Shown: positions 1-64,000 of the stretch, one piece after another
Numbering within the stretch: position 1 is the stretch's first letter
Layout of the letters: every line of letters begins with the position of its first letter
Assembly: GCA_035482455.1 (NCBI GenBank)
Contig: DATHQS010000357.1
Span: 28,654-92,653, forward strand
Direction: 5' to 3'
Length of the DNA stretch: 64,000 nt
From: Candidatus Acidiferrales bacterium
GTDB taxonomy: Bacteria > Verrucomicrobiota > Verrucomicrobiia > Limisphaerales > UBA11358
Notes under the pieces: generated by a model
Told to the model about the DNA's origin: nothing
Seen by the model: only the letters and a program-made list of their open reading frames with translations
Database searches by the model: none
Position numbers and translations under genes: made by a program

Positions 1-364
1 GTTCGAGCAGCGCCTGTTCGTCCTCGGCGGTCAGCGAACGGTAGCCAGGCACCCGTTCGTAGTAATCATGGGCGACGAGGTTGAAAACGTCCTCCTCCAG
101 GTTCGCGCCGGTGCAGGTGATGAGTTGAACCTTGTCCTGGCGGATCATCTCGGCGAGCGAGAGGCCGAGTTCCGCCGTGCTCATGGCCCCGCCGAGCGTG
201 ATCATCATCTTGCCGCCCTTGTCCAGGTGGGCGACGTAGCCCTTCGCGGCGTCCACGAGCGACGCGGCGTTGAAGTGGCGATAATGATGCTGGATGAAGC
301 GGGAGACAGGACCACCGGAAATCGGTCCGCCAGTGGTTTTCTTGGTGTGCTTTTTCTTGGCCAT
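1..364 (-). CDS. deoxyhypusine synthase family protein (homospermidine-synthase-like); N-terminal ~121 codons, gene continues beyond the left window edge
   Basis: My own reverse-strand translation from ATG 364..362 gives MAKKKHTKKTTGGPISGGPVSRFIQHHYRHFNAASLVDAAKGYVAHLDKGGKMMITLGGAMSTAELGLSLAEMIRQDKVQLITCTGANLEEDVFNLVAHDYYERVP. The frame stays open to position 1. The ITCTGANLEED block is typical of DHS-like proteins. The gene is absent from the ORF track because it is truncated by the window edge. Confidence 0.7.
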   Translation of the reverse strand, partial: MAKKKHTKKTTGGPISGGPVSRFIQHHYRHFNAASLVDAAKGYVAHLDKGGKMMITLGGAMSTAELGLSLAEMIRQDKVQLITCTGANLEEDVFNLVAHDYYERVPGYRSLTAEDEQALLE

Positions 365-547
365 ATAAATGTAAAAATTTTCTCCGACACACGATACGCG
401 AGCGGTGCGGAAAACCAATCTCAAATTAAAAGGGCGCGCGGTGTGCTTGCGTGTTCATCGCCCTGCGTACCACTCGCGCTTGGTGGCATAAGCCACCCTT
501 GGCAAATGTTAAAGCCCAGTTAAGCCTCATCGGATACCGATGAACTA

Positions 548-1459
548 TCAAACCTCCATCTGTGCCCGAATCTGGCTTGCGGCGGCTCTCAAATCATCTA
601 AAAACGCGGCAACGATGGGGCTCTTGTCGGACTTCCGCCAGGCAACGCACAAAGGTATCCGTCCTGATTTTGGCGAGATCGGGCGGATGGCGACGTGAAC
701 CCGGTTCAGGGTGCGCACGCAACGGGGGATGAGCGATACCCCCAGTCCGCTTTCCACCAGGGTCATCACCGTCGCCATGAAATTGGGCTCGTTGATGATG
801 CGGGGCGAGAAGCCCGCCCGGCGGCAGGTGGCGATCACCTCATCAAACAGGCCGGGGGCGCCCCGGCGATGGAATTGCACAAACGGTTCCCCGGCCAGGC
901 TTTTCAAGCGGATGACCTTTTGCTTGGCGAGCGGATGTTTTTCCGAAAGTGCAATAACAAGCTGGTCGGTATAGACGACTTCTTCCTCGAATTCCGCACG
1001 CCGGTTTGCGGGCAGCAGGCGGGAAAAACCCAACTGGATGCGGCCGTCATCGAAGGCGGCCAGCTGCTGGTCGGGATTCAACTCGTACAGTTGCAGTTCC
1101 ACATCCGGAAACTTGCGCCGGTAGGCCTGCACGAGCGGGGGCAAAATCGGCGCGGATGCCGCCCCGAAAAAGCCGATTCCCAGGCTGCCAACCTCACCAC
1201 GTGCCGCCCGCAGGGCCAGCCGCTTGGCTTCACCGGCGCGCAATAAAATGTCCTCGGCTTCACGCAGGAAGGTGCTTCCCCCCGCGGTGAGCTGGACGCT
1301 GCGATTGTTGCGGAGCAACAGCTTGACGCCCAGTTCCTCTTCGAGGTCAAGAATGGTCTGGCTGATCGCCGGCTGCGCCACATGCAAACGGCGCGCGGCC
1401 TCGCTGTAGTTCAGATGCCGGGCAACCGCGACAAAATAACGCAGGTGACGCAGTTCCAT
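548..1459 (-). CDS. LysR family transcriptional regulator
   Basis: N-terminus MELRHLRYFVAVARHLNYSEAARRLHVAQPAISQTILDLEEELGVKLL is a classic LysR wHTH, followed by a substrate-binding domain. I prefer the ATG at 1459; the ORF is open to 1489. It is divergent from the SDR gene. Confidence 0.9.
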   Translation of the reverse strand: MELRHLRYFVAVARHLNYSEAARRLHVAQPAISQTILDLEEELGVKLLLRNNRSVQLTAGGSTFLREAEDILLRAGEAKRLALRAARGEVGSLGIGFFGAASAPILPPLVQAYRRKFPDVELQLYELNPDQQLAAFDDGRIQLGFSRLLPANRRAEFEEEVVYTDQLVIALSEKHPLAKQKVIRLKSLAGEPFVQFHRRGAPGLFDEVIATCRRAGFSPRIINEPNFMATVMTLVESGLGVSLIPRCVRTLNRVHVAIRPISPKSGRIPLCVAWRKSDKSPIVAAFLDDLRAAASQIRAQMEV

Positions 1460-1603
1460 GCGCGGCATGCTATCGTAAAATACTATCACTGCAAGAAATT
1501 CATACGATTTTCACGATTTATGGAAGCGTGCGATAAAAGAGATGTCAACGGCACGAAGCCGGTGGCACAAACAAAAAATAAAAAATTAAATGAAAGGCTG
1601 AAT

Positions 1604-2371
1604 ATGAATACCTCACTCGAAAACAAGGTTGCCCTGGTTACCGGCGGAACTTCAGGCATCGGCAAGGCGGCGGCGCTGGCGCTCGCCCGGGCAGGCGCAA
1701 AAGTGGTCGTTTCCGGCCGGCGTGAAGAAGAAGGCCGCGCCGTGGAATTGGCCATCAAAAAGGCCGGCGGCAACGCCATTTTTGTGCGGGCGGACGTCAG
1801 CCGGGAGGCCGATGTGCAGGCGCTCGTGGACAAGACCGTGGCTGCTTTCGGACACCTGGACATCGCGTTTAACAATGCCGGGATCGAAGGCCAGATGGGG
1901 CTTACCACCGATGTGCAGACGGCCGAAAACTTCGATTCGATTTTCAACATCAACGTCAAAGGCATCCTGCTCTCCATGAAGCACGAAGCGGCGGCCATGT
2001 TGCGTAACGGCGGCGGGTCCATCATCAATACCTCGTCCATCGCGGGCCAGGTTGGTTTTGCGGGAGGCGGAGTCTATGTCGCCAGCAAGCATGCGGTGAA
2101 CGGATTGAGCAAGACCGCCGCCCTCGAATTTGCCCGGAAGGGCATCCGCGTAAACACCGTTTCGCCGGGAACGATCCAGACGGACATGATCACGCGCATG
2201 GTGGGTGAAGGCGAGAGTGAGACCCGGAAATGGTGGGAAAACCAGCATCCCGTGGGACGTTTTGGGACGGCCGATGAAGTGGCCGCCGCCGTGGTATGGC
2301 TCGCCTCGCCGGCGTCATCCTTTGTCACCGGAACCGACATCGCCGTGGACGGCGGTTATACGGCCCAATAA
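1604..2371 (+). CDS. SDR family oxidoreductase (short-chain dehydrogenase/reductase)
   Basis: Contains TGGTSGIGKA (TGxxxGxG), NNAG and YVASKHAV (YxxxK). I chose the ATG at 1604 (MNTSLENKVALVTGG); the track ORF begins earlier at 1382. Confidence 0.9.
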   Translation: MNTSLENKVALVTGGTSGIGKAAALALARAGAKVVVSGRREEEGRAVELAIKKAGGNAIFVRADVSREADVQALVDKTVAAFGHLDIAFNNAGIEGQMGLTTDVQTAENFDSIFNINVKGILLSMKHEAAAMLRNGGGSIINTSSIAGQVGFAGGGVYVASKHAVNGLSKTAALEFARKGIRVNTVSPGTIQTDMITRMVGEGESETRKWWENQHPVGRFGTADEVAAAVVWLASPASSFVTGTDIAVDGGYTAQ

Positions 2372-2402
2372 TAAAATCATCAATCGACCCATAAAGAAGA
2401 TT

Positions 2403-3083
2403 ATGATCGACTACCAAACCACCCGTGAACTCAAGGCAGCCCGCGCGAAATACCGCGGGCAAATCATCCCGAAACCGGCCTTGGCCGTCATGGATGCGGA
2501 AACCTCGCGGTTGGCCGCATCCGGTCTCGCCACGCACGCCCTCGAAGCCGGCGATGCCGCCCCTGATTTCATCCTGCCAGATGTGCACGGTGAGCCGGTG
2601 CGGTTGCAGGCGCTGCTTGATAAAGGTCCCGTGGTGGTTGTTTTCTATCGGGGCGGCTGGTGCCCTTACTGCAACCTCCACCTGCGGGGCTTCCAGCGTC
2701 GCTTGCCGGAGTTTCACGAACTTGGGGCAACGGTTGTCGCCATATCTCCGCAGTTACCCGACAATTCACTGTCCACCAGGGAAAAAGACGAACTTGCGTT
2801 TCCCGTACTCAGCGATGTCGGCAATAAGGTGGCCCGCCAATTCGGCATCGTGTTTGAATTGAGTGACGGGTTGGTTGAACTATACCGCAAGTCCGGCCAC
2901 GCGCTGGAAGATTTTAACGGTGCCGACGGCAGCAGAGAATTACCCGTCCCCGCCACCTTCCTGCTGGATGGTGAAGGCATCATTCATCTCGCCCATGTGG
3001 ATGTGGATTACACCCGCCGTATCGACCCCGACGATGTGATCGGGGTGCTGAGAGCATTCAAACCATCGAAGGTGGCTGTTTAA
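2403..3083 (+). CDS. peroxiredoxin-like / AhpC-TSA (redoxin) family thioredoxin-fold protein
   Basis: APDFILPDVHGEPVRLQALLDKGPVVVVFYRGGWCPYCNLHL carries the WCPYC redox motif. The ATG at 2403 lies 32 bp after the SDR stop. Confidence 0.8.
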   Translation: MIDYQTTRELKAARAKYRGQIIPKPALAVMDAETSRLAASGLATHALEAGDAAPDFILPDVHGEPVRLQALLDKGPVVVVFYRGGWCPYCNLHLRGFQRRLPEFHELGATVVAISPQLPDNSLSTREKDELAFPVLSDVGNKVARQFGIVFELSDGLVELYRKSGHALEDFNGADGSRELPVPATFLLDGEGIIHLAHVDVDYTRRIDPDDVIGVLRAFKPSKVAV

Positions 3084-3165
3084 AAGCGCCCCATACGCGT
3101 CAACTTGCGATTTCCATTGGAACAGTGTTAACGTCAGTTTTGTTTTCAAAACCAAATCATTATTT

Positions 3166-4605
3166 ATGACCACAAAAACCAACCAACCAAAAAAGTCACA
3201 AAATACCGCATCGCAACCGGAAGAATACGATTTGCTGGTATTGGGCAGTGGAGCAGCCGGGAAGCTTCTTTCCTGGACCCTGGCTCCCCAAGGAATGAAG
3301 ACGGCCGTCATTGAGCGAAAATATGTCGGCGGTGCCTGCCCTAATATCGCCTGCCTGCCCAGCAAAAATATCATCCACAGCGCCAAGGTCGCCTCCCTGT
3401 TCTTCCGCAGCCGGGAATTCGGCATCAGCAAAGATAATTGCCATATCAATATGGAGGCGGTACGCCAACGTAAACGCGACATGGTTCAGGGCCTCATCGA
3501 AGCGCATCTGGCCAATTACAAGGCCAGTGGGGCGGAACTGATCATGGGCTCCGGCCGTTTCGTCGGACCCAAGACCATTGAGGTTACCGGAGCCGGTGGG
3601 ACGAAGCGCCTCCTGCGCGGAAAGCACATCGTCATCAATACTGGAACTCATGCCACGATTGAACCCCTGCCGGGTCTGGCTGAGGCCAAACCCATGAGCC
3701 ATATCGAGGCGCTCGAATTGGATCACATTCCGGAACATCTGCTCGTCATCGGCGGCGGCTACGTCGGTCTTGAACTGGCGCAGGCCATGCGCCGGTTTGG
3801 CAGCCGCGTGACCGTGATCGAACGTAACTCCCGCCTCATTCACCGCGAGGATCAGGATGTCTCAGAAGCCGTGCAGCAACTGTTCAAGGATGAGGGTATT
3901 GATGTATTGACCAATGCCCGAATCGCTCGGGTCGAAGGCCAGTCCGGCCAACGGGTGAAACTGCATGTGAACCGGGATGGGGCGGATATCGTCCTTGAAG
4001 GTTCACACATCCTGGTTGCCACGGGTCGCACCCCGAATACGAAAGATATCGGCCTGGAGTTGGCGGGCGTGGAATTGACCGGTCGCGGCCATGTGAAAGT
4101 GAACGGGCGATTGGAAACCACCGCCCCGGGTGTCTGGGCGGCGGGAGACTGTGCCGGCAGCCCCCATTTCACCCACATCTCTGAAAATGACTTTCACATT
4201 GTCTGCGACAATATCCTTGGTGGCCAGCGCGTGACGACCGGGCGGCAGGTGCCATTTTGCATGTTCACGGATCCCGAGTTTGCCCGGATTGGTTTGAGCG
4301 AAACGGAGGCCAAGGAACGCGGCATTGCCTATCGCCTGGCAAAAGTCCCCATGGCCGCCGTGTTTCGGGCCAAAACATTGTCCGAGACCCGCGGCTTCTT
4401 GAAGGTTCTCGTTGATGCCAAGAGCGACCATGTATTGGGTTTGACCGCGTTCGGCTGGGATGCCGGAGAAATCATGGCGGTCGTGCAGGTCGCGATGATT
4501 GCCGGCCTGCCTTATACCGCCCTTCGTGACGCCATTTTTGCGCATCCCACCATGGCCGAAGGGCTGATACCATTGCTGTCAAATGTTCCCCCCACAGCCA
4601 AATAG
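3166..4605 (+). CDS. FAD-dependent pyridine nucleotide-disulfide oxidoreductase (Lpd/MerA-like class I flavoprotein reductase)
   Basis: YDLLVLGSGAAGK (FAD GxGxxG), redox-active GGACPNIACLPSK, a second dinucleotide fold at VIGGGYVGLE, and a C-terminal dimerisation HP motif (AHPTMAEG). There is no C-terminal Cys pair, so I do not call it MerA. Confidence 0.85.
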   Translation: MTTKTNQPKKSQNTASQPEEYDLLVLGSGAAGKLLSWTLAPQGMKTAVIERKYVGGACPNIACLPSKNIIHSAKVASLFFRSREFGISKDNCHINMEAVRQRKRDMVQGLIEAHLANYKASGAELIMGSGRFVGPKTIEVTGAGGTKRLLRGKHIVINTGTHATIEPLPGLAEAKPMSHIEALELDHIPEHLLVIGGGYVGLELAQAMRRFGSRVTVIERNSRLIHREDQDVSEAVQQLFKDEGIDVLTNARIARVEGQSGQRVKLHVNRDGADIVLEGSHILVATGRTPNTKDIGLELAGVELTGRGHVKVNGRLETTAPGVWAAGDCAGSPHFTHISENDFHIVCDNILGGQRVTTGRQVPFCMFTDPEFARIGLSETEAKERGIAYRLAKVPMAAVFRAKTLSETRGFLKVLVDAKSDHVLGLTAFGWDAGEIMAVVQVAMIAGLPYTALRDAIFAHPTMAEGLIPLLSNVPPTAK

Positions 4606-4756
4606 AATGATCAATAAACATAAACAGGTTCCTATTTGGCAGGCGTCTTCGTGAAAGGGTCAGGCCTGGAAAACTGACACCTGCCCCGGGTAATGCGGAA
4701 ATCCAATCTCAAATTAACTTTCCGTTGCACCCGGCGTGACGCCTCGCAATACTCCG

Positions 4757-6268
4757 ATGATGCACGGCCCCATAAAATTTCTCGCGCTGCCCGTCCTCAT
4801 GTTTGGGCTCATCTCCCAAGCTCCGGCCGCAACTTCGGCACTCTGGGGCACCAACGGCGAATTGTGGAGCGCCAGCAGCCGGCTGCCGGATTTTTCCTTT
4901 GCCGGCTATCATTGCGGCGAGGCGCTCCTGCCGGATGTCCCGCGCGGGGTGAGCGTGAAGGAATTCGGTGCGAAGGGCGACGGCGTGACCGATGACACCC
5001 AGGCTTTCCTCGCGGTGCTGGCCAAAGCCAAAGGGGCGGTTGAGGTTCCGCCCGGACGCTATATCATCAACAACATCTTGGAGATCAACCGCGGCGGCGT
5101 GGTGTTGCGCGGGGCGGGCGCCGACCGGACCGTTCTGTTCTTCCCCAAGCCGCTGCAGGAAATCAAGCCCCTCTGGAGCGCCACCACGGAAGGCCGAAAG
5201 ACCTCGGAATATTCTTGGGCGGGAGGTCTGGTCTGGTTCAAGGGCGGCTTCGGTGAACGCGTATTGGCCGAGGTCACGGACGAAGCGAAGCGCGGGGCAA
5301 AAACCTTGCAGCTTTCCACGACAAAAAATCTGCACCCCGGCCAGCGCGTTGAGATTTTTGAGCACGACAACGCCGATAATTCCCTCGCCACCAACCTGTA
5401 TTCCGGCGACCCCGGCAACCCGTCCAAGCTGCTCGGCAGCACCCACGCCTCGCTGGTATGCCGCATCACCAAGATTGAAGGCAACGGGATTTCCGTGGAC
5501 CGACCGTTGCGTTTTGACGTGGGCCTCCGGTGGCACCCGCAGATCCGTGCCTTTGAGCCGACCGTTTCGGAATCCGGCGTGGAAAATCTCCGGTTTGAAT
5601 TTCCCAACCAGCCTTACGGCGGGCATTTCACGGAGCCCGGCTACAACGCCGTGGCCTTTTCCGGCGTGGCCGATTGCTGGGCGCGCAACCTGGTCATCTC
5701 CAACGCGGACAGCGGCATCTTTCCCGGCGGCGTCTTTTGCACGATGCAAAACATCACGTATGAATCCGCCCGCCAGCCGGATGCCGCGCTGCATTGCACC
5801 GGGCATCACGGCCTGAACATCGAGGGCAATGACAACCTGTTCACGGGTTTTGACTACCGCACCCGCTTCGTGCATGACCTCTCCGTGGATCACAACGCCT
5901 CCGGCAATGTCATCGCCCACGGCAAGGGCGTGGACCTTTGCTTCGATCATCACGAACGCGCGCCCTGCGAGAACCTGTTCACGGACATCGATGCCGGCGC
6001 GGGCACCCGGCTGTGGACCTGCGGGGGCGGGGCGGACCTGGGCAAACATTGCGCGGCGCGCGGGACGTTTTGGAACATCCGCGCCGCGAAGCCGCAAAAA
6101 TATCCGCCCGCGGCCTTCGGCCCGCCTTCGATGAACCTGGTCGCCGTGCAAACGGACCAGCCGTCCGTTAAAAAAATGGATGGCAAATGGTTTGAAGCGA
6201 TTGCGCCGGGGGAGATTTTTCCGCAAGACCTGCACGCCGCCCAGCTGGCCAGACGGCTGGGGAAATGA
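4757..6268 (+). CDS. secreted right-handed beta-helix protein, pectate-lyase-superfamily / glycoside-hydrolase-like
   Basis: Signal-peptide-like MMHGPIKFLALPVLMFGLISQAPAA. The block VKEFGAKGDGVTDDTQAFLAVL is typical of the Pectate_lyase_3-type N-terminus. Confidence 0.75.
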   Translation: MMHGPIKFLALPVLMFGLISQAPAATSALWGTNGELWSASSRLPDFSFAGYHCGEALLPDVPRGVSVKEFGAKGDGVTDDTQAFLAVLAKAKGAVEVPPGRYIINNILEINRGGVVLRGAGADRTVLFFPKPLQEIKPLWSATTEGRKTSEYSWAGGLVWFKGGFGERVLAEVTDEAKRGAKTLQLSTTKNLHPGQRVEIFEHDNADNSLATNLYSGDPGNPSKLLGSTHASLVCRITKIEGNGISVDRPLRFDVGLRWHPQIRAFEPTVSESGVENLRFEFPNQPYGGHFTEPGYNAVAFSGVADCWARNLVISNADSGIFPGGVFCTMQNITYESARQPDAALHCTGHHGLNIEGNDNLFTGFDYRTRFVHDLSVDHNASGNVIAHGKGVDLCFDHHERAPCENLFTDIDAGAGTRLWTCGGGADLGKHCAARGTFWNIRAAKPQKYPPAAFGPPSMNLVAVQTDQPSVKKMDGKWFEAIAPGEIFPQDLHAAQLARRLGK

Positions 6269-7327
6269 TCACCGCATCATCACCAAATCCGGCTGCGCCT
6301 CGGAAACACCGGTGCGGGTGCCGTCAAACTTGGCGCGGATGAGGGTGTTGTTGGTGCAGGTGGTGTCATTCACCCGGAAGGCCGCGCCACCGCAGTTGAC
6401 GGCGATGAGGTTGGTGAAAGCGTTGTAGGTGCATTCCGTCTTCGGCGCCGGTTGCGGGCCATGGTCGGTGTCCATCACGGCATGGGCCATGAAGACGCCG
6501 TTGTTACGGCTGTTCTGGATGGAGACAAAGAAAAACTGGTTGTCGCTGCTCGAACGCATGAACACACCCAGGTCATTCGCGTTCAGGACGGCATTGCTGA
6601 TGACATTATGGTTGAAGCCAAGATCGACGGAGATGCCCGCGCCGGGGTTGTCATGCAGGTTCAAATTAACAAAAAGGCAGTCCTCGGTCTGGTAGCAGGC
6701 CAGGCCGTCAAATTGATTATCGTAGGATTCCAGCCCGCTGACCGTCAGGTGCCGGTCGTTGCGCGTGGTGACCAGCCCGCCGGAGCGGCATTGGGTGGTG
6801 GTGACATTTTTGACCACCGAATCGCTCACGTCCTGGATGGTGATGCCGTTGTTGCGGATCTCATTGCCTTCGCCGGCCAGGTGCCACAGTTCACGCTGCT
6901 GATGGGTGCGGTTGCCATCAATGAACAGGTCGCGCACGCAGAGCCCGTGGACGGCCTGTTTGGGGTTGTTGACCGGTTCGCCCAGGATGAGCACCGGGCA
7001 GTTAGCGTCATCCGCCAGCCGCAGGACAGTGGCCGCGCCGGAACCGCGCAAGGTCTGAAAATCGCGGCGCAACACGATGGGCTGGCGGACTGAAATGGGT
7101 CCCGGCGGCAATACCACCTCACCGCCGCTTTCGGGCAAGGAGTTGAGTGCGTCTTGGATCTCGCCGCCGGTCACGCCCGGTTGCAACATCACCACGACCG
7201 GTTCCACAGTGGATTTGACCGGGGCGGCGGCGCCGAGCATGGGAAAGTATAGTAAACAGATGCAACTGGCGGTAACTCTGACCGCCCTTTCAACACCTAA
7301 TCCTCTCTGATTGAAGTTCGTTTTCAT
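6269..7327 (-). CDS. secreted right-handed parallel beta-helix repeat protein
   Basis: N-terminal hydrophobic leader (CICLLYFPMLGAAAP) followed by repetitive NxG/DN-rich beta-helix-like repeats. The gene is convergent with the previous gene and their stop codons abut. Confidence 0.65.
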   Translation of the reverse strand: MKTNFNQRGLGVERAVRVTASCICLLYFPMLGAAAPVKSTVEPVVVMLQPGVTGGEIQDALNSLPESGGEVVLPPGPISVRQPIVLRRDFQTLRGSGAATVLRLADDANCPVLILGEPVNNPKQAVHGLCVRDLFIDGNRTHQQRELWHLAGEGNEIRNNGITIQDVSDSVVKNVTTTQCRSGGLVTTRNDRHLTVSGLESYDNQFDGLACYQTEDCLFVNLNLHDNPGAGISVDLGFNHNVISNAVLNANDLGVFMRSSSDNQFFFVSIQNSRNNGVFMAHAVMDTDHGPQPAPKTECTYNAFTNLIAVNCGGAAFRVNDTTCTNNTLIRAKFDGTRTGVSEAQPDLVMMR

Positions 7328-7515
7328 GACGACCAAGTCCTGATAAACTTTTGCTTCTTCTATATCTACTATCGTCCATTCGACGATTTATTCCACTGGA
7401 ATCTTCAGTTTTTTCAAAATATTTTTACTTTCACCCCGTCAGACGGACGGGCCCGGACGGAGGTTCCACTTTTTTACACGCGGAAATTTGATCGGCACTT
7501 TTTTAAAAACCGTTT

Positions 7516-8619
7516 ATGCTGCGCCTGACTTTTATGCCGACAGAGAAAACATCCACGCCCACGCCCGCCGGACTCGGTTACACCATGCCAGCCGAATGGG
7601 AACCGCACGCGGCCACCTGGCTGGGCTGGCCGCACAACGCGTCGGACTGGCCGGGAAAATTCGAGGTCATCCCGTGGGTCTATGGCGAGATGGCGCGAAA
7701 GATTTCCGCCGGGGAAAGGATCAACCTCATCATCCGGCACCAGCAGGACGCGGCGTTTGCACGGCGTGTGTTCCGGCACGCCGGCGTGGACCTGCGGAAG
7801 ATCCGGTTCGTCACGCACCCGACCAACCGCGGCTGGACCCGCGACACCGGGCCCATTTTTGTAAAGCGGAAAGCGAAAAGCGGGAAAGCGGAAACAGCGA
7901 TTGTTCATTTCCATTTCAACGGCTGGGCCAAGTACGGCAACTGGCGCAAGGACACCCAGGTGCCCCAGACCGCCGCCAAGCTGCTCGGCAAGAAACTTTT
8001 CCACGCGGAGCACAACGGCAAGCCGTTCGTCATCGAGGGCGGCGGCATGGAATTGAACGGCCGCGGCACGCTCCTCTCCACCGAACAATGCTACCTCGAC
8101 CCCAAAATCCAGGTCCGCAATCCCGGCCTGCGCAAAAAAGACATCGAGGGCGCGCTGAAAAATTATCTCGGCGTTACCAACATCTTCTGGCTCCGGGAAG
8201 GACCGGTCGGTGATGACACCCATGGTCATATCGATGACATCTGCCGTTTTGTGAACCGCAAGACGCTGGTGCTCGTCCGCGAGCGGAACGGCAAGGACAT
8301 CAACCATCGTCCGCTGGAAAAAAACTGGGACCGCATCAAGGATTTGCGGCTGGAAGACGGCAGCAAGCCGATCGTCGTGGAACTGCCCATGCCTTCGCCG
8401 CTCTATTGCGACGGCGTGCGCCTGCCGGCCAGCTACGCCAATTTCTACATCTGCAACGCCGGGGTCATCGTCCCCACCTTCAACGACCCGAACGACCGCG
8501 TGGCGCTGGGCATTCTTGGCGAACTGTTCAAGGACCGTCCAGTCATGGGCATCCATGCGGTGGACCTGGTCTGGGGTTTCGGCTCGCTGCACTGCCTGAC
8601 ACAGCAGCAGCCGGCTTGA
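7516..8619 (+). CDS. aguA: agmatine deiminase
   Basis: GYTMPAEWEPHAATWLGWPH, GGGMELNGRGTLLSTEQC, THGHIDDICRFV and the C-terminal GFGSLHCLTQQQP (catalytic Cys) match the agmatine deiminase / PAD_porph family. Confidence 0.9.
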   Translation: MLRLTFMPTEKTSTPTPAGLGYTMPAEWEPHAATWLGWPHNASDWPGKFEVIPWVYGEMARKISAGERINLIIRHQQDAAFARRVFRHAGVDLRKIRFVTHPTNRGWTRDTGPIFVKRKAKSGKAETAIVHFHFNGWAKYGNWRKDTQVPQTAAKLLGKKLFHAEHNGKPFVIEGGGMELNGRGTLLSTEQCYLDPKIQVRNPGLRKKDIEGALKNYLGVTNIFWLREGPVGDDTHGHIDDICRFVNRKTLVLVRERNGKDINHRPLEKNWDRIKDLRLEDGSKPIVVELPMPSPLYCDGVRLPASYANFYICNAGVIVPTFNDPNDRVALGILGELFKDRPVMGIHAVDLVWGFGSLHCLTQQQPA

Positions 8620-8669
8620 GCCCTCATCCGGGTGCCCGGCAATTGTGACAAATAATTAATTTTAAAGGC

Positions 8670-10106
8670 TTGGCGGCCTCCGATGAATGTCCTCTATGCT
8701 TGCCGCACCCTGAAGTTGTGCCGCGGGAAAGCCCCTTGAATCAGAAGCAGAAATTCTTGCCGACCGGCGGCCTGTCCCGTTTGGAACAGGCCGCCATTTC
8801 CCTGTTGCTGTTGGGAGCCCTGATCTTTGGGGTGGTCACCGAATGCCGGGCCACGTTGACCAAAAAGCACAACACGGACCTGGGCGTTTATCTGGCCGCC
8901 GCCCAAGCGGTGCGGGAAGGCGGCGATCTTTATTCCGCGAGCTACAATTTCGACCACTACATGTACCCGCCCTTTCTGGCGATGCTGTTGGCGCATGTTG
9001 TGCCCGCACCGGTCAAATATGGCGTGCCGGCCACGGTCGCTTTCGCGGCCGCCGTCAGCGTCTGGTATATTCTGAGCCTGCTCGCGCTGGCCTGGGCGAT
9101 TTCAGTGCTGGCGCGAACGTGGTTACGGCCGGCACCGGACGCGGCCACGCCAGCCGGCTCTGGTTGGCGGCCAATCTGGACAATTCGCCTCCTGCCGGTT
9201 GTGATCTGCCTTCATTGCCTCGGCCGGGAATTGCAATTGGGGCAGGTGGATCTCTTTTTGCTCGCCTTGCTGGCGCTGGTGATCGCCTGTGCGGCGGGGG
9301 GCCGCAGCGGTTGGGCCGGCTTCTGGCTCGCCATCGCGATCTGCCTCAAGGTCATGCCGGTGGTGCTCCTGGTCTACCCGCTATGGCGACGCGACTGGCG
9401 CTGGCTGCTGACTTGTGCGGGCGGCATGGTGGCCGGCCTGGTAATCCTGCCCATGCTCATGTTTGGCCCGGCCAAGACCTTCAAATATACCCAGGAGTAC
9501 AGCCAGACGCTGGTTCTGCCGGCACTCACGGGCAAAGTCACCGACCACTCGCGGGACGGCGAGTTGCTGGATCAAAACGCCGTCTACAACTACTCCATCC
9601 TGGGCGTCATTCATAATTTGGAGCATCTCTCCCTGGACCGGGATGACCGGCCCAAAGTCGCCTCGCTGCAAAACCGCCATCTGGCGGCGCTCATCGGTTT
9701 GACGTTGTTGCTGGTAACCCTGCTGGCGTCAGGTTTCCGGCGACAGGTTTCCCGCACATCCACGGTGCTTTGCCTGTCGATGCTGACGGTGGTCATGCTG
9801 GTCATCAGCCCGGTCTGCCAATCGTATTATTTTGTCCTGTTGATTCCCGTGATCATGGCGGTGATCGCCGTGGATTTGCGCCGAACCGGAACCGCCTTTC
9901 CGGGCGCAGGGATTTTGGCTGTCTGTGCGGCTTATCCGATTGCCCAGGCCATCTCGAGCTTTTCACCCCTGCTGCGGGACAGCGGCCTGGTGCTGGCGAC
10001 GGTGCTGGCGCTTTGGCTGTTGGCGTTGAAAGCGCTCAACCAAAGCCGGCAGACGGAAACGACTGTTGAAGCCTTGCCTGCGGCTCCCAATCCGCTGACA
10101 GTTTAA
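8670..10106 (+). CDS. polytopic membrane glycosyltransferase, GT87/DUF2029-like
   Basis: Many predicted TM helices. The GDLYSASYNFDHYMYPPFLAMLL block is typical of DUF2029 mannosyltransferase-like proteins. The start is uncertain (TTG at 8670). Confidence 0.6.
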   Translation: MAASDECPLCLPHPEVVPRESPLNQKQKFLPTGGLSRLEQAAISLLLLGALIFGVVTECRATLTKKHNTDLGVYLAAAQAVREGGDLYSASYNFDHYMYPPFLAMLLAHVVPAPVKYGVPATVAFAAAVSVWYILSLLALAWAISVLARTWLRPAPDAATPAGSGWRPIWTIRLLPVVICLHCLGRELQLGQVDLFLLALLALVIACAAGGRSGWAGFWLAIAICLKVMPVVLLVYPLWRRDWRWLLTCAGGMVAGLVILPMLMFGPAKTFKYTQEYSQTLVLPALTGKVTDHSRDGELLDQNAVYNYSILGVIHNLEHLSLDRDDRPKVASLQNRHLAALIGLTLLLVTLLASGFRRQVSRTSTVLCLSMLTVVMLVISPVCQSYYFVLLIPVIMAVIAVDLRRTGTAFPGAGILAVCAAYPIAQAISSFSPLLRDSGLVLATVLALWLLALKALNQSRQTETTVEALPAAPNPLTV

Positions 10107-10271
10107 TCGCCTGCCCGTCATATTTTTGGGCCGGGTAGTACAAACAGACTACGGTGCAGGGTCTTTACAGCTTCCGCATTCTACTCTAGTGTCGGTCTGA
10201 AACCCGATATTAACCACTGGCAAGCAGGCTTCCTCATTCTGCCTGCTTCTCCCGGTGGGCCCTGACAACCC

Positions 10272-11141
10272 ATGAAAACCAACTCCGGTCACCCGCCCGG
10301 CTTCACCCTGATCGAATTGCTGGTGGTCATCGCCATCATCGCCATTCTGGCCGCCATGCTCCTCCCGGCGCTGGCCAAAGCCAAGGCCAAGGCGCAAAGC
10401 ACGCGTTGCGTCAACAATCTGAAGCAGTTGGGCGTGGCCAACCGCATGTATGTGGATGATTTCAACGATCGCCTGGCCTATCCCAACTGGGACGGCAACA
10501 CCCTCGGCACCGCACCGGCGGGCTGGCTCTACTGGGCAGGCAACCCGATATTGAACGGAACGATTCCGGATCCCTACGACACCGGCACCACCTGGTATCA
10601 AAAAACTGCCGCCGCCTATGGAACCGGGTTGTGGTATAGATACGTCAATAACCCAAACACCTACCTTTGCCCGGTGGACATCGCCAGCCTGACTTTCCTC
10701 GCGGCTCCGGGAACATCAGTGACTTTGGGCGGCAAGACATACCCGGCCCGGCTTAACAAACTTTCCACCTACGTCATGGACGGTGCGGTGACAGGCTTCC
10801 CGAATGGCAACAATCCCCCGTTTAATCCGCCCAATATCGGCCAAACCATCAAGATGACCGCCGTCTGGAGTCCGATGTGTTATCTGATTTGGGAGCCAAA
10901 TGAATTTTCAGTCACGGGCAATACCGGTGAATACAATGACGGAGCCAACAACCCGACCACTACCGGTGAAGGCATCGGTTTGCTGCATAGCAAACATGGC
11001 GGCAATGCGCTGGCCTTGGATGGCCATGTCGACTTCGTGACGACCCTGCTGTACACACAGTATAGCACTGTCGGCAGCGGGCCGGGACCGGGTGGAAAAA
11101 CCTTTCTGTTATGGGATACCATAAATTCCAACGGGCATTGA
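10272..11141 (+). CDS. prepilin-type N-terminal cleavage/methylation domain protein (type II secretion pseudopilin-like, H-X9-DG type)
   Basis: [33 protein letters not shown] at the N-terminus and [15 protein letters not shown] near the C-terminus. Confidence 0.9.
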
Positions 11142-11177
11142 AATCCCATCATCGGATCCGGGCATATCCGTGTTCAG

Positions 11178-11777
11178 CTAGTCCCATTCACCCGTCTGCA
11201 GATACGGCTTCAGCTTTTCCTTGAGCGTCTCGCGCCCGCGATGGATGAGCGATTTCGTGGCAGACAGCGAACACTCCAGGATTTCCGCGATCTCCTCGTA
11301 GCTCAGTTCGTCCTGGCGGCAGAGCAGGATGGCCGTGCGCTGGTTCTCGGGCAGTTCCGCCAGCGCCTCCTCGATCTTTTTGGCCAGCTCGCCCTGCAAC
11401 ACGTTGTCCGTGGGCAGGGTGACCTTCTTGTCCTCGTATTGCCGCGACGGCTGGTCGTCGTGTTCCGCGTGCGTCTCTTCCAACGACTCGGCGGGATGGC
11501 GTGAGCGGCGGCGGATTTCGTTCAGGCAGAGGTTCCGGGCGATGGTGAACAGCCAGGTGGAGAATTTGGCGGTGCGCTCGTAGCGGGCGCGGGATTTATA
11601 GACCTGCAGGAAGACATTCTGCGCCAGATCCTCGGCCTCGGTCTCGTCCCGCAGGGTGCGGAAGACGAAATTCATCACCGGCTGCTTGTATTTCTCGACC
11701 AGTTCGGCAAACGCCGCGCGGTCGCCGCGCTTTACGCGCAGCATCAGCGTGGCATCCGGGTCGGGGACTTCTGGCAT
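11178..11777 (-). CDS. RNA polymerase ECF-type sigma-70 factor
   Basis: Region 2 (FAELVEKYKQPVMNFVFRTLRDETEAEDLAQNVFLQVY) and region 4 (ENQRTAILLCRQDELSYEEIAEILECSLSATKSLIHRGRETL). Confidence 0.9.
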   Translation of the reverse strand: MPEVPDPDATLMLRVKRGDRAAFAELVEKYKQPVMNFVFRTLRDETEAEDLAQNVFLQVYKSRARYERTAKFSTWLFTIARNLCLNEIRRRSRHPAESLEETHAEHDDQPSRQYEDKKVTLPTDNVLQGELAKKIEEALAELPENQRTAILLCRQDELSYEEIAEILECSLSATKSLIHRGRETLKEKLKPYLQTGEWD

Positions 11778-11859
11778 TGTCTGACAAGTCTAACTAACAC
11801 CGCTCCGGCGACAAGGTTTCGCTGGCGGCAACCCCGCTAAAGCTCTAACTTTTGCGCCC

Positions 11860-14652
11860 GTGCAGGATCTCCTGAAAAAAATCGAGGCCGCCGCCGCCGC
11901 GCGGCTGTCCTTTTCGCCCAACGCCACCCCGGCGGAAAAGCTCGCGCGCTACAAGAATTTCCTCAAGGTCGAGACCCACCGCCTGAAGCTGCTGCACCGC
12001 GCCGGCGCGGACGGAATCGTGGTCTGCCGGGGCCGGGCGGCCATCCTGGACGTGCTGCTCCAGCATTTTTGGGAGGCGGCCGTCAGCACGTTGTCGCTCC
12101 AGGCGCAGAAGGAATTTCCGCCGATCGCGCTGGTGGCCATCGGCGGCTATGGCCGGGCGGAACTCAACCCGCACAGCGACATCGATTTCATGTTCCTGCA
12201 CGAGAACCAGGTCGTGGCCGGCAAGCCGCTGCCGCACCTGGCCCGGCTGATCGACGGCGTGTTGTATCCGTTGTGGGACATCGGGCTGAAGGTCGGCTAC
12301 TCCGTCCGCAACATCGACGATTGCATCAAGGTGGCCAACACAGACATGCAGTCCAAAACCTCGCTCATCGAGTCGCGGTTCGTCATCGGCAACGAACCGC
12401 TGTTCAAAAAATATCAAAAAGCGGTCGTGGCGAGCTGCGTGGTGGGCTATGAACAGAAATATATCGCGGCGCGCATCGAGGACCAGACCTCGCGCCGGAC
12501 CAAGCACGGGAATTCCGCGTGCATGCAGGAGCCGAACATCAAGAACGGCTGCGGCGGCCTGCGCGACTTCCAGAACCTGCTGTGGATGTCCTTCTTCAAA
12601 TACCGTACCCGCTCGGTGCGCGACCTGCAGGAGCGCGAATTCGTGACCCCGGCCGAGCGCAAGCAGCTGGAGGCCGCGTATGATTTTCTCCTGCGCGTGC
12701 GAACAGAGCTGCACTACCACGCCAACCGCCCGCTCGATGTGCTGGGCAAGAACGTGCAACCCGCCGTGGCGACCAACCTCGGTTACAGCGACCGTTCCCC
12801 GAGCAAGCGCATCGAGAAATTCATGCGCGACCTGTACACGCACATGCGGAACGTTTTCCTCACCACCCGCACGCTGGAACAGCGCATGGCGCTGCTCTCG
12901 CCCCAGCAAACAGGCCGGATCGCCAAGCTGCGCCGGCTGGTGACCGGGTCCAGGCCGCGGAAGATGCCGGAGCCGGTGGACGGCTTCATCTTCGTGGCCG
13001 GCGAGATCCGGGCCGCGCACAACCGCATTTTCCGGGATTCGCCGCGCCGGCTCATGCGCGTCTTCCTGCATGCGCAGCAACGGCAGTTGCTGCTGCATCC
13101 CGACCTCGCACAGCTCATCCGCAGCCAGCTCTCGCTGGTAGACCGGGATTTTTTGAACGACGAGCACGTGCGCGAAACGTTCCTGACCATCGTCGAGCGG
13201 CGCGGCGAGGTGGCCTCCACGCTGCGTTCCATGCATGAGGTGAACCTGCTCGGCAAATACATCCCTGAATTCGGCAAGCTGACCTGCCTGGTGCAGCATG
13301 AGTTTTATCACCAGTATGCCGCCGACGAGCACACGCTGGTCTGCCTCGAACAGCTCGACAAGATCTGGGAGGCCAAGGACCAGCCCTACCAGCATTATGC
13401 GCCGCTGCTGCAAGGCCTGGAACGGCCCGGCGTGCTGTACCTCGCGCTCCTGCTGCATGATGTCGGCAAGGCGGCCGAGCACGCCCAGGGCAAACATGCG
13501 GATGCCAGCGCCGTCATGGCGATGCGCGCCGCGAAACGGCTGCAACTTGACGGCCCGGCGGCAAACACCCTGCGGCTGCTGGTCGAACAGCATTTGCTGA
13601 TGGCCAGCCTCTCGCAGCGCCGCGACCTCGATGACCCGATGGTCATCAAGAATTTTGCGCGGCAGATCGGCTCTCCAGAAAACCTGAACTTGCTGACATT
13701 GCTCACCTTTGCGGATTCGCAGGGCACCAGCGACAAGCTCTGGAACGGTTTCAAGGATTCGCTGCTCTGGCAGCTGCATTCCCGCGCGATGACCATCCTG
13801 ACCGGCGGCACCGAGTTTGTCCGCGTCGAACAGGAACAGCGCGAGACGTTGCTGAAGGAGGTCCGCAAGCTGGCACCCGAAACCATCAGCGACGAGGAAC
13901 TGGCCGTGCATTTCGGGTCGTTGCCCCCGCGCTATTTCCAGATCCACCTGGCCGGGGAAATCGATGCGGACGTGGAGGTGGTGCATCGCTTCATCCAGCG
14001 GCAGGTGCTGGAGGAGGAGGGCACGCTCACCCCCATCACCCACTGGCGCGATGAACGCGACCGCGGCTACAACCTCGTCAAGATCTGCACCTGGGACCGC
14101 GCCGGGCTGTTCGGCAAGATCGCGGGCACCTTCAGCGCCGCCGGGTTGAACATCTTGAGCGCCCAGATCTTCACGCGCACCGACGGCATCGTGCTGGACG
14201 AATTTTTTGTGAACGACGCGCGCACCGGCGGCCTGGCCACGCGCGAACAGCATGAAAAGTTTGACCATCTGCTCGCCAAGGTGCTGACCGGCGATGACGT
14301 GAACCTGCACACGCTTATCGACCGCCAGCGGGAGCGCAGCACGGCTTACCAGGCCTATGCCGGCGAACGTATGGAGACCCAGATCCGGTTCGACAACGAG
14401 GCGTCCGAACTGCGCACGCTGATTGAAATCGAGACCGAGGACCGGCTGGGCCTGCTTTATGCCATCTCTGAAACCTTCGCGGAACTGGCGCTGGACATCT
14501 CCGCGGCACGCATCGTCACCGAACGCGGCGCGGCGATCGACAGCTTCTACGTGTGCGAACTGGATGGCCTGAAACTGCTCACGCCCGAGCGGCAGGCGGA
14601 GATCCGGAAAAAACTGTGCGCCGCCATCGGCACCTTGGAAGCCGTGCCATGA
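11860..14652 (+). CDS. glnD: [protein-PII] uridylyltransferase / uridylyl-removing enzyme
   Basis: 930 aa. Nucleotidyltransferase block (LVAIGGYGRAELNPHSDIDFMFL), HD domain (HQYAADEHTL ... LLLHDVGK) and two C-terminal ACT-like repeats. GTG start at 11860. Confidence 0.9.
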   Translation: MQDLLKKIEAAAAARLSFSPNATPAEKLARYKNFLKVETHRLKLLHRAGADGIVVCRGRAAILDVLLQHFWEAAVSTLSLQAQKEFPPIALVAIGGYGRAELNPHSDIDFMFLHENQVVAGKPLPHLARLIDGVLYPLWDIGLKVGYSVRNIDDCIKVANTDMQSKTSLIESRFVIGNEPLFKKYQKAVVASCVVGYEQKYIAARIEDQTSRRTKHGNSACMQEPNIKNGCGGLRDFQNLLWMSFFKYRTRSVRDLQEREFVTPAERKQLEAAYDFLLRVRTELHYHANRPLDVLGKNVQPAVATNLGYSDRSPSKRIEKFMRDLYTHMRNVFLTTRTLEQRMALLSPQQTGRIAKLRRLVTGSRPRKMPEPVDGFIFVAGEIRAAHNRIFRDSPRRLMRVFLHAQQRQLLLHPDLAQLIRSQLSLVDRDFLNDEHVRETFLTIVERRGEVASTLRSMHEVNLLGKYIPEFGKLTCLVQHEFYHQYAADEHTLVCLEQLDKIWEAKDQPYQHYAPLLQGLERPGVLYLALLLHDVGKAAEHAQGKHADASAVMAMRAAKRLQLDGPAANTLRLLVEQHLLMASLSQRRDLDDPMVIKNFARQIGSPENLNLLTLLTFADSQGTSDKLWNGFKDSLLWQLHSRAMTILTGGTEFVRVEQEQRETLLKEVRKLAPETISDEELAVHFGSLPPRYFQIHLAGEIDADVEVVHRFIQRQVLEEEGTLTPITHWRDERDRGYNLVKICTWDRAGLFGKIAGTFSAAGLNILSAQIFTRTDGIVLDEFFVNDARTGGLATREQHEKFDHLLAKVLTGDDVNLHTLIDRQRERSTAYQAYAGERMETQIRFDNEASELRTLIEIETEDRLGLLYAISETFAELALDISAARIVTERGAAIDSFYVCELDGLKLLTPERQAEIRKKLCAAIGTLEAVP

Positions 14653-14711
14653 AACTTAAAGCGGTTGCCAGTGCCCCGGCAGTCTGGTAGAAACTGTTCT
14701 CAACAGAGCAG

Positions 14712-14785
14712 GCGGGTGTGGTTCAATGGTAGAATGTGGCCTTCCCAAGGCTGAGACGAGGGTTCGATTCCCTTCACCCGCTCCA
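14712..14785 (+). tRNA. tRNA-Gly (anticodon CCC)
   Basis: Cloverleaf read by eye: acceptor GCGGGTG/CACCCGC, D arm GTTC..GAAT, anticodon stem TGGCC/GGCTG with loop TTCCCAA, T arm GAGGG TTCGATT CCCTT, and an encoded CCA. Confidence 0.9.
14755..14785 (+). repeat. attL: 31-bp core (3' end of tRNA-Gly), identical to 45328..45358
   Basis: gacgagggttcgattcccttcacccgctcca occurs exactly twice in the window, in direct orientation. Confidence 0.9.
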
Positions 14786-14810
14786 TTCATAATCAACGAC
14801 TTATGAATGT

Positions 14811-14830
14811 GTGCAGTAAAAGTGCAGTAA
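14811..14830 (+). promoter_or_regulatory. tandem GTGCAGTAA repeats (putative integrase/excisionase arm-type sites, left arm)
   Basis: gtgcagtaaaagtgcagtaa lies 26 bp inside attL. The same 9-mer recurs near attR at 45239-45267. Confidence 0.5.
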
Positions 14831-14932
14831 ATTAACCCTCCAATACAAAGTTTTTTCTCATGCAATTCCCCTGTAAAACGAGGTGCGTTATTGAGGCGGT
14901 GTGGGGAACAGAACCGTTAAACCCAAAAAAAT

Positions 14933-15241
14933 TCAGGCTTGTTGAAGAATTTGCGCAGCGCGCGGAGGCAGGCTTGATGGGGTAGTAGCAGTATCGCCGT
15001 TGCGATGCGGGAACTTTTCGGAATGAAATCCATTTTGGTCAGTCCGCCACCTGACGAAATCCTGCCAGAAGATCACGCCGCGAAATACGGGAAAACTAGG
15101 TAGCCGAAACCACTCCCGTGCCGTCGAATATGAGATGCCGGCGGCAACGGCAAATTCCTTGGCATTCAGCGCCTGGTCCAAGCGGCGTTTCTCCATGACA
15201 TCCTTTAGCTTGATGCTGCGAAGCTGTTTATCCTGCGGCAT
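14933..15241 (-). CDS. small HTH DNA-binding protein (excisionase/AlpA-like candidate)
   Basis: 102 aa. LNAKEFAVAAGISYSTAREWFRLPSFP is an HTH-like segment. The gene is the first one inside attL. Confidence 0.5.
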   Translation of the reverse strand: MPQDKQLRSIKLKDVMEKRRLDQALNAKEFAVAAGISYSTAREWFRLPSFPVFRGVIFWQDFVRWRTDQNGFHSEKFPHRNGDTATTPSSLPPRAAQILQQA

Positions 15242-15262
15242 ATTTACCTCCGGCGTTCATAT

Positions 15263-15640
15263 CTACTGCTTGGTAAAATTGACTGCAACGGCGGTAACGT
15301 GAGTTTTTAGCGAGGCCGCGAACCGCCGGTCAACCGCCTTCACAAAATTTAAGTCACATTTCTGAATCTTCCGCGCGACGGCTTGGAGGCCACTGCCCAA
15401 CAACGTGACTTCTGCCGCGGCAAAACAGATCACCAGCTTTTCGGGTGGTGCATCGGCATTCTTTTCCAGTGCCGGATTGGGAATTGTCTCCGCATACAGC
15501 AATTGCGCGTAGGGCAGAAGATAGCTGTGTGCGTCGTCGGCATACACGTTGAGCGATGCCACGTTCGGATCAATGCCGTAACAGGGATTGTCACGCGTGC
15601 TAGACACCGATGCTTCGTCCGGGTTGGGGTTTGTGTTCAT
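15263..15640 (-). CDS. hypothetical protein (downstream of the relaxase, overlaps its 3' end by 41 nt)
   Basis: 125-aa ORF with no recognisable motif. It is co-oriented with the relaxase. Confidence 0.4.
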   Translation of the reverse strand: MNTNPNPDEASVSSTRDNPCYGIDPNVASLNVYADDAHSYLLPYAQLLYAETIPNPALEKNADAPPEKLVICFAAAEVTLLGSGLQAVARKIQKCDLNFVKAVDRRFAASLKTHVTAVAVNFTKQ

Positions 15641-18323
15641 AGGATATTTTACGTGTTTGTTCGATGCGTTTGCGGGGCGAATGGGATTGCGTTATGCGCT
15701 GGCGGAATTGTTTCAGGAAACGATGGCCGAGTTCCATGACCCGCAAGATGAATTTCTGTCGGCTGACATGCGGGACCACTTCCACGGCTGCCAGTCGCTC
15801 GCTGGAATGGGTGATATGCGAACGCAGCCGCTCGGTATCATCGGTAAAAACCTGGCAGCGTTCGCGACCGCGCGAGATGCTGACGTAAAATTGCTGCTGA
15901 TGGACGGCGGCCAGCGAACGGGACGACGCCACAACCAAAACCTCATCCACCGTCTTGCCCTGGGCGGCGTGCGACGTGACGGCGTAGCCATGCGTGAATG
16001 TGCGGTAATTTTGAGGAATCACGCGGCCATCGGCCAACACCACGGAATCGCCCTGAATCGCCCGCACCTCGACAAGTTCGCCATTGATAAACCGCTTGCC
16101 GACCGTGTTGGCTTGCAGCAACAGCTTGTCACCAGCGGCGACTTTCAATTTCCGTTTCTCCCCCACATCAAACGAGGCGAAGCCTCGACCCAATGGAAGA
16201 AAACTTTCAGAGCCATCGTCACGCTGAACTTTGATCGAATCATTTTCGACTGCGACCACCGCGACCGTTTCATCTTTGGCGAAACCAGCCTTCCGCTGGT
16301 GAAACCGTATCGCCATGCCGGGATGAAATTGCCGCGCATCTTGTTTTTGGGCTTCCGTCCACGATAACGAATCGAAAACCTCAAATTCTTTTTCTTCACC
16401 GGCCAGACGGCCGGACGTTTTCATTGCTGCCCGCACTTTCTCCGTTACCGCCTCGATTTCATTCCAAGTCGGTGCGACCAGCAATGCAGATCGGTTTTGT
16501 TCCAACGCCTTTAGGTATGACTGCGCGACCTTGTCATGCAGATTATCGTTGGAAGATTCAGTGATCGCTCCGATGCGTTCCAGTTGGACGAACGCCTCCA
16601 GCGTCCGTTTTTGTGCCGCCAGTTCGACCGCCTTGCGATACTCAGCTTTGCGCTGGCGACGGATGCGGGTCAATTGGCCGGATTGAAAATTGGAATGTTG
16701 CTCCAGAATCCGCAACGCATCACCACGCACCACCGATGCGTGCTGGCCGGTGTCGCCCGAAAGCACCACACGGGCGTCACGAGCCAGGTCAAACAGCCGC
16801 TTCATATCGTCAATGCCGACCGCCCCGGCTTCGTCCAGCACCACCAACCACCGTTCGTCCAGTTTGGGTTTCGTCAGCAGCAAACTTTGCAGTGTCTTCG
16901 CCTCGAATCCTTCCTTGCGAAGCACATCCGTCGCCGCTGCCGTCGGCGCGCAAAATAGCGGTTCGATTTTCACTTCGGCGCAGGCGGCAACCAACTCGCG
17001 TAACGCCGTGGTCTTGCCCGTGCCTGCCAGACCTCGCAGGCCGGTGATCCGGTCATGCGTGCGGAGGACATGATAAATGGCCCGTTGTTGATCCTCGCCC
17101 AGCCAGTCGGCGGGCCGGTAGCTGGGGTGAATCGGCGCAACGGTATCGCAGGCCGCATTGACCGTCTGAATCAAATCCAGTTCCGTTGCCAAAATCTGTG
17201 GCGTGGATAATCCACGCTCGGTTTTGACCAGTTGATCCGAATACTTTGCCGCTTCTTTCAACGCCGGCAAATCCAATTCACCCGGATGCTGCGCCAGCGC
17301 CACGCCCAACAGTTCATGCTCCGGCACGACCGACTTGCGCTCGAAGACATGGGCGACGGCATAATTCAGGGCTTGGTTTTCCGGTTCAAACCGGCGGACT
17401 TGCCGGACAGGTTGAACCGCCGTGGAGAGTTTTTGCAACGCCAGCAATTCATCGGGCTGTAGTTGTGCCAACTGCAGCTCGCGAACCTGAGCAGTCGAAA
17501 TGCCTTTGATCTTTTTCGCCCGGCTCTGATGCACCGCCAGGGCGATGGCATTATTCGACAATTTGCGCCCCAGTTTTTGTTCCAGTTCCCGAACCACCGC
17601 GTCACGTTGCTGGGAGCGTTTGGAAAACCGTTTTAATATCGCATCACTCACGCCCTCGATTTCAAAGCCGTGTTTCGCGGGACGAATGCGATAGCCGATC
17701 TGTTGGACGCGCTTCGCCAATTCATTGCGATAAACTGCCGTGCCGTAACGAATCGCGTCATACATTCCGCCCGCCTGTAAAGCCTTCCAGCGCTTTTCCG
17801 TTTCATCGAAGGTGGCGTTGAACACGGTGAGATGCGTGTGCAACAGCGGGTCGAGCGCCCGGCTGCTCGTGTGCGTGAACGCGGCGGCGACCAGATTGCT
17901 GGTGTTGCGGTCACGTTGATTGCCCTGCTTGCGAACTCTGGTCGCGGCGAAGGTTTCAAGTTCGCGGAACGCTATGCGCGTCGCTTCCTCATGTGCTGAC
18001 ACGAGCCGGTCGTCATCCATCGTCACCGCCAGCACCGAAACCGATTTTGGCGCGGAACAGGTGAAATCGTAAAACACGCGCCGTTGATTGGTTTTTTCCT
18101 GACGCAGTGTCAGGCGGTTATCGTCATTCGGATTTTTGTTTTCACACAGCGCGTGAAATTGATCGCGGGTTACTGCCTTGTTTAGGCCAAGGCGTTCCGC
18201 GCCCGCGCCGATCCACTGGCCGGGCCGGATTTCACCGGCGGCGTAGTAGTCGTTCTGCGCCAGATGCTCGTCGAAGTAGCTCTCGGCTCTGGCCAGCTTT
18301 TTTTGCGCGACGGCTGTGAACAT
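15600..18323 (-). CDS. MobF-family conjugative relaxase (TrwC/TraI-like) fused to a RecD-like SF1 helicase
   Basis: N-terminal AESYFDEHLAQNDYYAAG, CSAPKSVSVLA and a histidine triad (LLHTHLTVFNATF). P-loop LRGLAGTGKTTAL in the middle, and a C-terminal helicase block (YAVTSHAAQGKTVDEVLVV). Confidence 0.9.
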   Translation of the reverse strand: MFTAVAQKKLARAESYFDEHLAQNDYYAAGEIRPGQWIGAGAERLGLNKAVTRDQFHALCENKNPNDDNRLTLRQEKTNQRRVFYDFTCSAPKSVSVLAVTMDDDRLVSAHEEATRIAFRELETFAATRVRKQGNQRDRNTSNLVAAAFTHTSSRALDPLLHTHLTVFNATFDETEKRWKALQAGGMYDAIRYGTAVYRNELAKRVQQIGYRIRPAKHGFEIEGVSDAILKRFSKRSQQRDAVVRELEQKLGRKLSNNAIALAVHQSRAKKIKGISTAQVRELQLAQLQPDELLALQKLSTAVQPVRQVRRFEPENQALNYAVAHVFERKSVVPEHELLGVALAQHPGELDLPALKEAAKYSDQLVKTERGLSTPQILATELDLIQTVNAACDTVAPIHPSYRPADWLGEDQQRAIYHVLRTHDRITGLRGLAGTGKTTALRELVAACAEVKIEPLFCAPTAAATDVLRKEGFEAKTLQSLLLTKPKLDERWLVVLDEAGAVGIDDMKRLFDLARDARVVLSGDTGQHASVVRGDALRILEQHSNFQSGQLTRIRRQRKAEYRKAVELAAQKRTLEAFVQLERIGAITESSNDNLHDKVAQSYLKALEQNRSALLVAPTWNEIEAVTEKVRAAMKTSGRLAGEEKEFEVFDSLSWTEAQKQDARQFHPGMAIRFHQRKAGFAKDETVAVVAVENDSIKVQRDDGSESFLPLGRGFASFDVGEKRKLKVAAGDKLLLQANTVGKRFINGELVEVRAIQGDSVVLADGRVIPQNYRTFTHGYAVTSHAAQGKTVDEVLVVASSRSLAAVHQQQFYVSISRGRERCQVFTDDTERLRSHITHSSERLAAVEVVPHVSRQKFILRVMELGHRFLKQFRQRITQSHSPRKRIEQTRKISYEHKPQPGRSIGV

Positions 18324-18659
18324 AAAACGCGATGTTAGCGGTTTTTAAAATGGCTTCATGCCTCGTTGGCACAATCGTTAATTTTTCTACCGGTTTTCAT
18401 TTCCTATTGGCCATTTTGCCTGAACTTTCTCCCGTTGAGTTGTATGTGATACACTATATGCACTTGGCCGATGTTTTTTTCATTCGGCAACCAGTTTGGC
18501 TCAGAAAAAGCCCGCTTTTGTGTAATCTTTACATAAAATGAAAAATCTCTTTTTGGCTGAAAAAACGCGTATGTCCGTTGGTTTTATTGAGGATTATCAC
18601 TTTCCATCCGGCTGAACCTGAAATTTTTTGCAGTTTTCGCATCGAAATTATGCTTGCCT

Positions 18660-18821
18660 GGCGCTTTGACTGGCCGGGTTTCCTCCGGGCACTCGGAAAC
18701 CGGCCAGACAAATCGCCGGCAATGCGAACCTAGACGGTCGAGCACTCGACGGGCGTTTTGAAAATCCCGCGACTCCACACCGTTCCGTTCGCTCCGATTT
18801 TCAAAACGCCCGTCCAGTGCT
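18660..18821. other. structured element copy A (three stem-loops); paralogue of 19228..19415
   Basis: P1 is ctggccgggtttcc/ggaaaccggccag (18670-18707). P3 is a perfect 16-bp stem cgggcgttttgaaaat/attttcaaaacgcccg (18750-18812) with a 31-nt loop. The conserved single-stranded blocks ggcgctttga, acaaatcgccg, gaaacctag and cagtgct are shared with copy B. Confidence 0.6.
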
Positions 18822-18876
18822 GTCCCAAACTTGATTCCGCACCCGGATTATCATATCTATTTCTTGAGTGAAAAAG

Positions 18877-19062
18877 ATGTCCTTCAATCAAATAAAACGG
18901 CAGGAGGCGCAAAGCCGCATGGCCGCAATTCGCAGGGCACGCCGCAGTCCGGCGGCAGCCGCAGCAGAACAAAGACGGGCATCACTCGTCGGCAATGGAG
19001 CCAAATGGCGCATCACCAATCTCAATGAAGCCGTCCGCGCGATGGCCAAACATTGGGGATGA
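18877..19062 (+). CDS. small basic Arg/Ala-rich protein (possible relaxosome/DNA-binding accessory)
   Basis: 61 aa: MSFNQIKRQEAQSRMAAIRRARRSPAAAAAEQRRASLVGNGAKWRITNLNEAVRAMAKHWG. It lies between the two structured copies and is preceded by gagtgaaaaag. Coding status is uncertain. Confidence 0.3.
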   Translation: MSFNQIKRQEAQSRMAAIRRARRSPAAAAAEQRRASLVGNGAKWRITNLNEAVRAMAKHWG

Positions 19063-19227
19063 CTTGGAAAGGCCGCAGATCATCACCTGATTTTGACGGT
19101 CAAATAGCCTGTTCGCTTGGCAGGAGAAAACCATTCGATGGCGTAGCGTAGCATGGGGCGCGGCCTGGCATCATGATGCTGCTGGAGAAAACCCTCCAGC
19201 ACAGACTGATTCCGTTTGGAATGAATC

Positions 19228-19415
19228 GGCGCTTTGACTGGCCGGCTTGCTTCCAGGTATTCAGCAACCGACCAGACAAATCGCCGTGATGGAAACCTAG
19301 GCGGTCACGCACTCACCGGTCGTTCTAAAACCGCGCTCAACTCCGCCGTCGTCCGTTCATGCCACTTCCGACCTGCTCCGTTTCGCTGCCGGTTTCAGAA
19401 CGCCCGGTCAGTGCT
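19228..19415. other. structured element copy B (diverged paralogue of 18660..18821)
   Basis: Same block order as copy A, with P1 ctggccggcttgc/gcaaccgaccag and P3 accggtcgttctaaaaccg/cggtttcagaacgcccggt. The stems differ in sequence from copy A but remain complementary. Confidence 0.6.
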
Positions 19416-19554
19416 TGGCTATTTGCTCATGGACGCATCAATTTGAGGTGTTCAGTCGAACGGAATCTTTGGCGGCTTTCTGGAATTGGAAAGCCGGTCA
19501 TTTTGGTTAGACACCATCCCCTTATCAAAAAATAAGGGCGGAAGACGAGCAACG

Positions 19555-20400
19555 GCCGCGCAATTTCCGGGCAATTTCCGCGCAACGTCCGACGCAACAT
19601 CCGGTGAATCATCCGCGCAATTACCGAGCAACTGCCGAGACGTGTCCGGGCAGTTGGCGGGAAACGTCTCACCAAACTCCGGTGAATGTTCGCGCCAAAG
19701 TTCGCACCAAAGTTGGCACGATGGTTCGCAAATGACTTGGTAATTACCGCCGCAGTCCACGCCGCAGTCCGCGCTGCATCCAGCGTGGTATCCGGCGCAG
19801 TATCCGCTGAATCATCCGGGCAATTGCCGGGTAACTTCCGAGCAGTGTCCGAGCAGTTGGCGGGAAACGTCTCACACAACGCCGGTGAATGTCCGCACCA
19901 TGGTTGCCGCAACGGCTCGCAGGCGACTTGGCAATTGCCATAGCAGTCCGCGCCGTAGATCACGCAGCAGACAGGTTGGCATCCACTGAGCAGTCCGCGC
20001 AGTGTCCGGCTTGGCGTCCGGGCAACATCCGATGAATCATCCAGAGAATTTCCGGGCAATTTCCGGGCAGCGTCTGGGCGATTTTTGCATGAAACGCGCA
20101 CCGGCCTGGAACTTTCCAGAGATTTTTCCAGTTTTTCCAATGGCAACGGCTTTTCCGTGGCAAGACACATTCCACGTTCGCGACGAGTCCACAAACATGT
20201 CTGCGTCCAGTCCGTGACCGAGACCCCATTTTGTCCGTGTCCGCACATAATCCGCGTTAACGATTTCTCCGCGACCTGACGGTGTCCAGTCCTCAAATTG
20301 ACCGCGAACACGGTTTACCCATGTCCAGCCTGGACCGCGCACAGTCCGAATTTTTGGTCAGTCCATGGCCTCATCCAGTCCGCGACCGCGACCGCAGTTT
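19555..20400. repeat. ~850 bp array of degenerate 11-bp phased repeats (consensus about gCAnTnTCCGn / cAGTCCG), organised in ~2.5 higher-order ~200-bp units
   Basis: One run reads caatttccggg caatttccgcg caacgtccgac gcaacatccgg tgaatcatccg cgcaattaccg agcaactgccg agacgtgtccg ggcagttggcg. A second run reads cgcagtccacg ccgcagtccgc gctgcatccag cgtggtatccg gcgcagtatcc gctgaatcatc cgggcaattgc. Long-range repeat 19601-19790 vs 19795-19960 vs 20025-20100. ORFs are open in several frames on both strands. Confidence 0.7.
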
Positions 20401-20499
20401 AGGACAAATACGGTCCAACCCCCCTCGCCATGTTAAAAAACTTATTCACAGGCTTGGCGTTGGCAGCCAGGGACGGGACCAACTTCGGGCAAGGATGGG

Positions 20500-20520
20500 A
20501 TGAATTTTCGGAAAATTCAT
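20500..20520. promoter_or_regulatory. perfect 9-bp inverted repeat atgaatttt-cgg-aaaattcat (operator/hairpin candidate)
   Basis: Read directly from the sequence. It sits in the intergenic AT-rich stretch between the repeat array and the protease operon. Confidence 0.25.
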
Positions 20521-20720
20521 TTTGTGAATCTTCCGATAGAAATTTAACGTTGAATTTTTCCGGCTTGAAGTAGTAGAAATCTGTTTGCTTTTAACAAACA
20601 TCCCGGTCACCGCCAAGCGCGTCTGGTGAACGCAGTTTTAAAATGAAATTGCCACTGCGCGACAAATGCTGAATTTTGCCCTCCTTCGCAGGTTTGTGAC
20701 CGACTCTGGCGATGGGGGGA

Positions 20721-20936
20721 TTAATTGGCGTCGGGACCTTGGACGAAATCATTAGTCTTTTTGGCCTGAAATAATTTTGCTGGGACGAAAGGTTCAGACG
20801 TCGGTGAGAACGAGGTGTTTTCGATCTGCTTAATCAAGCTGTCAGAGCAGGAAGAATCGCTGCTCCAACCAGCTGATTTTGATGAATCGGAATAGTCCAC
20901 ATAGGACACATTGTCGGCTGAATTTTTTTTATGCAT
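20721..20936 (-). CDS. small acidic Ser/Asp-rich protein (71 aa), 8-nt overlap with the upstream protease gene
   Basis: MHKKNSADNVSYVDYSDSSKSAGWSSDSSCSDSLIKQIENTSFSPTSEPFVPAKLFQAKKTNDFVQGPDAN. No known domain. The alternative start at 20957 would also overlap the protease gene. Confidence 0.45.
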   Translation of the reverse strand: MHKKNSADNVSYVDYSDSSKSAGWSSDSSCSDSLIKQIENTSFSPTSEPFVPAKLFQAKKTNDFVQGPDAN

Positions 20937-21963
20937 TTTCGTGCCTCCATCCATCAAATGAACGCTGGTCTTGAATTTGATTTAACGGTGCTCCAGGCAT
21001 GTTGATTCGGTTCAACGTCCCTTCGGTGGCAAAATAGTCGCTGCCGCCAGTTGTGCTCTCAATCAAGCCGCGTTTCAGGTTGTAGTTCACTGTAGGTTTG
21101 ACTCCCAAATAGGTGTTCGGATCAAATTTTGTCTTAAAATCTAACTCGACGGCTATGTCGTCGTAAATCGTTTTTATCAGTTTGTACAACTCATCGCTCG
21201 GCTTTTCGGCCGGTAATCCCATGGCTACGGATTCACGGCGATGCAGTGTGTAGTCATGGCTGCCAGACTCACTGCATAAAAACTTAACGATGGCCTCGAT
21301 TTTAGGCTTATCCTGCATCTGGTTGGAAAGCAACTTCCGGGCCAGCATTTGGATTTGGCTCTTGGTGCGATGGACTTGCCCCAGGACCAAGGGATGAACG
21401 TGGTCTGCCAATTTCATGATCACCGAAGTCAACCCTTCGGCTGATTTTATGCCGGCCCCTTCTTTGCAAAGCTCAATGAATCCATTCACTGATTCAACAC
21501 TGACCGGAAATTTTGCGTTGTTGGAGGCGGCGGGAATTATGGGGTTGAGAGCCGTGGTAATGCTGGGGTCGATGGGGCCAATGGTGGCCTGCTTGGTCAT
21601 CACAATCCTGTTCGCGCCCAAGCAGATCAGCGTCCCCGCACTGTGCGCCTTAGAGGGGACAACGACTTCAAACTCGTCGCAAAATTGCCGGATTAGATTG
21701 ACCAAGCTCCACGCCGTCAGCGTAGAGCCCCCACGCGTATATAAATAAAGGGAAATCTTCTTCTGGACACCAATCAAATCCAAATGATTCGTGAACAAAT
21801 CATAGACTTCAGGATGAATCTCGGTTTCTAATCCCGGCCGGTCACTTGTGATGTATGCAATGACGCGGGAACTTCTGTCTTTTTCCAACTCGGCATATTT
21901 TGCCTTCCGATGTGTATACATTTTTACCCTTAAATGCTTTTGTGGTTTGGAACGCCCGGACAT
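20929..21963 (-). CDS. SDH-family Clp-fold (ClpP/SppA-like) serine protease
   Basis: RVIAYITSDRPGL ... ISLYLYTRGGSTLTAWSLVNLIR ... VVVPSKAHSAGTLICLGANRIVMTKQATIGPIDPS is the pattern of the serine dehydrogenase proteinase (Clp fold) family. I chose the ATG at 21963. Confidence 0.7.
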   Translation of the reverse strand: MSGRSKPQKHLRVKMYTHRKAKYAELEKDRSSRVIAYITSDRPGLETEIHPEVYDLFTNHLDLIGVQKKISLYLYTRGGSTLTAWSLVNLIRQFCDEFEVVVPSKAHSAGTLICLGANRIVMTKQATIGPIDPSITTALNPIIPAASNNAKFPVSVESVNGFIELCKEGAGIKSAEGLTSVIMKLADHVHPLVLGQVHRTKSQIQMLARKLLSNQMQDKPKIEAIVKFLCSESGSHDYTLHRRESVAMGLPAEKPSDELYKLIKTIYDDIAVELDFKTKFDPNTYLGVKPTVNYNLKRGLIESTTGGSDYFATEGTLNRINMPGAPLNQIQDQRSFDGWRHENA

Positions 21964-22068
21964 AACTATCAATTTTATTAATCATGCGCAAGGTTTTTCA
22001 AACTCTGCCGCGCCACTCCACCACATAGATTGACGCGCCGCAAATTCCCAAGCAAACTGCCACGCACA

Positions 22069-25000
22069 ATGTCCAAACGGTTTTTCACCAATGAAGGCGA
22101 GAACACGCTGCTGAAAAAATTTGCCGGCGTGTTCACCCATAACCCTGACATTGAAAGGTTTGACGCGCTTGTTGGTTATCTGCGCGCGTCCGGTTATTTT
22201 GCTCTCCGGCCCCATCTGGAAAAAGTCCCGCTCATCCGCATCATCGTCGGGATTGACGTGGACACCGAACTGGCCCGCCACCATCGCAAGGGGCTGCTCA
22301 TGCTGGGTGACGCCGATAAGACCTTGTCATTCGTTCGCGCCAAACTCGCGGAGGACGTGCAAGGAGCGCCCTACCGGCGCGAGATTGAGGAGGGCATCCG
22401 CCAGTTTGTTGCTGATGTAGCGTCGAAGCGCGTCGAAATCCGGGCGCACTCCACCAAAAAGCTCCACGCCAAGCTCTACATATTTCTGCCGACCGGCTTT
22501 TGCGAACACAAGCCGGGCGCGGTCATCACAGGCTCGTCTAACCTTACTGCCGCCGGTTTGGGTGTCGAGGATGCCGCCAGCAACTACGAGTTCAACGTCG
22601 TGCTGCATGACTACGACGAGGTTGTGTTTGCCAAAAATGAATTCGAAAAGCTCTGGGGCGAAGGTGTCTCTGTTCTGCCGGAGGCGGTCAAGGGTGTTGT
22701 GCGCGAAAGCTACTTGCGCGAAGACCTCACGCCGTTTGAACTTTACATCAAATTTCTCATCGAATACTTCGGCCCGGCCATTGATTACGACCCTAATTCC
22801 GAACGTGATATGCCCAAGGGCCGCAAGGCGTTGAGCTATCAGGGGGACGCCGTCAATGACGGCTGGCTCAAATTGCAAAAACACGGCGGTTTTTTTCTCG
22901 CCGACGTTGTCGGCTTGGGCAAAACCGTTGTGGCGACGCGCATCGCCAAGAAATTTTATTATCATAACGGGTTTCCCAATCATCGCTCCCGTATTTTGAT
23001 CATCACGCCGCCGGCCTTGCGCGAAAATTGGGAAACAGAAATGGAGATGTTCGGTCTGGATGATGCCGTCAAGATCATCAACAACGGCAGCCTGCATAAA
23101 ATCCGCGACCCGGAGAAATACGACCTCATCATCATCGACGAGGCGCACAAGTTTCGCAATGACACCGCCGACGGTTACGACCTGCTCCAGAAATTGTGCA
23201 AGACCCGCACCAAACATCGTTTGCCTGATGACGAGTTTGCCCGGAAAAAAGTTATCCTGATCTCCGCCACGCCATTGAATAATCGCCCCGCTGACATCCG
23301 CAACCAGGTCTTGCTGTTTCAGGACGGCAAGGATTCCACCGTCATCGGCAACCTCCAGCATTTTTTCGCGCAGCGCATCAAGGAATATCAGGTCGCAACC
23401 AATCCGTTGAAGACGCCCGACCGGCAGGTGGCTCATGCCGCTGTCGCACGCATCTACGAACTCATCCGCGAGCAGGTCGTGCAACCGCTCACCGTCCGCC
23501 GCACGCGGACCGACCTCGTCGAGGATAAACGCTGGAAGGCCGATCTGGACGCGCAGGGCATCATTTTTCCCAAGGTGGAAAAACCCACGCCGATTCTTTA
23601 CCAGCTTGATGATGGCCTCGGTGTGCTATACGACCGCACCATTCAACTGTTGGCCTTCCCTGACTCCGGCGGTCTAACCTACAACCGCTACCGCGCAATC
23701 GCGTTTCTCTCCACCCTAGAGCTGAAGCAGAAATACGAACGTGCCGACCTTGTTGCTACGCAGTTGGCGCGCATCATGAAGACGATGCTGGTTAAGCGTC
23801 TGGACAGCAGTTTTATCGCGTTCAAAAAAAGTCTTGGCCGGTTCCGCGATGCCACGCAGGCGATGCTCACCATGTTCGAGCGCGGTAATATTTACATCGC
23901 GCCCAGCCTGCATGTCTCGGATTATATTTTAGAAGACCGCGAAGACGAACTTATCGCGGCCATCGCCGAAGCCAGCGAAACCGACCCAACGATCACCGCT
24001 TGCACGCCCAAAGATTTCAAACCCGAATTTCTCGACGGTTTGAAACACGACGGTAAAATTCTCGACGAGTTGGTTGCAGCCTGGGAACAAGTCCAAGCCG
24101 ATCCAAAATTGGATGAATTTCTTTCCTGCTTACGCGGCGAGGGCAGCCGTCCCAATCTGCTCACCAAGCCGTTCAATGAAACCGGCAAGCTGGTCATTTT
24201 TTCTGAGGCACGTGACACCACGCGCTATTTGACGGAAAAACTCAACGCTGCCGGTTTCGGCCCGGTGCTGACCGTGGATTCCCACAACCGCAAAGACGAA
24301 ATGCCCAAGGTCCGCGCGAATTTTGACGCGAACGTCGCCATTGGCGATGCCTCCAACCGTAGGGATGATTTCCACATCCTCATTTCCACAGAAGTCCTTG
24401 CCGAAGGAGTGAACCTCCATCGCGCCCATGTTATTGTGAATTATGATACGCCGTGGAACTCCACGCGCCTCATGCAGCGCATTGGCCGCGTCAACCGCAT
24501 TGGCAGCACTGCCAAGGCCGTCCACATTTTCAATTTCTACCCCACCACCCAGGTCGATGATGACATTGATCTCCAGCGCAAGGCGTTTCTGAAATTGCAG
24601 GCGTTCCACACCGCGCTCGGTGAGGACAGCCAGATTTATTCGCCCGACGAGGAAGTCGACAACTTCGGCCTGTTTGACCGCGCCATTGAGGAGGAGCGTG
24701 ACGAACGCCTCCGGTTCCTGTCCGAGTTGCGGGATTTCAAGGACGCGAACGAGGATGATTTCCGCAGGATTCGCAATCTCCCGCTTCGTGCCCGTTGCGG
24801 TCGGTGTGACGCAACCCAGACCGGCCACACGCTTGCTTTCATCCGCGATGACCGTCGTGATGCTTTTTATCGCATTGCTGCTGAACTTCAGGAGATTGGT
24901 TTCGTCGAAATGGCCCGGGCTTTCCGTGCCGAAGTTTCCGAATCGGCGGCCCCGTTGCCCGCCACGCACCATGAACAGGTGCTAGACGCGTTGGAGGATT

Positions 25001-25386
25001 TCCGCACCAAGCTCGCCGCCGATGCCGTGCGTGAACGGGCCGTGGACCACACCGCCGGTCCCAATGAGCAAAAGGCCATGCGTCTGCTGGCTGCCGCGCA
25101 GGGGATGCCCAACGTCTCCGCTGCCGAAAAAGCCCTGCTCGTCGCCGCCCAGCACGCCATCCGCGTTGCCAAATTTCAAGATCTGTCGCGCAAGCTCAAC
25201 GCGCTCCAAAAAGCTGTCGTCAAAAAACCGGTCACCACCGCCGCGCTCCTGGACAAGCTTTTGGAGATCATTCGCTCATACCCGCTTGATGTGGCCGAAC
25301 CGGATGCCGATGCGTCCGAAACACCTGTCGTTGACCATCGGTTTATACCGCATATCATACTGTCGGAATCTTTCACCACGAAATGA
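22069..25386 (+). CDS. PLD (single HKD) nuclease domain fused to an SNF2-family helicase/ATPase
   Basis: LHAKLYIFLP...VITGSSNLTAAGLG (HKD/GSxN, about 22456-22560). SNF2 motifs LADVVGLGKTVVA, LIIIDEAHKFRN (about 23127-23160), LISATPLNNRPADIRNQ, STEVLAEGVNLHRAHVIVNYDTPWNSTRLMQRIGRVNRIGS. The stop overlaps the next start (ATGA at 25383-25386). Confidence 0.9.
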   Translation: MSKRFFTNEGENTLLKKFAGVFTHNPDIERFDALVGYLRASGYFALRPHLEKVPLIRIIVGIDVDTELARHHRKGLLMLGDADKTLSFVRAKLAEDVQGAPYRREIEEGIRQFVADVASKRVEIRAHSTKKLHAKLYIFLPTGFCEHKPGAVITGSSNLTAAGLGVEDAASNYEFNVVLHDYDEVVFAKNEFEKLWGEGVSVLPEAVKGVVRESYLREDLTPFELYIKFLIEYFGPAIDYDPNSERDMPKGRKALSYQGDAVNDGWLKLQKHGGFFLADVVGLGKTVVATRIAKKFYYHNGFPNHRSRILIITPPALRENWETEMEMFGLDDAVKIINNGSLHKIRDPEKYDLIIIDEAHKFRNDTADGYDLLQKLCKTRTKHRLPDDEFARKKVILISATPLNNRPADIRNQVLLFQDGKDSTVIGNLQHFFAQRIKEYQVATNPLKTPDRQVAHAAVARIYELIREQVVQPLTVRRTRTDLVEDKRWKADLDAQGIIFPKVEKPTPILYQLDDGLGVLYDRTIQLLAFPDSGGLTYNRYRAIAFLSTLELKQKYERADLVATQLARIMKTMLVKRLDSSFIAFKKSLGRFRDATQAMLTMFERGNIYIAPSLHVSDYILEDREDELIAAIAEASETDPTITACTPKDFKPEFLDGLKHDGKILDELVAAWEQVQADPKLDEFLSCLRGEGSRPNLLTKPFNETGKLVIFSEARDTTRYLTEKLNAAGFGPVLTVDSHNRKDEMPKVRANFDANVAIGDASNRRDDFHILISTEVLAEGVNLHRAHVIVNYDTPWNSTRLMQRIGRVNRIGSTAKAVHIFNFYPTTQVDDDIDLQRKAFLKLQAFHTALGEDSQIYSPDEEVDNFGLFDRAIEEERDERLRFLSELRDFKDANEDDFRRIRNLPLRARCGRCDATQTGHTLAFIRDDRRDAFYRIAAELQEIGFVEMARAFRAEVSESAAPLPATHHEQVLDALEDFRTKLAADAVRERAVDHTAGPNEQKAMRLLAAAQGMPNVSAAEKALLVAAQHAIRVAKFQDLSRKLNALQKAVVKKPVTTAALLDKLLEIIRSYPLDVAEPDADASETPVVDHRFIPHIILSESFTTK

Positions 25387-28300
25387 ATTTAGCCGACTGC
25401 CAGGCCCAGTTTCAAAAAAAGTATTCACTGGAAAACTGGCGCGTCCTGTTGCCGCAATTGTTGCCCGGCGTCGCGCTCTTTGCGCAACCCCAGGATTATC
25501 CGTTGACCAATGACCGTGAGCGTAGCATCGCCACTGCCCGCCGCCAGTTCGGCGCGGCCACGCTCGCCGATGGCAAGCGCATTGCTTTTTACGAGATTGA
25601 TGTCGCCGCCAAGGTGGACTTGCTCCGCAACCGCGTCGCCCTTCGCGAGATCGTCGCCCGCTGTATTGACGAAGTCAGCGCGCACACCGTGCTCGCGTTT
25701 TTTGTCCATCCCGACAAGCCCGTTTACCGCCTGACCTATGCCGCCAAGGAAAGTCGGGTCGGTGACGACCTCAAAATCCACACCGGACAGACCGCCACGC
25801 GCCGGTACACCTACGTGCTGGGGCCGGGTGAAAGGCGCCGCACCGCCGCGTTGCGGTTGACTGCGTTATCCGAAAAGCGCGACACGACCGGGCTGAAGGA
25901 GGTCACCGACGCCTTTTCCGTCGAGAAGATCAACCGCGAATTTTTCGACACTTACAAGTCGCACTACCAGAAATTTTGCGACCATCTGCTCGCTGGCGAC
26001 GCACCGGCCAAGGTTTTCAAACTGCCACTGCGGGGTCTGGCGGATGAAGCCCGCGACCACACGCTGAAGCCGGTGCGCGACTTCGTCAAAAAGCTGTTGG
26101 GCCGCCTTGTCTTTCTTCATTTCCTCCAGAAGAAAGGCTGGTTGGGTTGTCCCGCTAATGTGACCCCTTGGAAAAACGGTGATCCTGATTTTCTCCGCCA
26201 GCTTTACACCACCGCGCCCGTCACCGACCTGCAACGGTTCCATTCCCGCCGCCTCGTGCCATTGTTCTTTGACACGCTGAACCGGCGGCGAAAAGATGAT
26301 TTATTTTCCATCACCGGCACCCGCGTCCCGTATCTTAACGGCGGTTTGTTTGAGCGCGATTTTGACGGCGTGGAGCAGATTGATTTCCCCGCGGAATTGT
26401 TCCACGACGTGCTGGAATTTTTCGGCCAATACAATTTTACCATTGATGAGAACGATCCTGATGACCACGAGATCGGCATTGACCCCGAGATGCTCGGGCA
26501 CATCTTTGAAAACTTGCTGGAAGATAACAAGGACAAGGGCGCTTACTACACGCCCAAGGCCGTCGTCCAATACATGTGCCAGCAGAGCCTCATCCATGCG
26601 CTCATCGGCCATTTTCCAAGTGACCCCGTCGCCCGCACCGAAATCGAAAAGCTCATCCGCACCAAGGAACCCATTGATGCCCGTCAGGATTCCTGGCTCG
26701 CCCGGCATGCCACGCAGTTGACCAAGGTTCTTGAAGATCTTCGCATCTGCGACCCCGCCATTGGTTCCGGCGCGTTTCCCATCGGCCTGCTTCAGGAGAT
26801 TTATTGGACCAAGCTCGCCATAAATTCCGGCCTCGACCGCGCCAAGGCCAAGCGCGATATCATCCAAAATTCCATTTTTGGCGTGGATATTGACGCTGGC
26901 GCCGTGGAAATCGCCCGGTTGCGTTTCTGGTTGGCGCTCATCGTTGAGGAAAAGAGCCCCGTGCCGTTGCCCAACCTCGATTACAAGATCATGCAGGGTA
27001 ATTCCCTGCTGGAAAGTTTTGAGGGCATTGACCTGAGCAATCTTACTGGCAAACAGCGCAAAGCCATCCAGTTGATCGGCACGGAGCAGACGGAACTGGG
27101 CCTCAAGACCGTCTCCACCGAACTGACCATCGAGTTCGCCGAGGGCAAGCAAGCCGAGATCACCAGCCTCATCGGCGGCTACTTTGGTCAGGACGATCTG
27201 GAGCTGAAACAAAAGTTGCATGGCGAGATTGATGACCTCGTGCTTGGCCACATTGAATACAATCTGGATTTGCATGAGGAACGGATTGAGGCGGCGCTCG
27301 ATAATGCCCGCAAGGAACTCAAACGCAAGCAGGCACGCGCCCGTGGCTACGAACCTACCAAGCGGGAGGCCGGCCGCATTGCCGAACTGGAAGCACAACT
27401 GGCTGAGGTGGACCGCAAGCGGGCGGCACTGGCGGAATTGCAGGAAAAACCGGAACGACCATTCTTTCTCTGGCACCTGTATTTCCAAAATGTGTTTGCT
27501 CGCGGCGGGTTCGATATCGTCGTAGCCAATCCGCCTTACGTCCGGCACGAGGCAATCAAGGATCAAAAGGCCGCGTTGCAAGCCGCGCCTTACGAATGTT
27601 ACGACGGCTTCGCCGACCTGCTGGTTTATTTTTACGAGCGTTCGGTAAAACTACTGCGTCCCGGTGGCGTGCTGACTTTCATCACCTCAAATAAATTTTA
27701 CCGCGCCGGTTATGGCGAGAAACTGCGCGGTTTTCTTGCCCGTGAACTAACCCTGCACCGGCTGATTGATTTTGGCGACGCACCCGTGTTCGAGGCCATC
27801 GCCTATGCCTCCATTCTCGAAGGAACACGCGCCGCGCCGTCTACTGACGCCTCGGCACGGATTTACACTTGGGGAAAGGGAATGCCCCTCGACAGTATTG
27901 CCTCCGTAATTGGGTCGCACGGCCAGCCAATTCGCCAAGACGAGCTCAAGCCAGACGGCTGGCGGCTTGAATCACCAATAGTGCTTCGTCTTCTCGCCAA
28001 ACTCCGCGCAAACGGCACGCCGTTAGGTGAGTATGTGAAAGGGTGTTTGTATTATGGAATCAAGACCGGCCTCAACGCAGCATTTATTGTAGATCGCGCC
28101 ACGCGCGACCAGCTCATTGCCGAGCACTCCTCGTCGGCACAGCTTTTGAAGCCTTGGCTTAGGGGACAAGATATTGACCGCTGGCAGATTTCCCCCTCAG
28201 ACCTTTGGCTGATTTTTCCGCCCCGAGGAACGGACATCAACAAATACCCTGCTATCAAAGGCTATTTAAATAAATTTAAGGAACAACTTTCACCAGGAGT

Positions 28301-29570
28301 TGACGGTGGCCGAAAGCCTGGCGATTATGAATGGTTCGAGATACAAGACAATGTTGCATATTGGCGTGAGTTCAAAACGCCAAAAATTGTCTTCCCAGAT
28401 ATTGCCAAGAGTTCTGAATTTGCTTGGGACAGTGGTGGCCATTTTGTCGGCAACACCGGCTATATACTTCCAACGCAAGATAAGTGGCTGCTCGCTGTTC
28501 TCAACTCATCGGCAGTTTTCTGGTTTTACCTCAATGTTAGCAACTTCATCCGGGGCGGGTATGTGCGGTTTATTAGGCAATATGTTGAAACCATTCCCAT
28601 CCCCACCACGACCGCTGCGGACCATACGGAGTTAAGCGCCCTCGTTGACCATATCCTTACGGCGAAGCGCGCCGGAGACGAGGAGACGGTGCATCAGTTA
28701 GAACACGAAATTGACGCGCACGTTTTCCGGCTCTACGCCCTCACGCCGGAAGAGATAAAGCTGGTGCAGTCCGTCCATGTCGAATCGGTTTCCGACAACC
28801 CGAAGTCCAACCTGTTCAACCGCGAGCAGCCCGAACTCAAAGCGGTGTCACCTTACTTCACCAACGCTGATCGCACCGCAATTTACGACCGGGTACTGAC
28901 CGAACTCAAAGCGTCGTCCCCCTATTTCACCACCACCGCCATCACCCGCCGCGCACAGGAGTTGGATCCTGAAATCAACCTCGACTCTTTGGCTGTGTAT
29001 CTCTCTGGGGTTACGGCCAATGGTTTGGTTCATGATGCTGGTCGCGGCTGGTATTCCGGATTGAGCAATCCCGTGCCGCTGGATGCCAAGCCGGTCGTCA
29101 AACTCATCCGTGCCGTCGAAAAGGCGTTCCCGCTGCTGGAGTTCACCGTCTGGTCCACCGCGCAAATCAATCCCTGGATGCACCACCTGCTCGCTCAGCC
29201 TGTCACGTTCCTTTACGCCCCGGCGGACACCCTTGAATCCGTCGGCGACACCCTCCGTGAACAAGGCTGGGAAATCGCCCTCGACCCCGGCAAGAAGGAG
29301 GGATCGAAACTGGTTCGCCCCGGCGAGAAAATGCTGGTCTTGCGCCCCACCCATTCCAAACAGCCCGCCCCGGCTGGGCGGCAGGCCAAAATCGAGCAAA
29401 TCTTGGTGGATTTGCAGCTCGAAGCCGGGCGCTTGGCGCTCATGGATACCTCCGAAGCCCAAGGTGTCATTCGGGCAATTTTGGGCCAATATCTTGTGCA
29501 AGTGGCTGAAATGAAGACCTATGCAGACTTTAGAACACTTAAGTTAAATGATTTAGAAGCACTTAACTAA
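25383..29570 (+). CDS. 1395-aa N6-adenine DNA methyltransferase (Eco57I/type IIG-like, TaqI-type C-terminal specificity domain) with an extra C-terminal ~250-aa AbiEi-like module
   Basis: Motif I ICDPAIGSGAFPIG, motif IV VVANPPYVRHE (NPPY at 27528-27539), TRD-like GTPLGEYVKGCLYYGIKTGLNAAFIVD. The C-terminal tail (about 28800-29567) contains FTTTAITRRAQEL..SLAVYLSGVTANGLVHDAGRGWYS and IEQILVDLQLE. Confidence 0.85.
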   Translation: MNLADCQAQFQKKYSLENWRVLLPQLLPGVALFAQPQDYPLTNDRERSIATARRQFGAATLADGKRIAFYEIDVAAKVDLLRNRVALREIVARCIDEVSAHTVLAFFVHPDKPVYRLTYAAKESRVGDDLKIHTGQTATRRYTYVLGPGERRRTAALRLTALSEKRDTTGLKEVTDAFSVEKINREFFDTYKSHYQKFCDHLLAGDAPAKVFKLPLRGLADEARDHTLKPVRDFVKKLLGRLVFLHFLQKKGWLGCPANVTPWKNGDPDFLRQLYTTAPVTDLQRFHSRRLVPLFFDTLNRRRKDDLFSITGTRVPYLNGGLFERDFDGVEQIDFPAELFHDVLEFFGQYNFTIDENDPDDHEIGIDPEMLGHIFENLLEDNKDKGAYYTPKAVVQYMCQQSLIHALIGHFPSDPVARTEIEKLIRTKEPIDARQDSWLARHATQLTKVLEDLRICDPAIGSGAFPIGLLQEIYWTKLAINSGLDRAKAKRDIIQNSIFGVDIDAGAVEIARLRFWLALIVEEKSPVPLPNLDYKIMQGNSLLESFEGIDLSNLTGKQRKAIQLIGTEQTELGLKTVSTELTIEFAEGKQAEITSLIGGYFGQDDLELKQKLHGEIDDLVLGHIEYNLDLHEERIEAALDNARKELKRKQARARGYEPTKREAGRIAELEAQLAEVDRKRAALAELQEKPERPFFLWHLYFQNVFARGGFDIVVANPPYVRHEAIKDQKAALQAAPYECYDGFADLLVYFYERSVKLLRPGGVLTFITSNKFYRAGYGEKLRGFLARELTLHRLIDFGDAPVFEAIAYASILEGTRAAPSTDASARIYTWGKGMPLDSIASVIGSHGQPIRQDELKPDGWRLESPIVLRLLAKLRANGTPLGEYVKGCLYYGIKTGLNAAFIVDRATRDQLIAEHSSSAQLLKPWLRGQDIDRWQISPSDLWLIFPPRGTDINKYPAIKGYLNKFKEQLSPGVDGGRKPGDYEWFEIQDNVAYWREFKTPKIVFPDIAKSSEFAWDSGGHFVGNTGYILPTQDKWLLAVLNSSAVFWFYLNVSNFIRGGYVRFIRQYVETIPIPTTTAADHTELSALVDHILTAKRAGDEETVHQLEHEIDAHVFRLYALTPEEIKLVQSVHVESVSDNPKSNLFNREQPELKAVSPYFTNADRTAIYDRVLTELKASSPYFTTTAITRRAQELDPEINLDSLAVYLSGVTANGLVHDAGRGWYSGLSNPVPLDAKPVVKLIRAVEKAFPLLEFTVWSTAQINPWMHHLLAQPVTFLYAPADTLESVGDTLREQGWEIALDPGKKEGSKLVRPGEKMLVLRPTHSKQPAPAGRQAKIEQILVDLQLEAGRLALMDTSEAQGVIRAILGQYLVQVAEMKTYADFRTLKLNDLEALN

Positions 29571-29616
29571 ATCCAATTAGTTTAATAATTTGGAGATGAT
29601 TAATAGGTAAAAATCT

Positions 29617-30726
29617 ATGTTTTCACCGGGGCTATTGACGGCGGGGGCACTGCAAAAGCAGGCGAAAACTCTGGGCGGTTGCAACCAGGATATCTTGGAA
29701 CGCAGCCTTTACGCCCTCACCCTTCTGGGGCATCTGGCAGATACCAAAATCCCCTTCATTTTTAAGGGCGGCACCAGCCTGCTCCTGCACCTGCCCGAAG
29801 TGCGCCGTCTTTCGATTGATATTGATATCGTCTGCGGTGAAAAGCCGGCGGTGATCGATGCGGCAGTGGCGCAGATTGGCAAAAAAACACCGTTCATCCG
29901 GTCCGAGGAACACGTTCGAGATCATTTTATCAAGCTGCCGCAGCGCCGGCACTTCAAGTTTTTTTATCGTTCTGCGATCGGCGGCCAGGAAGTTCCCATC
30001 TTGTTGGATGTGGTGGAGGAGTCGCGGATCCACCACCAGCTGACAACCCGCCCGATTCAAACGTCATTCATCAAGCCGGACCGCGAGATCATGGTTCAGC
30101 TCCCCACCTTGGAGAGCTTGTTGGGGGACAAGTTGACGGCTTTCGCGCCCACGACCGTCGGTGTGCCGCTACGTAAATCTGATGGTCAGCCCGGCGATGT
30201 CATGCAGGTCACCAAACAGTTGTTCGACATCGGCGTGTTGTTCGGGGCGGCCACAAATTTCAATGAAGTCGCCTCCACCTATGACGCCGTACAGAGACTG
30301 GAATCGGAATATCGTCCGACCAAACCCAGCCGCGAGGCTTCGCTGGCGGATACCTTTCAGGCATGCCTGGCGACGACCGCATCAAAGACACGCGACGTGG
30401 CGGCTTACGCGGATGCGCCGCTGTTGCAGAGCGGATTCCAAAGTTTGCGCGGGCATTTGACGTGGCCCGGATTTGCGGCGACTCAAGAACCGAAGCGTAT
30501 CATTGCCGCTCGAACCGCTGTTTTGGTTGCTCATCTGCGTGCTGGTGTTCCATTTGATTTTGCCGCCCATCGCTTCACCGGCAGCACCGAACAAATCGAG
30601 ACCGTCCGTGGTCTCACACTAAACGGGACGTCATTGGCTTGGCTAGACGGAATGCGGGCCGTCAATCCGGAAGCTTATTATTATTGGCATCGTGCCATCC
30701 AGCTAACCCCGCCTCCGGCCGCTTGA
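29617..30726 (+). CDS. AbiEii/AbiGii-family nucleotidyltransferase (type IV TA toxin-like)
   Basis: IPFIFKGGTSLLLHLPEVRRLSIDIDIVC (about 29755-29840) matches the KGGTAL...R.S.DlD signature of DUF1814/AbiEii NTases. The gene starts 46 bp after the methyltransferase stop. Confidence 0.75.
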   Translation: MFSPGLLTAGALQKQAKTLGGCNQDILERSLYALTLLGHLADTKIPFIFKGGTSLLLHLPEVRRLSIDIDIVCGEKPAVIDAAVAQIGKKTPFIRSEEHVRDHFIKLPQRRHFKFFYRSAIGGQEVPILLDVVEESRIHHQLTTRPIQTSFIKPDREIMVQLPTLESLLGDKLTAFAPTTVGVPLRKSDGQPGDVMQVTKQLFDIGVLFGAATNFNEVASTYDAVQRLESEYRPTKPSREASLADTFQACLATTASKTRDVAAYADAPLLQSGFQSLRGHLTWPGFAATQEPKRIIAARTAVLVAHLRAGVPFDFAAHRFTGSTEQIETVRGLTLNGTSLAWLDGMRAVNPEAYYYWHRAIQLTPPPAA

Positions 30727-30854
30727 TGCTGAGCATGACAACGACAACAATGACGATGATGATGACCACCACCACCACCACCGCCGCCGCCGCCACCAAG
30801 ACGATAACGAACAGGAGTCAGTGTGCGGTAACAATTTCAAAAATAAGGGATTAA
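30726..30854 (+). CDS. 42-codon Thr/Met/Ala-rich mini-ORF bridging two genes (leader-peptide-like)
   Basis: MLSMTTTTMTMMMTTTTTTAAAATKTITNRSQCAVTISKIRD. Its ATG overlaps the AbiEii stop (tgATG) and its TAA lies 4 nt before the next ATG at 30859. It contains (ACC)6 and (GCC)4 runs. Whether it is translated is unproven. Confidence 0.35.
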   Translation: MLSMTTTTMTMMMTTTTTTAAAATKTITNRSQCAVTISKIRD

Positions 30855-30858
30855 AATC

Positions 30859-33180
30859 ATGTTCACCGTCAAGGCTACGAAAGAGTTCATCGGCGGATTA
30901 GAAAAACTTCGGGACGCCGAAGCGCGGAAAGTTAAGGCGGCAATGGTAGATGCAAGTGTGTCGGGCAAAATTTATTTGCCACCGTCGCGCCATGGGGAAG
31001 ATCGTATTCCCAATGTGGAAAAATATATGGTCAGCGACGGTGACCGGTTGGTGGTGCAGATGATTGATCCCAAAAACAAGGTTCGCATTTTTTTATTCGT
31101 TGGCACTCACGACGAAACCCAAAGATGGTTGGATAGTCATGGTGGCTATCAGTGGGTGGAAAAAAAGTCAGACTCAAAAATTGAGTTTGTCCAAGTGACC
31201 GATGCTATGCCTCAAATACCTCAATCGAACACGCCGGCACCGGTCGCCAAACCGGACCCAGCTTCATGCCCAGTGAATGCGATGGAAACGCCACCACATA
31301 AGCCCGGCCCGCTGCTGGGATTTTTGGAATCAGAAGATTGGGGTGGCTTGGCGCTCCGAAACGAGACCAAGGATTTCCTCACCACCGTGGATCAGCAATT
31401 CATGCTGACCCGCGAGCAGGAGGTCTTCGATAAATTGCCAACCTTGGAACCCGACAAGCGGGCCAATCTGATTTATGACATGCTCTGCCTGGCCGCGAAG
31501 GGTGATTATGAGGGTGCGAAACAACGGCTGGCGCTGCATAAAAACGAAGCTCGCGTGGTCGAGGGTGAGCAGTTGGCGGCCGCCATGGAGCAGCCAATTA
31601 ACAGCGAGGACATAATCACTTTCGACGACGCAAACACCCTTCAAGAATTTGTGAAAAAGGGTGGGACCATCTCGGAATGGATGTATTTTCTCCATCCCAG
31701 CCAGAGCGATTTGGTAAAACGTGATTTTAATGGCCCAGCCCGACTTCGTGGCATATCCGGCAGCGGAAAGACTTGTGTGCTACTGCATCGTGCTCGCCGC
31801 CTTACCAAGCTCTATCATGAGCCGGTTCTAGTGGTTACCCTCACTGAAAGTATGCGGAAACTTTTGGATTCTCTTCTCGACGATCTGTGTGGTGTGGAGC
31901 GGCATTTGATTGCCGTGGCCACAGTTAATTCTACGATCCGGGCCGTGCTTGAATCGTCGTATGGTGAGCGGATGGAAATCATTCGGCTCACGGATTCACA
32001 AGAAGACAAGCTGCTGGCGGACAGTGTGAAGTTTATTCGCAGCAATGCTGGTTTTGCCGAAACACCGTTCCGTCATTTTAATTCGATTGATCTGAATCGC
32101 TTTATCCGGGACGAATTTGCATTTGTTCGCAGTCGCCTGATTCCGGCCGATTACCAGAAGTATATCGAAACGGATACCTTCCCGAGACGAGGACGGGGTC
32201 TGGCGTTAATCCGAAAAGCCCGTGAAGTGGTTTTGCAAGGATTATACTATTTTGAAACCGAACTGGATAAGCTGAAGGCTGCGGACGGTGAGGCCATCAC
32301 GCAGGCTGCGCGCAGCCTTGTTGCCGACCCTAACAACAAAACGAAACGTTACCGTTCGGTCTTGGTTGACGAGGTTCAGGATTTGAGCCAGTTGGAACTG
32401 GAAATCATGGCCAACCTGCTGACCAATCAGGGTGAGCCTGTCCGGTCAGTCCCAAATGGATTTTTCCTGGTGGGTGACGGCACGCAGACAATCTACCGCC
32501 GCGGATTTCGGTTGGTGAATGCCGGGGTTGCGATTATCGGGCGAAGTTATTATCTGAAGAAGAATTATCGCAACACCATGGAAATCCTTCAGGCGGGCTA
32601 CGCTTTGGTTTCACACTATGAATTTGCCGACTCTGATGAAAGCGAACTGGTTCGGCCATTGGAACCTGACTATGCGTCACGACGCGGTGCCAAACCGACA
32701 TTGGTTAAATGCCGCGATACGGATGATGAAGCCGCCTATGTTGTGGCCACTATTTGTTTGCTCTGCGCCAATTCAGTCAAACCTGGACAGATTTGTGTCA
32801 TTGGTTGCAATAAAACAGTTCGGGATGCCGTAAAACAGCTCTTGAGTGATACCGAGCTGCCCTTTATTGAGCTGCGTGAGGACGTTAAAGTGGATAGTCA
32901 GAACATCAAGATTTCCACGATTGAATCCGCCAAGGGGCATGAGTTTCACACAGTTTTCATCGCCGGCCTGGTCGAGGGAGTGATGCCACCCAAGGGCACT
33001 GATGAGGCCGAAATTCCCCGTGAAGTTGCACGCCTTTATGTCGCCATGACCAGGGCACAGGATTTTCTGCATCTTTCTTATTCCTTTACACCGGCCTTCC
33101 CAGCCTCGCGTTTTTTGCTCCACTTTCAAGAACATTGCGAAGAAAAAGCATATTTTAACGGCCAACTTCGCGATCTATAG
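30859..33180 (+). CDS. UvrD/Rep-like SF1 helicase with an N-terminal ~280-aa extension (first ~95 aa RelE/ParE-fold-like)
   Basis: Walker A LRGISGSGKTCVLLHRA (about 31750), Walker B SVLVDEVQDLSQLE, NYRNT, and C-terminal STIESAKGHEFHTVFIAGL...LYVAMTRAQDFLHLSY. The N-terminus ends ...YMVSDGDRLVVQMIDPKNKVRIFLFVGTHDETQRWL. Confidence 0.8.
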   Translation: MFTVKATKEFIGGLEKLRDAEARKVKAAMVDASVSGKIYLPPSRHGEDRIPNVEKYMVSDGDRLVVQMIDPKNKVRIFLFVGTHDETQRWLDSHGGYQWVEKKSDSKIEFVQVTDAMPQIPQSNTPAPVAKPDPASCPVNAMETPPHKPGPLLGFLESEDWGGLALRNETKDFLTTVDQQFMLTREQEVFDKLPTLEPDKRANLIYDMLCLAAKGDYEGAKQRLALHKNEARVVEGEQLAAAMEQPINSEDIITFDDANTLQEFVKKGGTISEWMYFLHPSQSDLVKRDFNGPARLRGISGSGKTCVLLHRARRLTKLYHEPVLVVTLTESMRKLLDSLLDDLCGVERHLIAVATVNSTIRAVLESSYGERMEIIRLTDSQEDKLLADSVKFIRSNAGFAETPFRHFNSIDLNRFIRDEFAFVRSRLIPADYQKYIETDTFPRRGRGLALIRKAREVVLQGLYYFETELDKLKAADGEAITQAARSLVADPNNKTKRYRSVLVDEVQDLSQLELEIMANLLTNQGEPVRSVPNGFFLVGDGTQTIYRRGFRLVNAGVAIIGRSYYLKKNYRNTMEILQAGYALVSHYEFADSDESELVRPLEPDYASRRGAKPTLVKCRDTDDEAAYVVATICLLCANSVKPGQICVIGCNKTVRDAVKQLLSDTELPFIELREDVKVDSQNIKISTIESAKGHEFHTVFIAGLVEGVMPPKGTDEAEIPREVARLYVAMTRAQDFLHLSYSFTPAFPASRFLLHFQEHCEEKAYFNGQLRDL

Positions 33181-33205
33181 CCCACCACCAAAGCCAAACT
33201 AATCT

Positions 33206-34516
33206 ATGCAACGTAACGCTGCCATCACGCATAAGACCACCACCAAAAGTATTTTGGACCTCCAAAACCTTTTTGACCATGGTCACCTGAATCTGGAACC
33301 GGGGTTTCAGCGTCAATCCGTCTGGAACGAGAGGGATCGCGCCAAGTTGATAGACAGCATTTTGCGCAATTATCCGTTGCCCGCCATTTTTCTCTATAAG
33401 CGCGAAGAGGAAGGCAACCTGGTTTTTGACGTGATCGATGGCAAACAGCGGCTCGAATCCATTTTCATGTTCATGGGCGCGATGCGGGGGAAGTATTGGA
33501 CCCGTACGCAGTTGCCCGACATGGAATCTGTGGAATGGATTGATTGGGCGCATTTGCGCCGACGTGGCAAACAGCACCTCATCACCGGCTATGAAATTCC
33601 CGTCATCGAGGTGGATGGGGAGATGGGTGACATCGTTAGTGTGTTCGTCCGGATCAATTCCACTGGTAAGGCTCTGACGCAACAGGAGAAACGGCACGCC
33701 CGCTATTGCGACAGTCAGTTTTTGAAGGAGGCTTCCCGTTTGGCCAACCGGTTCGAGCATTATTTTACCACGAACGGTATTTTCAGCAGCGGCCAACTGA
33801 GCCGGATGAAGCACGTCGAGTTCATATGCGAACTCATGCTGTCACTGGTGCAGGGCGATGTGTTGAACAAAAAGACCGCGCTGGACCGGGTCATGGCCAC
33901 GTCCTCATTTGACGGCCGGCAGCTGAACAAAGCCTCGCGCATGGTCACCACCACGCTGAACCGTATCCGCCGCATGTTTCCGCACCTCAAGGCGACGCGG
34001 CTGCGCCAGGTAACAGATTTTTACAGCTTGGCGGTGTTGATTGGGAAATTTGAATCGGAGGGGATGATCCTCACCGACCGGCGCCGCAATCGCCTCGCAT
34101 GGGATCTGTTGCAAGCCTTCGTGACCCGGGTAGATGAGGTACGGGAGTTGCAACGCAAGGCCAAGGGGGCGCGGCCGGATCAGGAGCTTTACCGGGATTA
34201 TTTGCTGACGGTGTCACAGATGACCGACGACGTAAGCCAGCGCCGTAAGCGCGAGCTCATTCTGCGCGGGATATTGGAAAGCCTGTTCACCAAGCGGGAT
34301 GGCCAACGCGGGTTCACTGCCGAACAGCGCCGCATCATTTGGAATACGTCTGTCAACCGTACCTGCTCCCATCCGGGCTGCAATCGCAAGCTATCTTGGG
34401 ACGATTTTACAATCGACCATATCAATCCGCACAGCAAAGGTGGCCGGAGCCAGTTGGAAAATGCGGCGCTCATGTGCCGGGAGCACAATTCCGCCAAGGG
34501 CAACCGCCGCAGATAA
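33206..34516 (+). CDS. DUF262 (ParB/GmrSD-N-like) domain fused to a C-terminal HNH nuclease
   Basis: LEPGFQRQSVWNERDRAKLIDSILRNYPLPAIFLY...VIDGKQRLESI (DGQQR-type motif about 33436-33450). C-terminal CSHPGCNRKLSWDDFTIDHINPHSKGGRSQLENAALMCREHNSAKGNR (HNH). Confidence 0.85.
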   Translation: MQRNAAITHKTTTKSILDLQNLFDHGHLNLEPGFQRQSVWNERDRAKLIDSILRNYPLPAIFLYKREEEGNLVFDVIDGKQRLESIFMFMGAMRGKYWTRTQLPDMESVEWIDWAHLRRRGKQHLITGYEIPVIEVDGEMGDIVSVFVRINSTGKALTQQEKRHARYCDSQFLKEASRLANRFEHYFTTNGIFSSGQLSRMKHVEFICELMLSLVQGDVLNKKTALDRVMATSSFDGRQLNKASRMVTTTLNRIRRMFPHLKATRLRQVTDFYSLAVLIGKFESEGMILTDRRRNRLAWDLLQAFVTRVDEVRELQRKAKGARPDQELYRDYLLTVSQMTDDVSQRRKRELILRGILESLFTKRDGQRGFTAEQRRIIWNTSVNRTCSHPGCNRKLSWDDFTIDHINPHSKGGRSQLENAALMCREHNSAKGNRRR

Positions 34517-34743
34517 GAAGCCGGCGAGAAGGGCATTCTCATGCCGCCCACCTTACCGGTCGCGGGGTTGTTGGGGATTGCTTTTTTCATAAAACTGCAC
34601 GAGAAAAGTGGCGGCGTGACAGATTTAGGTCGTTTTTTTTGGAAAACTGCGGGAATCAAGTTTCTTAAACTGCTTAACATCAAACGCTTGTAGACATAGC
34701 GCTTTTTCCGGCGTTCCTTGATAAAGGATAGGTTTAATATACT

Positions 34744-36261
34744 ATGGGCAGCGTGACATTACCCTTGGATTTAAAGCAGTATATCGGCCCTGAAGAGATT
34801 CTGACTTCCAGCCAGCTGGTGGAACGGGTCACCGCCAATAAAATGGCACCGCCTAGTGCACGTCAGCTGATCCGCCGTAATTCCGAAGCTCAAGGTATCT
34901 GGCGGTCCCAACACCTTGTTTTGCCCGGAGGCGGTCGGTTGTTTTGTCATGCTGGATTTAGACGGAATGACAGGTTTTTTACTACCATTTTGCCGGTCCT
35001 CGATGAGTTCCGGCCCGGAATCGCCCGGCTGGTTCGTGCTGTGATGGCTGAAAGCGTTGTTCTATATCCCCGTGCCGAACAGCTGTTGGCCTCACCGGTG
35101 ATTCCAGACAATTCAAGTTACCCCTATTCCGGTCATGACATCGATGCTCTGACCGAACTGGGTTTGGGACGTCTGGAAGCCGATGACAGCGTCCTGAAAC
35201 GCTTCTCTGCTGACAGCCTTGATCTCGCCACCTCACACGCTCTGGCCATCCGGTCCAACGCAAGGTTTTTGGCTGAAGTCGCCTTAGCTAGAATCTTGTT
35301 TGAACAATTGCGGCATCAAAACGTGATCTCCTGGAATAAAAAGGCCATGCCGGATAAGGCCGCCAGCCTGGTCAGTTTTAATAATTTCCTTTTTTCCGCC
35401 ACGGGTTTTTCGTGGTTGCGGCCGATGTTGCGTTTTAACAAATCAGAAAAGCCCAAGGCGACTCCGGCCGTGCTGGATGTCATCGCCAAGCTTTGTGAGG
35501 TTTATGATGTCGATTCTTTCGCTGAGCGGATTCAGCGCGCCGGGCAGAATAAAAATTCCAAATTGGCCATTTTAGGGATTATTGCCGCATTTGATTTTAC
35601 CAAAGCAGCCTGGAAAAAGGCCAAGGCAGAGGGGTATGTCGCGATCAATCTCCGGCAACATTTTGGAGACGCGGCGTTTGAAGCATTGGTGGTGGTTCAA
35701 GAAATATTGAAGAATGTTGCCGGCGAGCCGGCAAAAGCAAAAGACGAGGATTATCAAAAATTGGCCGACACGTTGGAGCAGCTGAAATGCAATCCGTATG
35801 TGGTGGACTTGAGATCGCTGGGCTTTGAATCTGTTTCTGGACTGCTCCTGCGAACCAAGGGCTATGAAAATGTTCAGCTGAATCTTAAGGTTGCCCACGA
35901 CTCCGGCGAAGAACGGGAGGTCGATGTTTGCGGCGATCGGAACGGTCGGTCGGAACTGTTCGTGGTTGAATGTAAGGCCGAATCATCAAACAAAATGCTG
36001 GCCGGTGAGTTCGTCCAAAAATTTTATACGGAGACCGTTCCCGCCTATCTGAAATCTATGTCAGCTGGTGGCCCTAAAGAATGTCGGGCGGAAATCTGGA
36101 CCACTGGCCAGGTTGGCGATGAGGCTAAATCGGCATTGTCTCAAATCAAAATGAGCGCACTGATTAAGCCCGCGATGCTCGGTCACGAGGACGTGAAAAG
36201 TTTGGTTCCGAAGTCGCTGGGTTCCTGCAAGCGCCTTTTGGAGGCAATTTCAGCCCACTGA
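34744..36261 (+). CDS. 505-aa hypothetical protein with C-terminal PD-(D/E)xK-like nuclease motif
   Basis: No recognisable N-terminal domain. The C-terminus EEREVDVCGDRNGRSELFVVECKAESS (about 35917-35980) fits D-x(n)-E-x-K. Confidence 0.55.
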   Translation: MGSVTLPLDLKQYIGPEEILTSSQLVERVTANKMAPPSARQLIRRNSEAQGIWRSQHLVLPGGGRLFCHAGFRRNDRFFTTILPVLDEFRPGIARLVRAVMAESVVLYPRAEQLLASPVIPDNSSYPYSGHDIDALTELGLGRLEADDSVLKRFSADSLDLATSHALAIRSNARFLAEVALARILFEQLRHQNVISWNKKAMPDKAASLVSFNNFLFSATGFSWLRPMLRFNKSEKPKATPAVLDVIAKLCEVYDVDSFAERIQRAGQNKNSKLAILGIIAAFDFTKAAWKKAKAEGYVAINLRQHFGDAAFEALVVVQEILKNVAGEPAKAKDEDYQKLADTLEQLKCNPYVVDLRSLGFESVSGLLLRTKGYENVQLNLKVAHDSGEEREVDVCGDRNGRSELFVVECKAESSNKMLAGEFVQKFYTETVPAYLKSMSAGGPKECRAEIWTTGQVGDEAKSALSQIKMSALIKPAMLGHEDVKSLVPKSLGSCKRLLEAISAH

Positions 36262-36284
36262 GTCGCGGTCTGGTTTTGGGTCAA

Positions 36285-36316
36285 GCTGCCCCTGCCACCG
36301 GCAGCATTTCTTTTCC
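36285..36316 (+). terminator. weak rho-independent terminator candidate after the 505-aa gene
   Basis: gctgcc-cctgccacc-ggcagc followed by atttcttttcc. Confidence 0.35.
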
Positions 36317-36500
36317 AACGAGTTACCTGCTGGGTGGCGGCATCGTGGAAAAACTTGGGATTGAACGCTTTATGCCCTGATTCGATTTTTTGGCGCGGCT
36401 CAATTATCTTTGAATGGCTATGGTGGGTTGGACAGCCTTTGTCCAACCGGCTTTGAGATGATTGTCAAAAAGCTTTAAAAGCACGAAATGCGGCAATAGA

Positions 36501-37538
36501 ATGAAAACCATGACAAAATCGGACCCAGACACGGCGAACTTATTTTCCGAGCACGGAACTGGGACGACGATTCTGCTGAGTGACGATATTTTCACGATGG
36601 TGCAAAACCAGCGGCTGATTGTGGACGGCTTTGAAAAAGGCTGCCTGCAATCGACGTCATATGACTTTCGTATTGGGAAAAAGGCTGTTGTTGGCGGGCA
36701 GGGCTGCGAGGTGGATTTGGAGTCCAAGCCTTTGGTTATCGATCCAGGGTCATACGCGGGCGTCATCTCCTATGAAAAAGTCAAATTGCCAAACAACGTT
36801 TTCGCCCAGATCGGATCGAAACGGAAATTCTCTTACGATGGTCTGATTCTCCTCACGGGCTCTGTAATTGATCCGGGATATGAAGGCTATTTATTGTTCG
36901 GCCTTTATAACGCCTCAACTAAAAAGGTCGTTTTGCCCAAGGGAACCAAAATTTGCAACGTGATTTTTACACGGCTTCCGCGGGATGTGAGTCCGGTGTC
37001 TCCTGACCCGTATCTCCTGATGGGAAATTGTCCGCCTGATTTTTTAACCCGGATGGCCAATGTCGAAGTTCTCCCCTGGAATAAAATCAGCGAGGAAGTG
37101 CGGCGTATCCAGGAACTCGCGCAGGCCATCCTCGACTTGAAAGTTCAATACAACGACGTTCTGGAGCCGATCAAAGACTTGACCAAAAATGTCAACAAGG
37201 TGAATTCAGATGTTGCGCTACTGACTGAACAAATCAGGGCGGTTGGAACACAAGTGAGCAAGCTTGATCAGTTCAGTGAGAAAAACGCCCAGCTCGTCAA
37301 CGAAATCGCCGTCAATGTTAAGACGCTCAGCACCAAGGTTGGCGACCAGGACAAAGAATTGAGGGACGTCAGCACCAAGCTTGGAAGTTATGGCCTTCTT
37401 GTGAAAATTGCTTGGGCCATCGGATTGGTGATGGCGGGCATTTTGATAAAACAATATCTGGATAAACCAGCAGTCAGTCCAAAGGAAGCGCCAAAAGTTT
37501 CGGCTCCTGCCTCAGCTCCCGTCCCGTCGAAACCATGA
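36501..37538 (+). CDS. dCTP deaminase/dUTPase-fold domain fused to a coiled coil and a C-terminal transmembrane anchor
   Basis: STSYDFRIG, VIDPGSYAGVISYEKVKLP, GSVIDPGYEGYLLFGLYNASTKKVVLPKGTKICNVIF (about 36864-36960) align by eye with Dcd/Dut motif III. A heptad-like region follows (NVNKVNSDVALLTEQIRAVGTQVSKLDQFSEKNAQLVNEIAVNVKTL), then a TM helix LLVKIAWAIGLVMAGILIKQYL (about 37393-37460) and a Pro/Ala/Ser tail. Confidence 0.7.
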   Translation: MKTMTKSDPDTANLFSEHGTGTTILLSDDIFTMVQNQRLIVDGFEKGCLQSTSYDFRIGKKAVVGGQGCEVDLESKPLVIDPGSYAGVISYEKVKLPNNVFAQIGSKRKFSYDGLILLTGSVIDPGYEGYLLFGLYNASTKKVVLPKGTKICNVIFTRLPRDVSPVSPDPYLLMGNCPPDFLTRMANVEVLPWNKISEEVRRIQELAQAILDLKVQYNDVLEPIKDLTKNVNKVNSDVALLTEQIRAVGTQVSKLDQFSEKNAQLVNEIAVNVKTLSTKVGDQDKELRDVSTKLGSYGLLVKIAWAIGLVMAGILIKQYLDKPAVSPKEAPKVSAPASAPVPSKP

Positions 37539-37650
37539 ATCAATGCGTTTGGTGTCCCTGCTCGAATACTGGCCCAAGCAGCCTCCATCGTCGGGATGGC
37601 TTGGATGTCATTGACACTGGCCCACCAATTCCCTGACCCTGGCCTTGTCC

Positions 37651-38631
37651 ATGCGCTATTGGTGGGTCAATCATAAGCAGACCTTCAAACACGAATTCGA
37701 AGGTCATTATATTTGGTCGCCCAAACGCAAGCGCGACGGCACCCGCAACCGTTTTTACGATTTTCTCAGGGAGGTCACTCCAGGTGATGTTGTTTTTTCC
37801 TACGCTTCCGGCGAGATTCGTGGCGCTGGCTTCGCCAAATCCTGCTGTTACACCTGCCCGCGCCCGGCTGAATTTGGCCATATCGGCGAGGCTTGGGACG
37901 TCGTCGGGTGGCGGGTCGATGTCGAGTTTCATCCTTTTACCAACCGCCCCCGTCCGAAGCAGCATCTGTCCCTGCTTCGTCCGTTATTGGAACGCGAAAA
38001 ATATTCCCCGTTGCAACTGACTGGCGACGGACTGCAACACATCTACCTCACCTCAATTTCGGAAACCGTTGCCCAGGTCATCCTTGGTTTGGCCGGTCCC
38101 GAAGCTCGCGTGTTCGATGGCTCCATGTTGAATGATGCTGCCGCTCCCTTGACGGAGCGTGAACTCACCGGCCAGCAGGAGTGGGAGGATATCGAGCAGC
38201 GTCGTATCATCGACGCTGAAATTCCCAACACCACGCGCCAATCGCTGATTAAGGCTCGTATCGGGCAGGGGCTGTTCAAAGAACGCGTCACCCGCATTGA
38301 ACGTTCCTGCCGGATTACCTTCGTGGACAATCCCGCCCACTTAATCGGCAGTCACATCAAACCTTGGCGTGAATCCACGAATGAAGAACGCCTTGCAGGC
38401 AGTAACGGGTTGCTGCTCACGCCCACGGCTGACCATCTTTTTGACCGGGGCTTTATCAGCTTCGAAGATAGCGGCGAAGTATTAATTTCCCCGGTTGCGG
38501 ATGTCACCTCTCTGAAACGGATGGGGCTTGATCCTCAACGCCCGCCTCGGCCGCAGGCTTTTAATACCGATCAGAAATATTTCCTCAACCATCATCGTCG
38601 GGAAATATTTCTCGCCGCCGCCAACTCCTGA
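37651..38631 (+). CDS. PUA/EVE-like N-terminal domain fused to an HNH_2-type nuclease (type IV, modification-dependent restriction enzyme candidate)
   Basis: N-terminus MRYWWVNHKQTFKHEFEGHYIWSPKRKRDGTRNRFYDFLREVTPGDVVFSY. C-terminus CRITFVDNPAHLIGSHIKPWRESTNEERLAGSNGLLLTPTADHLFDRGFISF (HNH_2 pattern). Confidence 0.65.
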   Translation: MRYWWVNHKQTFKHEFEGHYIWSPKRKRDGTRNRFYDFLREVTPGDVVFSYASGEIRGAGFAKSCCYTCPRPAEFGHIGEAWDVVGWRVDVEFHPFTNRPRPKQHLSLLRPLLEREKYSPLQLTGDGLQHIYLTSISETVAQVILGLAGPEARVFDGSMLNDAAAPLTERELTGQQEWEDIEQRRIIDAEIPNTTRQSLIKARIGQGLFKERVTRIERSCRITFVDNPAHLIGSHIKPWRESTNEERLAGSNGLLLTPTADHLFDRGFISFEDSGEVLISPVADVTSLKRMGLDPQRPPRPQAFNTDQKYFLNHHRREIFLAAANS

Positions 38632-38648
38632 TTCTGGCCTTGGATTCT

Positions 38649-39524
38649 TCACAACGATTCCGCCATGGCGATGGTTTCAAACTCCGAACAGATTTCCGGA
38701 TGGTTGGCGTTCAGATACCGGACGACCTTCCCGTTCTTGAGCAGGTTTTTGACATAGGTTTGCGCCGTTTGCAGGGTGAACATGTTTTCCGTGTAGGTAT
38801 CCGTGACGGCTTTTAATTCCCGTTCCAGCGATTCCATTTCACTTTCCATCCGGGCGATGTCCTCCGCCGACATGCCGGCTTTTCGCTTCGGCTCATCCGG
38901 GTTCACTAACTGATGCTTGGGCGTGCCCAGGACCATGGCCTCGGCGTAGCCGACAACGTAGTTGTTCATCGCGACCATCATTTCCGCCATTTCAATCTGC
39001 CGGTTTCCATTCACGCTCTTGAACAGCCTCAGGGCTTTCGGACAGATGTTTTTGTCTTTCAATAATTCGGCCGCGTCCGGATGAATCCCTTTGAGCAGGT
39101 TGATGGAGGCTTGCACCACCCGCAGCGGCATGTTCAAAACCACGGCCAGCCGCTCCGGGCTGACGCCGTTGTTCACAGCTTTGACGATCATCTTGTGCTC
39201 CTGGATCGGCGGCAACCGGCTAATGCGGGCGTTGTAGGTGTAGCACTCGTCATCCGTGGCGATGATGCAGTCGGCTTCGGTTTTGCCCAAATCTTTCAGG
39301 GCAAAATAACGGAGGTGCCCGTTTTTCAGCATATACTTTCCCGGCGCATCTTTTTGCGGATAGACCACCAACGGTTCCACCAGACCCATGTCTGGAATGG
39401 AGCCAAGAATCGCCTTGAACCGATAGGTCTCCTTATCCACCTCTTTAACTAGGCGCATTGGTAGGATGTCATCCAGCGGCAACTGGATTTTCCGCAGTTC
39501 AAAGGCAATTTTCGGTTCACTCAT
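38649..39524 (-). CDS. ParB/Srx N-terminal-domain protein (ParB-like 1)
   Basis: GLVEPLVVYPQKDAPGKYMLKNGHLRYFALKDLG (ParB box with GxxR). The start overlaps the upstream gene's stop (ATGA at 39521-39524). Confidence 0.75.
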   Translation of the reverse strand: MSEPKIAFELRKIQLPLDDILPMRLVKEVDKETYRFKAILGSIPDMGLVEPLVVYPQKDAPGKYMLKNGHLRYFALKDLGKTEADCIIATDDECYTYNARISRLPPIQEHKMIVKAVNNGVSPERLAVVLNMPLRVVQASINLLKGIHPDAAELLKDKNICPKALRLFKSVNGNRQIEMAEMMVAMNNYVVGYAEAMVLGTPKHQLVNPDEPKRKAGMSAEDIARMESEMESLERELKAVTDTYTENMFTLQTAQTYVKNLLKNGKVVRYLNANHPEICSEFETIAMAESL

Positions 39525-40408
39525 GCTGTTTGTTTGATTTGGGGTGAAAGTTTGACCGACAAATATTTTGGCATCGTCGCCAGGCCTTCGGCTCGTAACA
39601 GCGTGCCGAAATTTTCATCCGCCAGCAGCTTGTTGAAGCCCGTCACAATAAAACCCAGCTTGGCATCACACACCTTCGCCTTTTTGATCATCAACTTCTG
39701 TCGCTGGCTCTCCTTGCGGTACGAATTGACCATGCTTTCCATGCTGGTCTTGGGTTTGGCGTCGGATGACTTGCCGCCACGCTGCTTGCCAATCAGTCGC
39801 CGGCTCTCGATTAGCCCTTTGACGTATTTCAGGGATTTGTAGTCGAGCTGCTTTTCCTCGTAGGCTTTCAGCAGTTCGCGCTGGGTCTCCAGCGTGTCGG
39901 TCTTGGCAATGTCCACCGCGATCCACAGGGGAATCTTTCCGGTGACGGCGGCCTCCAGCAACCGCTCCTCGCCCGCGTTGCTCAGGCTCGAATAGGCCCG
40001 GACCAGGCTGTCGCTCACGTCCAACTTTTCGCTGATTTCTTTGATTGTATTGCCCAAAGCCTGCAACCGTTCGATTTCCCGGATCAAATCCATTGGCTTT
40101 GGATAACGCCGGGCGATGTTTTCCACGAGGCTGCGGACCAGCAGTTCCTGCTTTGTAATTTCCGAAACAATGGCCGGTATTTCTTTATGCCCGAGCGCCC
40201 GGAAGGCTTCCATCCGTCCCTGTCCGCAAATTAAATCATATCCGGCCACTTCATGCTCGCTCGCGTGGCGGCGGCTGACTTGAATCGGCATTTTCAGGCC
40301 AACATTTCTGATGCTCTTGATGATGATCTCAAACTTTTTCGGGTCTCGATGACGTGGATTGACCACGCGGATTTTCTCAATGCGTATCAATTCGATTACC
40401 TCACTCAT
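39521..40408 (-). CDS. ParB/Srx N-terminal-domain protein (ParB-like 2) with HTH
   Basis: IRVVNPRHRDPKKFEIIIKSIRNVGLKMPIQV...YDLICGQGRMEAFRALGHKEIPAIV. The preferred ATG at 40408 overlaps the recombinase stop (ATGA at 40405-40408). Confidence 0.75.
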   Translation of the reverse strand: MSEVIELIRIEKIRVVNPRHRDPKKFEIIIKSIRNVGLKMPIQVSRRHASEHEVAGYDLICGQGRMEAFRALGHKEIPAIVSEITKQELLVRSLVENIARRYPKPMDLIREIERLQALGNTIKEISEKLDVSDSLVRAYSSLSNAGEERLLEAAVTGKIPLWIAVDIAKTDTLETQRELLKAYEEKQLDYKSLKYVKGLIESRRLIGKQRGGKSSDAKPKTSMESMVNSYRKESQRQKLMIKKAKVCDAKLGFIVTGFNKLLADENFGTLLRAEGLATMPKYLSVKLSPQIKQTA

Positions 40409-41952
40409 GCGAGTTCCTCCAGCTTCACGCGTTCCGCCATGCCGAAGAAACAATCCAATGTGTCAAACCGGTAGGTATCCAGACAAATGCCGTTGGCCTC
40501 CGCCACCCGGAGGTTTTCCCAGGTCATATCCAGCCCCGGCAGCACATAGTAATCGCGGATGCCCTCATTCGCGGCATCCATCCGCACGGCAATGGTGACG
40601 TCGGGTCGGGCGCTGGCATCCAGCCGGATAAGCCAGCGCGACGAACCAGTGCCCGTTTCCGTATGCCGGCACAGCACGATCGACACGCGCATTTCACCGT
40701 TTAGCTCCAGCAATTCAGTTGCGTCGTTCCAGACAGCTTGCGCTCCCAGGTCAGAAATCTTCTGGACCACTTCGGCCACCAACTCCGGGTGACGTTTCCG
40801 CAGCCGCCGGTTTTCTTCGATGAAGCTGAAATCAATCCCGGGGTCGTAGCCGATAAGTTTGTAAGCGCTGACGAGGGTTCCGAAGCGATGCCGAAACGCC
40901 GTGCTCGATGGCAGGCCTTCCGCTTCGTCTATCAGGATGCCCGAGATGCGTCCGTGTTTTAATAACACGGCACGCAGTTTTTCCAGCATCTCTTCATCGG
41001 TCAGCTTCTGGCTTCTTGCCAGGATGATTTCATGTGCCCGCCAGAACAGGTCCGGCTCCACGACGCCCTCAAAAGCGCCATCCGCCCGGATCCATTTGTC
41101 CGGCGGGTTGTTCACGTGCTTTTTCTTCAACTTGCACGAGGTCCGGTGATACACGTTGTTGCCGATGTATTTCTCATTGGTCAGGATTTGATGCACCGTT
41201 CCCCGGTTCCATTCCCGCCCAAAATCAGTCTTCACGCCCTGCCCATTGAGGATGGTTGCGATCTCGGATTCCATCTTCCCTTCATTGATAAATGACTCGA
41301 AAATCCACCGGACGATGATTGTTTCTTCTTCCGGCCCACGCACCAACACCACGCGGTCGGTCTGGATGCTTTTTTGTTCACCCATCTTGAGCGTCGCCTT
41401 CCGTTCTCCGCTCTGGTCGATCAGCATCCGGCGCAAGCCGAACCCCGCCGTCCCGCCTTGCTTGTAACCGAGTTGGATCAACCGGCACGCGCCTTGAAAC
41501 ACCTTTGAGGACAGCTCACGGCTGTATTCGCCCGCCATGGCCCGCTTCACGCCCTTGACGATGGTGGACACCGGACTGCCGTCATTCTCAAATTGCTCCG
41601 CACAGTAGTGGACCGAAACGCCCGCCCGGCGGCAGATGTATTCGTAATAAGCGCTTTCATCGGCATCCTGAAACCTACCCCACCGGCTCACGTCATAGAC
41701 GAGGATGTTGGCAAACTCCGCTCGTCCTTCCTGGACATCTCGCAGTATTTGCGCCAGCGAGTCGCGACCTTGTATGTTTAGCCCGCTTTTGCCCTCGTCC
41801 GAATATTCCTTCACAATATTCAACTCGCGCCGCTTGGCGTATTCGCGGATCACGTCCATCTGGTTGCTGGTTGAATACTGCTGATGCTCCGTGGACATGC
41901 GCACATACACGGCGGTGCAGTTCGTCCATCGCTCTTGATTGGCCCGGCTCAT
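40405..41952 (-). CDS. large serine recombinase (resolvase/invertase N-domain plus recombinase domain)
   Basis: AVYVRMSTEHQQYSTSNQ (catalytic Ser block), ILVYDVSRWGRF, GVKRAMAGEYSRELSSKV, then a large C-terminal extension. Confidence 0.9.
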   Translation of the reverse strand: MSRANQERWTNCTAVYVRMSTEHQQYSTSNQMDVIREYAKRRELNIVKEYSDEGKSGLNIQGRDSLAQILRDVQEGRAEFANILVYDVSRWGRFQDADESAYYEYICRRAGVSVHYCAEQFENDGSPVSTIVKGVKRAMAGEYSRELSSKVFQGACRLIQLGYKQGGTAGFGLRRMLIDQSGERKATLKMGEQKSIQTDRVVLVRGPEEETIIVRWIFESFINEGKMESEIATILNGQGVKTDFGREWNRGTVHQILTNEKYIGNNVYHRTSCKLKKKHVNNPPDKWIRADGAFEGVVEPDLFWRAHEIILARSQKLTDEEMLEKLRAVLLKHGRISGILIDEAEGLPSSTAFRHRFGTLVSAYKLIGYDPGIDFSFIEENRRLRKRHPELVAEVVQKISDLGAQAVWNDATELLELNGEMRVSIVLCRHTETGTGSSRWLIRLDASARPDVTIAVRMDAANEGIRDYYVLPGLDMTWENLRVAEANGICLDTYRFDTLDCFFGMAERVKLEELA

Positions 41953-42068
41953 GTCATTTGTTTCGGTATTGTTTCAAGTTTTTGTGAAGCCTCCGGCCCA
42001 AAGCCGGCAGGCATTTTCATGATGGCAGAAGTGCGCGAGCGGTAACGATGAAATCTTTGTAGCGCAAT

Positions 42069-42341
42069 TTAGCATCGGCGGAATAAGGGGAATGTGCGTT
42101 TCCAATAGTAGGGATTGGCCTTGCGCCATATCCGGACTCGCTCCACCTCACCTGGTCCGCCCCCCAGTTTCCGATTCCCAGGTTTTGCCAGCCATTGCTT
42201 CTGGCTCAAAATCTTGCTGGCCTTGCGACAACGTGCCCGCGTGCAGAACCGTTGGTGGTGATGATTACGCGGATCGGTGGTGAACAAATGTTTGCAAGAT
42301 AAACATCTGCGACTGCTGCCGTTGCGGTGTGTGTGTTTCAT
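42069..42341 (-). CDS. small Cys/His-rich zinc-ribbon-like basic protein
   Basis: MKHTHRNGSSRRCLSCKHLFTTDPRNHHHQRFCTRARCRKASKILSQKQWLAKPGNRK... has a CxxC...C..C pattern. I prefer the internal ATG at 42341 over the track start at 42497. Confidence 0.45.
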   Translation of the reverse strand: MKHTHRNGSSRRCLSCKHLFTTDPRNHHHQRFCTRARCRKASKILSQKQWLAKPGNRKLGGGPGEVERVRIWRKANPYYWKRTFPLFRRC

Positions 42342-42490
42342 ATTACACACCACCGCGCGTCTCAACGCGACGAACCGGCAGGGGAAATGGCTCTCAACCG
42401 CAGGAAGATTTTTGCAGCCGCGCCGGGCGCGGCTCAAATTACGCCCCATTGGGCCGTTCTGGTCAATGATGAATTGCGCCCTAATAGGGC

Positions 42491-42715
42491 GTGCCACGGG
42501 ACGCCAAAATTCACGCTCAACTGAAGAAATTCGGCGCGAGTATCCGTCGCGAACGGACCGCCAAGGGCATTACACAGGAGAAACTTGCCGAACTGGTTGA
42601 TTTGAACATCCGGTCGGTGCAGAAAATCGAAGCCGGACAAATTAACGTTCTAGTGACAACGACGATGCGGATTCAGAACGCGTTGGACTGTCCTTGGGGC
42701 AAGTTGATGTCATGA
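42491..42715 (+). CDS. XRE-family HTH transcriptional regulator
   Basis: LKKFGASIRRERTAKGITQEKLAELVDLNIRSVQKIEAGQ. GTG start. Confidence 0.8.
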   Translation: MPRDAKIHAQLKKFGASIRRERTAKGITQEKLAELVDLNIRSVQKIEAGQINVLVTTTMRIQNALDCPWGKLMS

Positions 42716-42948
42716 GCAAAGTTTGGCTGTTTGCATTTGCATACCGAGCGTGCCTCGTGCCTCCATTATATGGCTCGCTCACGCCGTCAATGTAGTGCGC
42801 CCTGTCGCCCGTCGCCTCCACATTGACTGCGTTCGCTTCGCCAAGGGATGGCACTTAGGATTCACGCTCGGAGTCTGCATGTCTGGTTTTGAGAAATGGA
42901 TGGCGTAATGCTGCACCAGCAATTGCGGAAGTGGAAAGTCGGTCAAAT

Positions 42949-44100
42949 TTATTCGGCTGGCTTCAAGCGTGCTGGTTCTTCAAGAATGTCGAGCAATGCC
43001 TTGGCACAATAAACCCGGTCGCGTTTCGCATCACCCGATTGCTTTACAATTCCAAGTCGTTCCAGCCGCTCAATGGCGCGTTGCGCTGTGGTAAAAGCCA
43101 CACCGAGTTTTTCAGCCGCGCCTTTGGCGGTGATGAAAGGATTCGCGGCCAGGAGTTCCACCACGCGCAGTGGTGCATTCGTCGAATCACCGGCAACTTT
43201 CTTTTGCCATTCAATCAGCTTGCTATTGATGCGCGCCGCCCGGCTCAGCGCATCTTCGGACATCCGGGCCACGCCTTGCAAAAAGTATTCAAGCCATTCA
43301 TTCCACTCGCCACGTTCGCTGACGCCACGCAGCCCGTCATAATAATCCCGGCGCGCGGCTTCAAAAAATGCGGACAGATATAGCAGCGGTGTCGGCAAAA
43401 TCTCTCGCTCAATCAAGAATAAGGTAATCAGCAAACGGCCGACGCGCCCGTTGCCGTCCAAAAAAGGGTGAATTGCCTCGAACTGGTAATGCGCCAGCGC
43501 AATCGTGACCAGCGGCGGCAGGTCTGATTCATGCAGAAACTTTTCCCAGGCCGCCAGGCACGTTTCAACATCATCAGGCGGTGGCGGGATGAACGACGCG
43601 GTTGCCAGCGTGCTACCGGGCTTGCCGATCCAGTTCTGAATTTTGCGAAAGCGTCCCGGCGAAGCTTGTTGCCCCCGCACATCGGTCATGAGTTTCTCGT
43701 GCAATTCGCGGATGATGCGGACACAAAGCGGAAGTTCCTTGAGACGGACAATGCCATGTTCAAGTGCCACGACATAATTGCCAACCTCCCGCAGGTCATC
43801 GGGGCTGCGATCCACGGCTACACCGGCCTCCGCCGCCAGCAATTCGCCCAATGTCGCTTGCGTGCCCTCAATCTTGCTGGACAGCACGGCCTCGCGTTGC
43901 AGAAACGGACGCATCAATATGTGCGGATTGGGCAGGCGCCCGCCTTCGCCGGCCAATTTGCCGATTAAACGGTCGGCGTCTGACAGCACGCGGATCAACC
44001 GGGGCGTCCAATCGAGCTTCGGCGGCAGAGGCGCAGGCATAAAGGCCGCGTAGGTGCCTTGCGGCACTTTCTTGCCCGGAATGTTTGATTTGCTGGCCAT
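42949..44100 (-). CDS. Fic/DOC family protein (AMPylase-type) with N-terminal Fic_N and C-terminal wHTH
   Basis: Fic motif HPFLDGNGRVGR (about 43440-43478) and an inhibitory-helix-like SSKIEGT ([ST]xxxE[GN]) in the N-terminal region. Confidence 0.9.
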   Translation of the reverse strand: MASKSNIPGKKVPQGTYAAFMPAPLPPKLDWTPRLIRVLSDADRLIGKLAGEGGRLPNPHILMRPFLQREAVLSSKIEGTQATLGELLAAEAGVAVDRSPDDLREVGNYVVALEHGIVRLKELPLCVRIIRELHEKLMTDVRGQQASPGRFRKIQNWIGKPGSTLATASFIPPPPDDVETCLAAWEKFLHESDLPPLVTIALAHYQFEAIHPFLDGNGRVGRLLITLFLIEREILPTPLLYLSAFFEAARRDYYDGLRGVSERGEWNEWLEYFLQGVARMSEDALSRAARINSKLIEWQKKVAGDSTNAPLRVVELLAANPFITAKGAAEKLGVAFTTAQRAIERLERLGIVKQSGDAKRDRVYCAKALLDILEEPARLKPAE

Positions 44101-44198
44101 CGGTTACTTTCGATAATGAAAATACCACACGCCGTTATTTTCACAAAAGCTAAAAAACGATAATAGCGCACTTTGCTATTTTCGCAGTTGAAACCGTG

Positions 44199-45233
44199 TT
44201 AAGCCGCAAATTGAACCGCGTCCCGCCATTGCGCCACGTCCTCGACCTTCTCACGCTGGTAGATTTGATGAATCAATTCCGAGGCGTGATTGACCAGACG
44301 CATGGCCGCTTCACGCGGCACGCCCGCGCGACGCAACCGATTGACGTAGGTAACGCGCAGGCAATGGAATGTCAGATGCGTTTTCTTGATCTTGATGAAA
44401 AATTGCTGCCACCGCCGCGACGGTTGAAATGGGAATTCGACGGTAAATTTTTGTTTCGATTTGCGGATGCGTTCCAACAGCGGACGCAAAGCCGTCGGCA
44501 TCGGCACGGAGAACGCCCGATCTTCGCCGCCCTTGGGCGATGGGAACGTGATTTTATTTTCCACAAAATCAATGCAGTTGACCGGAATCCGCGTTTCACG
44601 CAACCGGCAACCGGTGTGCAGGGAAATATCAAAAGCCGTCTGCATCCATTCCGGTTCATCTTTCAACGCGGCCCGAATCTCGCTGATCTCGGCATCGGTC
44701 AATTCCGGCTTTTTAGCCGCCTTGTCCCGTTTCAATTTCATGCTCATCAGTGGATTGGCGTCGGCATGGCCAAGTCGCACCGCTTCACCCATGATCAGGG
44801 CAAATGTTTTTATTTCAAAAATCGCCGTGTTGCGACCAACAGTTTTGCCGGTTTTTTTCTTGTAGCTCGTGCGCCAGTCCAGATATTCAAGGGTGTTGCG
44901 GTAGGTGATGGCACGAGGCGAATGGTAGTGCTTTTCTTGCAGCCAGAACGCCAGCCATTTCCACGCATCAAGGTAACGCTCCAATGTGAGCGGGCTTTCG
45001 CAGTGCCGTTCCAAGTATTGCGGCACCCAGGAATCCCAATTGCCGCCCGTGATTTCGCCGGCAGTGCGATTGAGTTCTTTGGCTTCAAGCTGCGCCCGCA
45101 GGGCGCGCGCCTTGACGGTTTCGCCGGGATTGTCCGCCCGGAAGCCGGTGGATTTGTTGCGTCGTGTGCCGTCGGCGTCAATGAATTGAACAAACCAAAA
45201 CGGCGAGTTTTGCTTTTTATAAATGGATGCCAT
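44199..45233 (-). CDS. tyrosine-type site-specific integrase
   Basis: MASIYKKQNSPFWFVQFIDADGTRRNKSTG (phage-integrase SAM-like N-terminus), C-terminal FHCLRVTYVNRLRRAGV...LVNHASELIHQIYQR (H-x-x-R ... Y). The gene lies 95 bp from attR. Confidence 0.9.
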   Translation of the reverse strand: MASIYKKQNSPFWFVQFIDADGTRRNKSTGFRADNPGETVKARALRAQLEAKELNRTAGEITGGNWDSWVPQYLERHCESPLTLERYLDAWKWLAFWLQEKHYHSPRAITYRNTLEYLDWRTSYKKKTGKTVGRNTAIFEIKTFALIMGEAVRLGHADANPLMSMKLKRDKAAKKPELTDAEISEIRAALKDEPEWMQTAFDISLHTGCRLRETRIPVNCIDFVENKITFPSPKGGEDRAFSVPMPTALRPLLERIRKSKQKFTVEFPFQPSRRWQQFFIKIKKTHLTFHCLRVTYVNRLRRAGVPREAAMRLVNHASELIHQIYQREKVEDVAQWRDAVQFAA

Positions 45234-45238
45234 AGCCA

Positions 45239-45267
45239 GTGCAGTTTGTGCAGTAAGCTTACTGCAC
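45239..45267. promoter_or_regulatory. GTGCAGT(AA) repeats, two direct plus one inverted (arm-type site candidates, right arm / int promoter region)
   Basis: gtgcagtttgtgcagtaagcttactgcac sits immediately upstream of the integrase ATG. The same 9-mer occurs at 14811-14830. Confidence 0.5.
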
Positions 45268-45327
45268 AACATCGCGAAATGCCAGCAAATAAGGCTATTC
45301 CACACCACTTTACACCACTATGCCCGT

Positions 45328-45358
45328 GACGAGGGTTCGATTCCCTTCACCCGCTCCA
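45328..45358 (+). repeat. attR: 31-bp copy of the tRNA-Gly 3' end
   Basis: Exact match to 14755..14785. No upstream tRNA body is present, so it is a remnant or duplication created by integration. Confidence 0.9.
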
Positions 45359-45680
45359 ATTTCAGAATCCCCTGAATCTGCGCGGCGAAATCGTGCAGCC
45401 ACGCAAGAACAAGCGAAACTGCGCATAACCGCGCAAAATAAACCACTTACGAGGTTTTAAACGGCCCTTGCACCCCCATTTGCACATGGCTTAAAAACAT
45501 GCGAAAAGGCCAATAAAACCGCATTGCAGTTTCGGCATAGGGGGTGCAAGGTGCAAAGGATGCGTGGTGATTTCGTGCAAACCAGTGGTGGGGGGTGCAA
45601 AGACTTTTTAGGCACGTTCAAGCGGATCAGGCCGTCCTCTTTAAGAAAGCTTTAAAGGCGTCTATAAGCCGCTAGGGGAA

Positions 45681-45709
45681 ACAAAAAACCGGCCAGGGTT
45701 GCTGGCCGG
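45681..45709 (-). terminator. rho-independent terminator for the leftward operon
   Basis: ccggccag-ggttg-ctggccgg is an 8-bp GC stem followed on the minus strand by TTTTTT. It lies 27 nt downstream of the stop at 45736. Confidence 0.65.
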
Positions 45710-45735
45710 CTGATCTGTCCGCCTGGCTGTGCGTG

Positions 45736-46098
45736 TCAGCCTTCGGGCGCTGGCGTTGCAGACAGTGGCGGCGGTGGCGGAAACACTTTCTTCAGTGCGG
45801 CTGTAACCGCAGCTAAACGGTCAGAATAGGATTCAATGGATGCCACCTTATCTAAAATCCCCTGGCGATCCGCTTCAGCAATGAATGCGGGTTTGTCGCA
45901 CAAATACCGAACCAAGGCCACTTGTGTATCGCCTTGCGATTGCATAACTGTAATCACTTCGGCAACCAGTGCACCGAAGCCTTTTAACTGGTCAAAACCA
46001 AGCCGCTGGCACTCGCCAACAGTTCTAACTTGTGTGTTCAAAAGTTCGACCATTGTTTCTAGCCGCTGGATTTTTTCGCCGTCACTTTCGTAGCTCAC
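45736..46098 (-). CDS. hypothetical protein (120 aa)
   Basis: ORF with a plausible start, co-oriented with the repressor-side operon. No recognisable motif. Confidence 0.5.
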   Translation of the reverse strand: MSYESDGEKIQRLETMVELLNTQVRTVGECQRLGFDQLKGFGALVAEVITVMQSQGDTQVALVRYLCDKPAFIAEADRQGILDKVASIESYSDRLAAVTAALKKVFPPPPPLSATPAPEG

Positions 46099-46109
46099 AA
46101 CATTCCCTT

Positions 46110-46814
46110 TCAGTTATGTGCCGTGGCCGGCGCGGGTTTGGGCATCAGTCCAAGTGAAGGAGCCACGCACAAAAATGCGGTGTGCATTTTGTTCTGGGCT
46201 GCATGGAACGATTTAAACGCCGCGTCAAGCTTGTCACAAAACCGCGCCGGGGCCGTGTGTTCAACCTGAAGCCCAATATGGGTGCATAACATCACACTTT
46301 GCAGATCAACAATGTTCCGCAAACCGCAAACGGCATCTTCCAAATCCCAAGATTTGTTGCGGGAGCTGTAGTAAGCCAGGACCGGCGAAAAATTGAGGCG
46401 GCGCGGATCAACGCTCACCGGCTCGTTAATGCCTTTGATTTTGGCGGCGATGCTCGCCAGGCCAGCGGCCTCATTTGAAATCGCCCGTTTAAAATCACTG
46501 AAGAGGGAGCGCCCCAATTCCACCGCGCCTTCGCAAAAGCCCGGCACATCCAACGATTCCCAACCCGCATGATGATTCACATCGGTGTTGATCCTGTGGG
46601 CGTTCATCATCACCAGTGCCCCGGCCGCGTTCCCCGCGCTTTCCAATAGGGCCAGGGCATCTTCTGCCTCCAGCACGACTTCGGCGGGGATCATTGTTGG
46701 TATTTCAGGCGCAGGCGTATTTTCAGCCGGCGTGGGCTGCCGGCGGGTGGTTTTACGTTGAGAAGTAGCGGGCTTTATGGCACCGTTACGGCGGACTCGA
46801 ATTGTGTTTTTCAT
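46110..46814 (-). CDS. hypothetical protein (234 aa)
   Basis: ORF 11 bp upstream of the next gene. Basic N-terminus, no recognisable motif. Confidence 0.5.
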   Translation of the reverse strand: MKNTIRVRRNGAIKPATSQRKTTRRQPTPAENTPAPEIPTMIPAEVVLEAEDALALLESAGNAAGALVMMNAHRINTDVNHHAGWESLDVPGFCEGAVELGRSLFSDFKRAISNEAAGLASIAAKIKGINEPVSVDPRRLNFSPVLAYYSSRNKSWDLEDAVCGLRNIVDLQSVMLCTHIGLQVEHTAPARFCDKLDAAFKSFHAAQNKMHTAFLCVAPSLGLMPKPAPATAHN

Positions 46815-46875
46815 AACTGATTTGCATGGTTTGGGTCTTTCGGCTCTGGCGATGCGTCAACATCGCCAGGGCCAT

Positions 46876-47772
46876 TTATTTTTGACGCTTCGGATCTGTG
46901 ACCCATGCTTGCATCTGAAGCGTGTATTCGGCTCCAGGCTCCCGCGCAGAATCAGAATCAGTTAGCCACTTTGATAACTGGGTTAAGTCCACGCCTAGAA
47001 ATTTTGCCAGCATGGATTTTGAACCCGAATCAGACGTTGCCTGCTGAATCCGCTTCTTGAGTTTGGGCCATTCGCCTTTCACGCCCTGGACATTGGCTGA
47101 ACTTGTCGCATTAGTCAAGTCCATTAATTCAGGATTAACCGACGTTGCGAACCAAAGCCCCGCTTTCCAGTTTATGAATTCTATTGCCAATGCTGTGCTT
47201 CGTGCCTGTTCCGTTTCTGCACCATCTCCCGGATATTGCTTTAAAAAAGATTCTGCTGCGCCGTCGATGGCAAGCGCAAACTCTGATATTTTATTATCTG
47301 GCACTCGGGCCATCCATTTTTCAATCCACAGTTTTATTTTGGCTGCGACGCCAGCTCTCAGCCTAATTTTGCTCGCATCAAGTTTGATTTTTTCACCGAG
47401 ATTGGCATCTAAACCGAAATGGGATGCCTTTTTATAGCGATCCGCATTCCTGCGACAAACATCAGATAAAAGGGCGTTTTTTGGGAGTCCAGTGTTTTCA
47501 GGAAACGGGAAATATGGGAATTTGCTAAACAATGCTCCAATCTTTCCAGAGGCCAGATATTCCAGGGGAAGTTCGAACTGTGTGTATATACGATAGGCGA
47601 CCTCGTAGCGCAATGGTGTACGGCCGTATTCGATGCTCGCGAGCTGGTCCAGCTTTACCCCAATGTGATCGGCAAAATCGGGCTGCGACCATTTGATACT
47701 CTCTCGAAACCGCTTCACGCGGCCGCAGATCGCGAGTTCTATGGGGTTAATTTTTCCGCTCGGATTTGGCAC
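46876..47772 (-). CDS. XRE/cI-like HTH repressor candidate with a large C-terminal domain
   Basis: ICGRVKRFRESIKWSQPDFADHIGVKLDQLASIEYGRTPL. It is divergent from the rightward ner-like gene. Confidence 0.7.
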   Translation of the reverse strand: MPNPSGKINPIELAICGRVKRFRESIKWSQPDFADHIGVKLDQLASIEYGRTPLRYEVAYRIYTQFELPLEYLASGKIGALFSKFPYFPFPENTGLPKNALLSDVCRRNADRYKKASHFGLDANLGEKIKLDASKIRLRAGVAAKIKLWIEKWMARVPDNKISEFALAIDGAAESFLKQYPGDGAETEQARSTALAIEFINWKAGLWFATSVNPELMDLTNATSSANVQGVKGEWPKLKKRIQQATSDSGSKSMLAKFLGVDLTQLSKWLTDSDSAREPGAEYTLQMQAWVTDPKRQK

Positions 47773-47839
47773 TGCGACATTTTAGCGTAAAAAAAACACA
47801 GCACAAATTTATTGACTCCCAGCGTTTCATGGGATTATT

Positions 47840-48061
47840 TTGCAACAAATGGCTGTTGCCCGCAAGTCAGAGAATCGAGCTAGGCCGCTGGATTTAGACC
47901 GGCGGGCGGCGTTGCTTGGCTGTACGCCCGGACACCTTTCGCGGGTCCTGGCCGGCAAGCGCGAGAGCGCCAGCCTGTTGGCCCGTTTCGCCAAGCTGAT
48001 TGAATCTGAATCCGGTCCCCAAAACAAATCCACCACCACCAAACCCCCGAAAAAATTATGA
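47840..48061 (+). CDS. small Ner-like HTH DNA-binding protein
   Basis: RRAALLGCTPGHLSRVLAGKRESASLLARF. It is the first gene of the rightward operon and its stop overlaps the next start (ATGA). Confidence 0.55.
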   Translation: MQQMAVARKSENRARPLDLDRRAALLGCTPGHLSRVLAGKRESASLLARFAKLIESESGPQNKSTTTKPPKKL

Positions 48062-48537
48062 CCAATCCCCTGCTAGGTTGTGATCCCAAAGAAGTATCGC
48101 CCGCCCGTGCGGGAGCGGTCTTCAGCGAGTTCGCAAAAAATTTATGTACCAAAGACGGTATTGATTTCACCGCCGCCTGGAACAAGGCCAAGGAATTGCA
48201 CCCTGATTTGCACGCCCGCATGTGCGAAGGTTCAGCCAAGCCTTCGACTTTGGACAACGATGAAACCCCGCCGGCCCGGCCTGCGCCGCTCGCCCAAAAG
48301 GCGTTTTTGCTGCCGGCGTTTTATCTGCCGCCAGTCACCAGCGATGAGATTTTTTCCGTTGCGTGGGCTGCCAATGGCAATCAGTCCGTAGCTGTTGATC
48401 CCAAAAAGGTTTTTTTAAAGCTCGTAGCCTACACGATGCAAACGAACGGCCTGAATGCCGCCGATGCCCGCCGCCAGCTTCAAGATAATTTCCCCCAACT
48501 CGCCCGAGCCGCTGGCCAGATGCCGGACCAACAGTGA
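48058..48537 (+). CDS. hypothetical protein (159 aa)
   Basis: Translationally coupled ORF with no motif. Confidence 0.5.
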   Translation: MTNPLLGCDPKEVSPARAGAVFSEFAKNLCTKDGIDFTAAWNKAKELHPDLHARMCEGSAKPSTLDNDETPPARPAPLAQKAFLLPAFYLPPVTSDEIFSVAWAANGNQSVAVDPKKVFLKLVAYTMQTNGLNAADARRQLQDNFPQLARAAGQMPDQQ

Positions 48538-48584
48538 ACCGGCGCTAATCGTCAACGTAATCACCATAACCCACACACACGAAT

Positions 48585-49277
48585 ATGAAACAAAACAAAT
48601 CCATCACCCCGTCGCATCCCTCCGCCCCGACCCGCGCCGAGTTTCTGGCCGGCATGAAGTTGCCGGCAGACACCACCGAAGCGGAATTGACAGCCATTCT
48701 CCAGGCCAACCTTGGCACGCATTTGCCGCTTAAATCCGCCGTTTACACCGCGCTGTTACAGCAGGCTATAACCTACAAGCAGCTTCCCGAAAATGAGGCG
48801 CGGGAATACCTCGCGAAAAAGTTTCCCGATATCAAGCCGCCGGCCCATGGCCGCTCCTTGGATGACGCAGCGGACGCACTGCGCGGGCAGCTCATCAAGA
48901 TTTACGATTTGGCAGCCGATGCGACTGAAGCGGACATCGCCGCCGCCGCCGCCGCCGCGAAGGATCACATCACAAAAACGGAGGCCGAGCGGGCGCAGCA
49001 GGAAGCCGACGAAGCGGTGATCGCCAAAAAAATGAGCGTCGGCCTTACCCGTGAGCAGGCCGTCAATGTCATCCGGCGCCAGCGCGAGCATGATGCGGAA
49101 TTGAAGAGGGGCCAGGATGAACGCCGCCCGCGCCTGCTGGAAATCATCGGAGGATGCCGGGCATTTTCGCTGGAAGAGCTGAAGCAGGCTCGCAAGCAGG
49201 CCCGCGACCTGTACCCCTTCCTGGATAGCAGTGAATTCACCCAGGCTCTCGACGAAGTAAAGGCCGCCCGCGCCTGA
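48585..49277 (+). CDS. hypothetical protein (230 aa, Ala/Glu-rich helical)
   Basis: ORF in the rightward operon with no motif. Confidence 0.5.
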   Translation: MKQNKSITPSHPSAPTRAEFLAGMKLPADTTEAELTAILQANLGTHLPLKSAVYTALLQQAITYKQLPENEAREYLAKKFPDIKPPAHGRSLDDAADALRGQLIKIYDLAADATEADIAAAAAAAKDHITKTEAERAQQEADEAVIAKKMSVGLTREQAVNVIRRQREHDAELKRGQDERRPRLLEIIGGCRAFSLEELKQARKQARDLYPFLDSSEFTQALDEVKAARA

Positions 49278-49537
49278 AATTTTATGGATGTGACGAACGC
49301 TCTGTTTCACGGCCGGTTGGGTCTATCGAATTCGGGACCCAAGGGCTGCTTCTTTGTGTTCGCCGGCCGCCCGGCACCTGCTAGGGGTGGCTGCTGGCCG
49401 TGGCCGGTGAGCGCGGCCAGCGCAATTTATTTAGTCGCATTAACAATTTTGGATGCCTGGAGGAGGTCGTCCAAAACACGGCGGGGAGGTCCGGGTATTT
49501 ATCCGGCTTCCCCGCCACTTTGAATCTTAACGAAGCT

Positions 49538-50137
49538 ATGAAAACCCTCCCCGCTTCCAATTCAATTCCCGCCTGGCAAATCGAGCGCGCCGCCAAGTTG
49601 CAACGCGCCTGCCTCTGCATCAAGGGCGCGATCCAGCGCGGCGAGAAAATCCGGAAAGCCATCCGCCGCACTTCGCGCCGCTATCATGGCCGGCCCTTTA
49701 AGGCCGGTTTAAAGCATCGCATGGCGCTCACGCCGGCAACGCTTCGCCGTTTATATGACGCCTGGCAACAGGCCGGGGAAAAGCCCTCAGCGTTCAGACT
49801 GGGTTATAGCGCCCGTCCGCCGTATCTGCCGCGCAAGCTGATGCTGCGCTTTGCTGCTTACTGCGCGGCCAACCGGCTGCCGTCCGTTCGCGTGGCCTGG
49901 CTGAAATTTTCCAGCCGTCCACAAAACGGCCGGGCGCAGGAATTCACCTATGGCCAGGTGACATATAGTTTCACCGCCGCCAATTTTTACCGGATGCAAG
50001 AGCAACTGCGGTTGATCGAGCAGGCGCAGGCCGAGCTGGACCGGATCAGGCTGCTGGCCGGCGCGGAGATCACGGATCGTCTGCCACTGAACCCACCGCG
50101 CCGGCGCATCGAGCCGGGGAACGGTTTTCAAATATGA
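49538..50137 (+). CDS. hypothetical basic protein (about 199 aa)
   Basis: I prefer the ATG at 49538 (MKTLPASNSIPAWQIER...); the track ORF opens at 49400. The stop overlaps the next start. Confidence 0.45.
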   Translation: MKTLPASNSIPAWQIERAAKLQRACLCIKGAIQRGEKIRKAIRRTSRRYHGRPFKAGLKHRMALTPATLRRLYDAWQQAGEKPSAFRLGYSARPPYLPRKLMLRFAAYCAANRLPSVRVAWLKFSSRPQNGRAQEFTYGQVTYSFTAANFYRMQEQLRLIEQAQAELDRIRLLAGAEITDRLPLNPPRRRIEPGNGFQI

Positions 50138-50592
50138 TGCGCGCCAGCCCCCAACCATCATTCGATGCGATCCTGACAGCCATCGCAGTAAAATCCGCGA
50201 TGGTGCGCACGGATAGCGTGCAGACGTTTTGCGGATTGAACGTGGAAAAAATCAGCCACGGGATTCAAGAGGGCCGTTTCCAATGGGTCTGGGATTTAAA
50301 CCTTGGGGACAATCGCCGGCGCGAGCTGCGTTTTTTGGCCCTGGAGGTTTTCCGGCCGGAAATCACCAAGTCCTTTACGCTGGAAGATGCCATCCGGGTG
50401 GTATTGGGGGAAACCCGCCAAAGCTTCGTTAGCGGGGATATTGTTCGGCGCTTCCGTATATCCCGCGTCTCTTTAAGCCGCCTGCATCGCGGTGGCTACC
50501 TGGTTGGCACCATTTCGGGCGGCGGATTCACTACAACCCGCCCGGCCCTGGAAACCTTCCTGCGCCAGCGGTGGATCGGAGGGGGACAATGA
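50134..50592 (+). CDS. hypothetical protein with C-terminal excisionase/MerR-like HTH candidate
   Basis: GDIVRRFRISRVSLSRLHRGGYLVG. Confidence 0.45.
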   Translation: MMRASPQPSFDAILTAIAVKSAMVRTDSVQTFCGLNVEKISHGIQEGRFQWVWDLNLGDNRRRELRFLALEVFRPEITKSFTLEDAIRVVLGETRQSFVSGDIVRRFRISRVSLSRLHRGGYLVGTISGGGFTTTRPALETFLRQRWIGGGQ

Positions 50593-50766
50593 ACTTTCCC
50601 GGTTTTACCAGTTTGCCCGCCAGCCTGCGCAAAACCGGCCGGGGGGCGTCGAGACACCTCCAAAGCCCCAAGGGCGGCTTAAATGGCTTAAATGAGGGCA
50701 AGGCGTCGATTCTGGCACCGAGCCTGACTGTCCCAAAACCGCAAACTTTAACCACCCCCTGAATTT

Positions 50767-52383
50767 ATGGGAGATCACCTTTTTAAAATTAAACTCGAGG
50801 CCACCGGGAACGCCGCCGATGAGGTTAAGGCTTTAAACAAGGAAATGGGGGTAGTGATCGTGACTGCCGAGGATGTCAGCAAAGCCACGGGAAAAACGGG
50901 CGAGGCCGCCGAAATGTCCCACCGGTCATTCCGACACCTGGCCCATACTCTTGGCCATGAAATCCCCGGGGCGGCCGCGCTGATGGAGGCGGGCTTTGAA
51001 GGCAGCACCGAGCCGATGATGGGCGCAACCTTTCTCCTGATCGCCGGCATCGAAATGCTGCGCACGGCCATTGAGAAAGTTAATAAAGAACAGGCGGAAT
51101 CCAAAAAAATCGGCGAGGCGTTGAATGATTTGGATGGGGAACGATCCAAGGCCGTGGAGAAAACCCGCGACGCTTTGGACGAGGCGGAAACGGCGGAAGC
51201 GGTTTTTTATCATAACTTCATCCGCAACACCGAAGATGCCATCGGCAAGGCGTCCGCCCTGGCTCAAGCCATCCTTAAAACCAGGACCGGAACCGGGGAG
51301 GCAAATGACAGCGCCAGCAAGGGCATCGCGGAAAAGAACATTGAGGACATGGAGCAGCACGGCGTGATAAGCCACGCATCCGCGCTCAAGATGAAAGAGC
51401 AGCTTGATATTGAATATGAGCAGCGAAAGCTGGTGCGGATGATTGCCCAAGATGCGGTGGAGCGCGAAATTTTGATCAATCAGTTCCAGAACAAAAGCCT
51501 GGATGTGGACAAGGATGGAAGGGCTGAAAAATCCGCCGAAGAGCGGTTCAAGGCCGCCACGGCCGCGAAGGTGCAGAGCGACACCAAGCTAGAAGAGGCA
51601 CAGCATAAAATCGCCGGGGGTGAAGGCATCATCAAAGATTTGCGCGCCACAGGGGTCACGGATGAGAACATTGACAAGCTCCGCACATCTTATGAAAGAG
51701 TTTCCGGCAAGCCGGCCATGGGAAAAGGTGCGGCATCATTAGAAGATCAATTTCACTATCTCTCGACGCACTGGATCGGAACCGAAACCGCTCCGCAGGA
51801 TTATTTGGGCACCCAGGGCGATGCCAACCTTGCGATGTACGAAGGCGCTCAAATTGACGTTGCTTCTGGAAAATTTGACCTGGCCAGGCTTCAGAAAAAT
51901 AAGCCTGACTTGGATACCGGGGCGGCCCTGGCAAAATCCGATCTTGAAGCCGCCCGGCAGAGGATGGAAGCGGACCGAAAAGAGGCGCAGGCACTCAAGG
52001 ATAAGATTGCCGAGTCAGATGCAACGAACGCACTCAAGGAGGGTGGTGCTAAATCAGATTTGGGCATGCGCCGGGCGAGCGGTGAATTGATGGCAGACCG
52101 TGGCATTGCCGACCGGGTACAGGCCGGCGGGGCGGTATCGGGTGCCGAGCAGCAAAAGATAATTGCCGATGCCAGCCGCATTGCCGGGCATACCGTTGAT
52201 CTTAAAACTGCCGCGCAAATCATTGAGCATGGCGCAAAAAATATCGGTGCTTTCATGGAACAGGTTTCCCGCCTTTCGGCTGTTTTAGGCCAATTCGGCC
52301 CGGCGCAGACAGAGAATTTGCAACGCCAGATCGATGAGCTGCGCGGAAAAATCAAAACCTCCCGAAATGATTTTACGGGATAG
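50767..52383 (+). CDS. 538-aa coiled-coil protein, function unknown
   Basis: Long Ala/Glu/Lys/Gln-rich helical sequence lying immediately upstream (3-nt gap) of the transposase gene. Confidence 0.55.
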   Translation: MGDHLFKIKLEATGNAADEVKALNKEMGVVIVTAEDVSKATGKTGEAAEMSHRSFRHLAHTLGHEIPGAAALMEAGFEGSTEPMMGATFLLIAGIEMLRTAIEKVNKEQAESKKIGEALNDLDGERSKAVEKTRDALDEAETAEAVFYHNFIRNTEDAIGKASALAQAILKTRTGTGEANDSASKGIAEKNIEDMEQHGVISHASALKMKEQLDIEYEQRKLVRMIAQDAVEREILINQFQNKSLDVDKDGRAEKSAEERFKAATAAKVQSDTKLEEAQHKIAGGEGIIKDLRATGVTDENIDKLRTSYERVSGKPAMGKGAASLEDQFHYLSTHWIGTETAPQDYLGTQGDANLAMYEGAQIDVASGKFDLARLQKNKPDLDTGAALAKSDLEAARQRMEADRKEAQALKDKIAESDATNALKEGGAKSDLGMRRASGELMADRGIADRVQAGGAVSGAEQQKIIADASRIAGHTVDLKTAAQIIEHGAKNIGAFMEQVSRLSAVLGQFGPAQTENLQRQIDELRGKIKTSRNDFTG

Positions 52384-52386
52384 CCA

Positions 52387-54867
52387 ATGTCTAAAGCACT
52401 AAACACATTCACCGCCGCGCAGATCGCCGCCGCCCTGGGCGTCAAGCGCCAGGCCGTGCAATGGCATCTGCGCGATGTGTTGCCGGCCGGCGTGCAGATC
52501 GTCGCCGGCAATGAGGCCGCCGCGTGGACGGTGGATCAGTTGCCGGCATCACTGGACGCTGTTGCCCGCGAGAAGGGATTTCGAGATGCCGGCGCTGCCG
52601 TCATGGCAAGCCAGGCACTTAAAGAAGGAGGGGGAAAAGCTGGCGCTCTCTGCCGCTGCCAGTTGCCGTCGCCCTTGCCCTTGGAAAAAATCTGCGACGA
52701 AGATATTCAGGCGGCTTGCAAGTTGCGCGAGGCTCTGCGCCCCTGGCTGATTGATTATGCGCGGCACGATTTGACACGCGGCGCGGCCGAGCAACGCGGC
52801 GTTCAAGATTATCGAAGGATTTTCGGGCATGAAATTTCTCCACGCTATTGGCGGGAGCTGCTTGAGCGTGGCCGCCAGCGTGACAATGGATTGGAACAAT
52901 GGGACACACTATCTCTCTACTTGCCGGGCCGTGTGCGCCCCAAGGTGACTGCTGCCGATGTGGTGTCTGAAGCGCTGGCGTCTGATTTTAACGATCTGCA
53001 AAAGTTCATTGATGGATGCAGCAACCCGGCAAACTTGTCTGAACAGGAGCGCGAAGGATTATGGGTGCTGGCCATGCGAAAACATTTTGAATTGATCCGT
53101 GCCGGCGCTTGCGAATCATCCTCCAGCCGGCGCGTCCGTGAATTTCTTTTTGCCCGCGTGAAGTGCCTGGCTCCAACATCAAACGCATTGCGCATGGCCT
53201 TTGAACGCCGGCGGGCGGCGTGGAATCCGGAACAGCCTGACTCAATCCAGGATGGCCGGAAGCAGAATGGAATCCGTTTTAACTATTCTCCAAAAGACGT
53301 GCGCCGGGTGAGGCATTCGGCCGCGACAAAAAACGGGGGTCGCATCGATGCCGCCTGGCGTGAGGAATATAACCGGCTGTCAGCGGAAACCCGCCAGCGG
53401 CATCCGTATTCAAGGCGCTGTCCCCATGCGTTTTTAAAGCAGGTCAACCGCGAGAAGGTGGATGCGCTGTATCTGCTGTCAGAAAAAGGCAAACGCGCAT
53501 TGCGCGGCTCCATCGGCGGCGTTGAGCGCTCTGCCGAGTCTGTCAAATCGATGGATCGCTGGGCGGTGGATGATTGGACATCTAACGTGGTGGTGCGATT
53601 CAAAAACGCAGACGGAACCGAATCGTTGATCCAACCCCAAATTATAACAGTGATGGATTTTGCCAGCCGCAAATGGGTTGCCTGCATTATGTCAAATGAC
53701 AAAGGCCCAAACACGCGCCTGGTGAATACTGCAATCCTGAACGGTTTCAAGCGCCACGGAGTGCCGAGGCAGCTTTGGCTGGAAAATGGATTCGTGTTCG
53801 GAAAGTCACTTGAGATCAATGGCAAGGTGGATGAACAAGGCCGCACCGTTACCGCCGGCCTGGCACAATACGGCTGCACGGTCCATCATTTCGACAAGAT
53901 GAGTCCAACCAGCAAGGGGGAGTTGGAAAAATCTTTTGACCTGGTGCAACGCCAGATGGAGCGGCATCCCGGTTATGGTGGCCGCCTGCAAATGACGGAC
54001 GCATCCGAGACATTTAAACGCGAACAGCGCCTGATTCAGTCAGGCAAAATGGATGCGCAAAAATGCCGCTATACGTTTGATGAGTTTGTCCTCGCCATGC
54101 GTGACCTGGTGAAACAATACAACTCCACGCCCCAATATGGCCTGCTTGATGGGATGACTCCGGACGAAGCTTTTCAGGCCAAGGCCAGAGCCGATGATCC
54201 GCCGATCCGGTTTGATGGGCAACTTGAATGGATGCTGGTGAACAAGCGGGAACTGGTCACGGTTGAAGCCGGGGGCGTCAAAATTCCCCGCCTAAAAATT
54301 ACCGTGCGTGGCGGCGAGCTGCTGAATCATATTGGCGAGGAACTTTGGGCGCTGATAGATCGCGAGGATGATTCAATGGTAACATTCATGTCGCAGGATT
54401 ATTTATCAGCATTCACGGTCGAGACCTGCCAACGGCCCGCTGCGAACGCTTCCACCATGGCCGATTGTGCCGTCATGGCAGCAGAGCTAAAAAAGAGAAG
54501 CGCGCACGAACGCGCAGTTGGCGATGAATTAAAAAACCTCCGCACGGAGTTTGGAAATCCGCGGGTGGATTTGCTCAACCATTACCGGCTGAAATCCGGA
54601 GGAATGACGCAAGCCGTTCGTGAGCCGGAAAGTGGCAAAGAACCTTCCCGGCTGGTTCTCATCGACCCTGTTGTGCAATCCAGCGCGAATATGATGGAAG
54701 CGCAAAGAGAAGCCATCCGCGCCGGACGGAAAGTTAAGGAGCACAAGCAGCGCCGGGCATCGAAGGTCACCCAAGAGACCGGGCTTAGTTATTCGCCCGA
54801 TGGATTGTCCAATCTCTCCCCGGAGCATATTCGCAAACTGATTGCCGCAACCAAAAAAAGCATATGA
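52387..54867 (+). CDS. Mu A-like DDE (rve-type) transposase
   Basis: N-terminal HTH (FTAAQIAAALGVKRQAVQWHL). Integrase core WAVDDWTSNV...ITVMDFASRKWV...SPTSKGELEKSF (D, D, E). 826 aa. Confidence 0.75.
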   Translation: MSKALNTFTAAQIAAALGVKRQAVQWHLRDVLPAGVQIVAGNEAAAWTVDQLPASLDAVAREKGFRDAGAAVMASQALKEGGGKAGALCRCQLPSPLPLEKICDEDIQAACKLREALRPWLIDYARHDLTRGAAEQRGVQDYRRIFGHEISPRYWRELLERGRQRDNGLEQWDTLSLYLPGRVRPKVTAADVVSEALASDFNDLQKFIDGCSNPANLSEQEREGLWVLAMRKHFELIRAGACESSSSRRVREFLFARVKCLAPTSNALRMAFERRRAAWNPEQPDSIQDGRKQNGIRFNYSPKDVRRVRHSAATKNGGRIDAAWREEYNRLSAETRQRHPYSRRCPHAFLKQVNREKVDALYLLSEKGKRALRGSIGGVERSAESVKSMDRWAVDDWTSNVVVRFKNADGTESLIQPQIITVMDFASRKWVACIMSNDKGPNTRLVNTAILNGFKRHGVPRQLWLENGFVFGKSLEINGKVDEQGRTVTAGLAQYGCTVHHFDKMSPTSKGELEKSFDLVQRQMERHPGYGGRLQMTDASETFKREQRLIQSGKMDAQKCRYTFDEFVLAMRDLVKQYNSTPQYGLLDGMTPDEAFQAKARADDPPIRFDGQLEWMLVNKRELVTVEAGGVKIPRLKITVRGGELLNHIGEELWALIDREDDSMVTFMSQDYLSAFTVETCQRPAANASTMADCAVMAAELKKRSAHERAVGDELKNLRTEFGNPRVDLLNHYRLKSGGMTQAVREPESGKEPSRLVLIDPVVQSSANMMEAQREAIRAGRKVKEHKQRRASKVTQETGLSYSPDGLSNLSPEHIRKLIAATKKSI

Positions 54868-56366
54868 ACACACGACGCGCCACTGACGGATCGTTTCACC
54901 AGAGCCGCTTCGCCAGCTCGCCGGAATTCAATCACGGCCTGGCTGTGAACCTTGTAGAAATGCGGGTTGCCGTCCTGGATGACCCGGCCATGCGCGAACT
55001 GATCTGGTGGGTTCAATACCAGTCACACCAGCCTGGCGGCCTCGCTGCGTTTGCAAGAGAGTTGATCGCTAAATATCCCGCCAGGATTCAAACGCAGGGA
55101 ATGTTGGATCTCGGATTAAAGCCGGGAGAACTTCACACCTCAACAACAGTAAAAAAACTCCGGCACCATATGCCGCTGGAGGCAAGGTGCCAATTTTATC
55201 TAGCGGGTGAACGTGATTTGGATTATTGGGGAGCCCCTTCTGAGCCGCCCGATGATTATCCTTCAGAAAAATTCATAGAGGTTTGCCATGCGGCCGCCCG
55301 GCAAAATTTGGAAAAGGATTTGAAGGAATTGTGTTTGAACCCGGATGGAGCAGGCTTGTCGCCATGGTATTTCCCGCGCTTGGTAGAGACTTTGATGGAG
55401 GTCAAGCGCTTGTCCGAGTCAGAATCTTCCGGCCTGGTGAAAACATCCGCCACCAGCATGGTGCACGATTTTCTTGATTACACGCAGAACACTGGCGGCC
55501 TTACCCTGCTCACCGGCCCGTCAAATGTTGGTGCGAAATTCGCCGCCCGTGAGTGGTGTCAGCGCCGGCCCGGCCGTGCGCGGTTTGTTGAAGTGCCGCC
55601 ATCGAATGACGAAGCCAGTTTTTTCCGCACTATCGGCAAGGCTTTGGGTGGGAACTTTACCAATTACAAAAATGTGCAGATACGCGAACGGGTTGAATCC
55701 GTTTTGCAATCCGCGGACATCATGCTCGTTTTGTTCGCCGCGCAGAATCTCTGGCCGCAAAAAAATCTCCGCGAGGCTTTCCCGACAAGGCTTGCCTGGC
55801 TCATTGATCAAACTGAAAAAGGCGCGGCGGTTGGCATGATTTCCGGCCCGCAATTTTTCATGCAGAAGCGTTCGTGCGACAAATCCGCATGGGATACAGA
55901 GGAACTGCAAGGTGTGTTCGCCCATGTTGCCGCCCTGCCAGTGGCTCTGACGGTGGAAGAAATGACCAGCATAGCCCGCGCCGTGCTGCCCGCTGCCACT
56001 GATGATGATTGCGAATTGATAGCGATCAGCGCCGTGGGTTCAGAGCGCTATTTGGCCAACCTGGATGCCACCGCCAAACGCGCCCAATTCTTGGCTGACA
56101 GGACCGGCCGTGGAGAAATGACCACGGGTCACATCGGCCAGGCCATCGCGATTGTGAACCAGTCCGAAACACTGCTTAAAGCGGCCTTGGCTGATAATCC
56201 GAAGGCTCGCAAACGTCAGCCGGCCGCATCGGCCGCCCGTCCAGGATCGGAAGAGATCACGCCCGCGCCCGGCCGGAATTTTGCAGCCGCGCAAGATTCA
56301 GCCCCGGCCATCGCGCCCAGATCGGCGCGGGGAGGTGTTTTAATACACCAGGCCAATGCCGTTTAA
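54864..56366 (+). CDS. MuB/TniB-like AAA+ target-selection protein, NTP-binding motifs apparently degenerate
   Basis: LTLLTGPSNVGAKFAAREW sits where the P-loop is expected (G-x4-G-A-K-F, not GK[ST]). ADIMLVLFAAQNLW sits where Walker B is expected. The start overlaps the transposase stop (ATGA). Confidence 0.55.
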   Translation: MNTRRATDGSFHQSRFASSPEFNHGLAVNLVEMRVAVLDDPAMRELIWWVQYQSHQPGGLAAFARELIAKYPARIQTQGMLDLGLKPGELHTSTTVKKLRHHMPLEARCQFYLAGERDLDYWGAPSEPPDDYPSEKFIEVCHAAARQNLEKDLKELCLNPDGAGLSPWYFPRLVETLMEVKRLSESESSGLVKTSATSMVHDFLDYTQNTGGLTLLTGPSNVGAKFAAREWCQRRPGRARFVEVPPSNDEASFFRTIGKALGGNFTNYKNVQIRERVESVLQSADIMLVLFAAQNLWPQKNLREAFPTRLAWLIDQTEKGAAVGMISGPQFFMQKRSCDKSAWDTEELQGVFAHVAALPVALTVEEMTSIARAVLPAATDDDCELIAISAVGSERYLANLDATAKRAQFLADRTGRGEMTTGHIGQAIAIVNQSETLLKAALADNPKARKRQPAASAARPGSEEITPAPGRNFAAAQDSAPAIAPRSARGGVLIHQANAV

Positions 56367-56724
56367 CGGCCCTTAAAAGACCCTTTTACCGGGTTTAACC
56401 CGGAGACATTTAGAACCTGCTTTTACACCCGCTGAATGGGTGCGTGATTCGTCTTGCCAAAAGTTTCGGAACAGATTCAAAGGTTTTTGCACGAAATTAA
56501 CGGCCTTTTACACCGGATGCGCCCCGAAACTTGGGATGGTTTGCATCCGCATCAAATCATTTATTATTAAATCATTGCAAAAACAATTTCTTAAGTAACT
56601 ATTTGGTTATTTATGAAACCGCCCGCCGGCTTGGACAGTCTGTTGCTATTGTCCGGAAGTTGATTGATAGTGTGCGGCAGGACATTTTTACGAACGGAAA
56701 AATTGAGATTGAAAGGAACTAAAA

Positions 56725-58008
56725 ATGCCAGATTCCACATCCCATCCCCAGTCCCCCGGGCAACCTTCAGGTCCGCTGCCGCCGCCCGCATCCGCCGGGA
56801 AGAAAAAACATCGGGTTTGGATTGTGGTTTTGCTCCTGCTCATGGCCGGTGGTCTCCTGTTTTGGCGCAGCCGGGCCCATTCGCCGGCAGAAGCGCAGCC
56901 GGACCGGGGTGGCCGGGGTGGTGCCGGTCTGGGCCCCACCATGGTCAGCACGGCGACGGCGCAAACGGGCGACATCGGAATTTACGTCAACGCGCTGGGC
57001 GTGGTGACGCCGCTCAATACGGTGTCGATAAAGAGCCGCGTGGACGGACAACTCGTGAAGGTGAATTATCAGGAAGGCCAGCTGGTTCACGCCGGTGACC
57101 CGCTGGTGGAAATCGACCCGGCACCTTTCCAGGCGGCGCTGGACCAGGCCGCCGCCAAAGAAAACCAGGATCAGGCGTCCTTAAACCTCCAGCAGGTGGA
57201 ATTGAAACGCGAAGCCGCCTTGCTCGCCTCCAAAATCGATTCGCAGGACGCCTACGACCAGGTCGCCGCCCAGGTCAAGGAACTCGAGGCCGTTGTGAAG
57301 TCGGATCAGGCCGCCGTCGCCAGCGCCAGGGTCCAACTGGCTTATTGCCATATCACCTCGCCGATTTCCGGGCGCGCCGGGCTGCGCCTGGTGGACGCCG
57401 GCAACATCATCCAGTCCAGTGACACCACTCCGCTGGTGGTCATCACGGAGCTGCAGCCGGTCGCCGTGGTTTTTAACGTCGCGGAAGATGACCTGCCGAA
57501 GATCCAGGCGCAGTTGAAGGCGGGCCATACGCTGACCGTGGACGCCTTCGACCGGGACCAGACCAAAAAAATTGCGACCGGAACCCTGGAAACCCTGGAT
57601 AACCAGATCGATCCGACCACCGGCACGGTCAAGCTCAAGGCTGTCTTCACCAACGACGACGAATCGCTTTTTCCGAACCAGTTTGTCAACGCGCGGCTGC
57701 TGGTGGACACGTTGGAGGACGCGACGCTGCTGCCAAACACCGTCATCCAGCGCAACGCCGACGGTGCCTTCATTTATCTGATCAAGCCGGACAAGACCGG
57801 CACGAATCAAACCGTTGCGATGCAGGCCGTCACCATCGGCGCGACGGACGGAACGGTTTCGGCGGCGGACGGGATTGATCCGGGCACGGTCGTCGCCGCT
57901 GACAATTTCAACAAGCTGACAGACGGGGCGAAAGTGGTGCTCCGTCCCGCCGGCGGCGGCGGTGGTGGTGCGGGCAAGGGCGGCCGGCGCAAGCAAGGTT
58001 CCCAGTGA
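56725..58008 (+). CDS. mdtA: RND efflux periplasmic adaptor (membrane fusion protein)
   Basis: N-terminal TM segment, then a lipoyl/beta-barrel MFP pattern ([47 protein letters not shown]). It lies upstream of mdtB/mdtC with an ATGA-type overlap. Confidence 0.8.
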
Positions 58009-61000
58009 GCCCGTCACGCCCATTTATCTTACGCCCGGTGGCGACATCGCTGCTGATGCTCGCCGTTTTGCTGGTCGGCTTTATCGCTTACCGGCTGCTC
58101 GCCGTTTCCGCGCTGCCGGAGGTGGATTATCCGACGATCCAAATCGTCACTTTTTATCCGGGCGCGAGCCCGGATGTGGCCGCATCCGCCATCACTGCGC
58201 CGCTGGAACGGCAGTTTGGCGAACTGCCGGGCCTTAACCAGATGACTTCGATCAGCTCCGGCGGCAGTTCCATCATCACGCTGCAGTTTGAACTGAACCT
58301 GAACATTGACGTGGCGGAACAGGAAGTGCAGGCGGCCATCAATGCGGCACAAAGCTACCTGCCCGCGGGCCTGCCCTCGCCGCCGATCTACAGCAAATCC
58401 AATCCCGCTGACGCGCCGATCATGACGCTGGCGGTCACCTCCAAAAGCTATCCGCTCTCGCAGGTCGAGGATTACACGGACACGCGGCTCGCGCAAAAAA
58501 TCTCGCAGGTCACGGGCGTCGGCCTGGTGACCATCAGCGGCGGGCAAAAGCCGGCGGTCCGCATCCAGGCCAACCCGTCCGCCCTGTCGTCGTACGGCAT
58601 CAGCCTGGAAAGCCTGCGCGCCACCCTGCAAACCGCGAGCGTGAACCTGGCGAAGGGAAATTTTGACGGTGCGCACCAGGCCTACGAAATCAACGCCAAC
58701 GACCAGCTTTTGACCAGCAAGGATTACCGGCCGCTCGTCGTGGCGTATCGCAACGGCGCGCCGGTCGTCCTGTCCGACGTGGCCGAGGTGATCGACGATG
58801 TGGAAAACGCCAAGCTCGCCGCGTGGGCCAACAGCACGCCGGCGGTCATCGTGAACATCCAGCGGCAGCCCGGCGCGAACATCATCCAGGTCGTGGACCG
58901 CGTGAAACAATTATTGCCGCAGTTGAAAGCGAACCTTCCGGCGGGCATGGATGTTTCGATCCTGACCGACCGCACGACGACCATCCGCGCGTCGGTGCGC
59001 GACGTGCAATTTTCGCTGATGCTCACCATCGCGCTCGTGGTGCTGGCGATCTTTTTGTTCCTGCGAAATGTCTATGCGACGATCATCCCCAGCGTCGCCG
59101 TGCCGCTGTCGCTGGTCGGCACCCTGGGCATCATGTATCTGCTCGGCTACAGCCTGAACAACCTCACCTTGATGGCGCTGACGATCTCCACCGGCTTCGT
59201 CGTGGACGACGCCATCGTGATGATCGAAAACGTCTTCCGCTTCATCGAACAGGGCGAAAAACCGTTGCAGGCCGCGCTGAAAGGCGCGGAGCAGATCGGC
59301 TTCACGATCATTTCGCTGACGATCTCGCTGATCGCCGGGCTGATTCCGCTCCTGTTCATGGGCGACATCGTCGGCCGGCTTTTCCGCGAATTCGCCGTGA
59401 CCCTGAGCGTGACGATCCTCGTATCCGCCTGCGTTTCGCTGACGCTCACGCCGATGATGTGCTCGCGCCTGCTCAAGGCGAAGGCGGACGAGAAAAAGCC
59501 GGGCCGGCTTTTTGAGGCATCCGAACGCGTCTATGACCGCGTCATCAAATTCTACGGGCGCACGCTGCAAACCATTTTGCGACACCAGACCGCGACGTTA
59601 TTTGTGGCCCTCGGGACATTGGCGCTGACCATCCTGCTCTACGTCATCGTGCCGAAGGGATTTTTCCCGGTGCAGGACACCGGCGTAATCCAGGGCATTT
59701 CCGACGCCGCACAGAACATTTCCTTCACGGCCATGGCGGAACGGCAGCAGGCGCTCGCGGAGGTGATCTTGAAAGACCCGGCGGTCGAAAGCCTGTCGTC
59801 ATTCATCGGCGTGGACGGCATCAACGCGACGCTGAACAGCGGCCGGATTCTCATCAACCTCAAGCCGCTCGAAGACCGGAAGATCAGCGCCAGCGATGTG
59901 ATCCGGCGCCTGCAGCCGCAACTGGCGAACGTGGACGGCATCACGCTCAACATGCAGCCGGTGCAGGATCTGACCGTGGAAGACCGCGTGAGCCGCACGC
60001 AATATCAATACACGCTCGAGGACGCGAATGCGGATGAACTGAACCAGTGGACGACGAAGCTGGTGGATAAATTGCAGACGCTTCCGGAGCTGCGCGATGT
60101 GGCCACGGACCAGCAAACACAAGGCGCGCAGGCGACGCTGGTGGTCGACCGCGTGACGGCCTCGCGGCTCGGCATCACACCGCAGGCGATCGATAACGCC
60201 CTCTACGACGCGTTCGGCCAGCGGCAGATTTCCACGCTTTTCACGCAGTTGAACCAGTATCACGTCATCCTGGAGGCGCTGCCGGAATTCCAGCGCAACC
60301 CGTCAAAGCTGAATGACATCTATGTGCTTTCCGCCTCCGGCACAGCGGTGCCGCTGGGCACGTTCTCGCATTTCGAATCCGGCGTTGCGCCGCTCGCCAT
60401 CAATCATCAGGGCCAGTTTCCCGCGGTGACCATTTCCTTCAACCTCGCACCCGGCGCGGCGCTGGGCCAGGCGACCAAGGCCATCGAGGCCGCGCAAAAG
60501 GAATTGAACATGCCGTTGAGCGTGCAGGCGTCGTTCCAAGGGACGGCGCAGGCGTTCATCGCGTCGCTCGCCAATGAACCGTGGCTCATTCTCGCGGCGA
60601 TCATCACGGTATACATCATCCTCGGCGTCCTGTACGAAAGCTACATCCATCCGATCACGATCCTCTCAACGCTGCCCTCGGCGGGCGCGGGCGCCATTCT
60701 CGCGCTGCTGGTTTCCGGAACGGAACTCGGCGTGGTCGCGCTCATCGGCATCATCCTGCTCATCGGCATCGTGCAAAAGAACGCGATTATGATGATCGAT
60801 TTCGCGCTCGACCTGGAGCGGAAGGAAAACAAGCCGCCGCAAGAGGCCATTTATCAGGCGTGCCTGCTGCGCTTCCGGCCGATCTTGATGACGACCTTTG
60901 CGGCGCTGTTCGGCGGTTTGCCGCTGGCGTTCGGCACCGGCACCGGCTCGGAACTGCGCCAGCCGCTGGGCATCGCCATCGTCGGCGGTTTGATCGTGAG

Positions 61001-61124
61001 CCAGGTGCTCACGCTGTACACGACACCGGTGATCTATCTGTGGTTTGGCCGGCTGGCCGCAAAATTTCCGCGGGCGGATGTGGCGGAGGAGGACAAGGCC
61101 GTTGTTCCGGCCCCGGCTGCATGA
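58005..61124 (+). CDS. mdtB: RND multidrug efflux permease MdtB-like
   Basis: [66 protein letters not shown] closely parallels the E. coli MdtB N-terminus as I recall it. 1039 aa. Confidence 0.85.
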
Positions 61125-64000
61125 ACATTTCCGCGCCATTCATCCGCCGTTCGGTCGGCACCACGCTGCTGACGGCGGCGATCGCGCTGGCGGGGATTGT
61201 GTCGTATCTGCAACTGCCCGTCGCCCCGCTGCCGCAGGTGGATTTCCCGACCATCTCCGTAGGCGCGTCGTTGCCGGGTGCGAGCCCGGAAATCATGGCT
61301 TCGTCCGTCGCGGCGCCGCTGGAACGGCAGCTCGGCCACATCGCGGGCGTGAACGAAATGACGTCATCCAGCACGCTCGGTGCAAGCGGGATCACGTTGC
61401 AGTTTGATTTGAACCGCGACATCAACGGCGCAGCGCGTGATGTGCAGGCCGCGATCAACGCCGCGCGCGCCAATCTGCCGGCGAACCTTCCGAGCAACCC
61501 GACCTATCGCAAGGTCAACCCCGCCGACGCGCCGGTGCTCATCCTCGCACTCACCTCGGACATCTACGACCGCGGACAGCTTTACGATGCGGCCTCGACG
61601 ATCATCGAACAAAAGCTGCTGCAAATCGAAGGCGTCGGCCAGGTCAACATCGGCGGCGGCGCGCTGCCCGCGGTGCGCGTGGATGTCAACCCGGCCTTGT
61701 TGAACAGTTTTGGCCTGACCCTCGGTGATGTCAGCACGATGCTCGGCCAGCAAAATGCGAACCTGGCCAAAGGCCAGCTTTCCGATGACCACATGACGAT
61801 GGACATCCTCGCAAACGACCAGTTGCTCAAGGCCGTCGATTACAAAAAACTTGTCGTCGCCTACCGCAACGGCGCGGCCGTCCGGCTGGCCGATGTGGCC
61901 AATGTGCAGGACAGCGTGGAAAATGTCCGCGCGGCCGGTTTCCTCAACGGCAAACCCTCAATCCCGCTGATCATCCTGCGGCAACCGGGCGCGAACATCA
62001 TTGAGACCGTGGACCGGGTGAAAGCCTCGCTGCCATCCCTCAAGGCTTCAATGCCGGCGGGCATCAACATGAACGTGGTGCTGGACCGCACGACGACCAT
62101 CCGCGCCTCCATCCGCGAAATCGAGCGCACGTTGCTCATCGCCGTCGCGCTCGTCATCCTGGTCGTGTTCGTTTTTCTGCGCAGCCCGCGCGCGACGCTG
62201 ATTCCGGCCGTGGTGGTTCCGGTTTCCCTGATCGCCACCTTTGGCGTGATGTACCTCTTCGGTTACAGCGTGGATAATCTGTCGCTGATGGCACTGACCA
62301 TCTCGACCGGCTTCGTGGTGGACGACGCGATCGTCGTCATCGAGAACGTCACGCGGCATTTGGAAATGGGGTTGCGGCCGGTGGAAGCGGCGCTGAAAGG
62401 AGCCCGCGAGGTCGGGTTCACCGTGCTGTCCATCAGCATTTCGCTTGTGGTGGTGTTCATCCCGATTTTGCTGATGGGCGGGATCGTGGGCCGGCTGTTC
62501 CGCGAATTTGCCGTGGTACTGTCCACGGCCATCCTCGTCTCGCTGGTCGTTTCGCTCACGACCACGCCGATGATGTGCGCGCGCCTGCTGCGGCATCGCA
62601 AACCGGAAGAGCATGGAAAAATTTACCATGTGAGTGAAAAGGTTTTCACCTGGCTGCTCGGCGCCTATGAACGCAGCCTGACTGTCGTGCTGCGGCATCC
62701 GGCGATCACGCTGGTGACCCTTCTGCTGACGATCGCCCTGAACATTTATCTGTTCGTCATCGTTCCGAAGGGATTTTTTCCACAGCAGGACAACGGAACC
62801 ATGCAGGGCGGCGTGCAGGGTTCGCAGGATATTTCCTTTCCGGCGATGCACGCGGCGACCCTGAAGTTTGTGCGGGCCATCACCAACGACCCGGCGGTGC
62901 AAAACGTCGTCGCCTTCACCGGCGGCCAGGGCGCGGCCAACAGCGGGTTCATCTTTCTGGCGCTCAAGCCGCTGGATGAACGCAAGGTCCGGGCGGACCA
63001 GGTCATCGCGCGCCTGCGGCCGAAGCTTGGCGCCGTGCCGGGCGCGTCGCTGTTTTTGCAGGCCGGGCAGGATCTGCGCATCGGCGGACGCCAGAGCAGC
63101 GCACAGTATCAATACACGATCCAAAGTGAAAACCTGGACGACCTCCTGAAATGGGGGCCCATTTTGCTCGCGCAAATGAAAACCCTGCATGGTTTCGGTG
63201 AAGTCAACAGCGACCAGCAGAACAACGGCCTGCAGGCGTCGCTCGTCTATGACCGCGTCACGGCCGCGCGGCTGGGCGTTTCGCCGCAGACCATCGACCA
63301 GACGTTGTACCAGGCGTTCGGCCAGGCGCAGGTTTCGACGATGTATTCGTCATTGAACCAATATCACGTCATCATGGAGGCCGCCCCGCAATTTTTGCAG
63401 GGCCCGCAGGGGCTGGCCGGGATCTATCTGCGCGCGACCAACGGCACCGCGATGGTTCCGCTCAACGCCGTGGCGCATTACGAGCCAACGACCGCACCCA
63501 TCTCCGTGAATCATCAGGGCCAGTTTCCGGCCGTCACGCTCTCGTTCAATCTCACGCCGGGGTTTGCGCTGAGCGACGCGGTGAAGTCGATCCAGCAGAT
63601 GGAACAAAAAATCAAGATGCCCGGGACGATCCACGGCAATTTTGCCGGAACCCTGCAGGCCTTCCAGCAATCGCTGGCGACCGAGCCGTTTCTGATCCTG
63701 GCGGCGCTGGTGGCGGTCTACATCGTGCTGGGGATGCTGTATGAAAGTTACATCCACCCGATCACGATCCTTTCCACGCTGCCATCGGCCGGTGTCGGTG
63801 CGGTGCTGGCGCTGTTGATCTTCAAAACGGACCTGAGCATCATCGCGGTCATCGGCATTTTGCTGCTGATCGGCATCGTGAAAAAGAACGCGATCATGAT
63901 GGTGGACTTCGCGCTCGCGGCCGAACGCGAGGAGGGGAAAAGTTCGCGCGATGCGATTTATCAGGCGTGCCAGTTGCGTTTCCGGCCGATCTTGATGACC
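61121..64000 (+). CDS. mdtC: RND multidrug efflux permease MdtC-like; runs off the right window edge
   Basis: My translation from ATG 61121 gives [84 protein letters not shown]. The frame is open to 64000 (960 codons). The ATGA overlaps the mdtB stop. Confidence 0.85.

Follow-up and report, generated by a model that had tools for sequence, protein, structure and literature searches.

The segment from 14755 to 45358 of the 64,000-nucleotide stretch of DNA analyzed here (the window) is very probably one integrated copy of an integrative mobilizable element (IME) in a Limisphaerales host. The segment is bounded by attL and attR direct repeats (exact over 31 bp and present in two copies in the window), encodes an integrase as the site-specific recombinase for integration and excision, and lacks both a complete mating-pair formation system (T4SS) and a coupling protein. 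An IME has its own relaxase and/or oriT; here, the relaxase is present and the oriT is a candidate only. An earlier note on this DNA had described a mobilizable tRNA-Gly island, and the integrase, the relaxase and the lack of a T4SS support that description, which had to be amended for the right flank, a serine-recombinase module and 2.6 kb of non-coding DNA.

Boundaries and recombination genes

The following features define the ends of the island and its right flank:

14712-14785, plus strand: tRNA-Gly(CCC), found by ARAGORN with Rfam in agreement; its 3' 31 bp (14755-14785) are the attL core
14786-14835, plus strand: attL-side arm, in which an inverted repeat (TTCATAA..TTATGAA) precedes two direct repeats of 11 bp
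14933-15241, minus strand: helix-turn-helix (HTH) protein of 102 aa (PHROG HTH 3e-3, weak)
44199-45233, minus strand: tyrosine integrase of 344 aa (PF00589 5e-10; PHROG integrase 2e-32)
45236-45327, plus strand: attR-side arm, with GTGCAGTTTGTGCAGTAAGCTTACTGCAC in two direct and one inverted copy and two ACCACT repeats
45328-45358, plus strand: attR core, matching the tRNA 3' end exactly
45.4-56.5 kb: Mu-like transposon of ~11 kb with transposase, ATPase and repressor

The tRNA-Gly(CCC) gene is the single tRNA that ARAGORN identified in the window. As the earlier note had stated, its 31-bp tail is repeated exactly at 45328-45358: the 31-mer GACGAGGGTTCGATTCCCTTCACCCGCTCCA has exactly two copies in the window (14755-14785 and 45328-45358) in a search that tolerated up to 3 mismatches and for which 100 shuffles gave an expectation of 0 matches. 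Because the sequence diverges at once on either side of the repeat, the repeat has a length of exactly 31 bp, and the unit measures 30,604 bp. The island contains neither a third core copy nor a degenerate att site, the best internal match being 68% identical and located within a coding gene. The direct repeats of the attL arm, GTGCAGTAAA(A), start at 14811 and 14822, and the attR arm is conserved beside integrases of the same family in the related loci L016, L081-L085 and L090. The junction running from the Fic gene through the integrase gene and attR into the downstream DNA was seen in independent assemblies, and the attL junction was seen in one metagenome assembly and in a like arrangement in other species (L009 and L098). 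The GC content of the island is 0.538, lower than the 0.597 and 0.619 of the flanks, which suggests that the island is of foreign origin. On the right, the expected tRNA-Gly/mdtA junction was replaced by a different arrangement, in which the separate Mu-like transposon adjoins attR and separates it from the HlyD/AcrB genes.

The integrase, the relaxase-helicase and the small HTH protein all proved real, the last on weak matches only. The integrase belongs to a homologue family of 760 clusters, mostly of 344 aa, and its translation contains, by eye, the candidate catalytic motifs GCRLRE, HCLR and NHAS..IY; among solved structures, none is near enough in sequence to confirm each residue. A 75% identical integrase adjoins a second core copy in L016, while integrases 86% identical are found in elements with TrbI and other transfer genes, and these elements may possibly act as helpers. 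The 102-aa HTH protein accompanies the integrase family (97% identity in L009, 69% in L081 and 52% in L082-84); its homologues adjoin the integrase gene in L082-84 and the relaxase module in L090-L098, and the homologue in L082 has a weak HTH_17 match. From these weak matches, we infer that the protein is probably an excisionase or directionality factor.

Relaxase module and proposed transfer

Next to attL lies the putative transfer module:

15263-15640, minus strand: relaxase partner of 125 aa, matching no library family
15600-18323, minus strand: MobF (TrwC/TraI-type) relaxase with C-terminal SF1B helicase (PF08751 (TrwC) 3e-77; AAA_30 1e-39; NCBIfam MobF 8e-64)
18439-18539, no strand: candidate oriT core, a block invariant in 20 related elements with three short inverted repeats
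18655-18835, no strand: double-hairpin element, copy 1 (stems of ~24 and ~26 bp; ssDNA fold z = -8.6)
18868-19062, plus strand: putative small ORF of ~60 aa; the segment that contains it shows conservation of the DNA
19223-19430, no strand: double-hairpin element, copy 2 (ssDNA fold z = -3.9)
19551-20085, no strand: non-coding repeat array of ~203-nt units with phased 11-nt repeats (CCGGGCAATTT-like)

The relaxase has what defines the MOBF family, i.e. a TrwC-type N-terminal domain, catalytic tyrosine(s), a three-histidine metal site and a C-terminal helicase, and it scores 216 bits against NCBIfam MobF (cut-off 100). When aligned to TraI of F and TrwC of R388, the relaxase has a tyrosine opposite Tyr16 of TraI and keeps the YY pair, the Walker A motif GLAGTGKT and the H..HxH block (HTSSRALDPLLHTH); SYF, NDYY and HTSSRALDPLLHTH are seen in the alignment with 5n8o and 1omh. 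Identity to plasmid MobF proteins in PLSDB is 30-34% at most. Relatives of the relaxase are encoded in 422 metagenome stretches, and in the 80 relaxase loci that were fetched, the relaxase is 78-95% identical. The gene for the 125-aa protein lies directly downstream of the relaxase gene in 77 of these 80 related loci, and its product is probably a relaxosome accessory protein. The cargo beside related relaxase modules differs from locus to locus.

The ~2.6 kb from 18324 to 20930 are structured non-coding DNA rather than genes, and the non-coding region upstream of the relaxase gene is 73-97% conserved in related elements. The double-hairpin element consists of long GC-rich hairpins, is present in more than one copy per element, and lies near the candidate oriT; 57 distinct copies in related elements display compensatory changes in both stems, and no -35/-10 boxes were identified in it. 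The 294-aa ORF at 19427-20311 is probably spurious and represents non-coding repeat DNA: it overlaps the array at 19551-20085, the repeat periods under it are not multiples of 3, homologous regions do not conserve it, and Cys, Arg and Trp are abundant in its translation.

The statement that the island is without type IV secretion or coupling-protein genes held. Pfam and NCBIfam detected no such families in 21 selected island ORFs of at least 100 aa, and the T4SS genes of a related ICE (the L082 element) are found neither in the window nor in the 80 relaxase loci. On these scans, an ICE, which requires its own T4SS (VirB4-type ATPase and coupling protein), was rejected. The window contains no helper conjugative element.

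Based on this gene content, we propose that the integrase, with the 102-aa HTH protein as excisionase, would recombine attL with attR to form a circle, in which the relaxase gene, the partner gene, the HTH gene, attP and the integrase gene would share one orientation. Nicking by the relaxase would take place at an oriT within the conserved non-coding DNA that directly precedes the relaxase gene, with 18439-18539 as the best candidate, and a conjugative element residing in the same cell would supply the mating apparatus for export of the single strand. Once in a recipient cell, the element would be inserted in tRNA-Gly by its integrase, with the tRNA restored.

Cargo genes

Most of the remaining genes are of a defence type:

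20929-21972, minus strand: SDH-type ClpP-like serine protease (PF01972 7e-16; phrog_11747 7e-57)
22030-25386, plus strand: PLD(HKD)-nuclease/SNF2 helicase fusion (Pfam PLDc_2, SNF2-rel_dom and Helicase_C; PADLOC 'HKD+Snf2' 7e-41)
25383-29570, plus strand: Eco57I/type IIG-like N6-adenine methyltransferase with TaqI_C specificity domain and C-terminal AbiEi-like domain (DUF6577)
29617-30726, plus strand: AbiEii nucleotidyltransferase toxin (PF08843 5e-22; PADLOC AbiEii 1e-81)
30859-33180, plus strand: UvrD-family helicase resembling GajB and NERD+UvrD
33206-34516, plus strand: GmrSD_N (DUF262) plus HNH nuclease
34744-36261, plus strand: 505-aa protein with C-terminal Mrr_cat restriction-endonuclease domain (PF04471 9e-5)
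36462-37538, plus strand: dCTP-deaminase/dUTPase-fold domain plus coiled coil (PF22769 2e-16)
37645-38631, plus strand: HNH_2 nuclease (PF13391 4e-9; PADLOC HNH 4e-23)
38649-41952, minus strand: serine-recombinase module (RepB-like, 38649-39524; ParB_N+RepB, 39521-40453; large serine recombinase, 40405-41952)
42069-42497, minus strand: 142-aa protein accompanying the serine-recombinase module
42491-42715, plus strand: 74-aa XRE-type HTH protein, like restriction-modification C proteins (C.AhdI 5e-8; C.BclI 2e-7)
42949-44100, minus strand: Fic plus winged-HTH protein of the SoFic type (Pfam Fic_N/Fic; PADLOC SoFic 2e-117)

The cargo is mainly of the defence type, as claimed earlier, at a total of ~18 kb. 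It would represent a stack of anti-phage and anti-DNA modules, comprising the putative operon for the PLD-SNF2 protein, the methyltransferase::AbiEi protein and AbiEii; the UvrD helicase and DUF262-HNH pair; the Mrr-type nuclease; the dCTP-deaminase-fold protein together with the HNH nuclease; the SDH protease; and SoFic. The PLD-SNF2 gene is the first of the three genes of its operon, which is conserved across phyla, including in a split variant, and is absent from the literature searched. The C terminus of the methyltransferase matches AbiEi in PADLOC (3e-25) and DUF6577 (8e-25), and the methyltransferase::AbiEi architecture is present in many phyla. PADLOC matched nothing in the 505-aa Mrr_cat protein, and the dCTP-deaminase-fold protein matches TIGR02274 at 1e-20, under the curated cut-off.

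Known systems were considered for these genes. Using the criteria that DISARM consists of DrmA and DrmB (DUF1998) and BREX of PglZ and BrxC, both were rejected: there were only partial DrmD, DrmMI and PglX matches, and DrmB, PglZ and BrxC are not among the island proteins. A type IIG enzyme, which would unite nuclease, methyltransferase and specificity domains in one polypeptide, was likewise rejected, as Pfam sees no nuclease domain in residues 1-230 of the methyltransferase; the nuclease (PLD) sits on the upstream SNF2 protein.

Pfam agrees with the earlier note that replication genes are absent, while the serine-recombinase/ParB/RepB module had been overlooked. Its block recurs in L028, L094, L122 and ERZ1426548 at differing island positions. 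It is a separate recurrent island module, and its most likely role is to resolve or maintain the excised circle, unless it is mobile by itself.

Relatives, alternatives and known systems

The host is an uncultured Limisphaerales (Verrucomicrobiota) from soil or peat. Within the Limisphaerales, the element family is large, and the same tRNA is occupied in many related species, with varied cargo. The glnD-tRNA-Gly site serves as an integration hotspot for at least five families of elements. Of 60 species loci, 11-12 have the attL arm of this family after the tRNA, the others having other arm families or plain chromosomal genes; counted after tRNA-Gly or a second core copy, the arm is found in 11-12 other species loci and 4 secondary copies. 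In six related loci, other islands are likewise flanked by a duplicated core, with extra core copies and tandem islands in L014, L016, L027, L041, L062 and L077. Site occupancy varies between species, and near-identical modules stand in different contexts. The search for an empty junction succeeded in part: related species have unoccupied tRNA-Gly sites as well as sites filled otherwise, but the exact empty site for this genome gave 0 matches in JGI metagenomes. An excised circle or attP junction was not recovered, and all copies of this population carry the island.

A fixed defence island, left by a once-mobile element or by an ICE that lost its transfer genes and retaining integrase and relaxase as relics, is an unlikely explanation. 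Among relatives at this site, L009 retains no more than the last 32 codons of the relaxase gene, and L063 has kept the arm and downstream segments while its integrase is gone; therefore, some family members are immobile remnants. Fixation would also agree with the failure to find a circular form or empty site and with ICE-type relatives that share the integrase family. However, the two core repeats match exactly, both the integrase and the relaxase have their full length and their catalytic motifs, and the block of relaxase, partner and upstream region is 78-97% identical in dozens of contexts, with no T4SS within 10 kb. Because this block is kept across contexts without a T4SS, a stable mobilizable lineage fits better than repeated decay. 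This island could have been recently inactivated in ways that the sequence hides. A phage satellite or cryptic prophage that does not depend on conjugation is highly improbable: the integrase falls in a phage-integrase family and the SDH/ClpP-like protease matches phage families (phrog_11747 at 7e-57; weakly, head-maturation protease), but no scan detected capsid, portal, terminase, tail or lysis genes, and a full MobF relaxase-helicase and an oriT-like region are present.

Several observations point to accretion of at least two elements, e.g. a relaxase unit and a serine-recombinase unit, within one att pair, which we consider quite possible, if somewhat short of likely; the 30.6 kb would in that case not form a single evolutionary unit. 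The serine-recombinase/ParB/RepB/142-aa block lies alone near tRNA-Gly in L028, with another arm type, and its position and orientation vary in L094, L122 and ERZ1426548; the relaxase module, at the attL end here, is beside the integrase gene in L090, L093 and L120; tandem arrays are common at the site; and the Fic gene is a discrete insertion relative to L063, where it is precisely missing between conserved flanks. The absence of an internal core or att copy speaks against a composite, and because of it, the present structure would excise as one unit. Accretion is compatible with the IME explanation and not opposed to it.

IMEs in tRNA genes have been reviewed together with 'hitcher' elements (PMC11389934). 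Judged by the available part of that review, the island shares with them the tyrosine integrase, the att repeats at the tRNA 3' end, its own relaxase, the lack of a mating-pair apparatus and the variable cargo including defence genes; it differs in its Verrucomicrobiota (Limisphaerales) host, in a relaxase only 30-34% identical to plasmid MobF, in the double-hairpin units and phased 11-nt repeats upstream of the relaxase gene, and in being known from sequence alone. With the defence islands on integrated mobile elements, as covered by the available parts of PMC10201445, PMC10121019 and PMC11551731, it shares the stacking of unrelated modules in an integrase-bounded element at a tRNA hotspot; there is no difference in principle, and it is another instance from an under-sampled phylum.

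The order of an AbiEi-like domain and then an AbiEii toxin gene is that of AbiE, but the domain is fused to the methyltransferase C terminus instead of being a separate gene. The Eco57I/MmeI-like methyltransferase with its TaqI_C specificity domain resembles type IIG/ISP enzymes, whereas the PLD and SNF2 nuclease-motor is on a separate upstream protein. The relaxase has the N-terminal TrwC-fold domain, catalytic Tyr, histidine triad and C-terminal SF1B helicase of TrwC (R388) and TraI (F). TrwC of R388 has 966 aa, and the island relaxase has 907 aa versus 1756 for TraI. Unlike TrwC and TraI, it is without linked coupling-protein or T4SS genes, and in the libraries searched, its 125-aa partner showed no similarity to TrwA or TraY. 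Overall, the island is a good, though fairly ordinary, new example of a familiar type of mobile element in an under-sampled host phylum.

Boundaries and gene content of the island

The sole tRNA gene of the window is tRNA-Gly(CCC) (14712-14785, + strand; ARAGORN, with concordant Rfam results). We found exactly two copies of its 3' 31 bp, here called the core, in the 64 kb (14755-14785 and 45328-45358; up to three mismatches allowed), and no match of this length is expected in the window by chance. The flanks of the two copies differ from the first outer base on both sides; therefore, the duplication is exactly 31 bp long and bounds 30,604 bp, which confirms the 30.6-kb island delimited by an exact tRNA-Gly repeat that was described in the earlier note. 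The GC content is 0.538 in the island compared to 0.597 and 0.619 in the flanks. An Rfam search of 14-57 kb identified no known RNA family besides the tRNA; a sub-threshold match to mir-598 on an (ACC)11 repeat was dismissed as spurious. This microsatellite (30765-30798) lies between the genes for AbiEii and a UvrD-like protein. From attL to attR, the island contains the following features:

14755-14785, attL core (tRNA on + strand)
14933-15241, 102-aa HTH protein, probable excisionase
15263-15640, 125-aa protein without a family match (partner gene)
after the partner gene, 907-aa MobF relaxase-helicase
18324-20930, ~2.6 kb without a credible gene
between this stretch and the next gene, SDH/ClpP-like protease
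22030-25386, +, PLD-SNF2 protein
25383-29570, +, Eco57I-type methyltransferase with a C-terminal AbiEi-like domain (DUF6577)
29617-30726, +, AbiEii
after AbiEii, UvrD-family helicase, DUF262-HNH nuclease and Mrr_cat protein, in this order
36462-38631, dCTP-deaminase-fold/coiled-coil protein, then HNH_2 nuclease
38649-41952, RepB-like protein, ParB_N-RepB protein and large serine recombinase
after the serine recombinase, 142-aa protein, 74-aa controller-protein-like HTH protein and SoFic-type Fic protein, in this order
adjoining attR, 344-aa tyrosine integrase
45328-45358, attR core

The defence-type genes sum to 18.1 kb, close to the earlier estimate of about 20 kb. Family searches detected no type IV secretion (T4SS), coupling-protein, replication-initiator or phage structural families among the island genes, as the earlier note had held for the first three. 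In an alignment with TraI of F and TrwC of R388, the relaxase has a Tyr opposite Tyr16 of TraI (SYF) and a second YY pair; it also contains HTSSRALDPLLHTH as the histidine block and, in the helicase, GLAGTGKT as the Walker A motif. We take the aligned relaxase positions to be catalytic, as in TraI and TrwC. The integrase has GCRLRE, HCLR and NHAS..IY at the sites expected for the catalytic residues of tyrosine recombinases. Comparison with solved structures by sequence gave no match close enough to confirm these residues, and only noise for the HTH protein. These results support that the finding is real and that the segment is an integrative mobilizable element (IME) with mostly defence-type cargo, for which we infer mobility.

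Both ends of the island have repeat-containing arms. The motif GTGCAGT occurs six times in the window, of which four are in the arms (14811 and 14822 in attL; 45239 and 45248 in attR), with an inverted copy at 45261 and two ACCACT repeats immediately before the attR core. The attL arm consists of TTCATAATCAACGACTTA followed by two 11-bp repeats, with GTGCAAGTAAA or GTGCAGGAAAA as sub-family variants; many related loci have it after tRNA-Gly or after another copy of the core. The attR arm, GTGCAGTT(T/A)GTGCAGTAAGCTTACTGCAC plus the ACCACT pair, is conserved in the related loci L016, L081, L085, L082-84 and L090, where it separates the integrase start from the core. The arm repeats fit the layout expected for arm-type binding sites in a complex attP and may have such a role. 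Excision is predicted to generate the attP junction CACCACTATGCCCGT + 31-bp core + TTCATAATCAACGAC and the attB junction CCAAGGCTGA + core + ATTTCAGAATCCCC.

To the left, glnD (PF08335, 1e-35, plus ACT domains) stops 60 bp before tRNA-Gly and is preceded by an ECF sigma factor gene. A GlnD scan using one genome per species gave 80 loci, and nearly all of these carry the label Verrucomicrobiia, Limisphaerales or "subdivision 3" (best GlnD, 92% identical). The window is from the same population as public assemblies, i.e., ENA k141_1680229 (99.995% identity), a JGI contig and a Logan contig. NCBI TPA proteins identical to those of the window (locus tags VK815_, 106-kb contig) are labelled "Candidatus Acidoferrales bacterium", in conflict with the glnD-tRNA-Gly synteny and with all close relatives (Limisphaerales, Verrucomicrobiota); this contig has probably been binned wrongly or given a wrong label. 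Comparably odd labels (Bifidobacteriaceae, Acidoferrum) occur at several GTDB loci of the same set.

To the right, the earlier note placed the empty site at a tRNA-Gly/mdtA junction. This is not the expected empty site because a separate ~11-kb Mu-like element (45440-56600; genes at 45736-56366) separates attR from the HlyD/AcrB genes (56725 onward). It includes:

46876-47772, -, HTH repressor
538-aa protein
826-aa DDE-type transposase (phrog_310, 5e-32)
500-aa MuB/TnsC-like DNA-transposition ATPase (PHROGs, 9e-8; weak TnsC match)

The HTH repressor was the sole family identified by Pfam, NCBIfam and PADLOC among the nine genes between attR and the HlyD/AcrB genes; the three large proteins had no Pfam, NCBIfam, PADLOC or PDB sequence match, and PHROGs alone recognized the transposase and the ATPase. 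GTGCAA/TTGCAC motifs are present in opposite orientation at both ends. The transposase family comprises 118 clusters, all annotated as hypothetical, one with Mu-transpos_C. Relatives (L170-L174) have the same layout (repressor, variable part, ~530-aa protein, transposase and AAA_22 ATPase) within a compact ~11-12 kb and occupy unrelated sites in the chromosome; some carry an HK97-type capsid gene that the copy in the window lacks. In L170:2661-14106 and L174:1651-12914, with transposases 55-57% identical to that of the window, Phage_capsid (484-659 aa) lies between the repressor and transposition genes. Such an element, borne by a transposase and with a capsid gene as its sole recognizable phage gene, might be a transposable satellite.

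The tRNA-Gly hotspot and the element family

Among the 80 species loci, six (L014, L016, L027, L041, L062 and L077) have two to three copies of the tRNA 3' end. L016 has a 75%-identical integrase just inside the second core copy and another mini-island beyond it, and L014, L027 and L062 have distant integrases (21-23% identical) inside the distal copy. The sequence downstream of tRNA-Gly is present in 60 loci. The arm of this family directly follows the tRNA in 11-12 of these 60; a motif search identified three other arm types in 17, 4 and 3 loci, a fourth was recognized by eye in 3, and a distinct pair of short direct repeats characterizes each arm type. In some of the 60 loci, the tRNA runs directly into chromosomal genes, and in L024 an apparent ORF begins 8 nt past the tRNA (ATG read by eye). 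Thus, both unoccupied and otherwise occupied sites exist in related species, and this family shares a single tRNA-Gly site with at least four other, competing element families. Decayed copies are present at the same tRNA: L009:12949-15600 has the HTH gene (97% identical), the partner gene and only the last 32 relaxase codons, and in L063:11379-11960 the attL arm is joined to the segments that flank fic in the window, without fic or integrase.

The earlier note made its reading depend on an unoccupied site in a related genome. Such sites were found at the family level; the searches did not recover the exact empty site for this genome. A search of JGI metagenomes for the anticodon arm, tRNA 3' end and right flank gave 0 matches. 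The Logan contig L169 begins within the 31-bp repeat and, therefore, does not distinguish attR from an empty site. Window positions 45359-57000 had no match in the 80 related glnD loci, so the ancestral right neighbour cannot be reconstructed.

The element is not a one-off and belongs to a large family at this multi-family hotspot, which is abundant in metagenomes that appear to derive from peat and soil. Integrase homologues form 760 clusters (E <= 1e-20), of which >120 are at least 77% identical, and relaxase relatives are encoded in 422 metagenome stretches. In 80 fetched loci, which appear to be environmental metagenome contigs, the relaxase is 78-95% identical; the 125-aa gene follows it in 77 of the 80, and several also carry the HTH gene. 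L098 reproduces the relaxase-partner-HTH-tRNA order of the window, and in L090, L093 and L120 the relaxase module adjoins the integrase at the attR end. The closest relaxases on PLSDB plasmids are 30-34% identical (Runella, Planctomycetes and Paludisphaera). Neither the relaxase of the window itself nor the record for the 100%-identical methyltransferase was retrieved by look-up. Across 21 related elements, the 10-kb stretches upstream of the relaxase encode restriction-modification of types I, II and III, a component of MADS, and metabolic and other functions, supporting that defence cargo is frequent in the family and not universal. Elements with 86%-identical integrases carry TrbI and other transfer genes (L082 and L083) and are plausible helpers sharing the att site; we found no linkage of their T4SS genes to the window or to the 80 loci encoding the relaxase.

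We conclude that this is a well-delimited mobilizable defence island in the under-explored phylum Verrucomicrobiota, for which a single literature search yielded no paper focused on integrative elements. The locus can serve as a natural inventory of the defence cargo of uncultured soil bacteria and provides a tRNA-specific integrase whose att arms are defined. Nothing in current ideas on mobile elements is overturned. The most novel by-products are a conserved restriction/abortive-infection hybrid operon and covarying double-hairpin elements near the candidate oriT, both of which are testable leads.

The non-coding region upstream of the relaxase

The gene-free region at 18324-20930 is 73-97% conserved across the family. 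A 294-aa ORF (19427-20311) was rejected as a gene, since it is not kept in homologous regions and the repeat periods are not multiples of three. The block at 18439-18539, ~120-220 bp upstream of the relaxase start, is invariant and has three inverted repeats (TTTTGTGTAA-N3-TTACACAAAA, TTGCCGAATG-A7-CATCGGCCAA and GGTGTAT-CAC-ATACACC). Judged by its sequence, this block is the best oriT candidate; a TTTNGTGT|AT stretch resembles the F and R388 nick regions.

A 180-205-nt unit is present in two copies (18655-18835, ssDNA z -8.6; 19223-19430, ssDNA z -3.9), each of which folds as two long hairpins. We identified 57 distinct copies from related elements (55 beyond those of the window; L086-L165), with one to three per element, all of them in the non-coding stretch on the upstream side of the relaxase gene. 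Base changes in both stems are compensatory: four pairs of stem 1 vary among UA, GC and CG in 5-17 sequences, and stem 2 has arm variants, such as GCAGT../..ACTGC and GGACGT../..ACGTCC, that stay complementary. The element had no Rfam match, counts of wobble versus A:C mismatches favoured neither strand and neither ssDNA nor RNA, and promoter-like sites were no commoner than in shuffled sequences. Farther from the relaxase, an array at 19551-20085, which the rejected 294-aa ORF overlaps, consists of ~203-nt units with phased 11-nt repeats spaced by approximately one helical turn. Related elements share this array at the DNA level, with varying copy number, and it may bind a relaxosome accessory or ParB-like protein. 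The F leading region contains repeated single-strand promoters (PMC13478746). By analogy with these promoters and with relaxosome accessory sites, the features of the region may serve nicking, priming or early expression.

Cargo modules and a possible guarded restriction system

The serine-recombinase block (38649-41952) and the 142-aa gene have 69-78% DNA identity in three related loci and are recognizable at the protein level in the metagenome island ERZ1426548. The four-gene block (142-aa protein, large serine recombinase, ParB_N-RepB and RepB-like) is located at:

38649-42497, window
14352-17969, L028
2607-6522, L094
7072-11073, L122

Its position and orientation within islands vary, and the homology stops at gene boundaries, so that element ends cannot be defined. 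The block lacks ParA, and a literature search on the RepB/ParB/serine-recombinase trio found nothing. It could act in resolution or partition of the excised circle or have independent mobility.

In the pair at 36462-38631, the HNH_2 nuclease follows a dCTP-deaminase/dUTPase-fold protein that has a long coiled coil. PADLOC gave nothing significant for the deaminase-fold protein (marginal partial DruC match, 5.6e-4) and an HNH match for the nuclease (4e-23); the pair could be an undescribed two-gene defence module. A short segment (42730-42890) between the controller-like HTH gene and fic is 74-91% identical in five loci that are otherwise different (L063, L122, L148, L156 and L162); it might contain a small gene or act as a regulatory site.

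The PLD-SNF2/methyltransferase::DUF6577/AbiEii operon (22030-30726) is conserved across phyla. It is present in Geobacter sp. DSM 9736 (47% identity), in Luteolibacter sp. GHJ8 (45%) and, as a 77% relative, in another island that also carries the RepB-ParB-serine-recombinase trio and an integrase; the related loci are L166, L167, L175 and L177. In a split variant, all four parts are together: the PLD-SNF2 gene is upstream of a methyltransferase gene without DUF6577, and three genes downstream DUF6577 is encoded on its own, with AbiEii next to it. The occurrence of the same gene set in fused and split forms argues for a functional link. Literature searches for DUF6577 and for AbiEii, SNF2 and Eco57I together found no paper and no description of the trio, respectively.

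For the SNF2/methyltransferase pair, type IIG, DISARM and BREX were rejected because their defining features are lacking, and Hma was considered and not adopted. It is possible, if rather unlikely, that the operon is an undescribed phylum-spanning defence system in which a restriction-modification-like pair is coupled to an abortive-infection toxin ("guarded" restriction). In such a guarded system, PLD-SNF2 would be a nuclease-motor that forms the restriction-modification-like pair with the Eco57I-type methyltransferase, and the toxin would be physically coupled to the methyltransferase because the AbiEi antitoxin domain is fused to it. AbiEii would thus be released when the methyltransferase is lost or inhibited, e.g., by an anti-restriction protein of a phage. 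PrrC/EcoprrI follows an analogous logic.

Follow-up and report, generated by a model that had tools for sequence, protein, structure and literature searches.

Copies A and B (18655–18821 and 19227–19417), two diverged direct repeats in the window (the whole 64,000-nucleotide stretch of DNA analysed here), are members of a conserved family of two-hairpin modules rather than a private duplication, and this family has not been described before. The modules are part of mobilisable, tRNA-inserted islands of Verrucomicrobiota that encode a relaxase. Their best explanation, to which we assign a probability of about 40%, is that they are folded single-stranded DNA (ssDNA) signals of the ssi/sso/Frpo class, located on the strand that is transferred, shortly downstream of the nick.

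Results

Anatomy of the two copies

The repeat search aligned the copies in three collinear blocks, namely 18660–18718 with 19228–19286 (85%), 18722–18763 with 19289–19330 (76%) and 18788–18821 with 19382–19415 (79%); the window holds no third copy. This agrees with a previous sequence-only reading of the region, which had placed two copies here; its shared blocks, in the same order in A and B, were recovered by pairwise alignment, and the P1 stems it had drawn are formed by both copies in the folds. The 16-bp stem cgggcgttttgaaaat/attttcaaaacgcccg is also present, within a 26-nt arm pair (18741–18766 with 18796–18821, 96% complementary). Instead of the three comparable stems described in that reading, however, the actual anatomy consists of two long hairpins (H1 and H2) plus a 3-bp linker helix, and the ACAAATCGCC tract, taken as single-stranded, pairs with the 5′ block GGCGCTTTGA. 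This pairing, seen in the inverted repeats and in the folds, lengthens P1 to a stem of about 23 bp in which single mismatches recur.

Across the family, the module measures about 160–190 nt, with a conserved linker between the two hairpins (Table 1). The conserved basal boxes of H1 in copy A are GGCGCTTTGACTGG and CCAGACAAATCGCC. When the H1 variants were tabulated, the apical stem-loop of copy B proved to be the alternative variant v1. The H2 apical loop of copy A is C-rich on the + strand, and in type B H2 the interior (about 60 nt) is strongly conserved in sequence in the family alignment.

Table 1. Features in and around copies A and B, with positions given in the window.
Feature	Position	Strand	Description and basis
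TrwC/MOBF relaxase-helicase gene, 907 aa	15600–18323	-	Pfam TrwC (2.6e-77) and AAA_30
Conserved intergenic region, relaxase start to first copy	18324–18654		Alignment of 14 loci
Small hairpin GCATCGAAATTATGC	18639–18653		Within the left flank conserved in first-in-array copies; read from sequence
Copy A, hairpin H1	18655–18721	-	~23-bp stem; folds, inverted repeat, covariation helix 4
Copy A, linker	18722–18740	-	Conserved tract (G)AACCTAGACGG, small ~3-bp helix; alignments, covariation helix 3
Copy A, hairpin H2, short 'type A' form	18741–18821	-	26-nt arms; folds, covariation helices 1–2
Small cargo ORF, 64 aa	18868–19062	+	Slot between copies A and B; no Pfam match
Copy B, hairpin H1	19227–19286	-	Basal boxes as in copy A; inverted repeat, folds
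Copy B, linker GAAACCTAGGCGGTC	19287–19308	-	Alignment, folds
Copy B, hairpin H2, long 'type B' form, ~105 nt	19309–19414	-	Folds, family alignment
Terminator-like hairpin, then T-run	19473–19506	+	Conserved ~55 nt past the last copy
Candidate oriT nic region	19506–19537	-	Short hairpin (19537–19520), then invariant GGGGATGGTGTC (19521–19510), then TAAC
Array of ~11–12-nt periodic repeats	19546–20100		TRF; follows the oriT-like motif

Selection on structure and the folded strand

Both copies fold far beyond chance. As DNA, the + strand of copy A gave −57.5 kcal/mol (z −9.5) and that of copy B −42.1 kcal/mol (z −3.9), while the minus strand of copy B gave −53.9 kcal/mol (z −7.5). Among 36 diverse members of the family, 91.9% of the cells pair, against 29–48% when the partners are slid. 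Changes on both sides were found in 24 of the 47 pairs, compared with 13.9 ± 1.9 after shuffling (0 of 500 shuffles as high) and with 6–11 pairs in the slid controls. The compensatory changes between A and B, from which selection on structure had been proposed, extend therefore to 36 diverse copies and exceed both kinds of control.

The sequence-only reading had used the + strand as the folded strand, whereas the pair counts and z-scores moderately favour the minus strand. On this strand, G-U pairs outnumber A-C mismatches in the paired columns by 274 to 49 in all copies, and by 74 to 46 in the 36 diverse ones, where G-U is ahead in 18 pairs and A-C in 9; some paired positions alternate between G-U, G-C and U-A. 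Read on the + strand, there are 76 A-C mismatches and 42 G-U pairs. With RNA parameters the z-score was better for the minus strand in 14 of 18 copies, and with DNA parameters in 10 of 18 (z −7.19 for minus, −6.83 for +), so that the preference under composition control is only moderate. The raw energy gap between the strands, which favours minus in 89 of 89 copies by a mean of 18.7 kcal/mol, was discarded as an argument because it largely reflects base composition, and composition-controlled shuffles were used for this reason.

The relaxase gene and a candidate nic region

The gene adjoining the copies, already recognized as a relaxase gene in the sequence-only reading, encodes a genuine TrwC/MOBF relaxase by its Pfam matches and by its structure matches in the PDB, to R388 TrwC (4e-36, N-terminal domain) and to TraI of F (5e-35). 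A homologous relaxase gene occupies the same relative position in 36 of the 79 copies of the family set; it is invariably encoded on the opposite strand and starts 135–680 nt from the first copy of the array. The intergenic region between them holds a near-palindrome, TTGTAT-GTG-ATACAC (18440–18454), and further inverted repeats (18464–18490 and 18516–18538), which are probably the promoter/operator of the relaxase gene or sites for accessory proteins. The near-palindrome was considered as a nic site, but the tract downstream of it lacks a MOBF-like core and it is more operator-like; it remains no more than an alternative position for oriT.

About 90 nt past the last copy, the minus strand offers a stronger candidate for oriT than the copies themselves, a covarying hairpin followed by the invariant sequence GGGGATGGTGTCT/A (a slash within a nic or nic-like sequence marks the known or presumed cut); from 19540 to 19495 this strand reads hairpin plus GGGGATGGTGTCTAACC. 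The motif has a single exact match in the window, and is found within 1.5 kb in 44 of the 79 copies, in about 37 of these at 79–95 nt. Its hairpin has 5–7 bp and a loop mostly of 4 nt, with at least six different compensating stems across loci. Judged on sequence, it has the inverted repeat 5′ of a conserved tract that characterizes MOBF oriTs. The tract contains GGTGT, which we take to be F-like (F nic sequence), and TGTCT/A. The latter is the nic core of R388 (PMC4176350). From these resemblances alone, we infer that nicking would occur at 19506–19537.

A nic-type arrangement of a hairpin followed by a single-stranded tract had been proposed for copies A and B, and with it a duplicated oriT. 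This geometry is wrong because the ACAAATCGCC tract is paired, the candidate tract lying inside the H1 stem; moreover, an element may carry up to three cargo-flanking copies, unlike a unique oriT.

Beyond the candidate nic region, the periodic repeat array is retained in related loci, where a gene for a conserved 273-aa protein comes next. The 294-aa ORF read here on the minus strand (19427–20311) is composed of the 11-nt repeat array and is probably spurious. The Pfam search of the flanking ORFs revealed no reverse transcriptase, IS or Cas gene, in agreement with the sequence-only reading; retron, IS200/IS605 and IS110 partners (reverse transcriptase, TnpA/TnpB, IS110 recombinase) are absent both from these ORFs and from the conserved neighbour clusters. 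Pfam found no tyrosine recombinase in the flanking ORFs, the sole recombinase being a large serine recombinase 21 kb away.

Distribution, arrays and cargo

A pattern scan of GTDB genomes yielded 75 loci, nearly all in Verrucomicrobiota MAGs, from which 79 copies were extracted as the family set, with further diverged copies besides. The basal 23 nt are exactly conserved across about 50 or more species-level genomes. A pattern scan of IMG/VR did not find the family, and blastn (word size 11) of 18300–19500 against the 72,556 plasmids of PLSDB gave no match. The Rfam check that had been suggested matched no family to copies A and B on either strand: at gathering thresholds only tRNA was found in the whole window, and in E-value mode nothing better than E = 0.9 was obtained for 18300–19700 on both strands.

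The arrays hold 1–3 direct copies, with variable + strand cargo genes in between, all in one shared orientation. Cargo stop codons precede the next copy by 6–60 nt, and cargo start codons lie at distances of 47–184 nt. In one cargo gene, a separate TTGACA occurs after type A and ahead of the start codon. The slot between copies A and B is filled by unrelated genes in other loci, and to the right of type A the flank consists of variable cargo. The kind of cargo goes with the element subtype, and the H1 apical variants reassort freely with linker types and H2 types. The tie to the adjacent defence genes, which the sequence-only reading had considered, was not borne out, as other cargo replaces these genes in related loci, where the elements keep their association with the relaxase and the oriT-like/repeat module. 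A role of the copies as 5′ leader of divergent minus-strand genes was rejected: no consistent minus-strand ORF of at least 60 aa starts at the left flanks, and those left flanks that resemble reverse-complemented gene starts are the 3′ ends of + strand cargo genes.

Discussion

A proposed role in transfer as single-stranded DNA

If the modules are ssDNA signals, a MOBF relaxase would cut at the hairpin-GGGGATGGTGTCT motif (19506–19537) of the minus strand, and the nicked strand would enter the recipient with its 5′ end leading, bringing in first copy B, which lies some 90 nt from the nick, then the cargo gene, then copy A. The two hairpins would snap back, forming duplex landing pads amid SSB-coated DNA; these would recruit host RNA polymerase or primase, leading to RNA synthesis on the single strand, and the RNA would prime complementary-strand synthesis in an sso/ssi-like manner. 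The same RNA may also give the cargo genes early expression, as with Frpo, because the transferred strand would serve as template for the cargo genes, which lie immediately downstream of each copy. For all cargo genes between copies the template would be the minus strand, and leading-region genes served by ssDNA promoters likewise have the transferred strand as template (PMC11541004). The nic-like motif and the fold preference also point to one and the same strand, the minus strand. The family, its covarying structure, its arrays and synteny and the nic-like motif are established by the data; from these we infer the polarity of transfer, the cut itself and any priming or transcription. The sequence-only reading had left open RNA or ssDNA as the structured molecule; its suggestion of ssDNA acting in transfer has become our preferred reading, while its use of the copies as nic sites has been abandoned.

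A close parallel is offered by sso1 of ICEBs1 and by ssoA, ssoT and ssoU of rolling-circle replicons, which like the modules are intergenic sequences of about 200 nt with several stem-loops (PMC4595007). Sso1 is strand- and orientation-specific, adjoins the relaxase gene and lies just downstream of oriT on the transferred strand, and ICEBs1 has a functionally redundant second sso copy (PMC4595007); the modules match it in size, multi-stem form, site beside the relaxase gene downstream of oriT, and redundancy. The general features of an sso, a structured intergenic sequence of about 150–300 nt with several stem-loops near the nick site, are likewise found here, provided that the nick is the one proposed; for the orientation-specific conversion of ssDNA to dsDNA that an sso performs, the strand asymmetry is indirect evidence only. 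The position of sso1 downstream of oriT has been argued to delay formation of an att duplex until recircularization (PMC4595007). There are also differences. The modules have no sequence similarity to sso and no promoter-like hexamers, and the ssoA CS-6 motif TAGCGT occurs in 0 of 79 copies on either strand, which excludes ssoA alone, since other sso types lack CS-6. They occur in another phylum, with a MOBF rather than a MOBT relaxase, their copies bracket cargo genes in arrays, and their activity is predicted.

In F-like and IncI leading regions, the Frpo/ssi signals are long imperfect hairpins that recur at the region's head, a copy preceding every gene or operon for which the transferred strand is the template; the modules would share this arrangement, together with cargo of defence, anti-defence or toxin type (PMC11541004). 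As long imperfect single-strand hairpins (DNA z −3.9 to −9.5) the modules resemble Frpo; unlike it, they have two separate hairpins instead of one, no −35/−10 hexamers in the stem, and no homology to the plasmid sequences in PLSDB, which include F-like plasmids. Their position on the transferred strand, in the leading region and upstream of genes templated by that strand, holds only with the nick proposed at 19506–19537 (minus strand). No conserved σ70 −35/−10 pair was present on either strand in 54 type B copies ± 60 nt, and none in the hairpin-arm geometry of an ssDNA promoter was seen by eye. Furthermore, a simple priming signal does not explain the regular bracketing of cargo by the copies.

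With a nick at 19506–19537 on the minus strand, the relaxase gene would enter the recipient early, a consequence that speaks against the ssDNA reading. Textbook gene order has the relaxase gene entering late in F and R388; early entry would resemble ICEBs1.

Comparison with oriT, attC and mobilisation RNA

The relaxase in the window is a homologue of TrwC, the relaxase of R388, and the 19506–19537 motif shares with R388 oriT (IR2 hairpin and nic) its inverted repeat followed by a conserved tract with the TGTCT/A core; H1 carries a related sequence. R388 has the stbDR repeats beside its oriT, and the window has its 11-nt phased repeat array after the nic-like motif. In contrast to R388 oriT, the modules are multi-copy with their nic-like tract paired, the transfer polarity relative to the relaxase gene would be opposite, and the single-stranded tract has 9–11 nt, with only partial identity.

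Integron attC sites, too, are arrayed imperfect hairpins in which unpaired bases are conserved and structure is kept better than sequence; their variable cassettes have one orientation, and the folded strand is antisense to the cassettes. The modules are larger, with two hairpins, and have no tyrosine recombinase nearby; as read from the sequence, their basal boxes are unrelated to R″/R′, and GTTRRRY is not kept. Although ACTCAAC/GTTCAGT of many copies resembles R″/R′, the copies in the window have ACTCGAC/GTCCAGT, and in addition there is no IntI, for which reason the attC reading was rejected. Finally, the mobilisable island SGI1 requires for its mobilisation an sRNA (sgm-sRNA) whose gene lies between oriT and the relaxase-like gene (PMC9299015); this sRNA differs in sequence from the modules, the SGI1 'relaxase' is a tyrosine recombinase, and an RNA from the modules is only hypothetical.

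Alternative explanations

It is possible, though we consider it doubtful, that the copies are pseudo-oriT sites of the relaxase, between which HUH strand-transfer recombination captures incoming cargo, in a relaxase-driven analogue of integron cassettes that also covers the duplicated oriT proposed previously. In each copy, the minus strand shows a nic-like sequence, GGCGATTTGTCT/GG, within the H1 5′ arm; it matches positions 14–25 of the R388 nic region (PMC4176350) in 9 of 12 positions and is followed by a purine. Read side by side with the candidate nic GGGGATGGTGTCT, it agrees with that sequence too if one gap is allowed. The two mismatches in the stem coincide with positions of the nic tract, one of them equivalent to T23, the base swung out in relaxase complexes (PMC4176350). 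The 1–3 direct copies, the variable cargo in a single orientation with the folded strand antisense to it, and the reassortment of H1 variants, implying exchange at or near the conserved box, would fit such a function, and TrwC is described in PMC3264647 as catalysing oriT–oriT recombination and integration. Yet the 9/12 match emerged after several alignments had been tried and has an estimated chance occurrence of roughly 0.1–0.2, the tract is buried in the ~23-bp stem whereas MOBF relaxases need exposure 3′ of the hairpin, and directly repeated functional nic sites would abort transfer or delete the cargo. Nor does it explain the long H2 hairpin; the mosaics could equally come from homologous recombination between copies, and, as cargo type follows element subtype, there is no direct sign of shuffling. 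In its stricter form, where an incoming relaxase–DNA adduct or the resident relaxase would use the masked nic-like sequences on the transferred strand, at the head of the leading region, for strand transfer by which cargo is inserted or swapped, we regard this cassette system as quite unlikely; if real, it would be a functional analogue of the integron built on conjugation chemistry.

A minus-strand structured ncRNA, co-oriented with the relaxase gene, is likewise an unlikely candidate: either a mobilisation sRNA or a leader of the relaxase transcript, binding the relaxosome or a regulatory protein through the conserved basal boxes. The excess of G-U over A-C, the better minus-strand z-scores with RNA parameters and the strong covariation are what an RNA would produce, SGI1 sets a precedent (PMC9299015), and promoter-like sites in the minus sense are found just upstream of each copy in the window (19528 to 19500 and 18874 to 18847). 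These sites, however, are not conserved, the −35 position of one falling within the covarying hairpin and the A-run being accounted for as the U-tract of the + strand terminator. The flank right of type A, being variable cargo, carries no conserved promoter, no conserved promoter or terminator defining an RNA gene was found on the folded strand in general, no terminator follows H1 in the minus sense, Rfam matched neither strand, and antisense cargo separates non-first copies from the relaxase gene. The opposite sense fares worse: we consider it very unlikely that the copies are structures in + sense cargo mRNAs, type A as 5′ leader and type B as 3′-UTR stabiliser or 3′-UTR-derived sRNA ending at the downstream terminator. 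Co-orientation with the flanking cargo genes, the short distance from cargo stops to the next copy, the conserved + strand intrinsic terminator and the C-rich apical loops on the + strand would all suit this role, but the + strand counts of A-C and G-U are the opposite of RNA expectation, start-codon distances vary, the region upstream of copy A yielded no + strand promoter, and the cargo gene with its own TTGACA past type A implies that type A need not be in that mRNA. As for decayed coding-gene fragments, which the sequence-only reading had named as the outcome that would count against it, or a functionless chance duplication rich in palindromes, the probability is minimal. A short ORF, MNRRFDWPACFQVFSNRPDKSP, can be read through H1 of copy B, but most codons differ between the two H1 variants while pairing is kept, and neither frame nor start codon is conserved, so that a coding reading of the H1 peptide was rejected; the exact basal 23 nt and the covariation contradict decay as well.

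Significance

To our knowledge, the ssDNA signals known from conjugation (Frpo, ssi, sso) come almost all from Proteobacteria and Firmicutes. If the modules act as ssDNA signals, they would be the first described for Verrucomicrobiota, with a covariation-supported structure and the unusual habit of bracketing defence- and toxin-type cargo right behind the nick site. If the relaxase acts on the copies, they would instead bring to light a novel mechanism of gene-cassette assembly. The family is a candidate for an Rfam-style model and a marker for such islands in metagenomes, and it offers a handle on the mobilisable islands of soil and peat bacteria: on their establishment in a new host, on the strand that is transferred and on the turnover of their cargo slots.

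Structure and distribution of the repeated element

Copies A and B, two diverged direct repeats near the relaxase gene, proved to be collinear on pairwise alignment, with the conserved blocks in the order listed by the sequence-only reading and with three repeat blocks of 85%, 76% and 79% identity; no third copy was found inside the window. Folding gave two long hairpins per copy, H1 and H2, instead of the three stems of that reading, while the pairings it had named P1 and P3 are correct. The tract ACAAATCGCC, previously regarded as single-stranded, has its partner in the 5' block GGCGCTTTGA, as seen both from the inverted repeat and from the folds, so that H1 (about 60 nt) forms a stem of about 23 bp in which single mismatches recur. 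H2 measures about 80 nt in copy A and about 105 nt in copy B, and is separated from H1 by a conserved linker, (G)AACCTAG(A/G)CGG, which is able to form a 3-bp mini-helix. Fold energies were well under those of dinucleotide shuffles (z from -3.2 to -9.5, according to copy, strand and parameter set).

When one genome per GTDB species was searched with the pattern TTTGACTGG-N15-45-CCAGACAAATCGCC, 75 loci (L001-L075) were matched, nearly all in MAGs of Verrucomicrobiota (Limisphaerales/subdivision 3) from peat, bog and soil, with multiple loci in several genomes. L035, L004, L044, L022, L038, L041, L056 and L043 carry other bin labels (Acidobacteriota, Bifidobacteriaceae, Cyclobacteriaceae); for these few loci, mis-binning or inter-phylum transfer could be the cause. 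From the loci, 79 full copies were extracted, and a profile search recovered more diverged copies lacking the exact pattern. Two size classes were recognized: type A (about 162 nt, similar to copy A), which always opens its array and whose left flank is conserved, and type B (about 188 nt, similar to copy B), in which the interior of H2 is strongly conserved. In a GC-rich lineage (L023, L050, L074), nearly all of the sequence is replaced save the H1 basal boxes (the conserved stem-base sequences) and the base of H2, and yet pairing is kept. No match to the element was found in Rfam, PLSDB or IMG/VR.

The apex of H1 occurs among the loci in two alternative self-complementary versions, CTTGCT...AGCAA and CTTTCC...GGAAA, either of which is found with every linker and H2 type. 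Copies within one array may differ; an example of an array is L054, with copies at 1098-1284, 2382-2543 and 3874-4035. This free mixing implies frequent exchange or conversion between copies.

RNAalifold on the 79 copies returned 31 pairs, among which 17 had changed on both sides. The covariation was then evaluated on a set of 36 diverse copies, read in the minus sense, with shuffles and slid partners as controls: paired cells amounted to 91.9%, compared with 84.2% in shuffles and 29-48% with slid partners, and both-sided changes were present in 24 of 47 pairs, compared with 13.9 ± 1.9 in shuffles (0 of 500 as high) and 6-11 in slid controls. The covariation initially noticed between two copies thus extends to further homologues, above both kinds of control. 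Decayed coding sequence and chance are excluded by the 75-locus family, by the pairing kept amid sequence replacement and by this covariation.

The folded strand

While the sequence-only reading took the + strand as the folded one, wobble pairs and composition-matched z scores lean towards the minus strand, which is moderately supported. The paired columns contain 274 G-U and 49 A-C on the minus strand, versus 42 G-U and 76 A-C on the + strand; single positions of the minus strand switch between wobble and Watson-Crick pairs, with 38 G-U, 24 G-C and 10 U-A copies at pair 21:103 and 74 U-G, 3 G-C and 1 C-G at pair 171:193. As the copies cannot be counted as independent, wobbles are more fairly judged on the diverse set, where the minus-strand ratio of G-U to A-C was 74:46 in cells, with G-U ahead in 18 pairs versus 9. 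Raw fold energy favoured the minus strand in 89 of 89 copies by a mean of 18.7 kcal/mol, a gap due largely to the C-richness of the + strand. Against composition-matched shuffles, z was -6.53 (minus) versus -5.29 (plus) using RNA parameters, minus being better in 14 of 18 copies, and -7.19 versus -6.83 using DNA parameters (10 of 18). It should be noted that DNA, like RNA, tolerates G·T better than any other mismatch, and the wobble asymmetry therefore cannot tell one from the other.

Genomic context

Features of the island and of the region around the copies (window positions)
Feature	Position	Strand	Remarks
tRNA	14712-14782		Island boundary
TrwC/MOBF relaxase-helicase	15600-18323	minus	
Near-palindrome TTGTAT-GTG-ATACAC	18440-18454		GTGTAT-GTG-ATACAC in most other loci
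Interrupted inverted repeat	18464-18490		T-rich loop
TTTTGTG...CATAAAA	18516-18538		
Copy A	18655-18821		
Copy B	19227-19417		
Terminator-like hairpin with T-run	19473-19506	+	Conserved about 55 nt past the last copy in most related loci
Candidate oriT nick site	19506-19537	minus	
11-12-nt phased repeat array	19546-20100, weaker to ~20400		About 550 nt; units e.g. CCGGGCAATTT, CCGCGCAACGT
Defence-type gene run	20.9-38.6 kb		SDH-type protease, SNF2/PLD helicase, Eco57I-like methylase with DUF6577, AbiEii, UvrD-like, GmrSD, Mrr-like, dCTP-deaminase-like, HNH
Two ParB/RepB-like genes	38649-40453		
Large serine recombinase	40405-41952		Island boundary opposite the tRNA

No T4SS genes were recognized in the island (14712-41952), which for this reason looks like an integrative mobilisable element. 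Related loci share the synteny around the copies: the relaxase gene is opposite in strand to the copies and starts 135-680 nt from the first one, with a conserved intergenic region that has many inverted repeats. In the window this region (18324-18654) contains blocks conserved over 14 loci, which are probably promoter/operator or accessory-protein sites.

Arrays consist of 1-3 copies in direct orientation, and the genes between copies (the cargo) are variable and without exception on the + strand. Examples are a 64-aa ORF in the window and, in related loci, a 269-aa protein, a 1304-aa SF1 helicase with an MTES_1575 nuclease domain, a PIN toxin and a JetD_C-like protein. The cargo start codon lies 47-184 nt past the preceding copy, and the stop codon 6-60 nt before the next.

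Past the last copy there is a conserved module of terminator-like hairpin, nic-like motif and phased repeats, followed elsewhere by a 273-aa gene. The hairpin would halt + sense transcription just ahead of the nic-like motif. The phased array, which includes a 203-nt higher-order repeat, resembles a partition centromere or the stbDR repeats, phased at 11 bp, that lie next to the oriT of R388. Related loci retain it, and the conserved gene that follows encodes a Walker-A-like motif, with no Pfam hit for the protein. A 294-aa ORF (19427-20311, minus strand) overlapping the array is probably spurious.

A candidate oriT

The + strand motif GACACCATCCCC is invariant and present within 1.5 kb rightward of 44 of the 79 copies, at 79-95 nt past the copy in about 37 of the 44 and farther in the remainder, in most cases because further copies follow in the array. 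Directly after it comes a 5-7-bp hairpin, whose stem exists in at least six fully compensated forms and whose loops are mostly of 4 nt. On the minus strand this reads as an inverted repeat followed by GGGGATGGTGTC(T/A), and in the window (19537 to 19506) as hairpin-GGATGGTGTCT|AA; the tract also includes GGTGT, as does the F nic site. What TrwC of R388 requires is a 4-nt-loop hairpin, followed by 9 nt of single strand ending in ...TGTCT and then a purine (PMC4176350). The exact motif occurs once in the window and, judging from its sequence, is a better candidate for the nick site than the copies, while oriT could alternatively lie at the palindrome close to the start of the relaxase gene.

Relaxase genes enter last in F and R388. 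Nicking at the candidate site would imply that the minus strand is transferred and that the relaxase gene enters early, unlike in F and R388 and like in ICEBs1. Copy B, the cargo and copy A would enter first, and the incoming strand would serve as template for the + sense cargo, in agreement with the orientation rule described for genes of leading regions (PMC11541004); in ICEBs1, sso1 sits between nicK and ydcS, downstream of oriT (PMC4595007).

Possible functions of the element

Most of these facts would be accounted for if the copies were single-stranded DNA signals of the ssi/sso/Frpo class (priming or promoter signals) on the transferred strand, a tentative reading to which we assign a probability of about 0.4. 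The earlier general idea of a transfer-related single-strand signal is therefore retained as the best one, while the argument offered for it fails, because it was built on a hairpin and single-stranded tract on the + strand. The hairpins would form during strand entry and offer host RNA polymerase or primase a duplex-like entry point, and the RNA so made would prime complementary-strand synthesis. At copy B, RNA extending 5'-ward would run into the conserved terminator shortly before the nick, and second-strand synthesis would cross oriT only once the molecule is recircularised, a logic proposed for ICEBs1 (PMC4595007). At upstream copies, the neighbouring cargo would by the same process be transcribed or made double-stranded. 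However, no conserved -35/-10 pair was found, CS-6 is absent and there is no homology to known elements in PLSDB, all of which count against such signals, and the strand evidence for them is only moderate. In addition, pure priming accounts less well for the regularity with which copies bracket cargo than would a promoter-like or recombination role.

The wobble asymmetry is also consistent with a minus-sense non-coding RNA, for which the mobilisation sRNA of SGI1 provides a positional precedent (PMC9299015), but the searches gave neither a conserved promoter nor a conserved terminator, and we regard this as unlikely. It is likewise doubtful that the copies are pseudo-nic sites used by the relaxase to build cassette arrays. 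The minus-strand arm of H1, GGCGATTTGTCT|GG, is identical to R388 positions 14-25 at 9 of 12 positions, a match whose estimated chance of accident is nevertheless about 0.1-0.2; with one gap, the arm also aligns to the candidate nic, the mismatches in the stem coincide with nic-tract positions, and the apical variants occur in varying combinations with the remaining element. Yet the nic-like tract is paired, and live nic sites in direct repeat would be self-destructive. Structures in + sense untranslated regions appear very improbable, considering the excess of A-C over G-U on the + strand and the position of one cargo promoter between type A and its gene.

The repeated element is real, and amounts to more than could be seen from the two copies of the sequence-only reading: the element family is undescribed, widespread, supported by covariation and tied to MOBF mobilisable islands.

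Follow-up and report, generated by a model that had tools for sequence, protein, structure and literature searches.

A phased repeat array beside the proposed oriT of a Verrucomicrobial mobilizable island: a candidate protein-binding platform

Introduction

Phased iteron arrays adjoining an origin of transfer (oriT) are known from few model plasmids, the examples being stbS, parC-like sites, and overdrive. In R388, stbS comprises ten 9-bp repeats with 2-bp spacers beside a MOBF oriT, and the stbDR consensus is T/CTGCATCAT (10.1101/2022.04.29.490116). The parC site of R1 contains two sets of five 11-bp iterons, to which ParR binds cooperatively as a nucleoprotein filament (PMC4949242). The type III site tubC of pBtoxis has seven 12-bp direct repeats in two clusters, on which the helix-turn-helix (HTH) protein TubR forms a filament (as summarised in 10.1101/2022.04.29.490116). 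Finally, the overdrive of Ti plasmids is a cis site by the nick site; it is bound by the ParA-type protein VirC1 with its small partner VirC2 and positions the relaxosome (PMC4949242).

Here, we describe this arrangement in mobilizable islands of Verrucomicrobia that form an abundant and uncharacterised family. The window, meaning the whole stretch of DNA that was analysed, is 64,000 nucleotides of contig DATHQS010000357.1, and all coordinates refer to it. An original prediction for this DNA had described about 850 bp of 11-bp repeats with no convincing gene, phased at one repeat per helical turn, and had suggested that they could serve as a centromere, silencing or nucleation site, or origin for a protein of the island.

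Results

A phased, same-strand, non-coding repeat array was confirmed in the window. Its main part (19549 to 20078, + strand) contains ~45 direct units of 11–12 bp that recur every 11.3 bp on average, the count of 45 coming from tiling by eye of mixed 11- and 12-bp units. The units are of type A (GCAAnnTCCGn) or type B (GCACCAAAGTTC or GCAGTCCGCGCC), and a position weight matrix located 29 sites in three in-phase blocks, with the consensus GCAATTTCCGG. The autocorrelation and Fourier checks proposed with the original prediction were run on 19555 to 20100 and gave a sharp periodicity, coherent over a long range and far above shuffled sequence. Autocorrelation reached z = 7.7 at lag 11 and 9.8 at lag 12 against dinucleotide shuffles, and Fourier power peaked at 11.3 bp (17.6, where 200 shuffles reached no more than 4.2). 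When all 550-bp intervals of the 64 kb were compared for a signal at 10.8–12.2 bp, the array was the strongest (16.1 vs. a median of 1.6). Many runs of units are spaced exactly 11 bp despite this mean, and a period of 11.3 bp therefore indicates a mixture of 11- and 12-bp units rather than a strict 11. The helical repeat of B-DNA is 10.5 bp. Because 11.3 bp differs from this value, the sites would spiral round the helix instead of sharing one face, so the predicted periodicity held while the proposed spacing of one repeat per turn did not.

The array is also organised at a larger scale. Tandem Repeats Finder (TRF) reported 11- and 12-bp arrays plus a 203-bp repeat at 19588 to 19974 (74% matches), which is built from type A and B units within the main array, and a repeat search found a 58-nt block four times, at 19537, 19594, 19797, and 20022. 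These results bear out the ~200-bp higher-order copies described earlier. Strand polarity was nearly complete, with 29 copies of TCCG and a single CGGA. A trailing zone (20100 to 20400, + strand) carries same-strand (C)AGTCC(G) copies and a weaker signal, with a 5.6-bp harmonic as its sole peak (6.4 vs. a maximum of 3.3 in shuffles). Over 19555 to 20400, the + strand carries ten copies of AGTCC, six of them within 20186 to 20377, and the opposite strand carries none (0.3 expected). The predicted continuation of AGTCCG copies to about 20400 was borne out, in weaker form. In related loci, the AGTCC zone either closes the array or lies midway along it. Elsewhere in the window, the unit motif formed no cluster and occurred at background density only. 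Because it does not recur in the island, there are no dispersed operator sites of the kind used by StbA. A sigma-54 promoter in the GGCACGATGGTTCGCA unit was considered and rejected, as its spacing is one base off by eye and the resemblance results from the 12-bp repeat.

The island that contains the array is a tRNA-Gly element, measures 30.6 kb, and has a 31-bp att repeat at each end. The left repeat (14755 to 14785, + strand) is the 3′ end of tRNA-Gly(CCC), and the right one (45328 to 45358, + strand) is a perfect copy beside the gene for the island's tyrosine integrase (44199 to 45308, − strand). A tandem-element junction near 20400 was rejected, since the copy at 45328 is the sole one; in the related L006 element, att repeats were sought and none found. 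On the − strand, a MOBF (TrwC-type) relaxase-helicase gene (15600 to 18323) is followed by that of the conserved protein p125 (15263 to 15640), whose start overlaps the relaxase gene's end, and then, at the att-proximal end, by that of p102 (14933 to 15241), a small HTH-like protein of 102 aa that we interpret as excisionase-like and that gave only weak HTH-family Pfam matches. The relaxase has 1,854 relatives at E ≤ 1e-50, and an exact-sequence look-up for the window's copy returned no record. A conserved basic 61-aa protein, p61 (18877 to 19062, + strand), is predicted to be all-helical. It has 466 relatives and no Pfam family, and its structural model shows two long helices at low confidence, not a ribbon-helix-helix. 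Inverted-repeat module A (18660 to 18821) stands directly upstream of the p61 gene, and its paralog, module B (19228 to 19415), consists of two long imperfect inverted repeats.

Between module B and the array is a conserved block that we propose to be the oriT. It begins with a terminator-like hairpin and T-run (hairpin 1, 19473 to 19496, + strand), which served as the anchor for database scans. Hairpin 2 (CCCTTAT-N6-ATAAGGG, 19519 to 19538, − strand) is the proposed relaxase-recognition inverted repeat, and its stem covaries across 20 loci, with 27 double-change cells vs. 8.9 expected (0 of 500 shuffles). It is followed by a segment with an invariant TGGTGTC core (19500 to 19518), which reads GATGGTGTCT|AACCAAAAT on the − strand. 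The R388 layout, GCACC-GAAA-GGTGC-GTATTGTCT|A, is matched by hairpin 2 plus GATGGTGTCT|A, and because of this resemblance to the TrwC nic site of R388, we assign the hairpin and GATGGTGTCT|A as the oriT of the island's MOBF relaxase, which is encoded 1.2 kb away. Thus, the flank at 19473 to 19545, not the array, has the hallmarks of a MOBF oriT, namely an inverted repeat, a conserved segment, a TrwC-family relaxase, and an R388 R(25+18)-like layout. By analogy, the transferred strand would be the − strand, with nic between the complements of 19509 and 19508. A position for the oriT can now be given in this family of islands. The first array unit begins ~10 bp past the distal arm of hairpin 2, and in 8 of 10 loci the distance from the anchor to the first TCCG is 78 nt.

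Across 12 related Verrucomicrobial loci, the same array was found at the same offset from the hairpin. These arrays share ~74–87% nucleotide identity, yet their cargo differs on both sides, and on the right other cargo follows directly after the array. The period was maintained, with a peak at 11.1–11.3 bp in 11 of 13 related arrays (12 distinct loci, one sampled twice). Array extent ranged from ~130–200 to 570 bp in relatives, compared with ~590 bp in the window, and since length varies about four-fold among relatives, the exact number of units is evidently unconstrained. Slippage alters unit number and retains the motif, as for GGCACGATGGTT, which is present three times in one locus (L013) and once in another (L001). 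Two of the loci, L018 and L114, carry short, degenerate arrays. Substitution along the unit was uneven, at 0.09–0.14 for G1, A3, C8, C9, and G10 and 0.28–0.36 for positions 6 and 11 (chi-square p = 4e-16, in a test biased by aligning repeats to repeats). The genes common to array-bearing loci are limited to those for the relaxase, p125, p102, p61, and the integrase. Searching plasmid databases with the 2.6-kb intergenic region by blastn gave no match, and viral contigs with three phased GCAnnnTCCG units held only unrelated phage iterons of 3–5 units. These sequence comparisons identify the array as a conserved backbone module in a family of Verrucomicrobial islands that are integrated at tRNA genes and mobilizable through a MOBF relaxase.

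In ~86 sister loci, the array's slot is filled instead by short 7-bp iterons and a three-gene operon. After the same anchor or hairpin come 8–10 iterons per locus (TTG(C/T)CGC, TTCGTC, or TCAACG, at 10–13-bp spacing), and these precede the genes for K116 (HTH-like), L273 (ParA/MinD-fold), and a third protein, M250. The model of L273 has a ParA/MinD/Get3-class fold (pTM 0.78), with Foldseek matches at E = 1e-5 to 1e-3 and TM scores of 0.45–0.57 normalised by target. The N-terminal domain of K116 tracks iteron type, which could reflect linkage alone. None of the 84 K-L-M loci scanned had a TCCG cluster, the scan of K116 homologs comprising the 80 best, and no homolog of K116, L273, or M250 was found in any array-bearing locus tested. 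In the sequences examined, array and K-L-M modules are thus mutually exclusive; one metagenome-assembled genome (MAG) contains both, each at a different copy of the same oriT. An hmmsearch for a K116-like protein hidden in the window reached E = 0.5 at best. Protein Data Bank sequences yielded no match to K116 or L273, nor did plasmid databases searched by tblastn with L273.

Discussion

Our preferred interpretation is that the array acts as a centromere-like or relaxosome-organising platform for a protein supplied in trans, and we put the chances of this at about even. The centromere or nucleation platform raised in the original prediction is the option that best fits the comparative context, i.e., the oriT hairpin together with the sister iterons and their ParA/MinD-fold operon. 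The data show the periodicity, the polarity, the non-coding status, the conservation, the place beside an oriT-like site, and the alternative module of the sister elements; that a protein binds, which protein this is, and that it serves partition or the relaxosome are inferred. A sequence-specific protein would bind the array cooperatively on double-stranded DNA and build a long nucleoprotein filament beside the relaxosome, comparable to StbA on stbS, ParR on parC, or VirC1 and VirC2 on overdrive. The filament could then position the excised element or ready the relaxosome for hand-over to the secretion system of a helper.

The binder may be provided by the host or a co-resident element, or be one of the few shared backbone proteins. 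Provision in trans seems probable because the array and the K-L-M modules are mutually exclusive. Counting against a platform are the absence of any array-specific protein near the arrays in the loci compared, the lack of dispersed operator copies, the variable array length, and a spacing that departs from the helical repeat. The island proteins put forward earlier as binders did not hold up well. For the two ParB/RepB-like proteins, tblastx found no counterpart in the other loci with an array that were compared, and p61 was rejected as the determinant of specificity, as one identical protein, P0142, is present alongside TCCG arrays as well as K-L-M modules. The 102-aa protein was likewise not strengthened as a candidate, given how weakly it matches HTH families. 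A more specific version, which we think rather improbable, is that one lineage swapped the three-gene adaptor/ParA module and its 8–10 iterons for a roughly five-fold larger, cis-only array. This orphan super-centromere would capture a DNA-binding adaptor whose gene lies outside the island, be it in the host, a helper conjugative element, or a co-resident island, and so parasitise another element's machinery for positioning or relaxosome delivery. The MAG with both module types bears on this reading. If the array is a docking site served in trans, it would be a compact case of one mobile element exploiting the DNA-positioning machinery of another, and GCAAnnTCCG at 11.3 bp would provide a search handle for the partner protein.

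Several explanations would not require such a protein. The array could be a functionless satellite, in which an iteron region expanded by slippage and unequal exchange after loss of K-L-M and is now drifting. The wide variation in unit number and array length among close relatives, the short degenerate arrays in two loci, and the lack of an adjoining cognate gene are all in line with this. However, drift fits poorly with an unchanged hairpin offset and ~74–87% identity in 12 loci whose cargo differs on both sides, with a period kept at 11.1–11.3 bp, and with unequal conservation along a unit that retains its CCG core. Moreover, the unit motif is unrelated to TTGYCGC or TCAACG, so the array is not a simple expansion of K-L-M iterons. 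We therefore regard a satellite as unlikely, though it deserves more weight than the explanations that follow. Protein-independent structural DNA, whose phased curvature or supercoil-sensitive conformation would aid melting and nicking at nic, would account for an array directly adjoining the oriT hairpin and for a period that we link to the near-11.3-bp repeat of underwound DNA. Yet conservation falls on G, A, and CCG and not on A/T tracts, A-tract phasing is weak because there are only 10 A/T tracts of at least 4 bases in 546 bp, and sister elements work with a short set of iterons instead, making this option quite improbable. Still less probable is an iteron-type vegetative origin (oriV) for the excised island, which was the other function suggested originally. 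Many direct repeats, an AT-rich patch of 60–100 bp (GC 25–32%) at 20500 to 20600, and one DnaA-box-like 9-mer (TTATTCACA) at 20442 speak for it, but the island has no Rep gene, chance alone would give ~0.6 DnaA boxes with one mismatch over the 2.7 kb that was scanned, and the AT-rich patch, like the rest of the DNA right of the array, is unconserved in related loci. To our knowledge, forty-five 11-bp units are also far beyond known iteron origins. With Rep absent, a DnaA-like box at chance level, and neither the box nor an AT-rich unit conserved, the array lacks the hallmarks of an iteron-type origin.

Readings in which the array is expressed fared worse. A non-coding RNA, for example a − strand sponge of the CsrA/RsmA type with ~30 CGGA/GGAUG motifs, was suggested by − strand reads such as CCGGAUGUUGC and CGGAUGAUUC, which we take to recall GGA sponge motifs. 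However, the array has neither the Rfam match (nothing at E ≤ 1) nor the excess structure of a CsrB/RsmZ-type RNA, its folding energy being no better than that of shuffles on both strands (z = −0.34 and −0.89). No promoter or terminator frames it on the − strand, the island ORFs that were scanned included no CsrA-like gene, and what occupies this position in sister elements is clearly a set of operators or iterons, so we consider a sponge very doubtful. Least credible of all is that the 294-aa ORF on the − strand (19427 to 20311) encodes a genuine repeat protein. This ORF is long and open in the window, but it has no Pfam match, and in a comparison of 10 arrays, the 9 homologous ones contain at least 2 stop codons in every frame. 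The longest open frame switches strand and frame even among the closest relatives, and in L001, gene callers chose the opposite strand. Because 11- and 12-bp units are mixed, the repeat's reading frame shifts constantly, and stops are rare because of repeat composition (1–7 per frame vs. 9.4 in shuffles). No frame or strand is open across the 9 homologous arrays; judged by this comparison, the 294-aa ORF is an artefact, its annotation as a gene is unwarranted, and the earlier view that the region holds no convincing gene stands.

Returning to the protein-binding platform, its closest counterpart is stbS of R388 (MOBF, IncW). The two share a TrwC-type oriT as neighbour and direct repeats that follow an 11-bp cycle and fall into two or more sets, and the repeats of the sister elements precede genes for a DNA-binding protein, a ParA-like protein, and a third protein in the same order as stbA-stbB-stbC. 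By contrast, there are ten repeats in stbS vs. ~45 here, and the consensus is T/CTGCATCAT there vs. GCAATTTCCGG here. The island has no stb-like genes and no HTH-plus-ParA pair beside the array, and K116 and L273 showed no sequence homology to solved structures or plasmid proteins. If nic is placed correctly, the array would lie on the hairpin side of it, whereas the stb side of R388 is the leading region. The array therefore shares the 11-bp cycle and the MOBF oriT neighbourhood of stbS but neither its consensus nor an stbABC operon.

Likeness to the type II partition site parC of R1 is limited to the 11-bp direct iterons. Those of R1 lie on either side of the par promoter and next to parM and parR, whereas here there are ~45 units, no ParM-like actin ATPase, no ribbon-helix-helix ParR, and no significant promoter signal, which places the array outside that family. 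The 12-bp direct repeats of tubC are similar in kind, but tubR-tubZ adjoin them and no tubulin-like GTPase is found here. As for overdrive, the sister elements' K116-L273 module is reminiscent of VirC1-VirC2, but overdrive is a single short element rather than a phased array, and the island is without VirC homologs. What sets this locus apart is an array several times bigger than those of the model plasmids, with no cognate gene alongside, whose place at the same oriT is taken in sister elements by a complete operon of the adaptor/ParA-like type. On our best reading, the array would work in the manner of stbS and parC yet belong to neither family.

Phased direct repeats in the array

Between 19555 and 20100 on the + strand, the window consists of head-to-tail units, nearly all of which begin with G (GCA or GAA) and many of which end in TCCG. 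Tandem Repeats Finder reported 11-bp arrays at 19556-19631, 19613-19639, 19837-19857, and 20047-20069 and two of 12 bp (19688-19730 and 19748-19782); in its output, a higher-order repeat of 203 bp also spanned 19588-19974 (74% matches). A separate repeat search found a 195-nt pair at 73% identity and a 58-nt block in four copies (19537, 19594, 19797, and 20022). Autocorrelation of 19555-20100 peaked at lags 11 (z = 7.7) and 12 (z = 9.8) relative to dinucleotide-preserving shuffles, with echoes at lags 22-24, 33-34, and 45. A Fourier scan gave a single sharp peak at 11.3 bp (power 17.6 vs. a shuffle maximum of 4.2, n = 200), and the array was the top 10.8-12.2-bp signal among all 550-bp windows of the 64 kb (16.1 vs. 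a median of 1.6). An iteratively refined weight matrix had the consensus GCAATTTCCGG, with information mostly in G1, A3, C8, C9, and G10, and located 29 sites that group, in phase, into three blocks (19560-19682, 19785-19874, and 19999-20077); tiling by eye gave 45 units across 19560-20078. The original prediction therefore described the repeats correctly in all but the period, which was 11.3 bp, a mix of 11- and 12-bp units, rather than 11 bp.

Polarity was strictly direct, with 29 copies of TCCG and only one of CGGA. The first unit, GCAACGGCCGC, begins at 19549 on the + strand, ~10 bp past the distal arm of hairpin 2 of the probable transfer origin considered below. From 20100 to 20400, the 11-bp signal weakened to a 5.6-bp harmonic (6.4 vs. 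a shuffle maximum of 3.3). AGTCC occurred 10 times on the + strand of 19555-20400 and never on the other (0.3 expected), and six of these copies fell within 20186-20377, bearing out the claim that they continue to about 20400. The motif formed no second cluster elsewhere in the window. Four unrelated phage contigs in IMG/VR (L103, L105, L107, and L108) carried runs of three to five 11-bp GCAnnnTCCG-type iterons, indicating that this motif spacing is also found elsewhere, in ordinary short repeats of operators or origins.

A probable mobilizable island and its probable oriT

The last 31 bases of a tRNA-Gly(CCC) gene (14712-14785) form an att-type direct repeat with perfect copies at 14755-14785 and 45328-45358, and a tyrosine integrase gene (44199-45308) lies directly beside the right copy. 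The repeat at both ends therefore delimits an island of 30.6 kb, with the relaxase at one end and the integrase at the other. From the tRNA end, the order is p102 (a 102-aa HTH-like protein), p125 (125 aa), a 907-aa TrwC/MOBF relaxase-helicase (15600-18323, minus strand), 2.6 kb containing the array but no long genes, and defence-type cargo. The island appears to be an integrative mobilizable element, because no type IV secretion or coupling protein genes were seen in it. Both a DUF1559/N-methyl gene in the flank and the names on relaxase relatives place it in Verrucomicrobiota.

The dense cargo (22030-38631) includes a PLD-SNF2 helicase together with a 1395-aa Eco57I/MmeI-like methylase with DUF6577, AbiEii, a UvrD-like helicase with GmrSD-HNH, and Mrr-like, dCTP-deaminase-like, and HNH proteins. 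In related islands, the same slots hold other cargo, such as JetABCD, HsdM, radical-SAM/glycosyltransferase genes, or a DUF4011 helicase. Beyond it, a pair of RepB/ParB-like genes and, after them, a large serine recombinase on the minus strand (38649-41952) constitute a separate cassette within the island; a Fic protein comes next.

Between the relaxase gene and the array lies the gene for p61 (18877-19062), a very basic 61-aa protein that has 466 relatives and is assigned to no family. The gene is genuine, and its product is a conserved backbone partner of the relaxase; structure prediction gave an all-helical model of two long helices at modest to low confidence. Two paralogous modules of ~160-190 bp, at 18660-18821 directly upstream of p61 and at 19228-19415 directly upstream of the oriT hairpins, each contain two long imperfect inverted repeats (e.g., 26-nt arms, 96% complementary, at 18741-18821) and may serve as operators or as sites for accessory proteins.

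Next comes a highly conserved block comprising hairpin 1 (19473-19496), an intervening segment (19500-19518), and hairpin 2 (19519-19538). On the minus strand it reads 5'-CCCTTAT-TTTTTG-ATAAGGG-GATGGTGTCT-AACCAAAAT. The substrate of TrwC from the MOBF plasmid R388 is GCACC-GAAA-GGTGC-GTATTGTCT|ATAGCC, nicked after TGTCT with a purine needed next (PMC4176350), and the window's version of the nic segment is GATGGTGTCT|A, after a covarying hairpin on the minus strand. Among 61 distinct versions of the block in related contigs, the TGGTGTC core was invariant. The stem of hairpin 2 varied but remained paired (CCTTAC/GTAAGG, CCGAAGC/GCTTCGG, CCCAACG/CGTTGGG, CTACCG/CGGTAG); in 20 representatives, both sides changed in 27 cells vs. 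8.9 expected, a score reached by 0 of 500 shuffles, and all slid registers scored worse. Given this covariation, the invariant core, and the R388-like layout, we read 19473-19545 as the probable nic region of the island oriT. By analogy with R388, we infer that the minus strand is nicked where the complements of 19509 and 19508 meet; if this position and strand are right, the relaxase side would enter first and the array last.

Conservation of the array in related loci

Related array contigs were reached through close relaxase relatives, in which different cargo separates the array from the relaxase. In L001, a beta-lactamase/Calx-beta gene sits between p61 and the inverted-repeat module, and in L006, JetABCD and a 253-aa gene lie between relaxase and array. 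We also scanned species-representative genomes with a 24-nt anchor from hairpin 1, GGAAAGCCGGTCATTTTGGTTAGA, which occurred in 14 places, nearly all in Verrucomicrobial MAGs. The exceptions were L011 (binned as Calothrix), L020 (binned as Cyclobacteriaceae), and one MAG labelled only "bacterium." L011 is probably chimeric or truncated: AT-rich DNA of cyanobacterial appearance comes after its anchor, which sits at a contig end. Four further arrays came from contigs encoding one p61 variant.

Altogether, a same-strand TCCG array was present in 12 distinct related loci. Most share the same offset: in 8 of 10 loci, a distance of 78 nt separated the first TCCG from the start of the anchor. One locus was sampled twice, giving 13 related arrays, of which 11 had a Fourier peak at 11.1-11.3 bp and two were short and degenerate. 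Arrays extended over ~130-200 to 570 bp in relatives and ~590 bp in the window, and those of near relatives differed by whole units. In aligned arrays, the substitution rate depended on the position within the unit (chi-square p = 4e-16, a value biased by repeat-to-repeat alignment and shared ancestry): it was 0.09-0.14 at G1, A3, C8, C9, and G10 but rose to 0.28 at position 6 and to 0.36 at position 11. This unevenness fits selection on a recognition motif.

An alternative module in sister loci

A different module stood just after hairpin 2 in four of the anchor-bearing loci and in nearly all of 80 metagenome loci retrieved via one of its proteins. Its repeats are two to three copies of GCG(G/A)CAA followed by five to seven inverted copies of TTG(C/T)CGC at 10-13-bp spacing; other lineages have TTCGTC, TCAACG, or ATCAAC in place of TTG(C/T)CGC. 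Directly after these iterons comes a three-gene operon, K116-L273-M250 (4606-6369 in L010; also in L012, L015, L019, L023-L102, L116, and L118). Elements with this K-L-M operon are also small islands without secretion genes.

In K116 (~116-130 aa), a basic N-terminal domain and a C-terminal peptide are conserved, joined by a proline-rich linker; the protein is an HTH-like adaptor, and the 7-bp iterons upstream of its gene differ by lineage. Over residues 1-70, K116 proteins of one iteron type share 80-90% identity and those of different types 40-73%, a pattern expected of a cognate binder that linkage alone could also give. In L273, SKGSLGKS follows the first strand, and no match was found in Pfam, NCBIfam, PDB sequences, or plasmids. 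Its structural model (pTM 0.78) best matched the solved folds of Get3, ATPase-type HypB, Cfd1, MipZ, ParF/TP228 ParA, and MinD (E = 1e-5 to 1e-3; TM 0.45-0.57 normalised by target). L273 is thus predicted to be a highly divergent ParA/MinD-fold protein, a fold found only through structure prediction. M250 gave only a faint TraM-like match.

None of 84 scanned K-L-M loci had a TCCG cluster. Conversely, K116, L273, and M250 were absent from the window and all array-bearing loci tested, and a K116 profile search of the window found nothing (best E = 0.5). Because they share the oriT anchor, the array and K-L-M resemble cassettes that can replace each other at a junction near hairpin 2. Both module types occurred among the four anchor copies of a single MAG, JANXWY01 (contigs L010, L014, L021, and L022), which points either to related islands residing together or to a bin drawn from a population.

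The only genes common to array-bearing loci encode the relaxase, p125, p102, p61, and the integrase. The original prediction had named p61 and the island ParB-like proteins among those to test for binding to the array, and the comparison supported neither. An identical p61 variant, P0142, accompanies TCCG arrays (L109, L110, L111, and L114) and K-L-M (L116 and L118), and so p61 cannot set specificity; the ParB/RepB-like genes are without counterpart in other array-bearing loci. The putative binder therefore probably acts in trans.

Interpretation of the array

Several rival readings were weighed. That the array is a gene for a repeat protein is extremely unlikely, in keeping with the earlier view that the region holds no convincing gene: the 294-aa minus-strand ORF had no Pfam match, and nine homologous arrays on other contigs had at least two stops in every frame. 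The longest open frame differed in strand and frame even among near relatives (minus frame 0 in the window, plus frame 2 in L001, plus frame 0 in L013), and for L001 the source database gene caller chose the opposite strand. Array frames contained 1-7 stops vs. 9.4 in shuffles, a scarcity due to sequence composition. A template for an RNA sponge is nearly as hard to credit, as an Rfam search of the array returned nothing at E ≤ 1 and neither strand folded better than shuffles (z = -0.34 and -0.89).

We consider an iteron replication origin, also raised in the original prediction, very improbable: the island has no Rep gene, the sole DnaA-box-like 9-mer (TTATTCACA, one mismatch, within 20441-20600) is at chance level, and the AT-rich patch to the right of the array (20500-20600, GC 25-32%) is not conserved in relatives. 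Protein-independent structural DNA is improbable given just ten A/T tracts in 546 bp. Variable length favours a satellite that has drifted since the operon was lost, but the conserved position, period, and core of the array speak against it, and we regard this reading as unlikely.

The original observation was confirmed, and its interpretation supported in part. The best-supported reading, on which our confidence is evenly balanced, is that the array provides a platform for binding on double-stranded DNA next to the relaxosome. A filament could be built on the phased direct repeats, as with stbS/StbA, parC/ParR, or tubC/TubR, and such a platform might position the excised island or contribute to relaxosome organisation and delivery. 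The array would matter more if shown to capture an adaptor of another element.

In R388 (stbS-stbA-stbB-stbC) and at overdrive (VirC2/VirC1), repeats next to the relaxase nick site are where a ParA-type protein acts together with a small adaptor that binds DNA (10.1101/2022.04.29.490116; PMC4949242). The K-L-M module has the same layout, a likeness of organisation and fold that we treat as analogy rather than as established homology. The array has a different consensus from stbS, parC, and tubC, is several times longer, and lacks their defining neighbour genes, which places it outside those families.
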